NCBI RefSeq assembly: GCF_902713615.1
Contig: NW_024055498.1
Coordinates: forward strand, 4,644,554 to 4,708,553
Direction of reading: 5' to 3'
Length of the DNA stretch: 64,000 nt
Source of the DNA: Scyliorhinus canicula
Lineage: Eukaryota
Under the pieces are notes generated by a model. The model saw nothing but the letters and a program-made list of their open reading frames with translations, was not told where the DNA came from and did no database searches. The position numbers were made by a program, and so were the translations under genes. This document shows positions 1 through 64,000 of the stretch, piece after piece; position 1 is the first letter of the stretch; each line of letters begins with the position of its first letter.

Positions 1-640
1 GCACACATTGTACAAAGAACGACCCATCTAATGTACTCGAACTATATCTTTTCCAGTCAATATTTCGAAAGTTAAAGTCTCCCATAACAACTACCCTGTT
101 ACTTTCGCTCTTTTCCAGAATCATCTTCGCCATCCTTTCCTCTACATCCCTAGAACTATTAGGTGGCCTATAGAAAACTCCCAACAGGGTGACCTCTCCT
201 TTCCTGTTTCTAACCTCAGCCCATACTACCTCAGAAGAAGAGTCCCCATCTAGCATCCTTTCCGCCACCGTAATACTGTCCTTGACTAGCAGCGCCACAC
301 CTCCCCCTCTTTTGCCCCCTTCTCTGAGCTTACTAAAACACCTAAACCCCAGAACCTGCAACAACCATTCCTGTCCCTGCTCTATCCATGTCTCTGAAAT
401 GGCCACAACGTCGAAGTCCCAGGTACCAACCCATGCTGCCAGTTCCCCTACCTTATTTCGTATACTCCTGGCATTGAAGTAGACACACTTCAAACCACCT
501 ACCTGAACACTGGCACCCTCCTGCGAAGTCAAATCTGTGCTCCTGACCTCTATACTCTCAATCTCCCGTACCCCAAAACTACAATCCAGGTTCCCATGCC
601 CCTGCTGAATTAGTTTAAACCCCCCAAAGAGCACTAGACC
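1..640 (-). mobile_element. CR1-type LINE fragment (endonuclease region), truncated by window edge
   Basis: Minus strand near the window start reads RVVVMGDFNFRNIDW, the APE endonuclease GDFN motif typical of CR1 ORF2. Confidence 0.75.
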
Positions 641-689
641 ATGCATAGAATCATCAGCGCAGACCTTTCGGTAAACAGCCAAACACGCT

Positions 690-1150
690 GACCAGTTGCA
701 TGAGGAGAGGTTCAGTCGGTAAGGCCTACACGCGCTGGAGTTTCGAAAAATGAGTTGCGAACTTACTGAGATATATAGTATTCTCAGGGCGCTTGACAAT
801 ATAGATGCTAGAGGTTGTTTCTGCTTTTGGGAGAATCTTGGACCAGAGGGCACAATCGCAGAGTAAGGTGCCGCTCATTTCAGACGAGGATGAAGAGGAA
901 TTTCTTCTCTCAGAGGGTAGTGATTCTATATAAGTATTTGCCGTAGAGAGGTGGTCTGGTCAATAAATATGTTCCAGGCTGAGACAGACAGATTTTTCAT
1001 CAGGAAGGGAGTCAAGGGTTATGGGGATAAGTAGGAAATATGGAGTTGAGGATTTTACCAGATCAGCCACGATGTCATTGAATGCCAGATCAGATTCCAT
1101 GGGCCGAATGGCCAACTTCTGCTCCTATATATTATGGTTTTATGGCAACT
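690..1150 (+). mobile_element. Degenerate CR1 LINE 3' fragment
   Basis: Resembles the 3' ends of the CR1 copies at 43-44 kb and 55-56 kb (e.g. gaggaatttcttctctcagagggtagtg); no intact ORF. Confidence 0.6.
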
Positions 1151-2654
1151 GGGGGACTTTCAATTGAATGAATTAATATATCTGAAACAAATCGTCGTGT
1201 CATTTACAATACTGATGAAGTTATCGAAATTTCCCAAAGCCCAGCAGGTTCACCAACATCCTTCAGGAGAAGAAATCTTCCCTCCTTACTCTGTTTTGCC
1301 TATATGTGACTAGATCAGCAGTGATGGATTGACTATTAACTGTCTTTGATACTGCTGAGCAAGAACGTCAGTTGATGGGAAGTTGCTACAGAAAGTCAAA
1401 TGTGATAAAACCGCTCGAAGGGCACCTTATCAAAAGGTGGCTCACATCCGGCTTCTCGGAATGGACAGTTAATGCTGACTTTGTTACTGATGGCCATATG
1501 GCGAGAATGAACTAAAACTGTGCAAAGTGCTGAAGATTCTGGAAATCTAAAACAAAAACAACAAAGTAGGCTGCTCAGCAGGTCAGTGAGCATCTGCAGA
1601 GAGAGGAACAGATTCACATTTCAGGTGGATTACCTTATTGATATAATTCTGAAGAGCAGAGCTACTTTTCCCAGTATCTTGGACCAATGTCCGTTCTTCA
1701 TCTAAAATCACAGATTAATTGGTCACTTATCACATCTCAGTTTGTGGGAGCTTGCTGTGCACAAATTCCCTGCTCTGTTTCCAACATTACAGCAGTGACT
1801 AAATTCAGCAAAAATATATCAGTGAGTTTTAAGGGCGTTGTTGGTGACCTGAAGTCGGGTAAAGCGTTTCACAAATGCAAGCGTTTTCCAAATGTTAACA
1901 TTTTAAAATGCAAGTTGTAATTTGTCAAAAGATCTGAGATTGGTGTGACTATAGGTCACTCTTCTGGCTGATGTTTGAATCTATCTACTTTAAATCGGTT
2001 AATATTTCAATCAAATAATCATTCAGTGGAAAAGTCGCTGGTTAAAGATGCTTTATTAATATAGGCATCAGAACTTTCAGAATGAATACTTGACTTAAAG
2101 TATTTTTTATTTCAATTAAGTAACATCTGTTCTGATGGAAGTTTCTATTCATTTTAACCAACTGTCAATATTCTTAAAATAAACCGCTATTTTGAGTTGA
2201 AACTAATCAATAAGTGACTGTGTTTGCCTCGTTTTGCTGACATGGACATTTCATTGTGACCAGTGAGGTGTTTATGTAAATAAACACAGAAATAGAAGTC
2301 CCAGATTAGATTTTGGACTGAAAAAAACCAAAACAAATCTTTCCCCACCAACACAGCACAGAAATAGATCCAAAGATGCTAATAGATCAACGGATTCCAG
2401 TAGTGTTTGTTTTTCGACATTTTTATTCATCAGTTATATGAGAAAAATATAATTATGATATCCATGCTCATAATTAAGAAAGATTCCCTCTAATCTCTAA
2501 AGAAAAGGGCATGCCAAGTGTGTTAGTAGAATTTTCTTGTGTCCTATCTCTCTCTGTGTCTTTCTCATAACTGGTTCTATCTCATGTATCTCCACGATGG
2601 GTCATTGTCTTTAATCAACATGTGGCCAATAATAATAATAATTTTTATTGACAC

Positions 2655-2790
2655 ATGTATGAAGTTACTGCGAAAAGCCCCTAGTCGCCACAACCGGCGC
2701 CTGTTCGGGTGAGTTGGAACCGGAATTGAACCCGCGCTGCTAGCCTTGTTCTGCATCACTAACCAACTGTCTAGCCCACAGAGCTAAACC
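2655..2790 (-). mobile_element. tRNA-derived SINE
   Basis: Reverse complement of the family at 17740, 44530 and 49420 (ggaatgtggcgactaggggcttttcacagtaacttcat core). Confidence 0.65.
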
Positions 2791-2799
2791 ATCTCGCTC

Positions 2800-3400
2800 A
2801 CCCCGATCTCACCCCGTTGGCTTCAAACTAATGGATCGAATTCAATGAATTGGAATAGGTAGAGGGAGTTATACTCTAAAATGTGGTTGGAGCATTCAAT
2901 GACTTTGGATATTTAATGAGAACTGGAGAGACAATTTTCCTCTATATCTGATCTGGGCTGCACAGGGACATAAGTGGCTGGGTTGGATTTATCCTGCGTT
3001 TTGTGAACGGGTCATGTTTGATAATGTTGCATATTGTTGGGTCCATGCCAGTGCTATATCTGCACTGGAACAAGTTTATTGGGGCCCAGCTAGTTCTGGA
3101 GCACAAACCTTCAGTATTATTGCTATAATGTTGCCAGGGCTAATGACGTTTGCAGCGCTGTCAGCCATTTCTTGATATCGTGTGGAGGAATCAAATTTCC
3201 TGAAGACTGATATCCACGATGATGCAGACCACCGGAGGAGGCCGAGATGGATCATCCTCTCGGCACCTCTGGCAGGAACTTTCAGTCTTGTTTTTTGCAC
3301 GAACGTGCTGGGCTCCCGCATCATTGAAGAGGGGAATTTTATTGAGGCTCCTGCTCCGGCTATTTGTTTCATTGTTCATCACTATTCAGGACTGGATGTG
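2800..3400 (-). mobile_element. Degenerate LINE RT fragment (CR1/L2 clade)
   Basis: ORF 3076..3372 ends NIIAIILKVCAPELAGP, resembling the LINE ORF2 segment upstream of the RT domain. Confidence 0.5.
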
Positions 3401-4737
3401 GGTGAACTGCAAAGGTAGATCCTATCCATTGAAAACAGGATCACAGTGATTGTGTGACATAAACAACGACATGCACTGGTGCAGTATTAATTGAAACAGA
3501 GTGTCATGTAATGTAAACAGAGACAGTCTAGTCTAACAAAAATACAGATGGAGCCCAATTTAAAATTAACAGAGACAGGAATTAATGCAGTAATTATTGA
3601 GGCAATGTCTGTTTCATGTAATGTAAAGCATCTCGATTTAAATTCCATCTGCTGGCCAAATTTTGCAATTGCAGTTACTGTGAAAATGTCGTTGGCAGGT
3701 ATGATCCATGATGTTGATGGGTCAATAATTCATCTCCACAAATGTAATATCACATCGCGTTCTGCGGAGCTGCTATAATCTAAGGTTTAACTCATTGCAG
3801 GTGTTGGTGGGTAATTATTGCGCAGTGAGGTCAGCACCAGAGCAAAGCGGCTCAATCCCTGGTAGCGCGTTTTTGTTCATGTTTGTTAAATGGAGGAGTG
3901 TTTCCTGGGCCCTGTATGGAGTCCATAGGAAATTTAACATTCAACTTAACGTACATGATGTTGGGGCGAATTCGTTGGTTCATTATACCAGCTGAAAGAC
4001 GGTTGGGGTCATTGTATCCAAAGCCTCCAAGGAAGTTAAGATGGGATCTTAAGTTGAATGGGAAATTGTGGGTGTGCGTGTAAGACAGAGAGAATGCATG
4101 TGTGAGAGACTGTATATCTGTGTTTCGCTGTGTGTGTGCGAAAGCACCCATGCTGTGTACAACTGAATGTCACTCAGGTCACAGGCATCCTTCAATTTCT
4201 AATAGATACCCAACAAATATCCACTGATTTCGAGACAAGTGTTGCACATGAAGCTCCCAATTGTCGTTTTGGGTTTTCATATTCTCGATTTATGTCAATG
4301 TCAAAGCTGCTAAATCCACTGGTCCTGGTGGCTCACACCAGCCCACCGGAAGTGCCGCCATTTTTTCCGTTTGCCGCTGGTGACACCCAATTGCGATGCT
4401 TAATATTTATTTAGGGACATTATGTCACACTTAGAAGAAACCTTGAAGTGGAATATCTGCCTCCCCACTGGATGCGTGGCCCCGGCTGCTTCGCGAAATG
4501 GAAATTCCTTGGTCATGTGACCATCTTCCATTTGGAGACCACACTAGAACCGTGCAAACCACCTCTTTTTGATTGTTTTGAAGGGACTTGGAAGCTCTGT
4601 CTTTGAGAGAACTACTGCATTTCTGATTTTGTCCTGCCAGTAAATATCCATAATGCACTGCGGACAACAACGATGACATTTTTTGAGCTATTTTTCTTGA
4701 CAGCTGCAAGTGTTCCTTGTTTCACAGACATACAACA

Positions 4738-5075
4738 AGGTTCATAGAATCATAGAATTTACAGTGCAGAAGGAGGCCCATCAAGTCCCTTGGAGACAGC
4801 ATCCTACCTAACCCGTACCTTCACCCTATCCCCACATCTCCACCCTATCGCTGTACTACCATCTGACCTTTTTTTGGATGCTAATGGTAATTTAGCATGG
4901 CCAATCCACCTATCCTGGACATCTTAGGACTGTGGGAGGAAACCGGAGCGCCCGGAGGAACCCACGCAGACACGGGGAGAATGTGCAGACTCTGCACAGT
5001 GACCCAAGGTGGATATTGAACCGGTGACCCTGAAGCTATGAAGCAACTGTGCTTGCCACTGTTCTAACTTGTTGA
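4738..5075 (-). mobile_element. tRNA-derived SINE (HE1/V-SINE-like)
   Basis: Reverse complement of the SINE family at 24575, 26036 and 54300; carries a CR1-like tail (catagaatcatag). Confidence 0.65.
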
Positions 5076-6114
5076 CCTAAGGTTCTGAGAGTTTAGGCCT
5101 TATAAACCATTAGCTCATTCCAAAGCTTGATGTTATTCCATGGACATTTTAATGAGTAAAACAACGGTAGTACCTGCTTTCCCCATGTCAGCATCATGTT
5201 CTACATCAAGGCAGAAAGTGCAACACCTTGTCCACGATCACTGTTTTCCTCATGCTTATGGCAAGGAAGAATAAGTTACATGCATTGGGGACAGAGTCCA
5301 GGAGTCTCTGCGGATGATGTTTTGTTTGGATGATCGAATTTTCAGCGTGGAGGAATCCTCTGATGCGGAGGCATTGTGATTTTGTCTCCGTTTTGATGAC
5401 TGAAAGGTTGTAGGGGTTGCAGCCTGACCGAGTGTGCTAGTGGATTTCATCCATATCCTCAGGGAAGGCAAAGATCAGCAGCTTGAAGAGAAAGCTCCCG
5501 AATAGAGTTGGGTCAATCACACGGTCCTCTTTCACTCAATTATTCACTTAGAATCTGTCGGAAGTGGAATCGTCAATCTGTACAATGCAGTGCATTTTGC
5601 CATGGAAGAAGTTAATGAGACAGGGGAGCTTTGGGAGACAGCCAATTATCCCCAAATCTTATAGTCCCTGCTCTGCTGACGGTGCCGAATGTTTATTGAG
5701 ATTGATAAAAGCAAGGTGAAGAGGTAGACTTGTGGTATAGGGAACAGATCACGCCCAGAGTAAATCTTGCGACACAAACACCGCACCTTGCTTCCAGCTA
5801 CATTCGGCCTGCAAGCAGATGAAGTGTTTAAAGTGTGAAGCTAGCAAAGGCCTTCCCAGTGCTGCTACGAGTGAGATCGGTCAATAGTTGCTGCAGTTTC
5901 CTCTGTCCACTGTGTTTTCAGATATTGGTTATGATTTTGCATCTCCTGTGGGATGGTTTATATCTTGCATCAGAGAAGGAGCAGGCCACGAATGTTCAGA
6001 AACATAGTAATTATATTCATCAATCTTCATTCGATTATGAATATAAATAATTAAATTCACCAATTATCGTTGTTTCACAAAAATTGGTACAGTTTTAAAT
6101 TAAGTTATATGGTG

Positions 6115-6990
6115 CGGGTGTCGCTGGCTTGGCCATGATTTATTGACCATCGCTAATTGTCTTTCACAAAGTGGTGGTGTGCCACCTATTTGAACGTCCG
6201 CAGTCACTCTGGTGTCGGTACACCGACGGTGCTGTTAGAGAGGGAGTTCTAGTCGTTTGAACCAGCGACACCAAAGATTCTGCGATATATTTCCAAGTCA
6301 AGATAGTGAGCGATTTGGAAGGGAATTTCCAGGTGGTGACCTTCCCATGTGTCAGCTGCCTTTTCCTTCTAGAACGTAATGGGCCTGGGTTTAGAAGGCG
6401 TTTCAAAGCAGACTTGATGGGTTTCTGCGGTGCATCTTGTGGATGGTAAATTATTGTCATTGTTCGTCGGTTGTGGATGGAACCTTGCCTCACACATCTC
6501 CTCTAAACTTTGCCCCACGGATCTTAAATCTATGCTACCTGGTGACTGACCTCGCCACCCTGGGAATGAGTTCCTGCCATCCATTCTATCCATGTCCATC
6601 ATAAGGGTGTTTGCACATAGGGTGACAATCAAGCGGGCTGATTTGGCCTGGAAGGTGTCAAGCTTCTTCAATGTTGTTGGAGCTGCACCCAGCCAGGCCA
6701 CTGGAGAGTATTCAATTACACTCCTGATTTATGCCTTATAGATAGTGAACAGGCTTTGGGAGTCAGGAGTGAGTTACTCGCCACAGATTTCCTGGACCCT
6801 GAACGGATCATGTCACCTCAGCATTTATATGGTCAGTCCAGGACAGTTTCGTGTCAATGGTAACCCCAGGGTATTGATAATTGCGGATTCAGCGATAGCA
6901 ATATCACTGAATGTCAATGAGAGATTGTTAGATTTTATTTGGTGGAGATGGTCATTCTTTAGCACTTCCATGGCGAATGTTACCAATTGT
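6115..6990 (-). mobile_element. Degenerate LINE 3' fragment (L2/CR1 clade)
   Basis: ORF 6369..6701 begins AWLGAAPTTLKKLDTFQAKSARLI, an RT C-terminal motif; a related copy lies at 17000-17480. Confidence 0.6.
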
Positions 6991-9417
6991 CACAATTCAC
7001 AAAGTTAAATAATTATATTAATCAATTATTATCAACTCACAACATAAATAGTTACATTCACCAATTATTTTCGGCATTTTGTTTTACAATATGTAAAGCA
7101 ATTCATTTAAGGGAGGTGGATTTGAGACCAGGAAGAGATCAGCCATGATGATTGAATGGCGGAGCAGGTCGAAGGTCTGAATTGCCTATTTCTGCTCCTA
7201 ATTCCTATGTATAACATAATCTATTGCGATTAAACTCCATTGCTATAGTGTTGACCATTCTGTCACCAACAAGTAACATCTGCATCAGAATTCAATGTGA
7301 AATGGAATTAAACCACACCGAGGTTAATATGCAGCTACCCAGGAGCCTCTGCGCTGTATTGGTCAGTAATCACCTCATCGTCACACAGAATCTCCAGACT
7401 GGAGTGTGTGCCGATTTTTAAAGTGCCGGTAGAAATGAAAATACCTGTACCTAATGTGACGTTAATGAATCTTTAAATCCCGATTTGTTATTACTTTGTT
7501 TTGAAAAGTAATGCAACGTCTGCAGCTGTCCACTGAGTTTCACAGGATTTCTGTTTTCAGTCTGGTGTCTTCATTAATTTGGGTTGGGACATCTGGAGTG
7601 ACTTATTGTACATGATATGACCACATGCCCACAATATTACAACCGTCCCAAATGTAATCATATTCCTGCATTCTCTCTTTGAGATGAAGATTCGCCATCA
7701 GCAGACAAGAATCACCAGAACCGCAGGAATATCTCCAGTTTCCTTATAATGACGTCCAGCTCCTTAGTTCCCCATAGTCTGGGGATGGAAAGCATCCAGA
7801 AAATCTTGAGCCACCGAATGTATTAGACTGACACAAATTATGAAGCACCTGCTTTAATTTATCAAGCGCAAAGTTAAGAATGTAGAACAATATCTTTCAG
7901 ACCATCTATCCATGCATCTATCAACCACATTCACTGATTCCTCAATCAAAATATTCAGGCATCCAACCAACATACATCCCGACATAAAAGCAGTCATCCT
8001 TTTATCTTTTGGCAGGCGGTGGTGTGGTATTAATGTTATTGTACCAGTAATCCAAAGGCCCGGGCTAATTCTGTGGGGACTCAGGTACAAATCCCACCAG
8101 GGCCGGTGGTGGAATTTGAATTTAATTAATAAATCTGGAATACATACTAATGGTGACCATGAAATCCCCTCTGCATCATCAATGAAGGGAATCTGACATC
8201 CCTCCCTGGTCTCACCTACACGTGGCTCCAGTTGGACAGCAACATGTCTGACTCTTCAGTTCCTTCTGAGCTGGCCCACTCAGTTCAACAGCAATTAGGG
8301 ACAGGGATCACATGGTGGTCTTGCCAGTGAGTCCCACATTCCATGGAAGAATAAAGGGAAAAACACATAAATGTACATGTTTATCTATTACAAAATGTAT
8401 CCCCTGTCTGATAGTCTGATTGTATTTCTATGCATCATCATAATGTTATGAGGTGTGGGAGAGATCCTCCAGCCGGCTACTGTTGTTAAGAGAGGCTAGA
8501 ACAGCTGGATAACTCTCCTTTCCTTAGAGATGGGAACAGTTCAAAACGGTTCACAATTTAAAACATAAAATGATGTGCAGTACTTTTGCTGGGTAGATTT
8601 GTTTATAAATAGTCCTCATTGGCAATGTTAAGAGTTTGAAGTTGGCTTGCAGCCAAGCGGCCAGTACTGAGGAAACAGATCTTTGAAAAACAAATCCAGA
8701 TGCTTCCTGTAAACAACATTGAACATTCGAACCTCCCTGACTGCAGGCGGCTGGATTGCTGCCAAATACTGTGTGGGGCAGATTAGCCTGAATATGAATG
8801 GATTAAATGGGATTTATCCATTCAAGCAATAAATGTTTAGTCGCACATGAAGTGAACGTTTTAAATGGTGATCCATGCAAAGAAATATATTCACTGACTG
8901 TTTTGTTCACTATGAGATTAAACACAATCGGAAAATAGTAACCTGACCAGATGCTATTTAATTTATATTCGTTCTGAGTAAAGTCACACTAGTTATTAAA
9001 GTAGGTTTGTTAAGAGCCTAATGAAGTGAGAGTGAGTGGTGTTGATTGACCCAATCCACAAGGTCAATAAGATAAGTGAAATTACAAAAACTAAAATAGA
9101 ATGAATTAAATGTAAATAAACTGCTTTGAACTCGGGGGGATTCCTACAATATTCTCCGAGTTCTTGATGTCCTTTAAATGGAGTGGTCTCTTTTATCTGA
9201 TTAACAAAGTGTTCTGTACAGTTTAATTTGTGCTGATTTCCATTGTTTAACAGTCCCTCTCATTGCTGCCAATGAGTGGAGAAATTACCAGTTCATGACC
9301 TGCTTTAGTGGAGAATAAAACATTTATTCCTGTGATATTGTGTAATATGCCTCAATGTCCTGATATCCTGTGTTCCCAACACCAGTGAATGTTAGACAGC
9401 CGCTGGTCAGTAAACTT

Positions 9418-9545
9418 AGCCATGATGTGGAGATGCCAGCGTTGGACTGGGGTGAGCACAGTAAGAAGTCTTACAACACCAGGTTAAAGTCCAACAGGTT
9501 TGTTTCAAACACGAGCTTTCGGAGCGCACACGAGCTTCCTGAGAA
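9418..9545 (-). mobile_element. Penelope-like element terminal-repeat remnant
   Basis: Matches the terminal repeat at 33973-34100 (ccatgatgtggagatgcc...agtaagaagtcttacaacaccaggttaaagtcc). Confidence 0.7.
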
Positions 9546-10266
9546 GTAAAATTAGCGGCAATGATTTGGATGCTGAAGGATAATTTTGCTGATCGCCCTG
9601 TCCGTTCCGATTCATTAACTTCTCTGTCAAAAGCTAATGTGAATTTTATGTTTCTCTGTCAACTCACTGCTGAATTATCAGGCAAGCGGCTTCTTTACCG
9701 CTAATGTTCACAGGACTGTCTGAGGCTCAGGGACAGTTCGAGAAATACGAGGAGAAACATTGTGTATTGTTAGAGTTTCTTCTTGACCCCAGACCTACAT
9801 TGTTTAATGATAGCCGTGCATACTTTAAATAGAATCACTTTATTCATTGCCCGTATTTAGTTACCGAAATCGAGAACAATTCTGCTGATAAATTATAAAT
9901 TATTATTTTAATTGGATAGAGACCCGGAGTTGTTGCAAATCAGACAGACATACGTTATTTCATCTTAATATAATTAATCTGTTTCTGTTCATCCACTTAT
10001 GTTGGAGTGCAGAAATAAAGGGACTGAATTTACAATGAAATTAACTTTTATTAACAGATGCGAAAATATAATTTCAGATTAGAGATAATAAAATGAATCC
10101 ATTCAAACAAATATCCCGATACAGATAAATGTCTATTTTAACAATAACATATAGTAAATCTCTGGGTCCATTCTGTTGGGGTGTGGAAGGTGGGACGTGG
10201 ATCCAGTCGCCGCCTCCACCAGGGAATCAACAGGCGGCGCCTGGAAAGCCGCCCCCTTCTGCCGGG

Positions 10267-10274
10267 TATTTAAA
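10267..10274 (+). promoter_or_regulatory. Candidate TATA box of the VH promoter
   Basis: TATTTAAA about 100 bp upstream of the leader ATG (10366), preceded by a GC-rich stretch. No canonical octamer seen in the proximal promoter. Confidence 0.45.
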
Positions 10275-10365
10275 TGCCGCTCACTGGGACCCGAATCCAA
10301 CAGTCCGGGAGCTGGTTTGTTCACTGAGTTCCTGACACAACCATTTCCCCCAAATGACCAGAAGG

Positions 10366-10411
10366 ATGAGGTGGGTCATTTCTCTCAGTTTGTTGCTGAC
10401 TTTCTTATCCC
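10366..10411 (+). CDS. IGHV: IgM VH leader exon
   Basis: MRWVISLSLLLTFLS plus 1 nt; donor gtgagt at 10412. Confidence 0.92.
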
Positions 10412-10540
10412 GTGAGTAGTTTTTATTGTCCAAGTCTCTCACTGTTACTGTCTCAGTGTTAGTCTCTCTCTGGAATGTTCCCAGAGTCACCAATCATTTC
10501 ACCAGCATTAATCCTCGGGCTTTTTGATATATTTTTACAG

Positions 10541-10842
10541 GTGTCCAGTCTGATGTTGTGTTGACTCAGCCAGAGGCAGAGACCGGGCGTCCCGGAGGCT
10601 CCCTGACACTGATCTGTAAAACCAGCGGCTTCAATCTTGGCAGTGGCTACATGAGCTGGTTCCGCCAGCTTCCCGGACAGGCGCTGGAGGGCTTGGTATA
10701 TTACTATAGTTCATCAGACAACATCTATACCCCAGCAATTAAGGATCGATTTACTGCGTCCAAAGACACTTCAAACAACATCTTCTCTTTGGACATGAGG
10801 AACCTAAAGACCGAAAACACCGCCATCTATTACTGCGCAAGA
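10541..10842 (+). CDS. IGHV: IgM VH exon (framework 1 to YYCAR)
   Basis: Acceptor ttttacag. Reads [34 protein letters not shown]...WFRQ...[17 protein letters not shown]...YYCAR with both canonical Cys and Trp; shark IgM VH type. Confidence 0.96.
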
Positions 10843-10874
10843 TACCAGATACCTGGGGTGTGGGGGGGCGGGGG
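10843..10874 (+). other. IGHD: Pre-joined D/junctional segment fused to VH
   Basis: 32 G-rich nt directly after the AGA (Arg) codon, with no V 23-RSS; followed immediately by a 12-RSS. Confidence 0.75.
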
Positions 10875-10902
10875 CACACTAGCTAGTGTCAATACAAAAT
10901 CC
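10875..10902 (+). promoter_or_regulatory. 12-bp-spacer recombination signal (D 3' type)
   Basis: CACACTA + gctagtgtcaat (12) + ACAAAATCC. Confidence 0.85.
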
Positions 10903-11209
10903 CCTCAGCACTAATGAACTGAGGCTGACTCGGTGCTCGCTTTTACAATCCAACTTTATTCATAGTGAAGTATTATTTATATATCCATCTCTGTCCAAAT
11001 GATAAGAAGAAATGTGGAAAATCTGTGATAATTATTCGCCAATCAGTTGGTGATTTCAATAACATGTTCTTAATGTAAAACATTTATGAAGAGCAAGCGA
11101 TATCCACAAATACAATTATAATTTCATGAACATTCACCTTGGCTTTCTTTTGCTGCTGGTTTGTGAATAGTTAAAATAAAGTGGATTTCTGTCTATTTTG
11201 TGCAGGTGC

Positions 11210-11248
11210 GGTTATTGTATGGAACTGCCCAGGGAATGTGACACTGTG
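11210..11248 (+). promoter_or_regulatory. 23-bp-spacer recombination signal of JH
   Basis: GGTTATTGT + 23 nt + CACTGTG (consensus heptamer). Confidence 0.93.
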
Positions 11249-11296
11249 ACTATCTAGACTACTGGGGACAAGGGACCATGGTGACGGTGACTGCAG
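11249..11296 (+). CDS. IGHJ: JH segment
   Basis: YLDYWGQGTMVTVTA (WGxG motif); donor gtaag at 11297. Confidence 0.96.
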
Positions 11297-14200
11297 GTAA
11301 GAACCGTGCAATTATTTACTCACTGTTTTACTTGAGTCTTAGTTTTATATTTTTCTCTAAGTTAACAATTCATTCGTTCGCTGAATTATAGTTTGCTGGA
11401 TTTTGTATTGCGTTGTTTTGCAATGTTTCATACGATTTTGCTGAAAAGGGGAAAGAGAATTATTCTGCCTCTTGACAAAAGTTTCTGTTGAGGGATTCAG
11501 TCCCTGGTTGTTATGATTTGGTGGTTATTTACTGAGGATACTGTGTAGCCGGGTTACTTTCAATATCCAACGACTGTTAAACAGTTTGGCGTTTCTGCTA
11601 TGATTAATCTCGGTGACATCTGGTGGCTGCAAGTTTTACCACCAAGTGTTAAAAATCTAACCCAATATTCACAAAATATGCGAAATTTTCTGTGTTAATT
11701 TATTAAATATGTTCCATTTACGCACAATTTTGCCGCTTTTATTCCACATTTCTGTTTAGGGTAACAATTAATTCACTTGGTGACTGGCGGATTTGGTGGG
11801 TTCTCATTGAGATTGTCTTCAAATGTTATGTTTGATTCTGTTCAAAGTGTTTGTAGAATTGAGCTGCTTCTCCGTGAATCGAGGTTTAACCTCTCGGGGA
11901 TGTAATTTGGTGTTTATCAGCTGAGGAGATTGTGTCTGGGTAACTTTGAATAAGTAAAATCTGTGAAGCGGTGTGACGTTTCAGCATTGTTTCTGTATTG
12001 TTTCTGCATTGTTTGAACTCGATGATATTGAGCGGCTACATGTTTTGTAATTGGATGAAAACAATACACGCGTTTGAAACTGCTTGACGCATGATTATAG
12101 GCTAAAACAGAAGAGATATTAGGTTTTTCAAAAGTACTATTTGCAGATTAAAATAAATTACAGTTTTAGATGCTCCTTCCAAACATAATTTGTTCCTGCT
12201 ATCACAGCCTCGCTTCTCAGCAATGTTTCATCACGGTGGCATCTGATGGTTGCAGCTTTTACCATCTCCTGCAAACATTAAATATTTAAATATGTTTCAA
12301 TATAGCCCAATATGAATAAAATATCGTAAAGTTTCAATATTATTTTTGGACCTGTCCTACTTCCTCACAATGATACTGCTGTTATTCCATATTTTTATTT
12401 ATTTGATAATTCATACATTTGGTGGCGAGCTGGTCTGCTGGATTCGATATTGAGATGTTTTTGAAATGTTACGTTTGATTCTGTTCAATGTGGAATTGAG
12501 CTGCTTCTCCAGCAAACGGGTTTCAGTCCCGCAGTGATGAGTTTTGGTGTTTTCCTGCTGAGGGGATTATGTGTCTGGGTGATTTTAAAAACCGGTTTGG
12601 TGTTTCTACATTGTTTAAACTCGGTGATATTGACAGTTACATGTTTTCTAGTTCAATGCATTCTAATTGTTTGAACCTGCTTGAAACGCGATTGTAGGGA
12701 GAAAAGAGGCAGGTTTCGGAAATGAACAAAATAATTAAAGATATATTCGGGCGTTTTAAAATGTTTAATTGATGATTACAGATTAATCAGAGCGTACCGA
12801 TTCTACAGCAATGTTCAGTTGCACAAGAGATTTTTGCTTTAATTTGTATATCCCCAATAACATTTGCATTTACTTAAATAGGAGTTTAACTTTGCAATTT
12901 GCAATTTATGTGTCCGATTGTTATATTATTTCTGTGCAGCCACAACTATATGATTCTGCTTCTTCATTATGATTCATGATTCCTTCAATGCCATTTGTAG
13001 TTGGATAGTGAGATAATTGTCATTAATCTAATCATAAAGAATTTTCTGCGACCTGGAAGCCACTGACAGTGAAGGAATTGTTCATATGATTTTATTTGAA
13101 TTGGAAGAATGTTCAGACTGCATTGGGCAGGAGATTGACAAGTAAAAGCTTGAAATTCAAAGAGATTAATTTAATTACACACAGTATTAGCTTTGCAATA
13201 AATGATAATACCCTGTTTCGCACAACTGTGCTGTATATGGAATAGAAGTATATGAAAGACAAATTACAGAACAGGAGAAGAGATTATATCTGAGCCGCAT
13301 GCTTATTTATATTAAATATTAAATTGAGTAACAATATCTTTACTCCAGTTGCTCGTCATGTTTAGTTTTGTAGAGGATCTGAATGAACAGTTTTAACTGT
13401 ATTTTACACTAATTAATTTGGATCTCCTTTCATAATAATTTTAATAATTAAATTACAGAGATTAGTCGAGTTATTAAATCTAGGAAGCACTTTAATTGAT
13501 CACAAACAGCCTGCCACTTTATTTATTTATATATATAGTTTATATGCGACAGTTTAGAAACTCGGGAGTCTCGCTTTAACAAACAGATGATGTAATACCA
13601 TCACCTCACAGGGACAGTTTTCGCGATGTCAGCCCAGTTGAAAGTATTTGAAATATTGCACTCATAGACTTATCTTGAGAATTACACTCTGTGAATAGAT
13701 GAAATTCAAGATTTATCAATGCGTTCAGAAATATTAATAGTTAACATTTTTGTAGGTTAATACAGAGCAGTTCAAAACAAAAAAGTAAAACATTAAAACA
13801 TGGTTATTTTTCAGTAAAAATATTATACATGTTTGAATGTTTCCATCCAGTTATTTGTTATTTATTGTTTAGCATCGCTGAAGATTTAATTAAACTCAGA
13901 TGCTGTAACAAACTTCCAGGCAGGAACTAGTTCTGAATTATAGAAAACTCATTTTATTATTTTTATTAGAGTGCAAATAATCTGACAAGACACCTAATTG
14001 ACAATTAACCAACAGGCAATAACATATTTGTACTAACTAATTAAACATAAATGCCCCCCGACAGTCAAGCATTTAGAGAATCTGTAATTGTAACCAAAAT
14101 TAATTTAGAAAACAATAATTTCTTTACTCAGGTGGATGAAGTGTTTCGCCCTGTTTATTTCATTACATTTAATTAATTAATTAGATCAAATCAGCTAATC

Positions 14201-14757
14201 GGTTTTAAATGTGAATGTTTCCTGGTTTCTTTATTTCTTATCGTATCACTGGATCACTGTCATTAAACTCCCCTGAACCTGTTATATTTAATGTGCTCAT
14301 TCTCAGTGAAAATACATTGTGCTCAGTTCAGACATACAGCGAGAAATAACTGAAAGGCGAAGGAAGCTTTGAAATTAATATCAGTTTAATTTCAAAGAAG
14401 TTATTGAGTTGTTGTTGTCATAAATTGACCATTGACCAATTAGAATGAAACAGCTTGAATAATTCATTCTCTTGTATTTTAGGGGATGGAAGTTGACTGA
14501 TTTCTTTTTTTAAAAATGGTATCTGTGAGGAATGTGAAAGTTTTACTTTATGTTTGACGAGGCGCCTCAGACTGAGATACTTGCCCCCAAATTGTGACAG
14601 TCAGAAAGAACAATTCAGAAATGCCAGGTAGTGTAGGAGATCTGGTTGCTTTTTAATCATTGCTGCATCTGCCTTTGGAATGTTAGAGTAGGCAATGCAG
14701 AGGGAGATTTATTCTCTTTTATTCCTTGTCATAACAGTCCTTATCCTATTTAATGGC

Positions 14758-15260
14758 CATGATGTGGAGATGCCGGCGTTGAACTGAGGTGAGGACAGTA
14801 AGAAGTCTTACAACACCAGGTTAAAGTCCAACAGGTTTGTTTCAACACGAGCTTTCGGGGCACAGCTCCTTCCTCAGCTGAATGGAGAGGTATGTTCCAG
14901 AAACATTTATATAGACAAAGTCAGAGATGCCAGACAATGCTTGGAATGCGAGCATTTACGGGTAATCAAATCATTACAGATCCAGAGATAGGGGGTGATC
15001 CTTGCAAAATCCTACCAACTGTCCTGGCTTGAGACAATTCACACCTCTTTAACCTGGGATCACCCCCTATCTCTGGATCTGTAATGATTTGATTACCCGC
15101 AAATGCTCGCATTCCAAGCATTGTCTGGCATCTCTGACTTTGTCTGTATACATGTTTCTGGAACATACCTCGCCATTCACCTGAGGAAGGAGCAGTGCTC
15201 CGAAAGCTCGTGTTTGAAAGAAAACTGTTGGACTTTAATCTGGTGTTGTAAGACTTCTTA
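14758..15260. mobile_element. Penelope-like insertion made of inverted terminal repeats
   Basis: Arms 14797-15001 and 15057-15262 are reverse complements and match the repeat of the 31-34.7 kb element. CTATTTAATGGC occurs on both sides (14746, 15261) as a likely target-site duplication. Confidence 0.8.
15178..15212 (+). ncRNA. Minimal type I hammerhead ribozyme motif (Penelope-associated)
   Basis: CAC-CTGAGGA-a-GGAGC/agt/GCTCC-GAAAGCTC-GTG: core CUGANGA, stem II, GAAA, palindromic stem III, and 3-bp stem I. Confidence 0.6.
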
Positions 15261-15380
15261 CTATTTAATGGCGCAAGAAAAGAGACAAATTATTCTGTAT
15301 TTTACATTTAATCTTAATCAGGATGTTATAGTCGCTGGTGAGACCAGCTTTTGTTATCTAATTGCCCCTTGAGAAAGTGT

Positions 15381-16962
15381 TAGAACATAGAACATAGAAC
15401 ATAGAACACTACAGCGCAGTACGGGCCCTTCGGCCCTCGATGTTGCGCCGACCTGTGAAACCATCTGAAGCCTATCTGACCTACACTATTCCATTTTCAT
15501 CCATATGTCTATCCAGTGACCACTTAAATGCCCTTAAAGTTGGCGAGTCTACTACTGTTGCAGGCAGGGCGTTCCACACCCCTACTACTCTCTGAGTAAA
15601 GAAACTGCCTCTGACATCTGTCCTATATCTCTCACCCCTCAATTTAAAGCTATGTCCCCTCGTGTTGGTCATCACCATCCGAGGAAAAAGACTCTCACTG
15701 TCCACCCTATCTAACCCTCTGACTATCTTATATGTCTCTATTAAGTCACCTCTCAGCCTTCTCCTCTCTAACGAAAACAACCTCAATTCCCTGAGCCTTT
15801 CCTCGTAAGACCTTCCCTCCATACCAGGCAACATCCTAGTAAATCTCCTCTGAACCCTTTCCAAAGCTTCCACATCCTTCCTATAATGTGGTGACCAGAA
15901 CTGCACGCAGTACTCCAGGTGTGGCCGCACCAGAGTTATGTACAGCTGCAGCATGACCTTGTGGTTCCGAAACTCAATCCCCCTGCTTATAAAGGCTAGC
16001 ACACCATATGCCTTCTTAACAGCCCTATTAACCTGGGTGGCAACTTTCAAGGATTTATGTACCTGGATGCCGAGATCTCTCTGTTCATCTACACTACCAA
16101 GAATCTTGCCATTAGCCCAGTACTCTGCATTCCTGTTACTCCTTCCAAAGTGAACCACCTCACACTTTTCCGCATTAAACTCCATCTGCCACCTCTCAGC
16201 CAAGCTCTGCAGCTTATCTATGTCCCTCTGTATCCTATAACATCCTTCAGCACTATCCACAACTCCACCGACCTTCGTGTCATCTGCAAATTTACTAACC
16301 CATCCTTCTACACCCTCTTCCAGGTCATTTATAAAAATGACAAACAGCAGTGGCCCCAAAACAGATCCTTGCGGTACACCACTAGTAACTGAACTCCAGG
16401 ATGAACATTTGCCATCAACCACCACCCTCTGTCTTCTTTCAGCTAGCCAATTACTGATCCAAACCGCTAAATCACCTTCAATTCCATACTTCCTTATTTT
16501 CTGCAATAGCCTACCGTGGGGAACCTTATCAAACGCCTTACTGAAATCCATATACACCACATCAACAGCTTTACCCTGATCCACCTGTTTGGTCACCTTC
16601 TCAAAAAACTCAATAAGGTTTGTGAGACATGACCTACCCTTCACAAAACCGTGTTGAGTATCGCTAATCAACTTGTTCTTTTCAAGATGATTATAAACCC
16701 TATCTCTTATAACCTTTTCCAACATTTTACCCACAACCGAAGTAAGGCTCACAGGTCTATAATTACCAGGGTTGTCTCTACTCCCCTTCTTGAACAAGGG
16801 GACAACATTTGCTATCCTCCAGTCTTCCGGCACTATTCCTGTCGACAAAGACGACATAAATATCAAGGACAAAGGCTCTGCAATCTCCTCCCTGGCTTCC
16901 CAGAGAATCCTAGGATAAATCCCATCTGGCCCAGGGGACTTATCTATTTTGACATTTTCTAA
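15381..16962 (-). mobile_element. 5'-truncated CR1 LINE with intact RT ORF
   Basis: 463-aa ORF 15481..16872 (PGNYRPVSL, QHGF, GVPQGSVLGP, KFADD); 3' tail (GTTCTAT)n at 15381-15408. Confidence 0.93.
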
Positions 16963-16999
16963 TGTTGATGTGAATCACTTTTTTGCATAGCTGCAGTCC

Positions 17000-17480
17000 A
17001 TGTGGTGTAGATACATCCACAGTGCTGTGACGGAGAGATTTTCACCATTTTGACCAAGCAACAGTGAAGGAATCGGGACAGTTTTAAGTCAGGATGGTGT
17101 GTGACTTGGAAGTAAAGTGCAGGTTGTGGTGTTCCCATGCATCTGCTGCCCTTGTCCTTCTAGGTGGTAGAGGTTGGGTGTTTGGAAGGCATTTTCGATG
17201 AAGCCTTGGAGGGTTGCTGCAGTGCATCTTGTATATCACCCACACTGCTGCCAACGTTCGTCAGTGATGGAGGGAGTGAATGTTTAAGACATGAATGGGG
17301 CTAATTTGGCGGCGGCTTTGTCCTGGACAATGTTGAATTTCTGCAGTTTATTTTGTGGTTCAATCATTGAGAGAAGTGGAAGTGATTCAATCACAGACCA
17401 GACTTGTGGATGGTAAAATCTTTGGGAGATAGGTTTTGAATTACCTGACACAGAATTCCCAGTCTCTGACAGGCTCTTGT
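17000..17480 (-). mobile_element. Degenerate LINE 3' fragment (L2/CR1 clade)
   Basis: Same family as 6115-6990 (NIVQDKAA motif on the minus strand). Confidence 0.55.
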
Positions 17481-17739
17481 CGCTCGACAATGTAGCAGAT
17501 GTTTTATTTTATATCAGACCAGCATTGTATCTCCATCCTTGCAGCGGGAGATAGGAGCTTTTGTGAGGAGGAGTGGGGACTTTATTTTATATCTTAAAAT
17601 GACCTGTGCGTGACCTGAGGGCCTTTCCCCGCAGAGGTCAAGTAGACAGAATAAACATCGAACTAACAAGCTGCGAGTTATCGAATCAGATATCTGGAAA
17701 CATATTGCCCCATTTAGCAATGTGATTTAGGGATTTAGC

Positions 17740-17915
17740 TAAATGCTGATTTAACACAGGGCTAAATCGCTGGCTTTGAGAGCCGACCAAGGCAGGCCAG
17801 CAGCACGGTTCAATTCCCGTATCAGCCTCCCTGAACAGGCGCCGGAATGTGGCGACTAGCGGCTTTTCACAGTAACTTCATTTGAAGCCGACTTGTGACA
17901 ATTAGCGATTTTCAT
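17740..17915 (+). mobile_element. tRNA-derived SINE
   Basis: ggttcaattcc B-box, ggaatgtggcgactag core, and (TTTCA)n tail. Confidence 0.7.
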
Positions 17916-18059
17916 TTCATTTCATTGCACGGTGAAATGATGCACGTTAATTGACAAAGTCAATGGACAACGTATCTGTGAACGATTTAAATGATTGTCC
18001 AACCCATGGTCCGCGAACCGGATTATGCTGACTGAGTCGCCCACACTCACTGTGAGAGT

Positions 18060-20600
18060 GGATGGGAATGTTTGTGGAGTGTGAGGGTGAATGAGAATAT
18101 GGAAACTGGGGGTGAGCCAGGCAGACACATACACTCTTTCACACAAGTACACACACACACTCATACATCTAAATATTCTTTGTCACACATACACTCACCG
18201 TCTCACACACACAGTTCCACTCTCGCTCTCACACACTGCTTCTCTCACACACCCACACACAAACAGACTTTCAAACACTCAGAAAATGCTGGACATTCTC
18301 ATCAGGTCTGACAGCATCTGTGGAGAGAGAAGGGGCAGAAGGAAGTTTTCTTCTCTCTCCAGAGATGCTGTCAAACCTGCTGAGATTTTGCAGTATTTTC
18401 TATTTTTGTTTCAGATTCCAGCATCGGCAATAATTTGCTTTTATCAGACACATTCTCTTGTTCTCTCTCTCACACACAATCTCTCAAAGCACAAATACGC
18501 ACTCTCGTTCTTACCACACTCTCACACACCCACAGAGAAAATGCTCACACACACAAACTTAAACACTTCCTTGCACAGAAATACACTCTCACACAAGTAC
18601 ACATTTTTTGCACTCACACACTTTTTCTCTCTGACCAACTCTCTCTCACGCACACTACCACTCTCTTGGATATTCTGTCAGACACACGAATGTGTCTCAC
18701 ACATACATCATCTCACACCCTCTCATCTCCGCCCCCCTCTCTCCCACATGCACACTCCCACAGATAAATGCGCACACTTTATCTCTTTCACGCACTTACT
18801 TTTCCACACACTCGCATCCAGCCTCTCACACACTGTCTCTCTCCCACACACTCTATTTCTCACACATATCCTTTCTCTCTCTTACACACACTCTCACACA
18901 CACTTATACAAAGGGTCTCTTGCCAACACACACACACACCCTGTCTCTCACATGCTGTCTTTCTCACACACTTTCTGTCACACACTCACACATACTTGCA
19001 CACTCTCCCTTACACACATTGCCAATCTCACTCACCCACTCAGGCCCACACGCTCACTCGCCCTCTTTCAGCCAATGGTATGCTCCCACTCTAACTCATC
19101 AACCCTAACTCACCTGTTCCCTCACCCTCACTCAGTCACACACCCTCACTCACACACACTCACTCACTCACACACTTACTCTCGCACATACTTACTCAAA
19201 TTCACACCATCACTCACTCACACAGACACACTCACAGACACACAATTACTCACTCACACACCCTCACTCACCCTCATTGGCTCACACTTACTAGCCCGAC
19301 CTAAGTCACTCACCTTCACACTACCCTCACCACTCACTCACACACAAACACTCGCTCACAAACCCTCACACACCCTCACTCACCATCACTATCTCACCCT
19401 CATTGACCAACCTAATTCACTCACCTTCACACTACCCTCATCACTCACTCACATTCACCCTCACTCAGTCACCCACCATCACTCACTGACTCACCCACCC
19501 TCACGCGCCCGCCCTCACTCATTTTCGCCCACCCTCATTCAGTCTCTCACCTGACTCAATCACCCATCCTCACTCACTCACCCTCATTCACCCACCCACA
19601 CTGACTCACTCTCACGCACTGACACTGCCCTCGCCCTCATTCACACACCCTCGCTCACCCACATACCCCCATGCACACTCATTTACCCAGCCTTACTCAC
19701 ACACCATCATTAACCCACCCTCTTTCACCCACTCGCACTCACACTCACACACTGTCATTCACTTACATTTACTCACTCACCCTCACTTACGCACACTCAC
19801 TCTTCCTTATTCACCCACACTCACTCACACGCCCTCATTAACTCACTCACCCTTACTCACCCAACCTCATTAAATCACCCTCAGTCACGCACCCACTCAC
19901 ATTCACTGCCTCATTTTCACCCACCCACACTCATTCTCGCCACTCATATCCCTCACTCAACCAAGCTCATCCGCTAATTCTCAGTTAAACACCTCAATCA
20001 CTCAGCCACACTCATACAACCTCATTCATCGTAACTCGTTCACTCTCACTCATTCACCCTCACTCATTCACCCTCACTCATTCACCCTCACCTATTCACC
20101 CTCACTCATTCACCCTCACTCATTCACCCTCACTCATTCACCCTCACTCATTCACCCTCCCTCATTCACCCTCACTCATTCACCCTCACTCAGTCACCCT
20201 CACTCATTCACCCTCACTCATTCACTCTCACTCATTCACCCTCACTCATTCACCCTCACTCACTCACCCTCACTCATTCACCTCACTCATTCACTCTCAC
20301 TCATTCACTCTCACTCAGTCACCCACCCAGTCACTCACCCACAGTAACCCATCCTGACTCTCCCACCCTCACTCACTCACCTTCGCTCTCATGTTCACTA
20401 CACGACTGCACTCACAAACTCAACTCCGAAACTTACTCACTCGGCCTCACTTATTTTCTCTCATTCACTGCCCTCACCCACCCTGAGTCATTCACCCTTA
20501 GTGACACACCCTCACCATTTACCATCACTCAGTCAATCAACCAACTCACTCACCCCCTCTCACTCTCCAACCCTCACTCTGTTACTCACTCATTCTCTTA
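18060..20600. repeat. 2.5-kb C/A-rich low-complexity tract including a 14-bp tandem array
   Basis: Degenerate (CA)/(CT)/(CACT) repeats; unit CACTCATTCACCCT repeated about 19 times at about 20045-20310; very few G on the + strand. Confidence 0.9.
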
Positions 20601-20954
20601 CGCACGGTCCCTAAATCGGTCCCGAATGTCTGCAACGAGAGAGAAAGAGAGAACTGGAGCGGGGCATGAGTTTCGCACGACTGGCGCCCGAAAGTATCTG
20701 TGCGGCCCGGGAGAGGATAGTTCAGAGAGCCGGGAGAAAGCGCCGGAGCCGGAGTAACTTCCAGGGCCAGGGAAAGAACAAGGAGGCGAGGAACAGGGCA
20801 GGAATGGGGGAGGGGGACACAGAGATGTGAGGGACAGAGCGGAGATGTGGGGGGAAACAGAGATGTGGTGAACAGGACAATTCAATTTCCAAAACTGCAA
20901 TGATATAAATGAAGATACAACTTCTTTATCACAAAATGTTGTTGACTGTGAAAT

Positions 20955-21553
20955 ACACAGCTCAGTTAGCTGGATTGTGACGTACATAGCTCAGTTAGCT
21001 GGATTGTGACGTACACAGCTCAATTAGCTGGATTGTGATGTACACAGCTCAGTTTGCTGGATTTGCCGTCCACAGCTCAGTTAGCTGGATTGTGACGTAC
21101 ACAGCTCAGCTAGCTGGATTGTGACGTGCACAGCTCAGTTCGCTGGATTGTGACGTACACAGCTTAGTTAGCTGGATTGTGACGTACACAGCTCAGTTAG
21201 CTGGATTGTGACGTACACAGCTCAGTTAGCTGTATTGTGACGTACACAGCTCAGCTAGCTGGATTGTGACGTACACAGCTCAGCTAGCTGGATTGTGACG
21301 TACACAGCTCAGCTAGCTGGATTGTGACGTACACAGTTCAGTTAGCTGGATTGTGACGTACACAGTTCAGTTAGCTGTATTGTGACGTACACAGCTCAGT
21401 TAGCTGGATTGTGATGTACACAGCTCAGATTGCTGGATTGTGACGTACACAGCTCAGATTGCTGGATTGTGACCTGCACAGCTCAGTTAGCTGGATCCTG
21501 ACGTACACAGCTCAGGTAGTTGGATTGTGACGGACACAGCTCAGTTAGCTGGA
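20955..21553 (+). repeat. 29-bp tandem array (about 20.7 units)
   Basis: Consensus ACACAGCTCAGTTAGCTGGATTGTGACGT; the last unit runs directly into a SINE head. Confidence 0.95.
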
Positions 21554-21740
21554 CGGCTGGTTCGTGATGAAGAGCGATCCCAACAGCGCGGGTTCAATTG
21601 CTGCACCGGCTGAGGTTATTCATGAAAACTCCCATTCTCAACCTTGCCTCTCGCCTGAGGTGTGGTGACGCTCAGGTTAAATCCCCACCAGTAAACTCTA
21701 AAAAGGAGGGAGACTCAGGAACTATGGGACATTTCCATTT
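21534..21740 (+). mobile_element. tRNA-derived SINE
   Basis: A-box-like agctcagttagctgg and B-box ggttcaattgc, followed by a SINE body. Confidence 0.6.
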
Positions 21741-22065
21741 TGTATTACATGGTGGCTGAAAAAATGGGGATAACCCCTCTGCTCCTCTCTTTCAATCCAA
21801 TGAAAGTTACACCATTCAGATTACATCAAAATGTTCTTTTTTTGCCAGGTGGTAGGGACGGAGAAAGAGATGTGAGTTTATAATGAGGGGGCGAACAGGT
21901 GGTGATTCTCAAATGATAGATCAAATAAATGCTGAAATATCGTTGTTGCATTTAATAGGAAAATGTTAGAATAAACTCATAGTTATAGTCGAATATTGAA
22001 AGCTTACGTTACTGAATAAATACGATCCCAGAGTCTAACTTGTTGAATGGGCCATTCTCTCCCAG

Positions 22066-22365
22066 CGACACCGTCTCCGCCCACTCTCTACAGCCTGGTC
22101 TCCTCCTGTCAGCAACACAACACCGATGGCTCCGTGACCTACGGTTGTTTGGCGATGGACTACTCCCCAGAAATCACCAGACTTACCTGGAAGAAAGATG
22201 GGCAGCCGATCACCACTGGTGTTAAGAAATACCCGTCAGTGAGAAACTTGAAGGGAACCTACACCCTGAGCAGCCAGTTAACCATCACCGAGTCAGAGGG
22301 GGGATGCAGCAAAATCAGCTGTGAGGTTCGACACAGAGGCTCAGACAAGAGCATTGGAATGAAAT
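22066..22365 (+). CDS. IGHM: Cmu1 exon
   Basis: Acceptor ctcccag. [17 protein letters not shown]...[10 protein letters not shown]...LTWKK...[16 protein letters not shown]; donor gtaagt. Retains the N-terminal Cys (SSCQQ) at the position used for light-chain bonding. Confidence 0.95.
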
Positions 22366-23179
22366 GTAAGTGTTGTGGAAATGTGGAAGTGGATTACATT
22401 TATTGTCTTGTTTTAACCTTGCTGTCTGTACGTAATATTAAGGTTCTGAAATATATCTGTGATCATCAAGTAAAAAGATGTTAAAGGGTTGAGGGAATGG
22501 AATGAGAACATATCTCTGTATCTGTTAGTGCAGAGACAGCAAAGATGAGTGTGTAAAACCTTGTCAACTGAGACAATGGGCATTGGAATGTGAAAGAGCT
22601 GACTCAGGAGCATGAGAGGGAAAGAGATAAGGAAGTTCGACCTGATGGACGGATAGGATAAGAAAACCGTTAGCAGCAGCAGTATTAGTGAACCGTGCTA
22701 ATGATTATGTCATAGTAACCACCCTACGTCAGGATAATAATTCCCTATAAGTACATGTTCTGGATCCTTGCCAAATCATTGGTATATCTAGGAATTTAAG
22801 GGGACCACCTCTAAGCTGTGATTGTATAAAGGGACAGTCCGTACTCTGGGACTTTGGCACTTCTCGAAGGCGGTTCCCCGACTACTTAGAGATTTGTCCC
22901 GGCCGTGAATAAACGAATATTCGTTACTGACGTGTTCGAGTGTTTTACTTCTGGACTGACGGACGGCTGTGTGAAAGCGCAATTCACATAACCTGTGAGA
23001 AACAGAAAATCTGTCATTCCTTTATTTACAACTTTGGTTATTTATGATACATTTATGGTACTCTGCATAGTTCTGATTCCTGGCGAAAAATATTGACTGC
23101 AGACAAAGAGTTAAACATAATAAGTCATTTTATTTGTTACAAGATCTTCTGCAAGAAATGTTAACTTGTGTTTTTGAAG

Positions 23180-23491
23180 GTGGTGGAAATGACATCCCTC
23201 CAAATGTTCTCCTCACCGTGAGTTCCAATGAAGAAATCTCAAGCAAGAAATTTGCAACCATCGTCTGTTCAATCAACAATTTCCGTTCAAACTCAATTAA
23301 CGTGAAGTGGCTGAAGAATGGACAACCCATGGGTTCAGGAATTGTCACCTCTCCCGCCTATGAAGTGAACGGGAACTTCTCAGTGAGCAGTCGGCTGACA
23401 GTCTCCGCTGGGGAATGGTTCAGCAAAGCGGTCTATACCTGCCAGGTCACTCATCAAGAGGTCACCCAAAGTCTGAACATCGCCTCGTCTG
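23180..23491 (+). CDS. IGHM: Cmu2 exon
   Basis: [14 protein letters not shown]...TIVCSI...VKWLKNG...[19 protein letters not shown]; AG/GT boundaries. Confidence 0.95.
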
Positions 23492-23598
23492 GTAAGAGAC
23501 ACAAACAGAGGAAACAATAAATCATCCTGCATTCTGCTGTTAATCCAAATCAGGAATTTACTGAAGTTAGTACAAAGCACAGAATAACTTCTATTTTA

Positions 23599-24229
23599 GG
23601 GTTGTTAAGAAGGCGAACGGTGCGTTAGCTTTTATTGGTAGAGGAATTGAGTTTCGGAGCCATGAGGTCATGTTGCAGCTGTACAAAACTCTGTTGTGGC
23701 AGCATTTGGAGTATTGCGTCCAGTTCTGGTCGCCGCATTATAGGAAGGATGTGGAAGCATTGGAAAGGGTGCAGAGGAGATTTACCAAGATGTTGCCTGG
23801 TATGGAGGGAAGATCCTATGAGGAGAGGCTGAGGGACTTAAGGCTGTTTTCGTTAGAGAGAAGACGGTTAAGAGGTGACTTAATTGAGGCATACAAGATG
23901 ATCAGAGGATTAGATAGGGTGGACTATCAGTGAGAGCCTTTTTCCTCGGATGGTGATGTCTAGCACGAGGGGACGTAGCTTTACATTGAGGAGAGATAGA
24001 TATAGGACAGATGTCAGAGGTAGGTTCTTTACTCAGAGAGAAGTAAGGGTGTGGAATGCCCTGCCTGCAACAGTAGTGGACTCGCCAACACTAAACACAT
24101 TCAAATGGTCATTGGATAGACATATGGACGATAAGGGAATGGTGTAGATGGGCTTTAGAGGGGTTTCACAAGTCGGCGCAACATCGAGGGCTGAAGGGCC
24201 TGTACTGCGCTGTAATGTTCTATGTTCTA
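23599..24229 (+). mobile_element. CR1 LINE 3' fragment
   Basis: HLEYCVQFWSPHYRKDVEALERVQRRF; ends in an atgttctatgttcta tail; close relative of the 15.4-kb copy in the opposite orientation. Confidence 0.9.
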
Positions 24230-24574
24230 ATCTACTGCCATGTAGTTTGTGTTTCATTCTGATGTAAGAGCTGCATTTGGATTGCTCACCATTCAGGATG
24301 TTATCAGAACAGCAAAGAATGTTTCCTCTACTTTCAAATCATTTGGTGAGTGAGGTGGACCTGATCTCAGCTTTATTCCGAAACAGCTGATTATATTTCA
24401 GAGGCAGTGGGTGCCTTGAAACCTTTATTGATAACAGCTCCGGGGGAAATTGTTGAAAACGTCATCCAACCTATTTATAAATTAGCATTCAAGACTGCTT
24501 TCCAGAGATCAGGAATTATGTATCACATTGGGAATGCTGCAATACTGATTCATTAAAATGATACTGGGGCTAAA

Positions 24575-24910
24575 CGATTTTCACAATAGTGGTTAGCACT
24601 GAGGCTTCACAGTAACTGGGACCCGGTTCAATACTGACGGCGGGTGACTGTGTGGAGTTTACACCTTCTCCCCGTCTCTGCACGGGTTTCCTCCAGGTGC
24701 TTTGGTTTCCTCCCGCAGGCAAATATGTGCAGGTTAGGTGAATTGCTGATGCTAAATTGTCGCTGAATGTCCAAAGATTAGGTGGGGTTGTGAGGTTACA
24801 GGGATAGGGTGTGGGAATTGCCCAAGGTAGAGTGCTCTTTCGACGGTCGGTGCAGGCTCCATGGGCCGAATGGTCCTCTTCTGCGCTGTAGTGATCTATG
24901 ATTCTATAAT
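24575..24910 (+). mobile_element. tRNA-derived SINE (HE1/V-SINE-like)
   Basis: tagtggttagcactg A-box, ggttcaatac B-box, and family body. Confidence 0.65.
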
Positions 24911-25079
24911 AGTTTTCACAGAACACGCTGGTTTTCTATTGTATATCGAAGATTAAAGGCGGTCTGTCGGGGTTGATATTTCGAAGTTGACTTATTCACA
25001 TTTAGAGAGTGAAGGCTGAATCCTGCTGTCCTGATTGTGAAGATGAAACTTGGGTTAATTTTCATGTTTTCATTCACAG

Positions 25080-25388
25080 ATCCTTCCGTTTGCACTGATG
25101 CCTCAGTAACAATACTGTCACCACCAATAGAACAGGTCTTACTGGAGGCGACTGTCACCTTAACCTGCGTCATTTCGAATGCTCCTTTTGGAGTCACCGT
25201 GTCCTGGAGTGAAGCGAAGAAGCCGCTGAAATCAGAGATTGCCGACCAGCCTGGGGCAGATACTGAGAGCGTGGTCAGCAAATTAAACATCTCGACACAA
25301 GCCTGGCTGAGTGGGGCTGAGTTTGAATGTGTGGCGAGCCATCAGGACCTGCCAACTCCTTTAAGAATTTCAATCCACAAAAAAATAG
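25080..25388 (+). CDS. IGHM: Cmu3 exon
   Basis: [31 protein letters not shown]...VSWS...[22 protein letters not shown]; donor gtgag. Confidence 0.95.
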
Positions 25389-25599
25389 GTGAGCGGTGAG
25401 ACTGAAGCAATAAGTCAGTCATTGTGTCTATTTCTAGTGTCAGTGCAGCGGTCAGTATTTAGCATTCAGTGTATTTATGGTCCATTGTGATTGGTAATTC
25501 CACTAACTAAATACTCTGGGCCCTTAGAGTTTAAGGGGGAAATTGATTTGCAGACGAATGAACAATGGATTAAAAGCAGTGATATTGGGATTAGATGGA

Positions 25600-27130
25600 A
25601 CGAGACTGCAGACCATAAGACTTAGGAGCAGATGTAGGCCATTGGGCCCATCAACACCGGTCCAGCCTTCAGTGACGTCCTGACTGATGTGATGTGATCA
25701 TCTTCAACTCCTCTTTCCCGCCTTATCCCCATATCCTCTTGCCGTCTTTACTGATTTAAAATGCGCCTCTCTCAACCTTGAACAGACTGAACAACCCAGA
25801 ATCAACAGCCCCCTGTGTTACATAATTCCACAGCTTCACGACCCTCTGAGAGAGGAAATTCCTTCTCATCTCTGTCTTAAATAGGTGAACCCTCACTTTG
25901 TGATCCTGCACTGCTCCGAGACGCTCCCACAAGGGAAAACAACCTCTCAGCGTCTATCCTAAGAAGCTCCTGGAGAATCTTTCAAGTCTCAATTAGGTCG
26001 CCTTCATTCTTCTAAACTCCAATAAGTACAACCCAACACGGTAGCATTGTGGATAGCACAAGCGCTTCACAGCTCCAGGGTCCCAGGTTCGATTCTGGCT
26101 TGGGTCACTGTCTGTACATCCTCCCCGTGTGTGCGTGGGTTTCCTCTGGGTGCTCCGGTTTCCTCCCACAGTCGAAAGATGTGCAGCTTAGGTGGATTGG
26201 CCATGATAAATTGCCCTTAGTGCCCAAATTGCCCTTAGTGTTGGGTGGGGTTACAGGGTTATGGGGATAGGGTGGAGGTGTTAACCTTGGGTAGGGTGCT
26301 CTTTCCAGGAGCCGGTGCAGACTCGATGGGCCGAGTGGCCTCCTTCTGCACTGTAAATTCTATGTCTATGTCTACTTAACCTCTCCTCTGAAGAAAATCC
26401 CTCCATACGTGGGGTCAACCTCGTGATCCTTCTCTGGACTGCCTTCAAAACCAACCTGTCTTCCTCAGATAAGGGCAACAAAACTATTCAAAGTGTATCA
26501 AGTGTAGTCTAACTAATGCCTTGTATAATTTGAGCTCGACTTCCCCATGTTTATATTCTATTCCCATTGAAGTAAATGCCAACATTTAATTTGTCTCCAT
26601 ATTACCTGCAGAACTTGCTTTATGTGGTTTCTGCACGAGAACCCCCAATTCCCCCGTTACTTCTGCTTTCCCCAGTCTTTGTCCATCTAAATGATATTTC
26701 GTTATGTTCCTCCTCCGACCAAAGTGTCTAACCTCACATTTTCCTGCATCATATTCCATCTGCCAAGATTTTACTCAGTAACGTAAGCTGGCTCTGTTCC
26801 TCTGTAGACTTTATGTCCTCACCACTTGCCTTTCTACCTATTTTTGTATCTGCAGCCGTGGGAATAGCACATTCACTTATTAAATACAGTTTTGAAATTC
26901 ATGTATATTACAACTATTGGTTTCCCTCTCTCTAGCCTTCTCGTTATCACCTCAAAGAATTGCAATAAATTTGTGAAGCATGATTTACCTTCGCAAAGCC
27001 GCGCTGACTCTGCTTAATTATATTCTGTATGTCTAAGTGCCCAGCTGTTAAGGTCACTGGCCTATAGTTACCTGTTTTTGTCTCCCTCGCTTTTTAATAA
27101 GGGTGTTGCATTGGCAGTTTCCAATCCTCT
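25600..27130 (-). mobile_element. Degenerate CR1 fragments interrupted by a + strand SINE (26036-26372)
   Basis: ORF 26281..26481 contains LKAVQRRITRL...EERLSR; SINE A and B boxes at 26036-26100. Confidence 0.6.
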
Positions 27131-27428
27131 GGGCGTGAGGTAGGGGGAGTTTGGTGTGGAGTTCATACACCAGCACAGAACAGTTGGGCCGAATGGCCTG
27201 TTTCCCTGCTGTACACTTTCTGAAACTTTCGAATCCAATATCCGTAAATTCTCAGGGAAAAGGATTGTGTCCACCTCTGCTCCGAGCTGGGAACCGGGGC
27301 AGATCCCAAAGTGGAAAATGGAAACCTTTAAAATCCAACACAAAACACATTTCTCTCACATCTAACCCGCGGTTCCATTGTCTCCGGAATTCCCCATTTT
27401 ATTGACATTTATTGTACATTTTCTGCAG

Positions 27429-27820
27429 ATCCCAATCCGCGGGAACCGTCCGTCTCTGTCCTCCTGCCCTCGGCTGAAGACGTCTCCGCTCAGAGATTCG
27501 TCTCCCTCAGCTGCTTAGTGAGAGGTTTCTCCCCCCGAGAGATCTTCGTCAAGTGGACCGTCAATGACAAGCCGGTGAATCCCGGCAACTACAAGAACAC
27601 CGAGGTGATGGCGGAGAACGGCAATAGCTCCTTCTTCATGTACAGCCTGTTATCCATTGCAGCGGAGGAGTGGGCCAGCGGCGCTTCTTACTCCTGTGTG
27701 GTGGGACATGAAGCCATCCCCTTGAAGATCATCAACAGAACGGTTGATAAATCCAGCGGTAAACCCAGTTTTGTGAACATTTCCCTCGCTCTGATGGACA
27801 CCGTTAATTCATGTCAATGA
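27429..27820 (+). CDS. IGHM: Cmu4 exon plus secretory tailpiece
   Basis: [19 protein letters not shown]...[16 protein letters not shown]...[11 protein letters not shown]...DKSS|[20 protein letters not shown]. Internal donor at 27759 for the membrane form; tail has an N-glycosylation sequon and a penultimate Cys. Confidence 0.97.
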
Positions 27821-27847
27821 CAATCTATCAATTGCATTTCGAACTAA

Positions 27848-27862
27848 AATAAAAATAATAAA
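27848..27862 (+). terminator. Secretory-form polyadenylation signals
   Basis: AATAAA at 27848 and 27857, 28-37 nt after the stop codon. Confidence 0.8.
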
Positions 27863-28189
27863 GGTTTTTTCCTCCAATTGTGATTTAAATGTACAGCCGT
27901 TTAATTAATGGCGCTTCCACTTTGCTGATATTAGATCTGTTCAATGAGACCCGGATTTCTACAGGTCTCGGCCCCAGGTCTGATACAACCAGTGCTCTCA
28001 GCTCAGAAACACCCTGGGTTAGCGACAAAGTAAAACTCATTCATTCCAGGATTCAGCAAAATATCTTCATTGACTTTCCTCCCGCTGAGGAGAAATCGGA
28101 CATTTTCCCATTTCAGACACACAAACCCATCGCATTTAGATATCGGTGTTCCTGCTTCTCCCATTGTCCATCCCTTTAAAATTGATCAC

Positions 28190-28280
28190 AGTAAGAAGTC
28201 TTACAACACCAGGTTAAAGTCTGACAGGTTTGTTTCAAACACTAGCTTTCGGAGCACTGCTCCTTCCTCAGGTGAATTTA
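28190..28280 (-). mobile_element. Penelope terminal-repeat remnant with hammerhead motif (28240-28274)
   Basis: cactagctttcggagcactgctccttcctcaggtg is the reverse complement of the hammerhead motif. Confidence 0.65.
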
Positions 28281-28384
28281 AAATTAATGTCAGCTTTAAA
28301 TTGCTGCATTACACCCACTGGGAACTGAATTGAGAATCAAACAGAAACATGGACCAACAATCACCCATCAAGGAGAGGGGAAAG

Positions 28385-29170
28385 AGAAATTGTGAATCCA
28401 TTACATCTCCACTTCTCCTACAAAATCAGGAGGAGGGGCATTAGTAAATCCACTGTACCTCCATTTCCCCAACAGAGACAGGATGAGGGGCTTTAGTTAA
28501 TCCACTGTACCCCCACTTCCTCAAAAGAGAGAGGAGGGAGCATAAAGTAATCAACTGTACCCCCACATCCCAAAACAGAGAGGGGGAAGGGGCAGTAATT
28601 AATCCACTGTACCCCCACATCCCAAAACAGAGAGGGGGAGGGGCATTAGTGAATGCACTTCACCCCCACTTCTCCAACAGAGAGTGGGGAATGGACGTTA
28701 GCTCATGCCCTGCACCCCAACAAAGAGGAAGGGGCTTAGTGAACCCACTATACCCCTCACTTCCTCACCAAAGCATATGGGGGGGGGGGGGCAGTAGTTA
28801 ATCCAGTGTATCACCGCTCCCCAACAAATAGTGGGGGAGGAGCATTAATTAACACTGTACCCCCACTTTCCCACCAAAGAGCTGGGGCATTAGTTAATTC
28901 ACTGTACAGCCGCTTCCAACAAAGAAAGGGAGAGGGCCTAAATTAATGCACTGTACGCCCACTTCCCCAATAGAGAGAGGAGGAGGGGCAATATAAACCA
29001 ATTTTACCTCCACGTTCCCGACCAATAGAGGAGGAAGGTGATGAGTGAACTCTCTGTATCTCCACCTCATCAGCAGGGGGAACCCAAAGATAATTTGTTC
29101 AGCTGACCAGAGAGGGAGAGACTATTAAATCACTATCTACCTACGCCCCAAGCAGGGAATTTGGGAGTGG
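28385..29170. repeat. Degenerate approximately 52-bp minisatellite (about 14 units)
   Basis: Approximate consensus GGGGCATTAGTTAATCCACTGTACCCCCACTTCCCCAACAGAGAGGGGGAG. Confidence 0.75.
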
Positions 29171-29419
29171 ATGTGTCTCTACACTAAGAATTCAGTTACT
29201 GACATTACAAGACGGCATGCAGCTTATTGGCTGAAGATTTTAAATGACCAACATGCTAAAGATATTCTAAAAATATCTATTCACACAACATAATTTTCTT
29301 TAGCACCCTTGTTCCTCTTATCCATATGCGATAACTGATCCAAATCCAGACTGGTGATTGAATTCTCGCTGGGTTTTCACTGTTCTCTCCTGAGGCACCA
29401 TCTTATATTTTTACATTCG

Positions 29420-31040
29420 GTCACCTGATGTCAGCTTGCAACTCACAGAAAACACATTTATAAGCAGAAAGTTCAACATATTCTACATCGGTATCAATAA
29501 TACCCACAACTGCCAAAGCTACAGGCAGCTGATACAAATATACAGACAGATAAACAGGAATAAACACGTACCTGCACACGTACACACCCACTAACATACA
29601 CACGAGCACACGTAGACACAAACACACACATAGGTTCACATACAGAAACACATGTATACATATCCACATAAATGAACAAAAATTTACAAACATGCACATA
29701 AACACAAAAAAGCACACGTTTATATGCACAGAGACACACGTGTACATACATACACACACACACAAATCCACACACACAAGCCGGCACATAAGTACACACA
29801 AATATGCACGTGCACCCACATGTCCACACAGATACACAAATATGCAAACTCGAACATATAAAACCATACAAGCCGACTGACACAAGAATATGAAACACAA
29901 ATGTAAGCAATAACATATACATAATAGCAACAATAATGTTTATTGTCACAAGTAGGCTTACATTAACACTGCAAGAAGTTACTGTGAGAAACACCGAGTC
30001 GCCACACGCTTGGCGCCTGTTCGAGTACACAGAGGGAGAACTCAGAATGTCCAAATTACCTCTCAAGCATGTCTTTCGGGACTTGTGGGAGGAAACCGGA
30101 GCACCCGATCGAAACCCACGTGGACACAGGGAGAACGTGCAGACTCCGCACAGACAGTGACCCACGCGGGAATCGAACCCGGGTCCCTGGCACTGTGAAG
30201 CAACAGTACTAACCACTGTGCTACCGTGCCGCCCATAATCACGCCATTTCACAATGACAGTAATATTTCCATTAAAACAGAGACAATAGTTCACATTAGC
30301 ACACTTCTGCGCACACGAAGACACATATTAGTATACTCGTACACATGCTAACACAAACACACATTAGTGCACATGGAGGCTTCAATACACAGCAATAGTT
30401 AGTTATAAACAACCATCAATGCATAAATAGCACAGCTGCCTCACAGCGCCATAAACCTGGGTTCAATTCCAGCCTTGGTGATTGACTGTGTTGAGTTTCC
30501 ACGTTCTCCCGTGTCTGTTCCTGTTTCCTCCGTGTGCTCCGGTTTCCTCCCAACAGAGGAGGATCCACAGACCAAAGCTGTGCAGGTTCGGTGGATTGGC
30601 CATGCTCTATTACCCCTTGTCGCCCAAAATGTTAGGTGATGTTACGAGGTTCTGGGGATAGGCAGGGCGTGCACCTCGGTAGGGTGTTCTTTTGGAGGGT
30701 CAGTGCAGACTCAATGGGCCGAATGGCCTCGTTCTCCAAAGTAAGGATTATATGATGATGATTCTATGCTGAAATACACGCATTAACAAACACACAGTCA
30801 CACACACACACAAACGCAATTATCCAGACACAAACATTAAGACACTGAGATGCAAGTTGAAGGCAAAAATACACATTAACACATATATTACTGGGCAGGA
30901 AAGTATAAACACATATTAACACAGGCAATAATATATAAACATAGATTTCAACACAAACAATAAAACACTCATACATACACATTGACAGAGGATAAACAAA
31001 GTATACTCTCAGGCACTGACACCTAAATACACAGATCAAT
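29420..31040. repeat. CA-rich low-complexity tracts with two SINEs (29930-30235 minus; 30418-30765 plus)
   Basis: Degenerate (CA)n with typical SINE A/B boxes and bodies. Confidence 0.65.
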
Positions 31041-31055
31041 ACTCATTGACATAAT

Positions 31056-34000
31056 GTAAGAAGTCTTACAACACCAGGTTAAAGTCCAACAGGTTTGTTT
31101 CAAACACGAGCTTTCGGAGCACTGCTCCTTCCTCAGGTGAATGAAGAGGTATGTTCCAGAAACATATATATAGACAAATTCAAAGATGCAAGACAATGCT
31201 TAGAATGCGAGCATTTGCAGGTAATTAAATCTTTACAGATCCAGAGATAGGGGTATCTCCAGGTTAAAGAGGTGTGAATTGGTAGGATTTCGCAAGCCCA
31301 GGCCAGATGGTGGGAGATGAATGTAATGCAACATGAATCCCAGGTCCCGGTTGAGGTCGCACTCATGTGTGCGGAACTTGGCTATTAGTTTCTGCTCGGC
31401 GATTCTGCATTGCCGCGTGTCCTGAAGGCTGCCTTGGAGAACGCTTACCCGGAGATCAGAGGCTGAATGCCCTTGACTGCTGAAGTGTTCCCCGACTGGA
31501 AGGGAACATTCCTGCCTGGTGATTGTTGCACGATGCCCGTTCATTCGTTGTTGCAGCGTCTGCATGGTGTCGCCAATGTACCACGCTTCGGGACATCCTT
31601 TCCTGCAGCGTATGGGGTCGACAACGTTGGCCGAGTCGCACGAGTACGTACCGGGTACCTGGTGGGTGATTTTCTCACGTGTAATGGTGGTATCCAAGTC
31701 GATGATCTGGCACGTCTTGCAGAAATTGCCATGGTAAGGTTGTGTGGTGTCGTTTTCACTGTTCTGAAGGCTGGGTAGTTTGCTGCAAACAATGGCTTGT
31801 TTGAGGTTGTGCGGTTGTTTGAAGGCCAGTAGTGGTTGTGTGGGGATAAACTTGGCAAGATGTTCATCTTCAACGATGGCGTGTTGAAGACTGGAAAGAA
31901 GATTTCTTGGTTTCTTTGCTCCGGGAATGTACTGGACGATGAAGGGTACTCTGTCAGTTGTGTCCCGTGTTTGTCTTCTGAGGAGGTTGGTGCGGTTTTT
32001 TGCTGTGGCGCGTTGGAACTGTCGATCGATGAGTCGAGCACCATATCCCATTCATACAACGGCATCCTTCAGCGTCTGTAGATGTCTGTTACTTTCCTCC
32101 GTGTCTGGGCAGATCCTGTATATACGGAGGGCTTGTCCATAGGGGATGGCTTCTTTAATGTGTTTAGGATGGAAGCTGGAGAAGTGGAGCATCATGAGGT
32201 TATCGGTGGGCTTGCAGTAAAGCGAAGTGCTGAGGTGACCGTCCATGTTGGAGATGAGTGTGTTCAAGAATGCAACTGATTTTAGAGAGTATTCCATGTT
32301 GTGTCTGATGGTGGGTTGGAACTTATTGATGTCATCGTGTAGTCGTTTCAGTGATTCCTCGCCGTGGGTCCAAAGGGAAAAAATATCATCGATGTATCTG
32401 GTGTATAATGTCGGTTGAAGGTCCTGTGTGGTGAGGAGGTCTTGTTCAAACTTGTGCATGAAGATGTTTGTGCATTGATGTGCAAATTTGTTCCCCATGG
32501 CTGTTCCGTTCGTCTTGATGAAGAACTTGTTGTCGAAGGTGAAGACGTTGTGATCCAGAATGAAGCGGATGAGTTGCAGAATTGCGTCTGGAGATTGGCA
32601 GTTGTTGGTGTTGTGTACTGAGGCTGTTGCAGCAATGCCATCATCATGGGGATGCTGGTGTAGAGTGCCAAGACGTCCATTGTGACGAGGAATGTTCCTT
32701 GTTCAACTGGTCCAGGGGTGCTGAGTTTCTGTACGAAGTCCGTTGTGTCCATCTTGTACGATGGGTTTCAAGATGCCCTCGATGTAGCCAGAGAGGTTCT
32801 CACACAGGGTCCCATTGCCTAAAACGATAGGACGGCCTGGTGTGTTGGCCTTTTGTATTTTCGGGAGGCAGTAGAGATCTCCAATGCGGGCAGTGAGTGG
32901 GATGAGAGCACGCAGGGTGCTCTGAAGGTCTGGATCCAAGGTCTTGATCAGTCTGTTGAGTTGGCGGATGTGTTCCTTGGTCGGATATAGGGTAACTGTC
33001 TGTAGTGTTCCTGGTTGTTGAGTTGTTGGTATACTTCTTTGCAGTAGTCCGTTTTCTTCAGTATGACGGTTGCCCCTCCTTTGTCTGCTGGTTAGATAAC
33101 AATGTTACGGTTGGTCTTGAGAGCGCGGATGGTTTTGCATTGTGCTTGGGTGACGGTCAGGGCTGTCTTGTGAATGCGACTGATGAATCTCGCATTGACG
33201 CGACTCCTGACAGCTTGAGCATACATATCGAGTCTAGGGCAGCGGCCTTCCAGAGGGGTCCAATTCGACTCTTTCCTCTTCAGTTGCCGCACCGCAGATC
33301 TCTCGGTCTGCTGGTCCAGTTCATTGGTGGTCTCTTCGGGTTCGCTGTTGGCCCCTTGAGGTCTGTGGAAGAATTCCCGGAGCCTCATTCACCTGATGAG
33401 TTCCTCCGTGTCTGCCGCGAGACTGATGGGGTCCATTTTGGTGGTGGTGCAGAAATTGAGTCCTCTGCTGAGGACTTCATTTCGTCTGGTTGAAGGGTGT
33501 AGTCCGACAAGTTGACAATAGATTTCCCTGTATGGTTTTGTACTGTGGTCCCGGGAGAGGCTTGGTTGCTGCTGGTGGTGATGCCGGGGTTCTCAAGCTT
33601 CCTGTTCTTGATGTGCATATAGGTGGCATAGTATCGTTGTCCCATCCATTTGGCGGTGTTACGCAGCTGGTCTGCTGCTTCCTGAGCACAGGTTGAGAAT
33701 ATGGCCTCTGTCTTAGTTTCCAGGTTGCGTCGCCTGCTGTAGAGCTGGCGTACGAGGTGGTCGAGGAGTGTGAGAGAGGTGCGATGGCAGAGTCTCTCAG
33801 TGTAGTCTGTGCAGTATTGCAGGTCGACTTGAGTGGGTTTGTGATCTGTGGCCCTTTCGGGATCTTGACTGCTTTCTTGCATCTTTGTAGAAACTTAACG
33901 TCAGTGTCTATATGCACGATCGTCCTGGAGATCCTCTCCACTTTGAGCTGGCAGTTTGCGGTGTACATGGCAGCCATGATGTGGAGACGCCAGCGTTGGA

Positions 34001-34715
34001 CGGGGGTGAGCACAGTAAGAAGTCTTACAGCACCAGGTTAAAGTCCAACAGGTTTGATTCAAACACGAGCTTTCGGAGCACAGCTCCCTCCTCAGGTGAA
34101 TGAATGAAGAGGTATGTTCCAGAAACATATATATAGACGAATTCAAAGATGCCAGACAATGCTCGGAATGCGAGCATTTTCAGGTAATTAAGTCTTTACA
34201 GATCCAGAGAGAGGGGTAACCCAGGTTAAAGAGGTGTGAATTGTCTCAAGCCAGAACAGTTTGTAGGATTTCGCAAGCCCAGGGCAGATGATGGGGGATG
34301 AATGTAATGCGACATGAATCCAAGATCCCGGTTGAGGTCGCACTCGTGTGCGGAACTTGGCTATTAGTTTCTGCTCGGCGATTCTGCGTTGCCGCGTGTC
34401 CTGAAGGCCGCCTTGGAGAACGGTTACCCGGAGATCAGAGGCTGAATGCCTTTGATTGCTGTAGTGTTCTCCGACTGGAAGGGAACATTCCTGCCTGGTG
34501 ATTGTCGTGCGATGCCCGTACATTTGTTCTCGCAGGGTCTGCATGGTCTCACCAATGTACCACGCTTTGGGACGTCCTTTCCTGCAGCGTATGGGGTAGA
34601 CAACGTTGGCCGAGTCGTACGAGTATGTACAACGTACCTGATGGGTGGTTTTCTCACGTTTAATGGTGGTGTCTATGTCGAGGATCTGGCACTTCTTGCA
34701 GAGGTTGCCATGGCA
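31056..34715 (-). mobile_element. Penelope-like retroelement (RT plus GIY-YIG), frameshifted, with partial tandem duplication
   Basis: Minus ORFs: RPIVLGNG (32703..32939), AMGNKFA and YTRYIDDIF-like RT motifs (32052..32498), AWYIGDT..RMNGHR GIY-YIG (31233..32051). The 3' region is repeated at 33973-34715. Hammerhead motifs at 31105-31139 and 34064-34098. Confidence 0.9.
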
Positions 34716-34851
34716 TGTTCATTGGCAGAATGAACACACAGTGAACCTACACAGACATTTGGACACACAACAGAGGAGCAAACCAAAACAGAAATTTAAA
34801 ATCTACACCGACACAAATGCTGAAGAAAAAACTCAAACGTCAGGCAAGTGC

Positions 34852-35035
34852 AGCACGGTGGCATAGTGGTTAGCACTGCTACTTCACGGCGCTAAGGATC
34901 TCGCTTTGATCCCGCTCCTGGGTCTGGGTCCCAGTGGAGTTTACACATTCTTCCCGTGACCAGTGGGTCTCACCCCCACAACCCAAAGATGTGCAGGGTA
35001 GGTGGATTGGGCACGCTTAATTGCCCCTTAACTAG
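34852..35035 (+). mobile_element. tRNA-derived SINE
   Basis: gcagcacggtggcatagtggttagcactg head and family body. Confidence 0.7.
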
Positions 35036-35208
35036 AAAAAAAAGAAAGAGAGATCAATTTCTGAGTGTCACAAACTCAACAGTAGATATGCAAAGAAAAA
35101 TATATTAAAGAATGAATGATCAGCTTAAGAAAATAAAACGAGAATATTAAAAATATATCCTGTATTAATAAACAATCTGATTATATTTATTTGGCTCTGT
35201 CGCCGTAG

Positions 35209-35336
35209 ATGCCACAGACCACACCTGGACTGAAGACAATGAGGATGATAACGGGAACATCTGGACAACCGCTTCCACATTCATCACCCTGTTCTTCCTG
35301 AGCATGTCCTACAGCGCTGCAGTCACTCTGGTGAAG
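35209..35336 (+). CDS. IGHM: IgM transmembrane exon TM1
   Basis: DATDHTWTEDNEDDNGNIWTTASTFITLFFLSMSYSAAVTLVK; acceptor cgtag, donor gtgag; not in the ORF track because it has no ATG. Confidence 0.93.
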
Positions 35337-35476
35337 GTGAGAAGATTCAATCCACTCACACATCAAACTGACAGAAACCGTTTAAAACATCTCTAAATGT
35401 TTGATTGATTAAAAACTTTAACATCAATGTCACAGATCGTAAACATCTGCTTCATAATTTTCTCTCTCTTTTACAG

Positions 35477-35485
35477 ATCAAGTGA
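35477..35485 (+). CDS. IGHM: IgM TM2 exon (IK*)
   Basis: Polypyrimidine acceptor ctctcttttacag followed by ATC AAG TGA. Confidence 0.85.
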   Translation: MK

Positions 35486-35717
35486 TCGGTTGACGTTCGG
35501 ACGCTGTAGATTTTCCTCAGCTGTTTATTATGATCTGTGTGTGACACAAATACAATATCTCCTCTTGGTGACTCGAACAGTAAAATCCTCTCTTTATTAT
35601 TCTGCATCGGTAACTGAGACAATCATGGACAGTATTTCTATTTTCATTTTGAAATGTATGAGATAATTTTGGCTGTAATGTAATTGTAGCTAATCAATTC
35701 CCTCAATGCCTTGTATA

Positions 35718-35723
35718 AATAAA
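35718..35723 (+). terminator. Membrane-form polyadenylation signal
   Basis: AATAAA about 230 nt after TM2; a second copy at 35925. Confidence 0.6.
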
Positions 35724-36809
35724 TAACTTATCACGTTCCTTATTCACAACTGTTACCTTCCCTTTATGTTGAGCTCATGTTCCCTTTCTTGTGCCTGTCA
35801 CAGTTGTACATACATTTGGCAGCTCAGAGGGCATGTGTTCTCATCTCAGTGTGACCCTCAATCATTATGTTCCCTTTTGTTAACTTCAAAATAAGCGTTT
35901 GTGTAATATTTTCTCTGAATTTTTAATAAATATTGAATGAAAAATGAAGAAAATAAGACTTTGCTGAACTCCTTTCTCTCAGGTCCATCGGCACTGATCC
36001 TTTCTCCCCTTTCCCAGACAGATATTTCTCACCAGTCCTGTCTGGGATGTGTCTGAACTCAAGGCCCCTCGATGAAAGAGCCACTGCGCCACCCAGTGGC
36101 CCATCCGGTTAATGCCAACTTCGCCTCTGACTTTTTTTGGTAAACTCCAGAGACAGAATGCCAGCGAAAGAATTCCACAGATTCACTACCCTCTGATGGA
36201 AGAATGCTTCCTCGTCTCTGTCCTAAATTTGAGACTCCTTACTCTGAAATTATGCCCTCTGGTCCCAGACTCTCCCACAAGAGGAAACAAGATGATTTTT
36301 CAGGCAGTGTAACTGGTTGAAGCTCTTTCCACAGTCAGTTCACTGGAACACTCCCACTCAGGTGTGTGTGGGTCTCGGGGCTTTTCCCAGTCACACTGAT
36401 GTTTGAAATCTCTTCCCACAGTCAGAACAGACAAACACATTGACAGTTTGTGATATATAGGTCCTAATGAATTGAGTGAGTCTCAGATCTTGATGTTAGA
36501 TTTGGTTCGAGTTGGCAAGCTGCCAATCCTCCCGTTCTAATGCCTGAAATAGAAGTTTCCAAAAATGATCACTGCAAGAATAGGATAGAAATTCAAAATA
36601 GATCATTCTAGTTTCTATCGAACCTTCTTTCCTCTCTTGCTTTCCCAAGCATGTGGTCCAGTCAAAATAAAAGGACAAAATCAGCAAGTCCCAGCAAAAG
36701 TGTAGGGAACCTTCCTAACTGAACCAGAATGTCATAATATACATCTATGTATATAATGGAGTGCAGGCAGACAGTGGTTGACACACAGGATGACCAGTAA
36801 GCACACAGG

Positions 36810-39800
36810 TGATGGAACCATCAATTCACTAGACACGTGCTTTAAGATATGAACAGTGGTTTTAATCTACTTACTACAGAGCCAGCCTGTTACCCGTTGA
36901 ACTCTCGATGCACTGCAGGCTGGCTCTGGACAAGGGTATTTATACAGTAGTCCAGGAGAAGGCGTCGTGGGCGGAGCCAATGCTGGAGCCCTGTACAAAC
37001 TCCTGAGCATTCCCAACCCTACTCCCCCTCGTGGTTGGAAAACGCTACTGCGCTTACAATGGTATTGGTAAATACAGTGTGAATTACTAAGTTACATTCA
37101 CCACATTCATCCCCTGCACAAAAATCAAGTCCAGCGGGGGTGGTGGCCTACCAAGTAAGTCTGTCCGGTGGTCGAACTTCCCGCTGTGATCTGCAGAGCC
37201 CCGGGGTCGCAGCCTCTTGCGGAGGCTGGATGGGTGTTGTGTGCTGGGGTATGATGGCGGACTCCAGGGAGGGTTGTGTCCGAGCTTCATACTCTTCTGG
37301 TTCGACCACGGACTGGGGGCGCTGGGGGCTGGCCGGCATGGGTGCGCGGAACTGGTGGAGCGAACTCGAGCACTCGGGAGCGCGAGGGGGCGGCAGCATG
37401 GGGTGTAGGGTGAGAGGTCTTTCTGTGGGGGTAGAGGGGATGCTGGATCTGGCGGGTGCCAGATCCCGGAGGGATACCGTGTCCTGACGGCCGTCAGGGA
37501 ACTCGACGAATGCATACTGGGGGTTGGAGTGGAGCAGGCGCACCTTTTCAACAAGGGGTCGGTTTTGTGTGCCCTGATATGTTTCCTCAGAAGTACGGGG
37601 CCCGGCGTCCTCAGCCATGCCGGAAGTGAGACCCCCGTGGTAGTGCCCCTGGAAAAAATGAAGAGCCTCTCGTGAGGGGTCTGGTTGGTCGCCGTGCACA
37701 AAAGGGACCTAATAGCGTGGAGCGGGTCTGGGAGTACCTCCTGCCACTGGGAGACATGGACCTTTCTAGACCACAGGGTCAGTAGGACGGTCTTCTAGAC
37801 CGTCACGTTCTCCCTTTCTACCTGCCCGTTCCCCCTGGAGTTGTAGCTGGTAGTCCTGCTCGAGGCAATGCCCTTGACGAGCAGGAACAGAGGCAGCTCG
37901 TCGATCATGAAGGACGAACCCCGGTCGCTGTGTACGTAGCTGGGGGAACCAAACAGGATGAAGATGCTATGCAGAGCCCTATTGACTGTGTGGGAGGTCA
38001 TGGAGGTCACGCCCCGGACAGGCGCCGGAATGTGGCGACTAGGGGCTTTTCACAGTAACTTCATTGAAGCCTACTCGTGACAATAAGCGATTTTCATTTA
38101 ATTTCATTTCATTTTTCATTTCATTTCATTCATTTCATGTCGGGGCACGGGATAGCGAATGGGAAACGGGAGAACTCGTCTACAGCGTTTAAAAAGTAAA
38201 CATTCTTGTTAGTTGAGGGGTGCCCTTTGAAATCAATCGCGAGGCGTTCAAAGGGCCTAGAAGCCTTGACCAGGTGGGCCCTGTCTGGTCTATAGAAGTG
38301 TGGTTTGCACTCCGCACAGATCGGGCAGTCCCTGGTGACCGCTTTTACCTCCTCTTTGGAGAAAGGCAGGTTTCGGACCCTGATGTAGTGGGCGAGCCAT
38401 GTAACCCCCGGTGGCAGAGGTCATTGTGGATGACTTGTAATCGGTCGATCTGCGCGCTGGCGCATGTCCCGCAGGATAGGGCATCCGGAGGCTTGTTGAG
38501 CTTCCCGGGTCGATATCGTAATTATGTGCAGAGTTCGATCCTCCACCTCAGAATTTTGTCGTTTTTAATTTTGCCCCTTTGCGAGTTGTTGAACATGAAG
38601 GCAACCGATCTTTGGTCGGTGATGAGGTTAAACCTCCTATCTGCGAGGTAGTGCCTCCAGTGACGGATAGCCTCCACAATGGCTTGTGCTTCTTTCTCGA
38701 CAGAAGAGTGTCGGAGTTCTGAAGCGGAGAGGGTACGGGAGAAAAATGCAACTGGTTTCCCTGCCTGATTTAACGTGGCTGCAAGAGCGACCTCTGAGGC
38801 GTCGCTCTCTACCTGAAATGGAGTGCATTCAGCCACCGCCCACATGACCGCTTTGGCGATGTCCTCCTTGATGCCGTCGAAGGCCTGGCGTGCCTCGGCT
38901 GACAGGGGAAATCGTGTGGCCCTAAAGAGTGGGCGGGCTTTGTCCGCATATTGAGGGACCCACTGGGCGAGTAGGAAAAGAAGCCCAAGCACCGTTTGAG
39001 GGCCTTTGGGCAATGGGGGACGGGGAGTTCTAAGAGGGGCCGCATACGGTCCGGGTCTGGGCCCAGGACTCCGTTTTCCATGACTTAGCTGAGTATAGCT
39101 AGTCTGGTTGTGCGGAAAACGCATTTCTCCTTGTTGTACGTGAGATTCAGTTTCTGTGCCGTCTGGAGAAAACGGTGGAGGTTGGTGTCTTGGTCCTGCT
39201 GGTCATAGCCACAGATGGTGACATTGTCCAAGTACGGAAACGTGGCCCGCAGCCCGTACTGGTCCACCATTCGGTCCATTGCTTGTTGGAACACCGAGAC
39301 CCCATTAGTGACGCCGAAAGGGAGCCGGAGGAAATGGAAGAGGCGGCCATCGGCCTCTAATAACATGCAGTGGCGGTCCTCCGGGCGGATTAGGAGCTGG
39401 TGGTATGCAAACTTCAGATCCACCGTGGAAAAGAGCCGGTACTGGGCGATCTGGTTTACCATGTCTGTAATCCTGGGGAGGGGATACGCGTCGAGGAGCA
39501 TCAATCTATTTATGGTCTGACTGTATTCGACCACCATACGGAATTTGTCCCCGGTCTTAACGACCACCACCTGACCTCTGCTCTGACAAATACCCTATCC
39601 TGCAGGCTATACCGCCTGCTACGAGTGGCTACAGGTTTACAATGACTTAATTCCCTAGCCTTTCCCATCATCATCTTATGATGTAACCTCATTGGAGAGA
39701 CATTCCGTGCTTTGCCAGTCCAGATTGCTCATGTACAATGGAGAAAAAGTCTAAAAGTTAGGGTTAGGGTTAGAGTCCCAAGACACTTGCTTGTTGGTAT

Positions 39801-41610
39801 TTTTGTGAGATTGGCGAAGAGAGGAGGGGGATTCACAGCATAGCGAGGCTCCAGATCCTGAGTGGGGGCAGGGGCCCTCCGAAGCTGAGGGTGAGGCTCT
39901 TGAGGTGACATTGGAAGTCTAGGCTTAATAAGAGTGGCGTGCAGAGTTTGGGCAAAACGTAGAGTTTGAATTTCGAGTAGCTAGAGCCTCGGATTGTGAG
40001 TGTCGCAGTGGTGCGCCCCTGAATCTGGACCGAATGGGAGCCTGAAACGAGCGAGATAGTTTGCTACACGGGGAAAACTGGGAGCGAACAGCATCTTACC
40101 AGGTCTGGATGTATGAAGCTCTCCGTGCTCCCGGAGTCGAAGAGGCAAGGCGTTTTGTACCCGTTGATATGGACCTCTGCCATCGAGTTTTGTAGATTCT
40201 TTGGTCGTGATTGGTCCAGAGTGACCGCGCTGAGTTGCGGGTAGTCGGCGGCTCAATCAACTGTGCTGGAGTGGCCCCTTGATGACTGCCCTCTGAGTTC
40301 ATAGTCGAATTCGAATTCTTCCACAGAGTTCTCCGAGCGCGGAGATGCCGATCGGGCCCGTGGATCGCATGTGGCGGGCGGCGAGGAAGATGGCGTCCAA
40401 GATGGCGGCCCCCATGAGTGGCACGTGGCCTGCCACGTGGTGGAGGTTTTCCAAGATGGCGGCCCCCACGGATCGCACGTGGCTGGAGGGGGCGGAGTCG
40501 GGGCATAGGCTGCAGCGTTTCGGGCCCCGCTGTCCTGCGAATGAGGGGAGCGATTACTTTGAGTCGCTGGGGAGTTGCAAGCTGGGGCCCTTTTAGCAAG
40601 GCACACTCTTGCGTAATGGCCTTTTCGCCCGCAGCTGCTGCAAGTCGCGTTGCGGGCCTGGCAGTGCTGCGCAGGTGCTGGTTCTGACCACAGAAATGGC
40701 AGGCTGGAGCAGCGTAGTGGCTGGGCGACCGTGTAGCACAGGCCTGGGGGAGTCGCAGGTCGGGGGCCCATGATTGGGTCGCGGGGTCCGCGGGGAACGA
40801 GTTAAGGCTGCGGAAGGAGACCCCCATCGTGGGCCCCCTTTTCCAGCAGTCCTTGGCGCACATAGTTAGACTTGAGGCCCACTACAAAAACATCGTGTAC
40901 CGCACAGTTCCTGTGTTCAGCTGCGCTAGCCGCTTGGTAATTATAGTCATTGGACAAATTATTGAGTTCCGTTAGAAATTCGGTGAGTGATTATGTAGGC
41001 CGCTGGCAGCGAGTTGTGAACATTTGGTGAGCGTAAACTTCATTAATAGGCCTTACATAAATTTTATCGAGAACTGATAGCACCGCAGTATATGAACTGG
41101 CCGAGTTTAGTTGCGTAGAGATTCTGTGGCTCACTCTCACGTGCAGTAGACTTAGCTTCTGATCCTCAGTCGTTTCGGCTGTGCTCGCTTCTGCCAGGTA
41201 GGCCTTGAAGCACCGGATTCAGTGGGAGAAGATTTCTTTAGCCTCTGCATCCTGCGGGTCGAGTTCCAGGCGTCCAGGCTTGATCGTTACTGTTCTTAAG
41301 TCGATTAAATTGATGGAACCATCAATTCACCAGACACGTGTTTCCGATATGAATCTAGGCTTTAATCGACTTACTTCAAAACCAGCCTGTTACCCGTTGA
41401 TGAACACTTAGTGAACTCAGGCTGACGCTGGACAAGGGTATTTATACATCTGCATTAGGGGGAGGAGTCGTGGGCGGAGCCAAGGGTGGAGCCCAGTACA
41501 AGTTCCTGAGTACTCCCAGAGCTACTCCCCCTAGTGGTAGGATAGCGCTACTGCGCTTATAAAGACAGTGTGAATTATCATATATACATATATATATTAC
41601 ATTCACCACA
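36810..41610 (-). mobile_element. Ty3/Gypsy LTR retrotransposon, degenerate and possibly chimeric
   Basis: TG...CA LTRs at 41311-41610 and 36810-37105; polypurine tract at 37106-37115; gag/zinc knuckle (CHFC...CSSC), RT (YPLP, FPYLDNVTIC), RNase H (QVESDAS, LITDQRS), integrase (HSDRGSSF). SINE inserted at 38016-38138. Confidence 0.92.
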
Positions 41611-41906
41611 GTGTCCACTCGGATGTCGTGTTCATTCAACCAGAGGCAGACAGTCAACAAACCGGAAGACTGGCCTGCAGAAGCAGCGGGGTCAGTCTTG
41701 GAAATCAGCGAATGTCCTGGTACCGGCAGACTCCCGGTCAAGCTCTGCACTGGATACTTTCCTACTGTGGCGAAGGCAGCAAGCAGTACAATCCACAGTT
41801 TTCGGGACGCTTTACTGCTTCCAAAGACCTTTCAAAGAATATATTCGCTCTGGATATCAAGGGCTTGAGACCGGAAGGCAGCGCCATTTATTATTGTACG
41901 CGGGAC
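41611..41906 (+). pseudogene. Leaderless IgH-like V segment (candidate TCR-associated Ig-like V)
   Basis: VHSDVVFIQPEA...LAC...WYRQTPGQALHWIL...RFTASKDLSKNIFALDI...YYCTRD; acceptor replaced by the LTR end; FR1 is 3 aa shorter than the VH at 10.5 kb. Confidence 0.85.
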
Positions 41907-41945
41907 AACAGTGAGACAGATCAGAGGCATACTTGTACAAAAACT
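41907..41945 (+). promoter_or_regulatory. 23-RSS with mutated heptamer
   Basis: AACAGTG + 23 nt + ACAAAAACT; the first C of CAC is lost. Confidence 0.85.
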
Positions 41946-43089
41946 GTTCAAGTCCAAATCCAACAGTTTCCAAACCCAGTGTGTGTTTCCTTTCACCATT
42001 ACCTTATGTCTGCTTCTTGGCCCGGGACTTTCAGTTTCTTGGTCTCTGCTCAGCAAATCTTCGGCCAACAGTCCCAGTTTGGCCGTGTTCACTCCCTCAA
42101 GGCTTCTGATGATTTGTAACCTTCTATCAAATCATTATTTAACCTTCAATATAACGAACAGGCGAGCTCCAGTTTCACCAGCTTGTCTCCAGAAGCGACT
42201 TTCGTAACTGTTACTATTCCAGTAAATCTCTTCAGCACTCTCTAACATCCTCCATACATTTGTGTTCCCAGAACTCGGAACGATGCTGCAGATTTGAGTA
42301 ACCAATGTTTTCCAAAGTGTCACCACAACTTCTTTGCATTTGTAGTTGGCACAAAGTAGACAACATCTGATAGGGTTGAACATTAATCAGCAAAACCTAC
42401 AATTAAGATCTCCACTCTGTAATGGATACCATGAAACCGCTATCGATTTCCCTAACCACCCATCTAGTTTAAGGAAAGAGTTGACATGTGGATCAACCAG
42501 GGTCGAATGGCCTACTCCTGCTCATTTTCTATGCGAACAAGTCTAGCATGTGATGTTGGGCAGTATGGTGGCCCAATGGTTAGCACTGCTGCCTCCAGCG
42601 CTGAGGACGCGCGTTCGATCCCGGCTCAAATAATTGAGTACTTGAAATTCCGTTTTTAAAAATGTGATGTTTTATCAAGCATCATTGGCATGTGCGCATG
42701 CGCAGCATAAGCATGTATTCCTGCACTGTGAGATTAAGCTAACGCGCCAATAAAAAAATACGATTTAAAAAATGATATTTATTAGTGTCACAAGTAGGCT
42801 GACATGAACACTGCAATGAAGTTACTGTTAAAACCCCCTAGTCGCCACATTCCGGCGCCTGTTCGGGTACACTGAGGGAGAATTCAGAATGTCCTGGATC
42901 GGCATCTGAAGTGCTGCAAGCTGCAAGGCTACTGATCAAATGCTGGAAAGTGACTTTAAAATGACCGGCAATAACTAACATTCCAACTCCCAAAGCCTGC
43001 CCACAAGGAGCACATCGGAATTCCGATGGAATACTCTTCACTTGCTGGGATTAGCGCCATTTCAACAACACCCAAGATGCTCGACAAAA

Positions 43090-44450
43090 TCCAATTTGGT
43101 AATCATAGGCCAGTTTTCTTAACTTCGGTAGTAGGGAAGATGTTGGAATCTATCATCAAGGAAGAAATAGCGAGGCATCTGAATGGAAATTGGCCCATTG
43201 GGCAGACGCAGCATGGGTTCATAAAGGGCAAGTCGTGCCTAACTAATTTCGTTAATTTTTTTGAGGACATTACCAGTGCGGTAGGTAACTGGGAGCCAAT
43301 GGATGTGGTATACCTGGATTTCCAGAAAGCCGTTGACAAGGTGTCACACAAAAGGTTGCTGCATAAGATAAAGGTGCATGGCATTAAGGGTAAAGTAGTA
43401 GCATGGGTAGAGGGTTAGTTAATTACTAGAAAGCAAAGAGTGGGGATTAATAGGTGTTTCTCTGGTTGGCCATCATTAGCTAGTGGCGTCCCTCAGGGAT
43501 CAGTGTTGGGCCCACAATTGTTCACAATTTACATAGTTGATTTGGAGTTGGGGACAAAGGGCAATGTGTCCAAGTTTGCAGACGACACTAAGATGAGTGG
43601 TGAAGCAAAAAGTGCAGAGGATACCAAAAGTCTGCATGGGGATTTGGATAGGTTAAGTGAATGGGCTATGGTCTGGCAGATGGAATACAATGTTGGCAAA
43701 TAAGAGGGTATCAATTTTGTTGAAATAACAGCAAAAGGGAATATGATTTAAATGATAAAATATTAAAACATGCTGCTGTGCAGGGAGCCCTGCTAGTGGA
43801 TGAGTCGCAAAAAGTTGGATACAGGTGCAACAGGTGATAAAGAAGGCGAATGGAATTATGTCCTTCATTGCTAGAGGGATAGAGTTTAAGACTAGGGAGA
43901 TTATGCTGCAATTGTATAAGGTTTTAGTGAGGCCACACCTGGAGTATTCTGTTCAGTTTTGGCCTCCTTATCTGAGAAAGGACGTATTTGTGCTGGAGGG
44001 TGTGCAGAGGAGATTCACTAGGTTAATCCCAGAGCTGAAGGGGTTGGATTACGAGGAGAGGTTGAGTAGGCTGGGACTGTACTCGTCGGAATTTAGAAGG
44101 ATGAGGGGGATCTTATAGAAACATATAAAATTATGAAGGGAATAGATAGTATAGATGCGGGCAGGTTGTTTCCACTGGCCGGAGAAAGCAGAACTAGGGG
44201 CCATAGCCTCAAAATAAAGGGAAGTAGATTCAGGGCTGAGTTTAGGAGGAACTTCTTCACCCAAAGGTTTGTGGATCTATGGAATTCCTTGCCAAGTGAA
44301 GCAGTAGAGGCGCCTTCATTAAATATTTTTAAGATAACGATCGATAGTTTTTTGAAGAATAAGAGGATTAAGGGTTATGGTGATCCGGCCGGCAAGTGGA
44401 GCTGAATCCACAAAAGATCAGGTATGATCTCATTGAATGGCTGAGGAGGC
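43090..44450 (+). mobile_element. Degenerate CR1 LINE (RT region to 3' end)
   Basis: QHGFIKGKSCLTN, GVPQGSVLGP, KFADDTK, HLEYSVQFW across frameshifts. Confidence 0.9.
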
Positions 44451-44527
44451 TCGAGCGGCTGACTGGTCCTTTATCCAGTACCTTAAACATTCACTTCCTC
44501 CACCAGGAGTGTGTATTGGTTTAGCGT

Positions 44528-44735
44528 GTACCATCAGGGGCTGGTTTAGCTTGGGGCTGGTTTAGCTCACTCGGCTAAATCGCTGGCTTTTAAAGCAGAC
44601 CAAGCAGGCCAGCAGCACGGTTCAATTCCCGTACCAGCCTCCCCGGACAGGCGCCGGAATGTGGCGACTAGGGGCTTTTCACAGTAAATTAATTGAAGCC
44701 TACTCGTGACAATAAGCGATTTTCATTTCATTTCA
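44528..44735 (+). mobile_element. tRNA-derived SINE
   Basis: ggggctggtttagctc head, ggttcaattcc B-box, and (TTTCA)n tail. Confidence 0.7.
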
Positions 44736-45455
44736 CCTGCAAGGTTCACTGAAGCAACTCACCAAGTCTCATTTGATAATGCCTTGAATGCTGCAAACTC
44801 TACTTTCTGGAAAGACAAGAACAGCAGATACCCGGGGACATCCCCACTTGGAAGTTGCTCTCCCAAGTCATCATCCTGAAGTGGAAAAGTGTTGCCGTTA
44901 TTTGAAAATCCTGCAACACATTTCTGAATAGCACCGTGAGTCTAATAAATCACAGAGATCGTGACGGTTCAAAAAGGCAGCTTCACATAACCAGTTCATG
45001 GGTGATTATGAATCTCTGAGAGATAAAGCAACGTGTGTTGAAAAAGCAAAGAAAATGGCACCTGAGCCGTGAGGATAATCTGACTGGAGTCACCCATCCA
45101 TATTTCTATCCAGAAAATGAGGAAAGTTGGATCCTTGAGAACAAATTGACCGCGGTTAAAAATGATTGCATGAAGGTACCTGAGCTTCCGGATCACAATA
45201 ACCTGGCGCGGTTTCGAACGCACCCACTAGTCTTTAAACCCGGAACCATTCTCTCTGTGAACACAGTGGCTGGAACCCAGCTTCGGTTGTTTCTAATCAC
45301 TGCCAGCAGATAGGCACCGACCCTATCTGACGGCACCACTGGGGTCACAAAGAACCGACGTGACAAGCTCTTGACATCCACCAGCAGATTATTGAGGGCG
45401 GCGATTGGAAAGACTGTCTTCAAATATCCAGCTCCCCTTTTACAGAGCAGTGACA

Positions 45456-45495
45456 ATGTTCAGCCTCCTGGTTGTGTGGGGAGCATTACTGGCAG
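45456..45495 (+). CDS. TRDV: TCR V leader exon
   Basis: MFSLLVVWGALLA plus 1 nt; donor gtaat. Confidence 0.85.
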
Positions 45496-45602
45496 GTAAT
45501 TTTATAATGCATCCGTTTCATCGTTGCAATCATGTCCAGCCCATGGTTTGAATTAAATATTAAACATATGTTGTCCGATTTCGATACGTTTGTTTTTTCC
45601 AG

Positions 45603-45911
45603 ATCTGAGCCATGGAGATTCTGTCACTCAGCCTACCTCCTCGGAGGTTAAGACAGAAGGAGGAGGGGTGACTTTAAACTGTACCTATGATACTACTTTG
45701 AGCAGCTATAGCTTACTCTGGTACCGTCAACACCCAGCCACTCATCCCACATATATAATCAGGAAAGATTCTGGTGGTTATGAAGACAAAGCAGGTTTTG
45801 CTAAAGATCGTTTCTCTGTAGATCTCCAGACATCGAAGAAATTCATCAGTTTAACTATATCGAGGCTGACGCTGACTGACGCTGCCGTGTATTATTGCAC
45901 TTTCTGGAATA
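45603..45911 (+). CDS. TRDV: TCR alpha/delta-type V exon, intact
   Basis: DLSHGDSVTQPTSSEVKTEGGGVTLNCTY...LLWYRQHP...KDRFSVDLQTSKKFISLTISRLTLTDAAVYYCTFWN. Alpha versus delta usage cannot be told from germline sequence. Confidence 0.85.
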
Positions 45912-45950
45912 CACAGTGATATGAAACAGCCTCATCCCAGTACAAAAACT
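45912..45950 (+). promoter_or_regulatory. 23-RSS, near consensus
   Basis: CACAGTG + 23 nt + ACAAAAACT. Confidence 0.95.
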
Positions 45951-47219
45951 ATGGGTGGAAACTGCAGTCTGTTGAAGCATGTTGAGGATCGCGGTCTGCT
46001 GCAGCTAAATGAGCTGTCAACCACTCAGACACACAGAGAGGAAACCACATCAACTTCCCATCAAACTGTCAACTAACTGTATCCAGAATGGGCTGAGAAA
46101 ACAAACTGATGAACCCAATCCGATGAACCGATATATCAGAGAATCATAATTTATTAGATTTGCTCCAATCCCCACTCTTTCTAACCTGCTGCGGTGTGAG
46201 ACTGGCCTGTGGTGAGCTGAATGTCACTGAATGTCCATTACGAACTGTGCTACTATTTCCTTGCTGACGAGATTGTGACGCTGTTGGCGTCGGGAGAGCG
46301 ATTGGCATCGCCATCTGTTAATTATCAACAGCAAACCAATGTTCATGGAGAAGAAATATTCTGCAGCATTCGGGAGACATCCTGAAGCACCATGGACATT
46401 GAGGGAATTCTATTCTTGGCTATGTTTTAAAAATATATATTTATTCAAGCAAAAGTTTCATTGTAACCAACAAAACTACCTGTACTGCAAGCATTTCATT
46501 ATAACAAACAAACCCACCAACATTACAACCCTAATGCCAACCTATTCCTAAACTACAACCTGCCCCAACCACAGTCTTAGAATAAGAGGTAGGAAATTTA
46601 AAACAGAGTTGAGGGGAAACTACTTCTCCCAAAGGGTTGTGAATCTGAAATTCGGTACTCCACATTGCGGTGGATGCTGGTACAGTGAGTACATTTAAGA
46701 TGGCGTTAGACAGATTTTTAATTGGTAATGTGTTGAATGGTTATGGAAAACGGGCTGAATGGTGGAGTCAAGGCCAAAATTGGAATAGCCATGATTGAAT
46801 GTTCCTGTGGTATGGATGCCACCACCACTGACAGCATTTGCTACCCATCCCTAATTGCCATTGAACTGGATGGTCTATTCGGCTTTTCCAGAGGGCATTG
46901 TGTAAACCACATTGCTAGTTGTCAGTCTGGAATCACAAGTATGCCAGGCCAGGAAGAATGGCAGATTTATTCCCTAACGGACAGTGACGAAGCAGCTTGT
47001 TATTTGCAACACTCAATGCTAATCACGTGCTCCCATGACAGAGGCTGCCTTTCATTACCTAAATTCAATTCCACAAGCTGCCATGATCGGATCTGAATCA
47101 GTGTTCCAGAACATTAGCCTGGCTTTAGATTATTTGCCAGTGGCACTACACCTCCTTCTTCCGCGCGAACATTGTTTAATTATTAAAATACTTCACGACA
47201 TCATGACGAGCTTTATACT

Positions 47220-49120
47220 TGAGTAATATAAAAAAAGTAGAAAGGTACTGAAGCGGGAAATTAGGAGGGCTCGGACGGGGGCATGAAATGTCCTTGGCAA
47301 ATAGGATTAAGGTGAATCCCAAAACTGTTTATTCACATGTATAAAGCAAGAGGGTGGCCAGGGACAGGATTGGATCACTTAAAGACAGTGGGGGGTATCG
47401 ATGGGTTGAGCCAGAGGAAATGGGAGAGGTACTAAATGAGAACTTTGCATCAGTGTTCACCAAAGAAAGGGACTTTGTGGAAGATGATTCTTTCGGGTGT
47501 GTGGACAGTCTGGATCATGCTAACATCGAAAAGGAGGACGTATTGCGTATTTTAGAAGATATTAAGACAGGAAAGCCTCCTGGGCCGGATGGGATTTACC
47601 CCAGAATACTGAGTGAAGCAAGGTAGGAAATTCCTGGGGCCTTGACTGACAGCTTTGTATCCTCATCGGCTATAGGTGAGATCCCAGAGGATACGGAGAA
47701 TAGCTAATGTGATAGCGCTGCTTAAGAAAGATAGCAGGGATAATCCTGGAAAGTATAGACCGGTGAGCCTTAGGTCGGTTTTAGGTAGCCTATTGGAGCG
47801 AATTCTCACGGACAGGATTTATACCTATTTGGAAACAATTGGACTCATAAACGATAGACAGCATGGTTTTGTGAAGGCGAGGTCGTGCTTCACTAACTTG
47901 ATTTGAGTTTTCTGAGGAGGTGACAAAGATGATTGATGAGGGGATGGCGGTGAATGTTGTTCACATGGACTTCAGTAAATCCTTTGACAAGGTGACTCAT
48001 GGCAGACTGGTGCAAAAGGTGAGCTCACATGGGATCAGAGATGATGTGGTAAAATGGATACAGAACTGGCTCTGCAACAGAACGCAAAGGATAGCAGTAG
48101 AAGGGTGTTTTTCTGAAAGGAAGGTTGTGCCTCGTGGTGTTCCACAGGAATCGGTGCTGGGCCCTCTGCTATTTGCAGTGTACATAAAAGATATGGCGGA
48201 AAATGTAGCCGGTCTGATTAGTAAGTTTGCGAATGATACCAAGGTTGGTGGAGTGGCAGATAGTGTTGAGGATTGTCAGAATATACAGCAGGACGTAGAT
48301 AAGTTGGAGACTTGGGCAGGGAAATGGAAAATGGAGTTTAATCCACACAGGTGAGAGTTAATGCATTTTGGCAGGTCTAACATAGAGAGGAAATACACCA
48401 TTAATGGCAAAACTCTCAGAAATATAGAACGTCGGAGAGATCTGGGCGTGTAGGTCCACAGACCTTTGAAGATGGCAAGACTAGTGGACAAGGTAGGCAA
48501 GACAACATTCGGAATGCTTGCCTTCATTGGACGGGGCATCAAGTGGAAAAACTGGTAAGTCATGCTACAGTTGTATAGAACATTGGTAAGGCCACACTTG
48601 GAATATTGCGCACAATTCTTATTGCCATAGTACCAGAAGGATGTGGAGGCTTTGGCGAGGGTTCAGAGGATGTTTGCCAGGATGTTGTCTGGTCTGGATG
48701 GTGTTAGCTATGTGGAGAGGCTGAATAGACTCGGTCTGTTTTCATTAGAAAGACGGAGGTTGACGGGTGATCAGATAGAGGCAGGATAGAATTCATGGAC
48801 AGGCACTCTTTCCCAAGGTAGAATGGTTAGTCACCAGGGGGCATAGATTTATAGTCCATGTGGCAAAGTTTAGAGGAGACGTGCGAGGCAGGTATTTTAC
48901 GCAGAGGGTGGTGAGTGCCTGGAACGTGCTGCTAGGGGAGGTTGTGGAAGCAGATACATTAACGGCGTTCAAAAGGCATCTTGACAAATACGTGGATAGG
49001 ATGGGTATCGAATGACACAGTACAAGAGAGTGCTGATGGTTTTGGCCAAGGTTGGCATCATGACCGGTACAGGCTTGGAGGGCCAAAGGGCCTGTTGCTC
49101 TGCTGTATTGTTCTTTGTTC
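47220..49120 (+). mobile_element. Degenerate CR1 LINE
   Basis: PGPDGIYPRIL, YRPVSL, QHGF, GVPQESVLGP, KFANDTK in broken frames. Confidence 0.88.
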
Positions 49121-49419
49121 TTAACCCAGTGGGTAATTTGTTTACAACGTAAATGTCTCCGAGTTTGTTCACTTTATTCACGTTAGTAAGTCTTGTTGCA
49201 GCCATACATGCGAACAGAAGGTGATACGAATCATAATCAGGTGTCAGCCACTCGGCCCCTCAACCCTGTTCAGCCATTATATAGGACTATGACTGATCTG
49301 ATTGTCAATTCAAATCCACATTCCTGCTACCCTCGATAACATTTCACCCTCTTGTTAGTCAATAACCTATCTAGCTCTGCCTTTAAAATACTCTAAGAAC
49401 ATTCTTAACCTGCCTTCTG

Positions 49420-51160
49420 AGGGGCTGGTTTAGCACAGGGCTAAATCGCTGGCTTTGAAAACAGACCAAGGCAGGCCAGCAGCACGGTTTAATTCCCGTA
49501 CCAGCCTTTCCGAACAGACGCCGGAATGTGGCGACTAGGGGATTTTCATAGTAACTTCATTTGAAGCGTACTTGTGACAATAAGCGATTTTCATTTCATT
49601 TCATGAGGAAGAGGACTCCAGAACCTCACGAAACTCCTCGAGAAAATAACGTTACCAAATCTCAATATTAAATGAGCCACCCCTTTCTTTTAAACAGTGA
49701 CACCTGGTTGTAGATTCTCCGACAAGAGGAGCACCCCCTCCACATCCACCATCTCAAGGCTCCTTAGGACCTTAAAAAATTCTATCAAGTCATCTTCTGC
49801 CCATCTAACATCCATTGGATACAATCCCAACCTCTTCAACATTTCTCCCTAAGACCACACGTCCATTCCTGAAGTTAGTCTCGTGAACCCTATCGGAACT
49901 GTTTCTAATGTATGTAAATTGTTCCTTAACTATGGAGACCAACACAGTACACAGTATTCCAGAAGCGCTTTTACCAATGCCCTGTACAACTGAAGCATAA
50001 CCTCCCTACTTTTATAATCAATTCATCTCACAATAAATAATAATCTTCCATTAGCTTTCCTAATTACGTGCTGCACTGTATCCTAACATTCTGTGATTCG
50101 TGCACTAAGATATCACGAGCCCCTCTACACTTCACAGCTCTCCAATCTCTGACCATTTAAAATGAGCTTCTTTTTATTCTTCCTGCCAAAATGGACAATT
50201 GAACATTTGCCCTCATTATACCTCATTTGCCAGATCTTTGCTCCAGTTAATCTATCTTTGTCCCCTTGTAGCTTTCTTACGTCCTCTTCACAATTTGCTT
50301 TCCTGCCCATTTTTGTGTCTTAAGAGCATAAGACAGAGGGGCAGAAGGAGGCACTCGGCCCATTGACCATTCAATGAAATCAATACTGTTCTGATGTGAT
50401 GATTCTCAAATCTACTTCCCCGCCTTATCCCCATAACCCTATATTTCCTTATTGAATTAAAAAAAACTATCTCAGTCTTGAACATACTTAAAAAGCCATC
50501 ATCTACTGCCCATTGTAACTAAGTGGCCAGATTAACTACCCTCTGAGAGAAGAAATTCATTCTCAACACTGTCTTAATTCTGTCATCAGAAAATCTACCA
50601 ACCATACCTCCAGTCCCTTCATCCAAATCACTTATATATATTGTAAACAAAAGTGAGAGCCGAAATACTGATCATTGTGGCACACCTCTCCTCGCATCCT
50701 GACAACCAGGGGGAAAAAACATTAGGTCCAACCCAATATTTCATGTTAGTTTCCAATTTTAATCCAAGCCAATAAATTACCGCCTACAACATGAGTTTAT
50801 ATGTCGCGCAATAATCTTTGATGTGGCACCTTAGAAAATGTCTTCTGGAAATCTAAGTACATCCACCAGTTCACTTTCATGGGTGGGTTTCCTCCAGCTG
50901 TTCCGGTTTCCCCCCACATTCTGAATTATCCTTCCATGTACCCGAACAGGCGTCGGAATGTAGCGACTAGGGGCTTTTTACAGTAACTTCATTGTATTTA
51001 ATGTAAGCCTACTGGTGACAATAAAGACTATGAAAAAAATTAAATCCCGAAAGACATGCTTGTTAGGTGAATTGGACTTTCTGAATCCTCCCTCAGTGAA
51101 TCCGAACAGGCACCGCAATGTAATGTAAGCCTACTGCGAGACTAATAAAGATGAGTATCC
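49420..51160. mobile_element. SINEs (49420-49605, 50880-51160) and minus-strand CR1 remnants (about 49620-50870)
   Basis: SINE core ggaatgtggcgactagg; ORF 50125..50310 contains WQMRYNEGKC. Confidence 0.6.
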
Positions 51161-52819
51161 ACACCACATGTTACTCCGTCAAAGAACTCCAATAAATTGG
51201 TTAAACATGACTGAATAATCGAAAATGATTGTCTTCAGAATCTTACTGGGCTTGAAACATTATAGATAGGAAAGGAAACGTTATTTCAGTCAAGGCAAGT
51301 TTTTAAATTAACAACACCTTATGTATAAGATTGGTACAATGAGGGGTCGCTAATTTAATACTGATATTTGAAAGTTAACAATTAATCAATTAAAATTAAG
51401 CATGATTATGTACATTGCCGAATTATAGACGTGTTGGACATGTTTCTGCTGAGTCAGATTGTTACATTTACGTCAGTTTCGGTGTGTCTGCTCTGTCTTT
51501 GGGTGCCAGGAATGCACTTAAACCTTTTAGTTCATTGTTTATTTCAGGGAGTTCTGTTTGACCAATTTATTCAAGAAGTTTGTATTTGATGAAGAGTGAA
51601 ATATCCACGTCAGGTTTAAGCGGCGCTTCATAAACAAGATCAGCAACCCAGTGCCTGATTATCGAAGGAAAAACTTAGAAGCAGTACAGAAAAAAAGTAC
51701 AGAAGGATCTTTCATCTGTTCAGAATCCGTGCTATTTCTGACTCACCTGGGCATGATTGGCCAGCGTAATTGAAAATGTACAATAACATTACAGACCTGA
51801 AGAAGGGTAACGTTCTGCAGCCAATCCTTACTAAAGTTGACCTTACAGTGAATGAGAGAATATTACGAATGAGGTTTTACTCTGTCTTCTTTATTCCTTG
51901 GCCTGTCCTACGTATATTTTAGAAGCAGTGTTGAAGCAGCATTCGTGTGCATCTAACTAATAACTCGAGTTAGGTCCGTAATATAAATGGTTCAATTTAT
52001 CAGAATAAATAACCCCATCCTAATCTCTGTCAATTTTAACTGAATGGATTCATTCCGTATCATGTAATTACTTCATACTGTTTGGCTGTTCCCAAGCTCA
52101 CTTTCAGAACAGAACTATTTGAGCAAGTACCTGCAATGTTCCAGAAATCTGAACTTGTTAATCATGGATAGTATTATGGCAACTCAAATGTGATGCCTTA
52201 CTCTTTATATAACAAAATAACCCATGCTGCATCTGCTCTCCGATTGATGTTACATTTCCGACTGACTGATCTCACACAGATCACAAACAGCACTACTGGC
52301 ACAAAGGAACATGGGAATGAGGAAACTGGGGATCATGAAGCCAATGGGGGAAGTTCTAGAAAATTGAGCAGAAAGAAAAGTAAGGTGGATAGAAATGAAT
52401 AGAGAAGCATATGCAGACAGAGATGAGAGCAATAGTATCATGTTTCTGCGAAAAAGACCGACTGATGAAATTGAACACAAGAAAATTCTGGGCAACACAC
52501 ATGCGTGGGGGCCGGAGATTGACGCCTGCGTTACCTCAATCAGTTCTACATCTGGCAGATGGACCTGTTTAGGTGACAAGCCTGGTGGCTTTTATTAAAT
52601 TTTGATAAGGGTTCTGTTGAAGATTTCCCCACGAGGAAGATCACTTCTGCTGTGAAGTGGGGAAACTAATTTGCATTGTTCTGTGTATTAAAAATGGAAA
52701 ATGAAGTAATTGTGACTGAGGTAAGGTGATGCACACTGATACAGATTTAAAGATACAACAACGGAGTGAACGCCGGGGACATGAGACAACATTTAGAATG
52801 TTCGGCTCACCAGGAGTTC

Positions 52820-53040
52820 AGGAACTAATTGGGAACTTGTGGATTAAAATGGGAAGGATGAGTGGGCGGCAATGTGACACACTGGTAAGCGCTGCTGCCT
52901 CACAGCGTCGATCCCTGCACTGGGCCAATGTCCCCGTGGAGTTTGCACATTCTCCCCGTGTTTGCGTGGGTTTCGACCCCGTAACCCAAAGATGTGCAGA
53001 GTAGGTGGAATAGCCACGCTAAATTGCCCCTTAATTGGAA
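52820..53040 (+). mobile_element. tRNA-derived SINE
   Basis: Family body gtggagtttgcacattctccccgtg...gctaaattgccccttaattgg. Confidence 0.6.
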
Positions 53041-53269
53041 AAGGTGAATTTCTTCAGTTCACAATTCATTCGCTCATGTATCTTTCATTGCGTATCTACT
53101 TTTGAGTTCATGACACTCAGTAGCCGATCTCTGTAAGTATCCCAACAGCTGTTTTTCCTCTACATTCCTCATACAGTCCCTGTCCGAAAATATGGCAACT
53201 TTTCTTCAGAATTTGTTGATTTTAGAATAATTGCACACGATTTGTGATTGGACACTTTTATGACGAATA

Positions 53270-54290
53270 TTAGAACAAAGAAAATTACAGCACAGGAACA
53301 TGCCCTTCGGTCCTCCAAGCTTATACCGACCATGCTGCTCGTCTGGACTAAAACCCCTGACCCTTCAGGGGACCATATTCCTCTATTCCCATCCTATTTT
53401 TGTATTTGCCAAGATCCCCCTAAAAGTCACTATCGAATCTGCTTTCACTACCTCCCCCGGCAGCGTGTTCCAGGCTCCCACCACAATCTTTGTAAAATAA
53501 CGTGCCTCGTGCATCTCCGTTACCCCTTGCCCCTCGCACCATCCACTTCCGCCCCCCCCCCCCCACTAATTGACTTTTACACCCTGGGAAAAAATCTTCT
53601 GACTATCCACTCTGTCCATGCCCCTCATAATCTTGTAGACTTTTATGAGGTCGCCCCTCAACCTGCATCGTTCCAGTGTGAACAAACCAAGTTTCTCCAA
53701 CCTATCCTCATAGCTATTGTCTTCCAAACCAGGTAACATCCTGGTAAATCTTTTATGTACCCTCTGCAAAGCCCCCACAACCTTCCGGTTGTGTGGCGAC
53801 TAGAAATGAGTACTATATTCCAAGTGCGACCTAATTAAGATTCTATAACGCTGCAATATGACTTGCCAATTTTAAACTCAATGCAGACGAAGGCAAGCAT
53901 GCCATACGCCTTCTTGACGACCGCCTCCACCTCCCTTGCCACTTTCGGTGACTTGTGTACCTGTACACCCAGGTCTCTCTGCCTATCAATACTCTTAAGG
54001 GTTCTGCCGTTTACTGTGTATTTCCCATCAGCATTGGATCCTCCAAAATGCATTATCTCACATTTGACCAGATCAAACTCCATCTCCGATCAACACCCTG
54101 CTGTATCCTCTGACTACCCTCATCACTATCCGCGATTCCACCAGCCTTTGTGTCGTCCGCAAACTTACAAATCAAACCAGTTATATTTTTATCCAAATCA
54201 TTTATATATATATATTTATTACAAACAACAAAGGTCCAAGCAATGACCCTTCAGGAACGCCACTAGTCACAACCCTGCATTCAGAAACGC
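53270..54290 (-). mobile_element. Degenerate CR1 3' fragment, followed by a + strand SINE (54300-54510)
   Basis: LQRVHKRFTRMLPG...RLRGDLIKVYKIM; tail at tagaacaaagaaaa. Confidence 0.8.
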
Positions 54291-54939
54291 ATCGTTTCGC
54301 AGCACGGTGGCGCAGTGGGTAGCACTGGATCTTCAGGGCGCCGAGGTCCCACTTTCGATCCTGGCTCTGAGTCACTATCCTTGTGGAGTTTGCACATTCT
54401 CCCTGTGTTTGTGCGGGGTTCGCCCCCACAACCCAAAGATGTGCAGCGTAGGTAGATTGGCCATGCTAAACTGCCCCTCAATTGGAAAAGGTGAATTGGG
54501 TACTCCAAATTTATTTAAACTAAAATGGGAAGGATGAAGGTAGGGAGAAGCGAGTAGGACAGCTGAGGAAAACCAGCCTGAACAGAGGAAAAGTTCGACA
54601 GGTAACAGAGAAAACAAACACCAGGTCAAAATAAAATAACCTTAGGAAAAATGAAAAGAATGAACGAAAGGAAATACCATTATCTGAGCAAGTCAATAAG
54701 ATACGCACTTGTTCTTAGCTCATTGTCTGTTTCTATTTGAAGGATCTCACTCTGTTCATATTAAAAGAGGCGCCATCTGAGCGATTACTGTAGTAGGCTT
54801 TTTCCATGTTTATATTTCATGAGATGCTGGAAATCTAACCTAAAAAAGCAAATGCAAAATAAATGCCGAGACAGAAAGAACTGGAAGTATGCATATCGAT
54901 GAGGATGCAACGTTAAGAAATAATCTAAATCTGTTCCTG

Positions 54940-56520
54940 GTCATTGCATTATTTAATAAGGGCTTAGATTACAAAGACAAGGTAATGCTGCTCGAATTCA
55001 CAGAATCCTCACTGAGCATCAAAAAATTATCCGCACCAGATTTAAATAAATATATAAGGAGTGGATAGAGTGGAACCAGTAGATATGATTTATTTGGACT
55101 TCTAGAACGCATTCAACATGGTACCTCAGAAAATGTCAAGTTAAAAGAAAAGAACCCAAGGTGTTGGCATAGAGAGTTGGCTAATGGGTAGAGAACAGCG
55201 AGTGGAGATAAGGGGTTCTTTTGTCAGGTTGGCGACTTGTAACCCGTCGGCTTCCAGCGGGATCAGTGCTGGCACCGCATATATATCAATGACTTGAAGG
55301 AAGGAAGCTAATTTACTGTAGCCATAATTGCAGAGAATACAAAAATTGGGTGGACAGGCAAGTTGCGAGAAGGATGCAAACAGTTTGCAAAGAGATATTG
55401 ATAGGTTAAGTCAGGAGGCAAAAAGTTGGCAAATGGATTATAATGTGGGAAAATGTGAAGTTGAATTTTTTAATGAAGAACAGAATATTATTTAACTGGA
55501 GAAAAACCTCAGGAAGCTGGAACACAAAGGGACATGCGGTAGTTGTGCATGAAACAAAGAAAGCTAGCATACAGATGCAGCAAGTAACCAGGAAGACGAA
55601 TGGAATGTTGCCCCTTTTTTAAGGGAGTTGGAGTATAAGAGTAGGGGAGTCTTGCTGAAACGGTAGACGGTGCTGGTGAGACCACAGCTGGAGTACGGTG
55701 ACGAGGTTTGGGCCCATTATTTAGGAAATATATGATTTCATTGGAGGCGGTTCAGAGAAGTTTCACTAAGATGATCCCGGTATGAAGGGTGTAATATCCC
55801 ACAAGGGACATACGGGGTGGGAATGATTATATTCGCCCTGGCCCTTGCGTAGTACGAAATCCTCGTGCAGAATCTCTATTAACCTCTGGATAAAAAGTGA
55901 GCCAGTGGAGCACCGACTACAAATGATCCTGGTAGGTTCTACCGGGCTGGATATATACTGTGCTGTACATATAAACTTCGTTTATTAATTTACTCGGTGT
56001 GGACGCCGCCATCCCCCACCCCCCCCCCCCCCCCCCCCCCCATCCCCCACCACCACCACCCCGCGTCCCTATTAAAGAGGGATTGTCTTCTGAGCGCAGG
56101 TTATACATGCTGAACTCTATTCATTGGAACTCAGAAAAATGAGCGGTGATATTGAAACAGATAGGATTCTGAAGGGGATTGAAAGGATAAATGCTGAGAA
56201 GGTGTTTTCCCTCATGGAAGGCACTGGCACCAGACGGTATAGTTTCAGAGTTAAGACTGAGATGAGGCGAAATTTCTTTTCTCAGAGCATTGTGATTCTT
56301 TGCAACTTCTTTCCACAGAGCTGTGGGCGCAGAGTCCTTGAACATATTTAAGGCTGAGATAGCTAGATACAGATCAGTTAGGCGTTAGGGAGTCAAGAGT
56401 GACGGGGAAAGGGCCGGAAAGTGGACCGACAGAGTGTTGGCCCTGCCACGATCCTAATGAATGGCATAGCAGGTTTGAGGTGCCGAATGGCTTACTCCTG
56501 TTCTCACTTCTTATGTATCT
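54940..56520 (+). mobile_element. Heavily degenerate CR1 fragments
   Basis: MRRNFFSQSIV motif and CR1-like 3' sequence; interrupted by a poly-C tract at about 56017-56060. Confidence 0.6.
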
Positions 56521-57813
56521 TGTGGCCTTTCAGATGGACCACAAAATATTTATTGCATTGTATTAAAGACAAGTGACTTAATTTCTGTGGCGGACCAATT
56601 TACTTAAAAACACCTTCTTACAGCTTTGAGGTTTAATGTGTCATCTGATAGCAATATCGAAACACATGGAATAATTTGTAATGACAGAAAGGGTGGTAAC
56701 TAAATCAGGCATATGTAATGTAACCCTGTTATGACCTGAAATGCTCGACCGGCTCTTTAGATTATCTCAGGCTCTTTTTCAGTTATTACTGCTCGAGTTC
56801 TCTGTAGTTAATCTTAATCTAGTATCTGCTTCAGTCATTATGTAACAAGAATATGATCTCACTGTTTATTAGAATTGGTTGCCGCATCTGTATAATTCCG
56901 TGAAACAGAATTCTATGTATTTTACATGATATTATGTATATGTTTGTATTGCACTAGCTTCAGTCTGAGATATGACTGCAACAGTTCATGTCTCTGTTTA
57001 TGTCGCAGAGGACCATGTCTCTCGTGCTATTATATTGGACCTCTTGTCTCTGTTTATATTGCATTGGACCGTGTCTTTTTTCATATTGCACTATCCTTTT
57101 TATATTGTAGGAGAGCATTTATTTCGCTTTTTCTATTTCATTATGTCAGTCTGTATATTAGACTAGACCACCCTTCCCCCGCCACACACACAGACACACA
57201 CACACACTACCTTTTCCAGTATTTGCATTATGTGCAGATTCCTTTCAAACAGAACATTTCAAGTCACAGTTCAATGCTTCACAAAACCTCTCAGGTTGTC
57301 AATTACGTTCTTTTAAATGTGAAGGATAAACATCATGGTGGAAGAGTCTTCGTTGACTTGGCTATTTCGAAGAATAAAACAATGAGTGATATTTCAAAAA
57401 CAGCAGTGGAATGAAAGACCAAAAATAGATTGTAATGGTGTTAATTGACTGCCACATATTGTGGGGGGGGGGGGGGGGGGGGGCGCGTCTCGGTCTCTGA
57501 TAGAATTACCGGGGACCATGTGCATTCTATCTGAGAGGGCAGATGTGAATTTGTTATAGAGTCCAATCAGGAAGGTGAGTCTCTCCGATACTGCAACACT
57601 CCGTCAGTACTACAAATTCTGGACCCTCGGAGCTGGAATGCGGGCATTCAGACCCATGGAGTGCGGGGGAGGGGAGGTCTTTGGAGCCCTGGAATGATTG
57701 ATTTCTGATTTAGATGAGAGATAAAGTGGCACAAAAAGAACGAATATAATATGGAATGAACAGCTCGAGATGGTGGTCCTTAAAGGAACAGATACAAATG
57801 TTGTATTGTTCTT

Positions 57814-60800
57814 TCACCGGGTAATGCAAGCAGCGAGTGTGGCGAAGGGAAACCTCAGTGCATTCTTCAGCTGATCTCGGAATTTGGTCTGGGTTACCGC
57901 ATAGATAAAAACATTGGTGCAAGAGCTGAGCAGCTGGAGCATGTTCGTTGTCTCTTGAAGGATGAACTGCGGGTTGTTAAAATCTAGCCCGGTGAAATAG
58001 GCCTCACCCGTAATCTGCACGTAAAGGAAATGTCCCACATAGGTGACCCAGAGGAGGAGGAAGCTGAGAGAGATGGCGAAGAGCAGGACGATTGACCTCT
58101 TGCGGTTGACCATCTCCGGGTCTCCGTGAATTTCGGAGCTCTTGAGCCTCCTGCGGGCTCTGCTGGCCTCTACAATGTGCCTTACAGTCAGCGCATTGAG
58201 CAGCAGAATGAGGAGGAATGGGAGAAATGGCGTTAGGATGCGGTCAAGCCAGTCATAGGCCTGCCAGGCGGACAAGGTGTAATAAATGGACTTGATGTCG
58301 CAGAACCAGCGCACCCCGTCCAGGATGTACAATGGCTGGTAGCTGAAGTAGAAAGGAATGTTCTTGACACAGCTCAGTGAGCAGACAATTCCTATGACCA
58401 ACAATGCAGTTTTCTCAGAACAGTATCTAGTTTTCAGGCTCTGACAGCAAATGGCCACAAAACGGTCGATGGTGAAAGCGACGGTCAGCCAGACTGAACC
58501 ATCCCGGGTGGCATAGACCAGCACAGTGCTGACCGCGCATCCGGTGGTGGTGGACAGGGCACTTTCCCGGAAGTAGATTCCGCCAATCCGGTTGAGGATG
58601 ACGGCGGTGATGATGACTAGGAAATCGCTCACCGCTATCGCCACCAGGTAGTAGGTGATGCATCGTGAGAGTCCGCACCGTCCTCTGGATAAGATGACGA
58701 TCGCCACCAAGTTGGCTGTGAGACATAAAGAGAGAGAGAGATTCAAAAGAGGACTCAAAACACCAGCCTCATCTGATCAATTCTGAAACCTCCTAACCCG
58801 CTTGAGATCGATTCAGATTCCAACTATTCCAAACCCCAGGCCATTTCTTTGATGTTCAATTCTGGAGAAGATATTTGCTTTAATGTAATACTTTTGGGGC
58901 AGAAAACGTTGTCATCTGTCGCCAAAAATAACGCCGTTCTCTCGCATCCTCTGAGGCTTCAGATCCTTTATAATGTTGCCCTCCTGTTTCATCTTCAGAT
59001 GATCCCTGGTCCCCATATCGATTGTACAGCACCCACACTGCTTACTTCCAGCATTGACCAAAACATCGCGCAGCAGACACCTACCTTAGGTTAACTGCGA
59101 ATTAAATTCTTCCCGATGGCATTGTGAAAACTTGATTCTAACAAGAGGAAGACTATCTTGGCGTTCCCCCAGTTTGGGTTGTTACTGTACTTAAGCTCAT
59201 CTGAGACACTTAATGACAATTTCCTTCCTCACAAGAAGTCTCTGCCATCGATCACTGCTATATTTTGCCACCTACAATAAATCATAGCTCAGAAACATAT
59301 TGAATTTAATATCCTCAATCTTATTTTCAAATCCCTCCACAGCCTTTCCACTCTTTAAATTTAGATTTATTGTCACGCACACCGATGTACAGTGGAAAGT
59401 ATCGTTCTCCGTACAGTCCAGGCAGATTATTCCATGCATGATGAAATCATATGACATACGATAAATGCAAAATGTAAATACATAGACCACGGGCGAAGCA
59501 TATGTAGAATAGTGCGACAACTGCAGAGAAGATGTGTAGAGAGATCTGTTCAGTCAATAAGAGAGTCATTCAGGTGTTTGGCAACAGCGCGGAAGAAGCT
59601 GTTTTTGAACATGTCATTGCGTGTTCTCAGACTTTTGTATCTTCTGCTCGATGGAAGAGGTTGGAAGAGACAATAACCCGGGTGAAGGGTCTTTGATTAT
59701 GCTGCCCGCTTTCCAAAGGCAGCAGAAGGTGTAGGCAGAGTCAATGGATGGGAGGCGTCTCAGTTTCTTACGGTCTTGGGCCGAGCAGTTGCCATATCAG
59801 GCTGTGATGCAGCCAGATAGGATGCTTTCTATGGTGCATCTGTAAACGTTGGTAAGCGTGAATGCACACATGCCGAAGTTTATACTTTCCTGAGACGTAT
59901 AGGCGCTGTTGTTAGTACTTGGTCGTTGTGGCTTTGTGGATGGACGAGGGTTGTTGGTGATGTATCCCTGTTACCTCCTGCAACACTGTTAGGCACAGCC
60001 ATCTACTATCTTGTGTACCCAGGAAATAAAATGCTCCTTAAGTCGCCATTGTGCTGTTAGCTGCCGAATCCTTAATGTCTGCGATTCCCTACCTCGAGAG
60101 CTCTGCCTCTTTCCCTCATTAACACTCAGCTTAAAACCTACTCGTTTGATGCAGCGGTTGGTCATCTGTCCGAATTTCTCATTAGGTTGCTGATAGTAAA
60201 GTTTGTTTGAAAAATCTGTTGTGAAGCTCCCTTACCGCACGGCCCTTTGTGGTACAGGAAACATGGTTGAACTCTAACTTGTCAAGTAGAACCAAGAGAT
60301 AGGGAATATATGTTGACCTTGGTAGAGAATCATTAATTTCTCGTGAATCCATAAAAATATTATTATGATGCGTACAACAATAAATGAAATGTACGAAATC
60401 CTACCAGCTGTGATGCTGCACTTACCTGCGATCAATTAATACATTTTATCTCACCATTCATCGAATATTGCACTGTAATAAATGAATGGCGCGTTTTCGT
60501 AAAATTAATATATTGCATTGAATTTTACTGCACTGTGATTCGCCATTGTTCCATGCAACATTGCAAGTCGAGATTGCATTTTATTACATGGGAGTCTTGT
60601 ATTGTGACACAATGCAAGTGGAAATAATAAACATGAATTCATCCTAAAGCAATGCAGTGTTCTATCTTTCATCACTATGCAAGAACCCAGTTGAAGTTCC
60701 TCAAACATCACTGAAACAATACAGCGGCAACACGGTGACATAGTGGTTAGCACTGCTGCCTCACAGCGCCAGGAACCTGGGTTCGATTCCGAACTTGGGT

Positions 60801-61223
60801 GACTGTGAGGATTGTGCACGTTCTCCCCGTGTCTGCTTGGCTTTCCTCTGGGTGCTCTGGTTTCGCGCCACAGTCCAAATATGTGCAGGTTAGGAATATT
60901 GGCCGCACTAAATTGTCCCTTAGTATCCAAAGGTGAAGTTACGTGATTGGATGGGAGCGAGGGCCTAGGTTTGGGTGCTCTTTCGGAGGGTCGGTGGAGG
61001 CTCGATGGGCCGAATGACCGCCTTCTGTAATGAAGGGATTCTATGGACTGCATATTTCGAAAATAAATCAGACTCACCCCGTAATGGAACATACAAGTGT
61101 GGAGATGATTTACAAAGTAAAAGCTAAGAATTTATTTGGAATAGATGACTTACCCGGGACACCAATAACGGCGAGGACAGGATAATAAACGGCATAAAAC
61201 GGTCCATTCGCTGGCCCGTGCAT
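57814..61223 (-). CDS. Two-exon class A GPCR, GPR139-like family, 323 aa
   Basis: Exon 1 61223-61154 (MHGPANGPFYAVYYPVLAVIGVP, donor gtaagt); exon 2 58715-57814 (acceptor ctcacag, ANLVAIVILSRG...IDRFVAIC...NVFIY). In frame, seven hydrophobic segments. The ORF-track start at 58758 is intronic. Confidence 0.88.
59350..59950 (-). mobile_element. LINE 3' fragment (Rex1/Babar-like) in the GPCR intron
   Basis: Minus strand reads ESILSGCITA*YGNCSAQDRKKL-like. Confidence 0.55.
60725..61050 (+). mobile_element. tRNA-derived SINE in the GPCR intron
   Basis: tagtggttagcactgctgcctcacagcgcc head and ggttcgattcc B-box. Confidence 0.7.
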
Positions 61224-63532
61224 TTTTTTTCTGAAATGAAGGGAATCCTCAAAGCTATACACCTGAGCACTGGAACACATTAAAAGCGTCCATCATTTAT
61301 ACAGGGTGAAAGTCTCCAGAGCGTCAATTAAGTTACAACATGTGCCTTAGTTACAGTTCGATAAACAAACAAATTAGCTTACGATCCACGCCTCCCAGTT
61401 GCAACATTGGCAAGGTGGGTGGTTCCATATCTTTGTGGGCGAACTGCTGGTTGCCAATTCTGCGCTCCAACATGAAACAGTCCTGCCAAACCACGCCTTG
61501 GCGTCTCCATTGGTGGATTCCCTGATGGTATGTTCTGAGGTCCTATTGCTAACATTAGATCCGCTTGCCATTTCCACCGTGTTTCCAAATATTTCAGACT
61601 TTGAAGTGTCAGATTAGATCATATGTTTGGTTCATTGGGAAGTGTTTCAGTTTTAATGTTTCGTAAGCATCAAAAGATATATAACTGAGTAATTAATCAT
61701 GATTTAGCTGACATGGCTGGATATCTGACATGGAGGCCATGCAAATGCTGGGCCATATGAGAAGGGTACACATTATCCATTATGGTACGTTCAATGCTGA
61801 GCTGTAAAATGGCCGGTAGAAGAACAGCTTATGTGAATGAGGTGGGCAGTTGGTTGGCGCAGAGCTGAAACGATGGCCAAACTGAGGCGAATCGGAAATG
61901 TTAAGAACATAAGTAATAAATTAGGTGACATTGGGGCTCTGCGGCAAAATTGCAGGTTCAACTTTGTAATAGATTGACCACTGCGACGTTACGTTGTAAC
62001 TAAGAAAATGCAGGAGAATTGTTTATCAATGCTGATAACGCTAGTAAAAGATCTATACCCTAATCATGTGCTTGAGTTCTGCTTAAAATCTTAATTGAGA
62101 AACATTCAATTAATATTACTCTTTCAGAATATTTTTAAAGATTTGACGTGTCTTGATATTAGATAGAGCTGTAACCTGAATATTATTTGCATGTTTTCCC
62201 GGTTTCTGCGTGGCTCTCCTCCGGGTGCTCCTGTTTTTTGCACAGTCCAGAAATGTGCAGATTAGCTGGATTAGCCATGATCAATGCGCGAGGTTATGGT
62301 GATAAGGTGGGCGAGTGGACCGAGGTCTCGAGTTCTTTCGCAGGGTGGGTACGAACTCGATGGACTGAATGGTCTCCTTCTGCGATATCGGGATTATATG
62401 GATATTGACAGCATATTTGTGCTTGATCTGACATTGCTGACGATGACTTTAATGATCAGCATCATCGGCCTCTCTAGGAATACTACCGGCTGAAGAGACT
62501 TTTGTTTACATTAACAGTGCTATACAGTACACGTTTTTCGCGAGGTAGCTAAGTATAAACAATTTCATGCTATTTGTTGTTCGGCCTGTCAGGTTAGCGA
62601 AAATACATTCAAGAATAGCATTCAAAATCTGAAGAAAATTAGATAAACATTTAACGTGCAAACCTTGTGTATGAAGTAAAACACTGTGTGTGTGTATTCG
62701 TTATTCCCGGTGCACCAGATGAGATTTATTTCTTTGACTGGACATTCTGGCTCAGGGGCAACCAGTACGGAACTGCTCTGAGGTCGATTAAACCGACGAC
62801 CCCCTTTTTGTGGTGTATGACCAGTTCATGTCTGCGTGGCTTACAGTTAACAAACTGGTGTGAGTTAACCCGAAATCCTCAAGTTCGTTTTTAAAATTAT
62901 CTTCTCTCCTTTCCATACCTCTTTAGATTGTTGAGCAGGCCTATTTCTATCTTTCCCGGATATTGGCAATGTCAGGGGCGTGTCTACTGCTATAACTCGA
63001 TCCTCAGGCGCTGGACTCAGGGAATTGTCAGGTCTAAGGCCTTTGGATCAAAGGTTTTGAATTGAAATCTCACCAGCCCATTTAGAATGATGTTTAATCA
63101 TTTGCGGCAAAGTCAGCTCTGAAAGGAGCCAGACCGACACGAAACGTTAACTCTATTTATTTGTTCGCAGATTCCACCGGGCCAGCTGAGATTATCCAGC
63201 ATTTTTTGTTGTAAATACAATTGTAAAGTGAGATTCTACCATATCCCACCCTCAAAACATGCCGCTTACTAAACACATAAAAGCGGACCGACAGATTATT
63301 ACTGTGGGGGCAATGAGGGAGGCAGGCTTTATCAACAGAAACAACTGAAAATCCCTCACCAACCCGGTGGGCCACTGAACAACACACAAATGAGCTAGCT
63401 TCACGTCAGGCTTACAGACTCGACGGATGACATGAGACCGCAGGTTCCTTTATAAGCCTGTCACTTATTCACAGAACGCACACTCAGAGAGACACAGGGC
63501 ACCTTGTGACCCATCGGGAATACGCGGCACAC

Positions 63533-63546
63533 CGTCATTTGCAAAT
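63533..63546 (+). promoter_or_regulatory. Candidate promoter element: half-CRE overlapping a palindromic octamer-like site
   Basis: CGTCA + ATTTGCAAAT, about 120 bp upstream of the leader ATG. Confidence 0.4.
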
Positions 63547-63663
63547 CAGCACTGCCCCCTAAAGTATTTCAGTCCCGCTCTGAGGCCCACTCTCCCAGAG
63601 CAGTCCGAGTCTGCAATGTCCATCTCCCCGTCATATAGAGCATCAGCTCCAAGCAGCAGAACG

Positions 63664-63706
63664 ATGGAAATCCTCTTTGTTTTCATCCTTTGTGCCGTCT
63701 TACCCC
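63664..63706 (+). CDS. NAR-TCR-type V leader exon
   Basis: MEILFVFILCAVLP plus 1 nt; donor gtgagt. Confidence 0.85.
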
Positions 63707-63844
63707 GTGAGTACGATAAGACTATCCCATGTTCTGTGGATAAAGCTTCCCGAGTCCATCCCAATTACAGACACTGTCTCGGGTTTCAGCCCCGTTGTGG
63801 TTGGGCGCTGATGGTCCATTAAACTGTCTCTGTTTAATTTCCAG

Positions 63845-64000
63845 GATGTTTGAGTCAGTCAGTGACACAGAGCCCGTCAGCGGTTAACAGGGAGGACTGC
63901 CAGTCTCTTACCATAAACTGTGTTTTCAGTGCTGGTTACCGGGGTTATTTCAAATCTGGGAATTTCTTTCGACAATCTCGGACCGGGAGAAGTTGGTCGC
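63845..64000 (+). CDS. NAR-TCR-type V exon, 5' half (truncated by window end)
   Basis: RCLSQSVTQSPSAVNREDCQSLTINCVFSAGYRGYFKSGNFFRQSRTG: IgNAR-like SLTINCV, an extra FR1 Cys, and F in place of the canonical W. Not in the ORF track. Confidence 0.8.

Follow-up and report, generated by a model that had tools for sequence, protein, structure and literature searches.

Can a complete immunoglobulin gene share a locus with T-cell receptor V segments, and if so, could its V serve the TCR-delta? The question is raised by the window, by which we mean the whole 64-kb stretch of DNA that was analysed. Its + strand carries all the antigen-receptor features: a complete IgM mini-cluster, an IgH-like V (V2), a TCR alpha/delta-type V (V3) and a NAR-type V (Table 1). 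The preliminary description had reported a full IgM unit, from V through TM2, with an IgH-like V, a TCR V and a NAR V on the same strand, and every element proved to be present approximately where it had been placed. A tblastn search with the V and C domains found there detected no further V or C exon in the 64-kb window; tblastn and an RSS scan detected no TCR D, J or C within it; and a CAC-anchored scan returned RSSs for the IgM VD, JH and TCR V alone. The sequence supports a region shared by B- and T-cell receptors, with an IgM gene possessing all its constant and membrane exons beside TCR alpha/delta-type and NAR-type V. The window very probably belongs to the antigen-receptor complex (AgRC) of elasmobranchs, the chromosomal region in which IgH mini-clusters lie among TCR alpha/delta-type V segments and NAR-TCR cassettes. 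It contains one complete germline-joined VD-J IgM mini-cluster and three downstream V segments, of which the TCR V looks functional; local duplication inside the complex presumably gave rise to the arrangement.

Table 1. Positions, strands and supporting evidence of the features in the window
Feature	Position	Strand	Evidence
IgM leader exon (MRWVISLSLLLTFLS), phase 1, GTGAGT donor	10366-10411	+	sequence, exon model
IgM V(D) exon, VH germline-joined to D	10541-10874	+	Pfam V-set E = 6e-18
12-spacer RSS behind joined VD (CACACTA - 12 - ACAAAATCC)	10875-10902	+	sequence, RSS scan
23-spacer RSS of JH, facing VD (GGTTATTGT - 23 - CACTGTG)	11210-11248	+	sequence, RSS scan
JH (YLDYWGQGTMVTVTA), donor G/GTAAG, carries WGQGT	11249-11296	+	sequence
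29-bp tandem array in J-Cmu intron, 21 copies, 91% match	20947-21553	+	Tandem Repeats Finder
Cmu1	22066-22365	+	Pfam C1-set E = 1e-13; AG/GT, in phase
Cmu2	23180-23491	+	Pfam C1-set E = 2e-19
Cmu3	25080-25388	+	Pfam C1-set E = 1e-8
Cmu4 with secretory tail (20 residues) and stop	27429-27820	+	Pfam C1-set E = 1e-21
TM1 (…NIWTTASTFITLFFLSMSYSAAVTLVK), conserved antigen-receptor transmembrane motif	35209-35336	+	motif search, in-frame membrane model
TM2, IK then stop	35477-35485	+	sequence, exon model
Degenerate Gypsy-type LTR retroelement, ~4.8 kb	36812-41610	-	repeat search, LTR alignment, Pfam
IgH-like V exon (V2)	41611-41906	+	Pfam V-set E = 2e-12
Defective 23-RSS of V2 (AACAGTG - 23 - ACAAAAACT)	41907-41945	+	sequence
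V3 leader (MFSLLVVWGALLA)	45456-45495	+	sequence
V3 V exon, open, with Cys23, Trp41 and YYC	45603-45911	+	Pfam V-set E = 7e-15
V3 canonical 23-RSS (CACAGTG - 23 - ACAAAAACT), perfect	45912-45950	+	sequence, RSS scan
NAR-type V leader (MEILFVFILCAVLP)	63664-63706	+	sequence
NAR-type V exon (…SVTQSPSAVNREDCQSLTINCVFSAGYRGYFKSGNFFRQS…), first 52 codons, cut by window end	63845-64000	+	sequence

The IgM mini-cluster (10366-35485, + strand) is structurally intact, and its secreted and membrane frames are both open. It displays the features of an elasmobranch IgM mini-cluster: a split leader and VH, a joined VD and a JH equipped with 12/23 RSSs, four Cmu exons, and the secretory tail as well as TM1 and TM2. 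The leader is separated from V by an intron of 129 bp, and the corresponding splice (10411>10541) is present in RNA-like contigs of two runs; the V itself shows 75-80% identity to VH of sharks, Swiss-Prot HV01_HETFR among them. All introns are of the AG/GT type and all Cmu junctions are in phase 1, and the tandem array in the J-Cmu intron ends 0.5 kb before Cmu1. At the secretory end, the tail of Cmu4 contains NIS and the penultimate Cys and is followed by AATAAA signals at 27848 and 27857; the membrane form uses a donor internal to Cmu4 (G/GTAAA after 27758), and poly(A) signals follow TM2 at 35718 and 35925. The conceptual mRNAs of the two forms each have a single stop, which is terminal.

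The answer to the second half of our question lies at the 3' end of the V exon. The V proper ends at 10842 (CAR), and positions 10843-10874 hold a fused, D-derived stretch of 10 residues that is open in frame; the sequence and the RSS scan revealed no free D between V and J, a distance of only ~370 bp. The RSS of the JH matches the heptamer at 7/7 and the nonamer at 8/9 positions. With such parts, the pre-fused VD would need a single 12/23 join to its own JH, and ordinary splicing to Cmu1-4 would then produce a mu chain with the secretory tail or, alternatively, with TM1/TM2. The preliminary description had also proposed that the cluster might supply Ig V to TCR-delta, which is not supported here: the VD ends in a 12-RSS, and VH-to-D-delta joining requires the 12-RSS to be on D-delta. 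As the 12-RSS of the VD pairs with the 23-RSS of the JH and not with the 12-RSS of D-delta, the IgM V is ill suited as a donor of Ig V to TCR-delta. Judged by its recombination signals, the gene would be able to use only its own JH or another J with a 23-RSS and would not itself be a V donor to TCR-delta. What stands of the earlier reading is the shared B/T region, with a whole IgM gene in cis with TCR V; what lacks support is the IgM V as a TCR-delta source. If TCR D-J-C segments lie downstream, a deletional join from a V upstream of the cluster would remove the IgM gene in T cells.

The three downstream V segments differ in their state. V3 shares 66-68% identity with two V-only proteins of Chiloscyllium, which were the sole shark relatives compared and neither of which is named as TCR; together the three form a clade separated from VH with support of 100/100, and the one-domain PDB matches of V3 are to TCR alpha and V-delta1. 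By its sequence, V3 looks like a functional TCR alpha/delta V. V2 shares 49% identity with the IgM V and 29% with the TCR V, sits on a long branch inside the VH clade, and finds its best PDB matches among VH and nanobodies. As a functional segment, it fails: it has neither a leader nor an acceptor, CA standing where AG should be, because the end of an LTR abuts the first base of the exon, and it has no working 23-RSS, its heptamer no longer having the invariant CAC next to the coding sequence; the CAC-anchored scan did not pick the signal up. Its FR1 is also three residues shorter than that of the IgM V, and V2 looks like a decayed, dead copy. The NAR-type V has Phe in place of the usual Trp (FFRQ); its best match among solved structures, VNAR 3B4, is weak (E = 0.011), involves an SLTINCV motif present in both sequences and comes from 52 codons only, and Pfam returned no match for this short piece. 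The germline joining of the IgM V to D, the crippling of the IgH-like V and the truncation of the NAR V by the window end were all omitted from the preliminary description.

How the window relates to a working TCR alpha/delta locus can be read in two ways. Instead of being the V end of such a locus, it could belong to a zone of IgH clusters with scattered TCR-type V, maybe too far from D-delta, J and C or on another scaffold. We take this to be a serious alternative, though less likely than not: TCR alpha/delta-type V exons have been described as lying 'between the IgH gene clusters' (Flajnik et al., PMC12227049), and the 64-kb window lacks the D, J and C of TCR altogether, but V3 has kept its leader, open frame and perfect 23-RSS, which suggests selection for use.

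A second concern is whether the IgM gene is in service. The V/J family to which it belongs is heavily expressed and rearranged in the RNA-like runs, with high depth over JH and V>J joints landing there. Across three RNA-like runs, all V>J joints depart from V at 10839-10842 and continue with other D letters, and the cluster's own joined D (10855-10891) has zero depth, in contigs that drop rare transcripts. In the deep runs X36 and X18, words from the cluster's FR2/CDR2 are ~240- to 1900-fold rarer than the shared FR1 words. The cluster could be intact on paper and yet a relic, silent or almost so, that stands among many duplicated copies and adds nothing to the B-cell repertoire; the joined-D stretch occurs in no contig of the three runs, V words specific to the cluster occur about as seldom as those of the V-J intergenic DNA, and the 460 bp scanned upstream of the leader contain no canonical octamer. 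The V also has an unusual FR2 (WFRQ…LEGLV against the usual WVRQ…LEWLV), and insertions of TEs have lengthened two introns, J-Cmu1 (now ~10.8 kb) and Cmu4-TM1 (now ~7.4 kb). Even so, we consider the relic unlikely. The exons are all open, the splice sites canonical, the membrane and secretory ends intact, and both RSSs retain CAC and a good nonamer, a state that long neutral decay would not be expected to leave; a 180-nt contig (X25) matches the gene from CDR1 through FR3 with a single mismatch; and the absence of transcripts proves little because the contigs drop the rare ones.

The IgM cluster is physically linked to V2 and V3 only through the Gypsy element. Its LTRs, ~300 bp each (~36812-37105 and ~41310-41610), are of the TG…CA type and ~80% identical overall, and the element lacks a target-site duplication, with ACAGG and GTGTC at its left and right flanks. 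Between the LTRs, both the RT (39085-39567, - strand; Pfam RVT_1 E = 2e-16) and the RNase H (38522-39121, - strand; Pfam RT_RNaseH E = 9e-25) have broken frames. An assembly misjoin through two Gypsy copies, bringing together the IgM cluster (to 36.8 kb) and V2, V3 and the NAR V (from 41.6 kb), would account for the dissimilar LTRs and flanks and for the odd breakpoint, the right LTR stopping precisely where the V2 exon begins, and the DNA runs, low-coverage short-read contigs with <0.4 of the words, included none that could span the element; nevertheless, it is highly improbable, as the interior keeps the canonical collinear order on the - strand (gag-like ORF, then RT, then RNase H), ~4.8 kb is a normal size, old age alone explains the divergence of the LTRs, and the arrangement of IgH and TCR V has been published for four species (PMC12227049).

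Taken as a piece of the antigen-receptor complex, the window adds a base-level example of the linkage of Ig and TCR genes in sharks. That linkage, the case for which was published in 2025, explains the chimeric Ig-V/TCR-delta receptors and the somatic hypermutation of shark TCRs and suggests a route for the origin of the tetrapod IgH translocon. For users of such maps, the window contains two cautions: a linked Ig V need not feed TCR-delta, the joining here being forbidden by the RSS type, and some 'TAILV-like' V segments are dead copies. More speculatively, and with the chances rather against it, IgM clusters, TCR alpha/delta V and NAR-TCR cassettes might together make up a single composite repeat unit, amplified many times over in the genome. 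If that were true, B- and T-cell receptor genes would co-duplicate, and the joins of Ig V to TCR-delta that go by the name of trans-rearrangements would be plain deletions in cis; in T cells, V-to-D-delta joins made from upstream cassettes would as a matter of course cut out entire IgM genes, and germline VD-joining, by turning a 23-RSS into a 12-RSS, would act as a lineage lock that excludes the V of the cluster from the TCR-delta repertoire.

The kind of arrangement seen in the window is already known, and the window is an example of it, not a discovery (PMC12227049). In four elasmobranchs, IgH clusters are found in linkage with TCR alpha/delta, and V exons of the TCR type lie between the clusters (Flajnik et al., Sci Adv 2025, PMC12227049); some of the V domains are intermediate in sequence between Ig and TCR, and the rearrangements of Ig V to TCR-delta have been explained by the linkage (Flajnik et al. 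2025, PMC12227049). As assembled, the window likewise has an IgH cluster in cis with TCR alpha/delta-type V exons. Like the AgRC, with its IgM/IgW/IgNAR clusters linked to TCR alpha/delta, it places a complete IgH mini-cluster beside TCR alpha/delta-type V, and it shares with the AgRC V domains intermediate between Ig and TCR and, putatively, a V of the NAR-TCR type. Of the genes that go with the AgRC on its chromosome, TCR alpha/delta D-J-C, PSMB5 and UrIg2, none falls inside the 64 kb. The difference is one of scale: whereas the AgRC was presented as gene models, here one unit is described in fine anatomical detail: the cluster is VD-joined and has a 12-RSS, the IgH-like V is crippled, and a retroelement sits at the junction.

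The horned shark has VD-J germline-joined Ig heavy-chain genes. For shark Ig genes, germline joining is established, as is rearrangement in germ cells (Lee et al., J Exp Med 2000, PMC2193156), and the cluster in the window is no different in kind from the germline-joined VD-J clusters: V is fused to D-derived sequence, there is a single 12/23 pair of RSSs, and one JH lies a few hundred bp away. V2 resembles TAILV in being IgH-like, with a 23-type RSS, and in lying among TCR-type V outside the Ig cluster, a divergent segment ~50% identical to the IgM VH; unlike TAILV, it is without leader and acceptor and has the heptamer AACAGTG. Finally, frogs, birds, monotremes and the coelacanth have VH-delta segments inside their TCR alpha/delta loci (cited in PMC12227049). 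The likeness is an Ig-type V in cis, with TCR-delta in those systems and with TCR-type V here; whereas only V segments have moved in those lineages, the window holds a whole Ig gene with its constant and membrane exons.

The stretch from 10.4 to 35.5 kb on the forward strand holds a single complete IgM heavy-chain mini-cluster, the parts of which are listed in the table together with the neighboring features. The V proper ends in Cys-Ala-Arg codons at 10842 and is followed by 32 in-frame D-like bases that run up to a 12-spacer RSS. Neither inspection of the sequence nor an RSS scan revealed a free D element in the cluster, which is therefore of the germline-joined VD-J type, a class long familiar from cartilaginous fish (PMC2193156). 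The conceptual secreted mu mRNA has an open frame through to the secretory tail, and the membrane form, leaving by an internal donor after 27758 and continuing to TM1 and TM2, is open as well. Pfam recognizes a V-set domain in the V and C1-set domains in all four C exons, and the V is 75-80% identical to the VH of Scyliorhinus torazame, Chiloscyllium punctatum and Heterodontus francisci (HV01_HETFR). In FR2 (10657-10695), Phe, Ala and Gly occupy positions usually held by Val, Gly and Trp in VH, and the RNA-like runs contain very few of the words peculiar to this FR2. The 460 bp preceding the leader contain no canonical octamer.

Features of the IgM mini-cluster and its surroundings (window positions)
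Feature	Position	Strand	Remarks
IgM leader	10366-10411	+	then 129-bp GT..AG intron, V exon from 10541
12-spacer RSS after VD	10875-10902	+	CACACTA-12-ACAAAATCC
23-spacer RSS of JH	11210-11248	+	GGTTATTGT-23-CACTGTG; ~300 bp beyond VD 12-RSS
Single JH	11249-11296	+	YLDYWGQGTMVTVTA; donor G/GTAAG
Cmu1	22066-22365	+	AG/GT borders, phase 1
Cmu2	23180-23491	+	AG/GT borders, phase 1
Cmu3	25080-25388	+	AG/GT borders, phase 1
Cmu4	27429-27820	+	AG/GT borders, phase 1
TM1	35209-35336	+	…TTASTFITLFFLSMSYSAAVTLVK
TM2	35477-35485	+	IK-stop
V3 leader	45456-45495	+	
V3 exon	45603-45911	+	open
V3 23-RSS	45912-45950	+	perfect CACAGTG-23-ACAAAAACT
NAR-type V leader	63664-63706	+	
NAR-type V exon	from 63845	+	52 codons before window end
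Intronless 7TM receptor ORF	57814-58758	-	313-314 aa; Pfam 7tm_1, E = 4e-21; between TCR V and NAR-type V
Degenerate Gypsy-type element	~36812-41610	-	RT + RNase H, broken frames
C/T-rich low-complexity repeats	18036-20750	+	~2.7 kb; J-Cmu1 intron; units e.g. CTCACTCACCCACC; GC skew -0.64, strongly C-skewed
29-bp tandem array	20947-21553	+	21 copies, 91% match; unit TGTGACGTACACAGCTCAGTTAGCTGGAT with AGCT; 0.5 kb upstream of Cmu1
Tandem array, period ~52/102 bp	28409-28969	+	just downstream of secretory 3' end
Block of long ORFs	29400-34550	-	148-276 aa; inside Cmu4-TM1 intron
LINE-type fragment	2-874	-	
LINE-type fragment	15481-16872	-	
LINE-type fragment	23571-24144	+	
LINE-type fragment	42975-44402	+	
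LINE-type fragment	47345-49012	+	

Three RNA-like contig sets, each from a different study, and one raw RNA run were aligned to positions 10300-11400. Depth was confined to leader, V and J, the pattern expected from spliced, rearranged mRNA, and the leader-V splice (10411 to 10541) was present in RNA-like contigs. The V-to-J junctions comprised eight different sequences with three joint positions, and all of them left the V at 10839-10842 and carried 24-39 unrelated D/N letters; given these foreign letters in every junction, the molecules are transcripts of conventional paralogous clusters that have FR3 and JH words in common with this one. Over the cluster's own joined D (10855-10891), depth was zero in all four RNA runs. 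Words from FR2 and CDR2 of the V were ~240- to 1900-fold rarer than those from FR1 in two of the contig runs (X36 and X18), which makes them about as scarce as DNA from between V and J; the third contig run (X25) is too shallow for the comparison. Expression of the cluster itself is thus unsupported by the RNA runs, although absence does not equal silence. The preliminary description had called the gene apparently intact, and this holds for the sequence, with its open frames and splice sites, but its use gained no support from the RNA runs.

On the same strand, the IgM cluster is accompanied by a TCR alpha/delta-type V (V3) and a NAR-type V cut by the window end, and the anatomy of the three bears out the earlier observation that a whole B-cell receptor gene lies in cis with TCR-type V genes. 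V3 clusters with TCR-V-like proteins, and its one-domain PDB matches are TCR alpha and V-delta1. The NAR-type V has the framework CQSLTINCVF (ESLTINCV-like) and finds its best match, a weak one over 52 codons, in VNAR (E = 0.011). In this short partial piece (63845-64000, forward strand), Phe replaces the near-invariant Trp41 (GNFFRQS) and FR1 contains an extra Cys (REDCQSLTINC); a near-octamer, ATTTGCAAAT, is found at 63537-63546, ~120 bp upstream of the leader. Across the whole 64 kb, tblastn and the RSS scan yielded no V, C, D or J elements beyond these and an IgH-like V (V2, 41611-41906), and no TCR D, J or C was visible in the window.

V2 groups with VH in the tree, where its branch is long, and its best solved-structure matches are VH and nanobodies; it shares 49% identity with the IgM V and 29% with the TCR V. 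The right LTR of the Gypsy element ends one base ahead of its exon, so V2 has no leader and, at the equivalent site, no AG acceptor (exon starts: GTGTCCAGTCT at 10541 in the IgM V vs. GTGTCCACTCG at 41611). Its recombination signal reads AACAGTG-23-ACAAAAACT; the CAC that RAG cleavage requires at the coding border is gone. We interpret V2 as a dead relic, either TAILV-like or VH.

These signals bear on the suggestion that the cluster is a possible source of Ig V for TCR-delta, which fits it poorly. Joining of VH to D-delta pairs the 23-RSS of the VH with the 12-RSS of D-delta, and in the IgM V the 23-RSS has been replaced by the 12-RSS of the fused D. Because of this 12-RSS, the 12/23 rule would exclude the IgM VD from joining to D-delta or J-delta and leave JH as its predicted partner. 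The sole Ig-like V in the window with a 23-type signal is the crippled V2.

The IgM side is joined to the V2/V3 side solely via the Gypsy element, whose LTRs, ~300 bp each, are only ~80% identical; comparison of both flanks revealed no target-site duplication. Diverged LTRs and the missing duplication fit an old element that later lost one flank, and they also fit a recombinant between two elements. The same two features would agree with an assembler's join through the repeat, but published precedent for the mixing of IgH and TCR V genes is a main reason why we consider such a misjoin quite improbable. The interior of the element, collinear and of normal size, is compatible with the lost flank, the recombinant and the misjoin alike. 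The available DNA runs, low-coverage short-read contigs holding <0.4 of the words, were judged incapable of bridging a 4.8-kb repeat. A proof of contiguity was sought in V2's lost leader close upstream of the left LTR and failed, as the sole ATG-to-GTAAG stretch there, before 36812, encodes a non-hydrophobic peptide.

Otherwise, the window is vertebrate DNA with G+C of ~44%, no N and many retroelement fragments, and protein searches returned 50-80% matches to Chiloscyllium, Scyliorhinus torazame, Heterodontus and Callorhinchus. Among the LINE-type fragments, a 462-aa ORF at 15.5-16.9 kb matches RVT_1 (E = 9e-36), the others being judged reverse-transcriptase/endonuclease-like by eye only; one of these others sits within the Cmu2-Cmu3 intron, and two more occupy the stretch that runs from V2 past V3 to the NAR-type V. 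The block of long ORFs that stretches the Cmu4-TM1 intron to 7.4 kb gave no Pfam match and is probably an uncharacterized repeat or retroelement. The C/T-rich repeats of the J-Cmu1 intron yield long spurious ORFs, and every unit of the array behind the secretory 3' end holds CCACTGTAC, a heptamer-like word. The V end of the mammalian TRA locus is flanked by olfactory receptor genes, and the 7TM ORF was considered as a marker of such synteny; it was rejected as GPR139-like rather than an olfactory receptor, its nearest Atlas clusters being "probable G-protein coupled receptor 139." Having no initiator Met and a stop just upstream, it is probably a 5'-truncated copy.

Linkage of IgH clusters to TCR alpha/delta has been reported in four elasmobranchs, and the proximity of Ig and TCR genes has been argued to support rearrangements of Ig V to TCR-delta D (Flajnik et al., PMC12227049); our further literature searches added nothing to that paper. 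An IgM gene amid TCR-type V genes is thus an arrangement of a kind already known, and the published picture allows a zone of IgH clusters with scattered TCR-type V exons equally with the V end of the locus proposed in the preliminary description, whose observation is confirmed and whose interpretation is partly supported. Compared with what has been published, two ideas suggested by the sequence would be new: germline joining of VD could, through the RSS, "lock" the lineage in which a cluster is used, and IgM, NAR-TCR and TCR-V units may have been amplified together.
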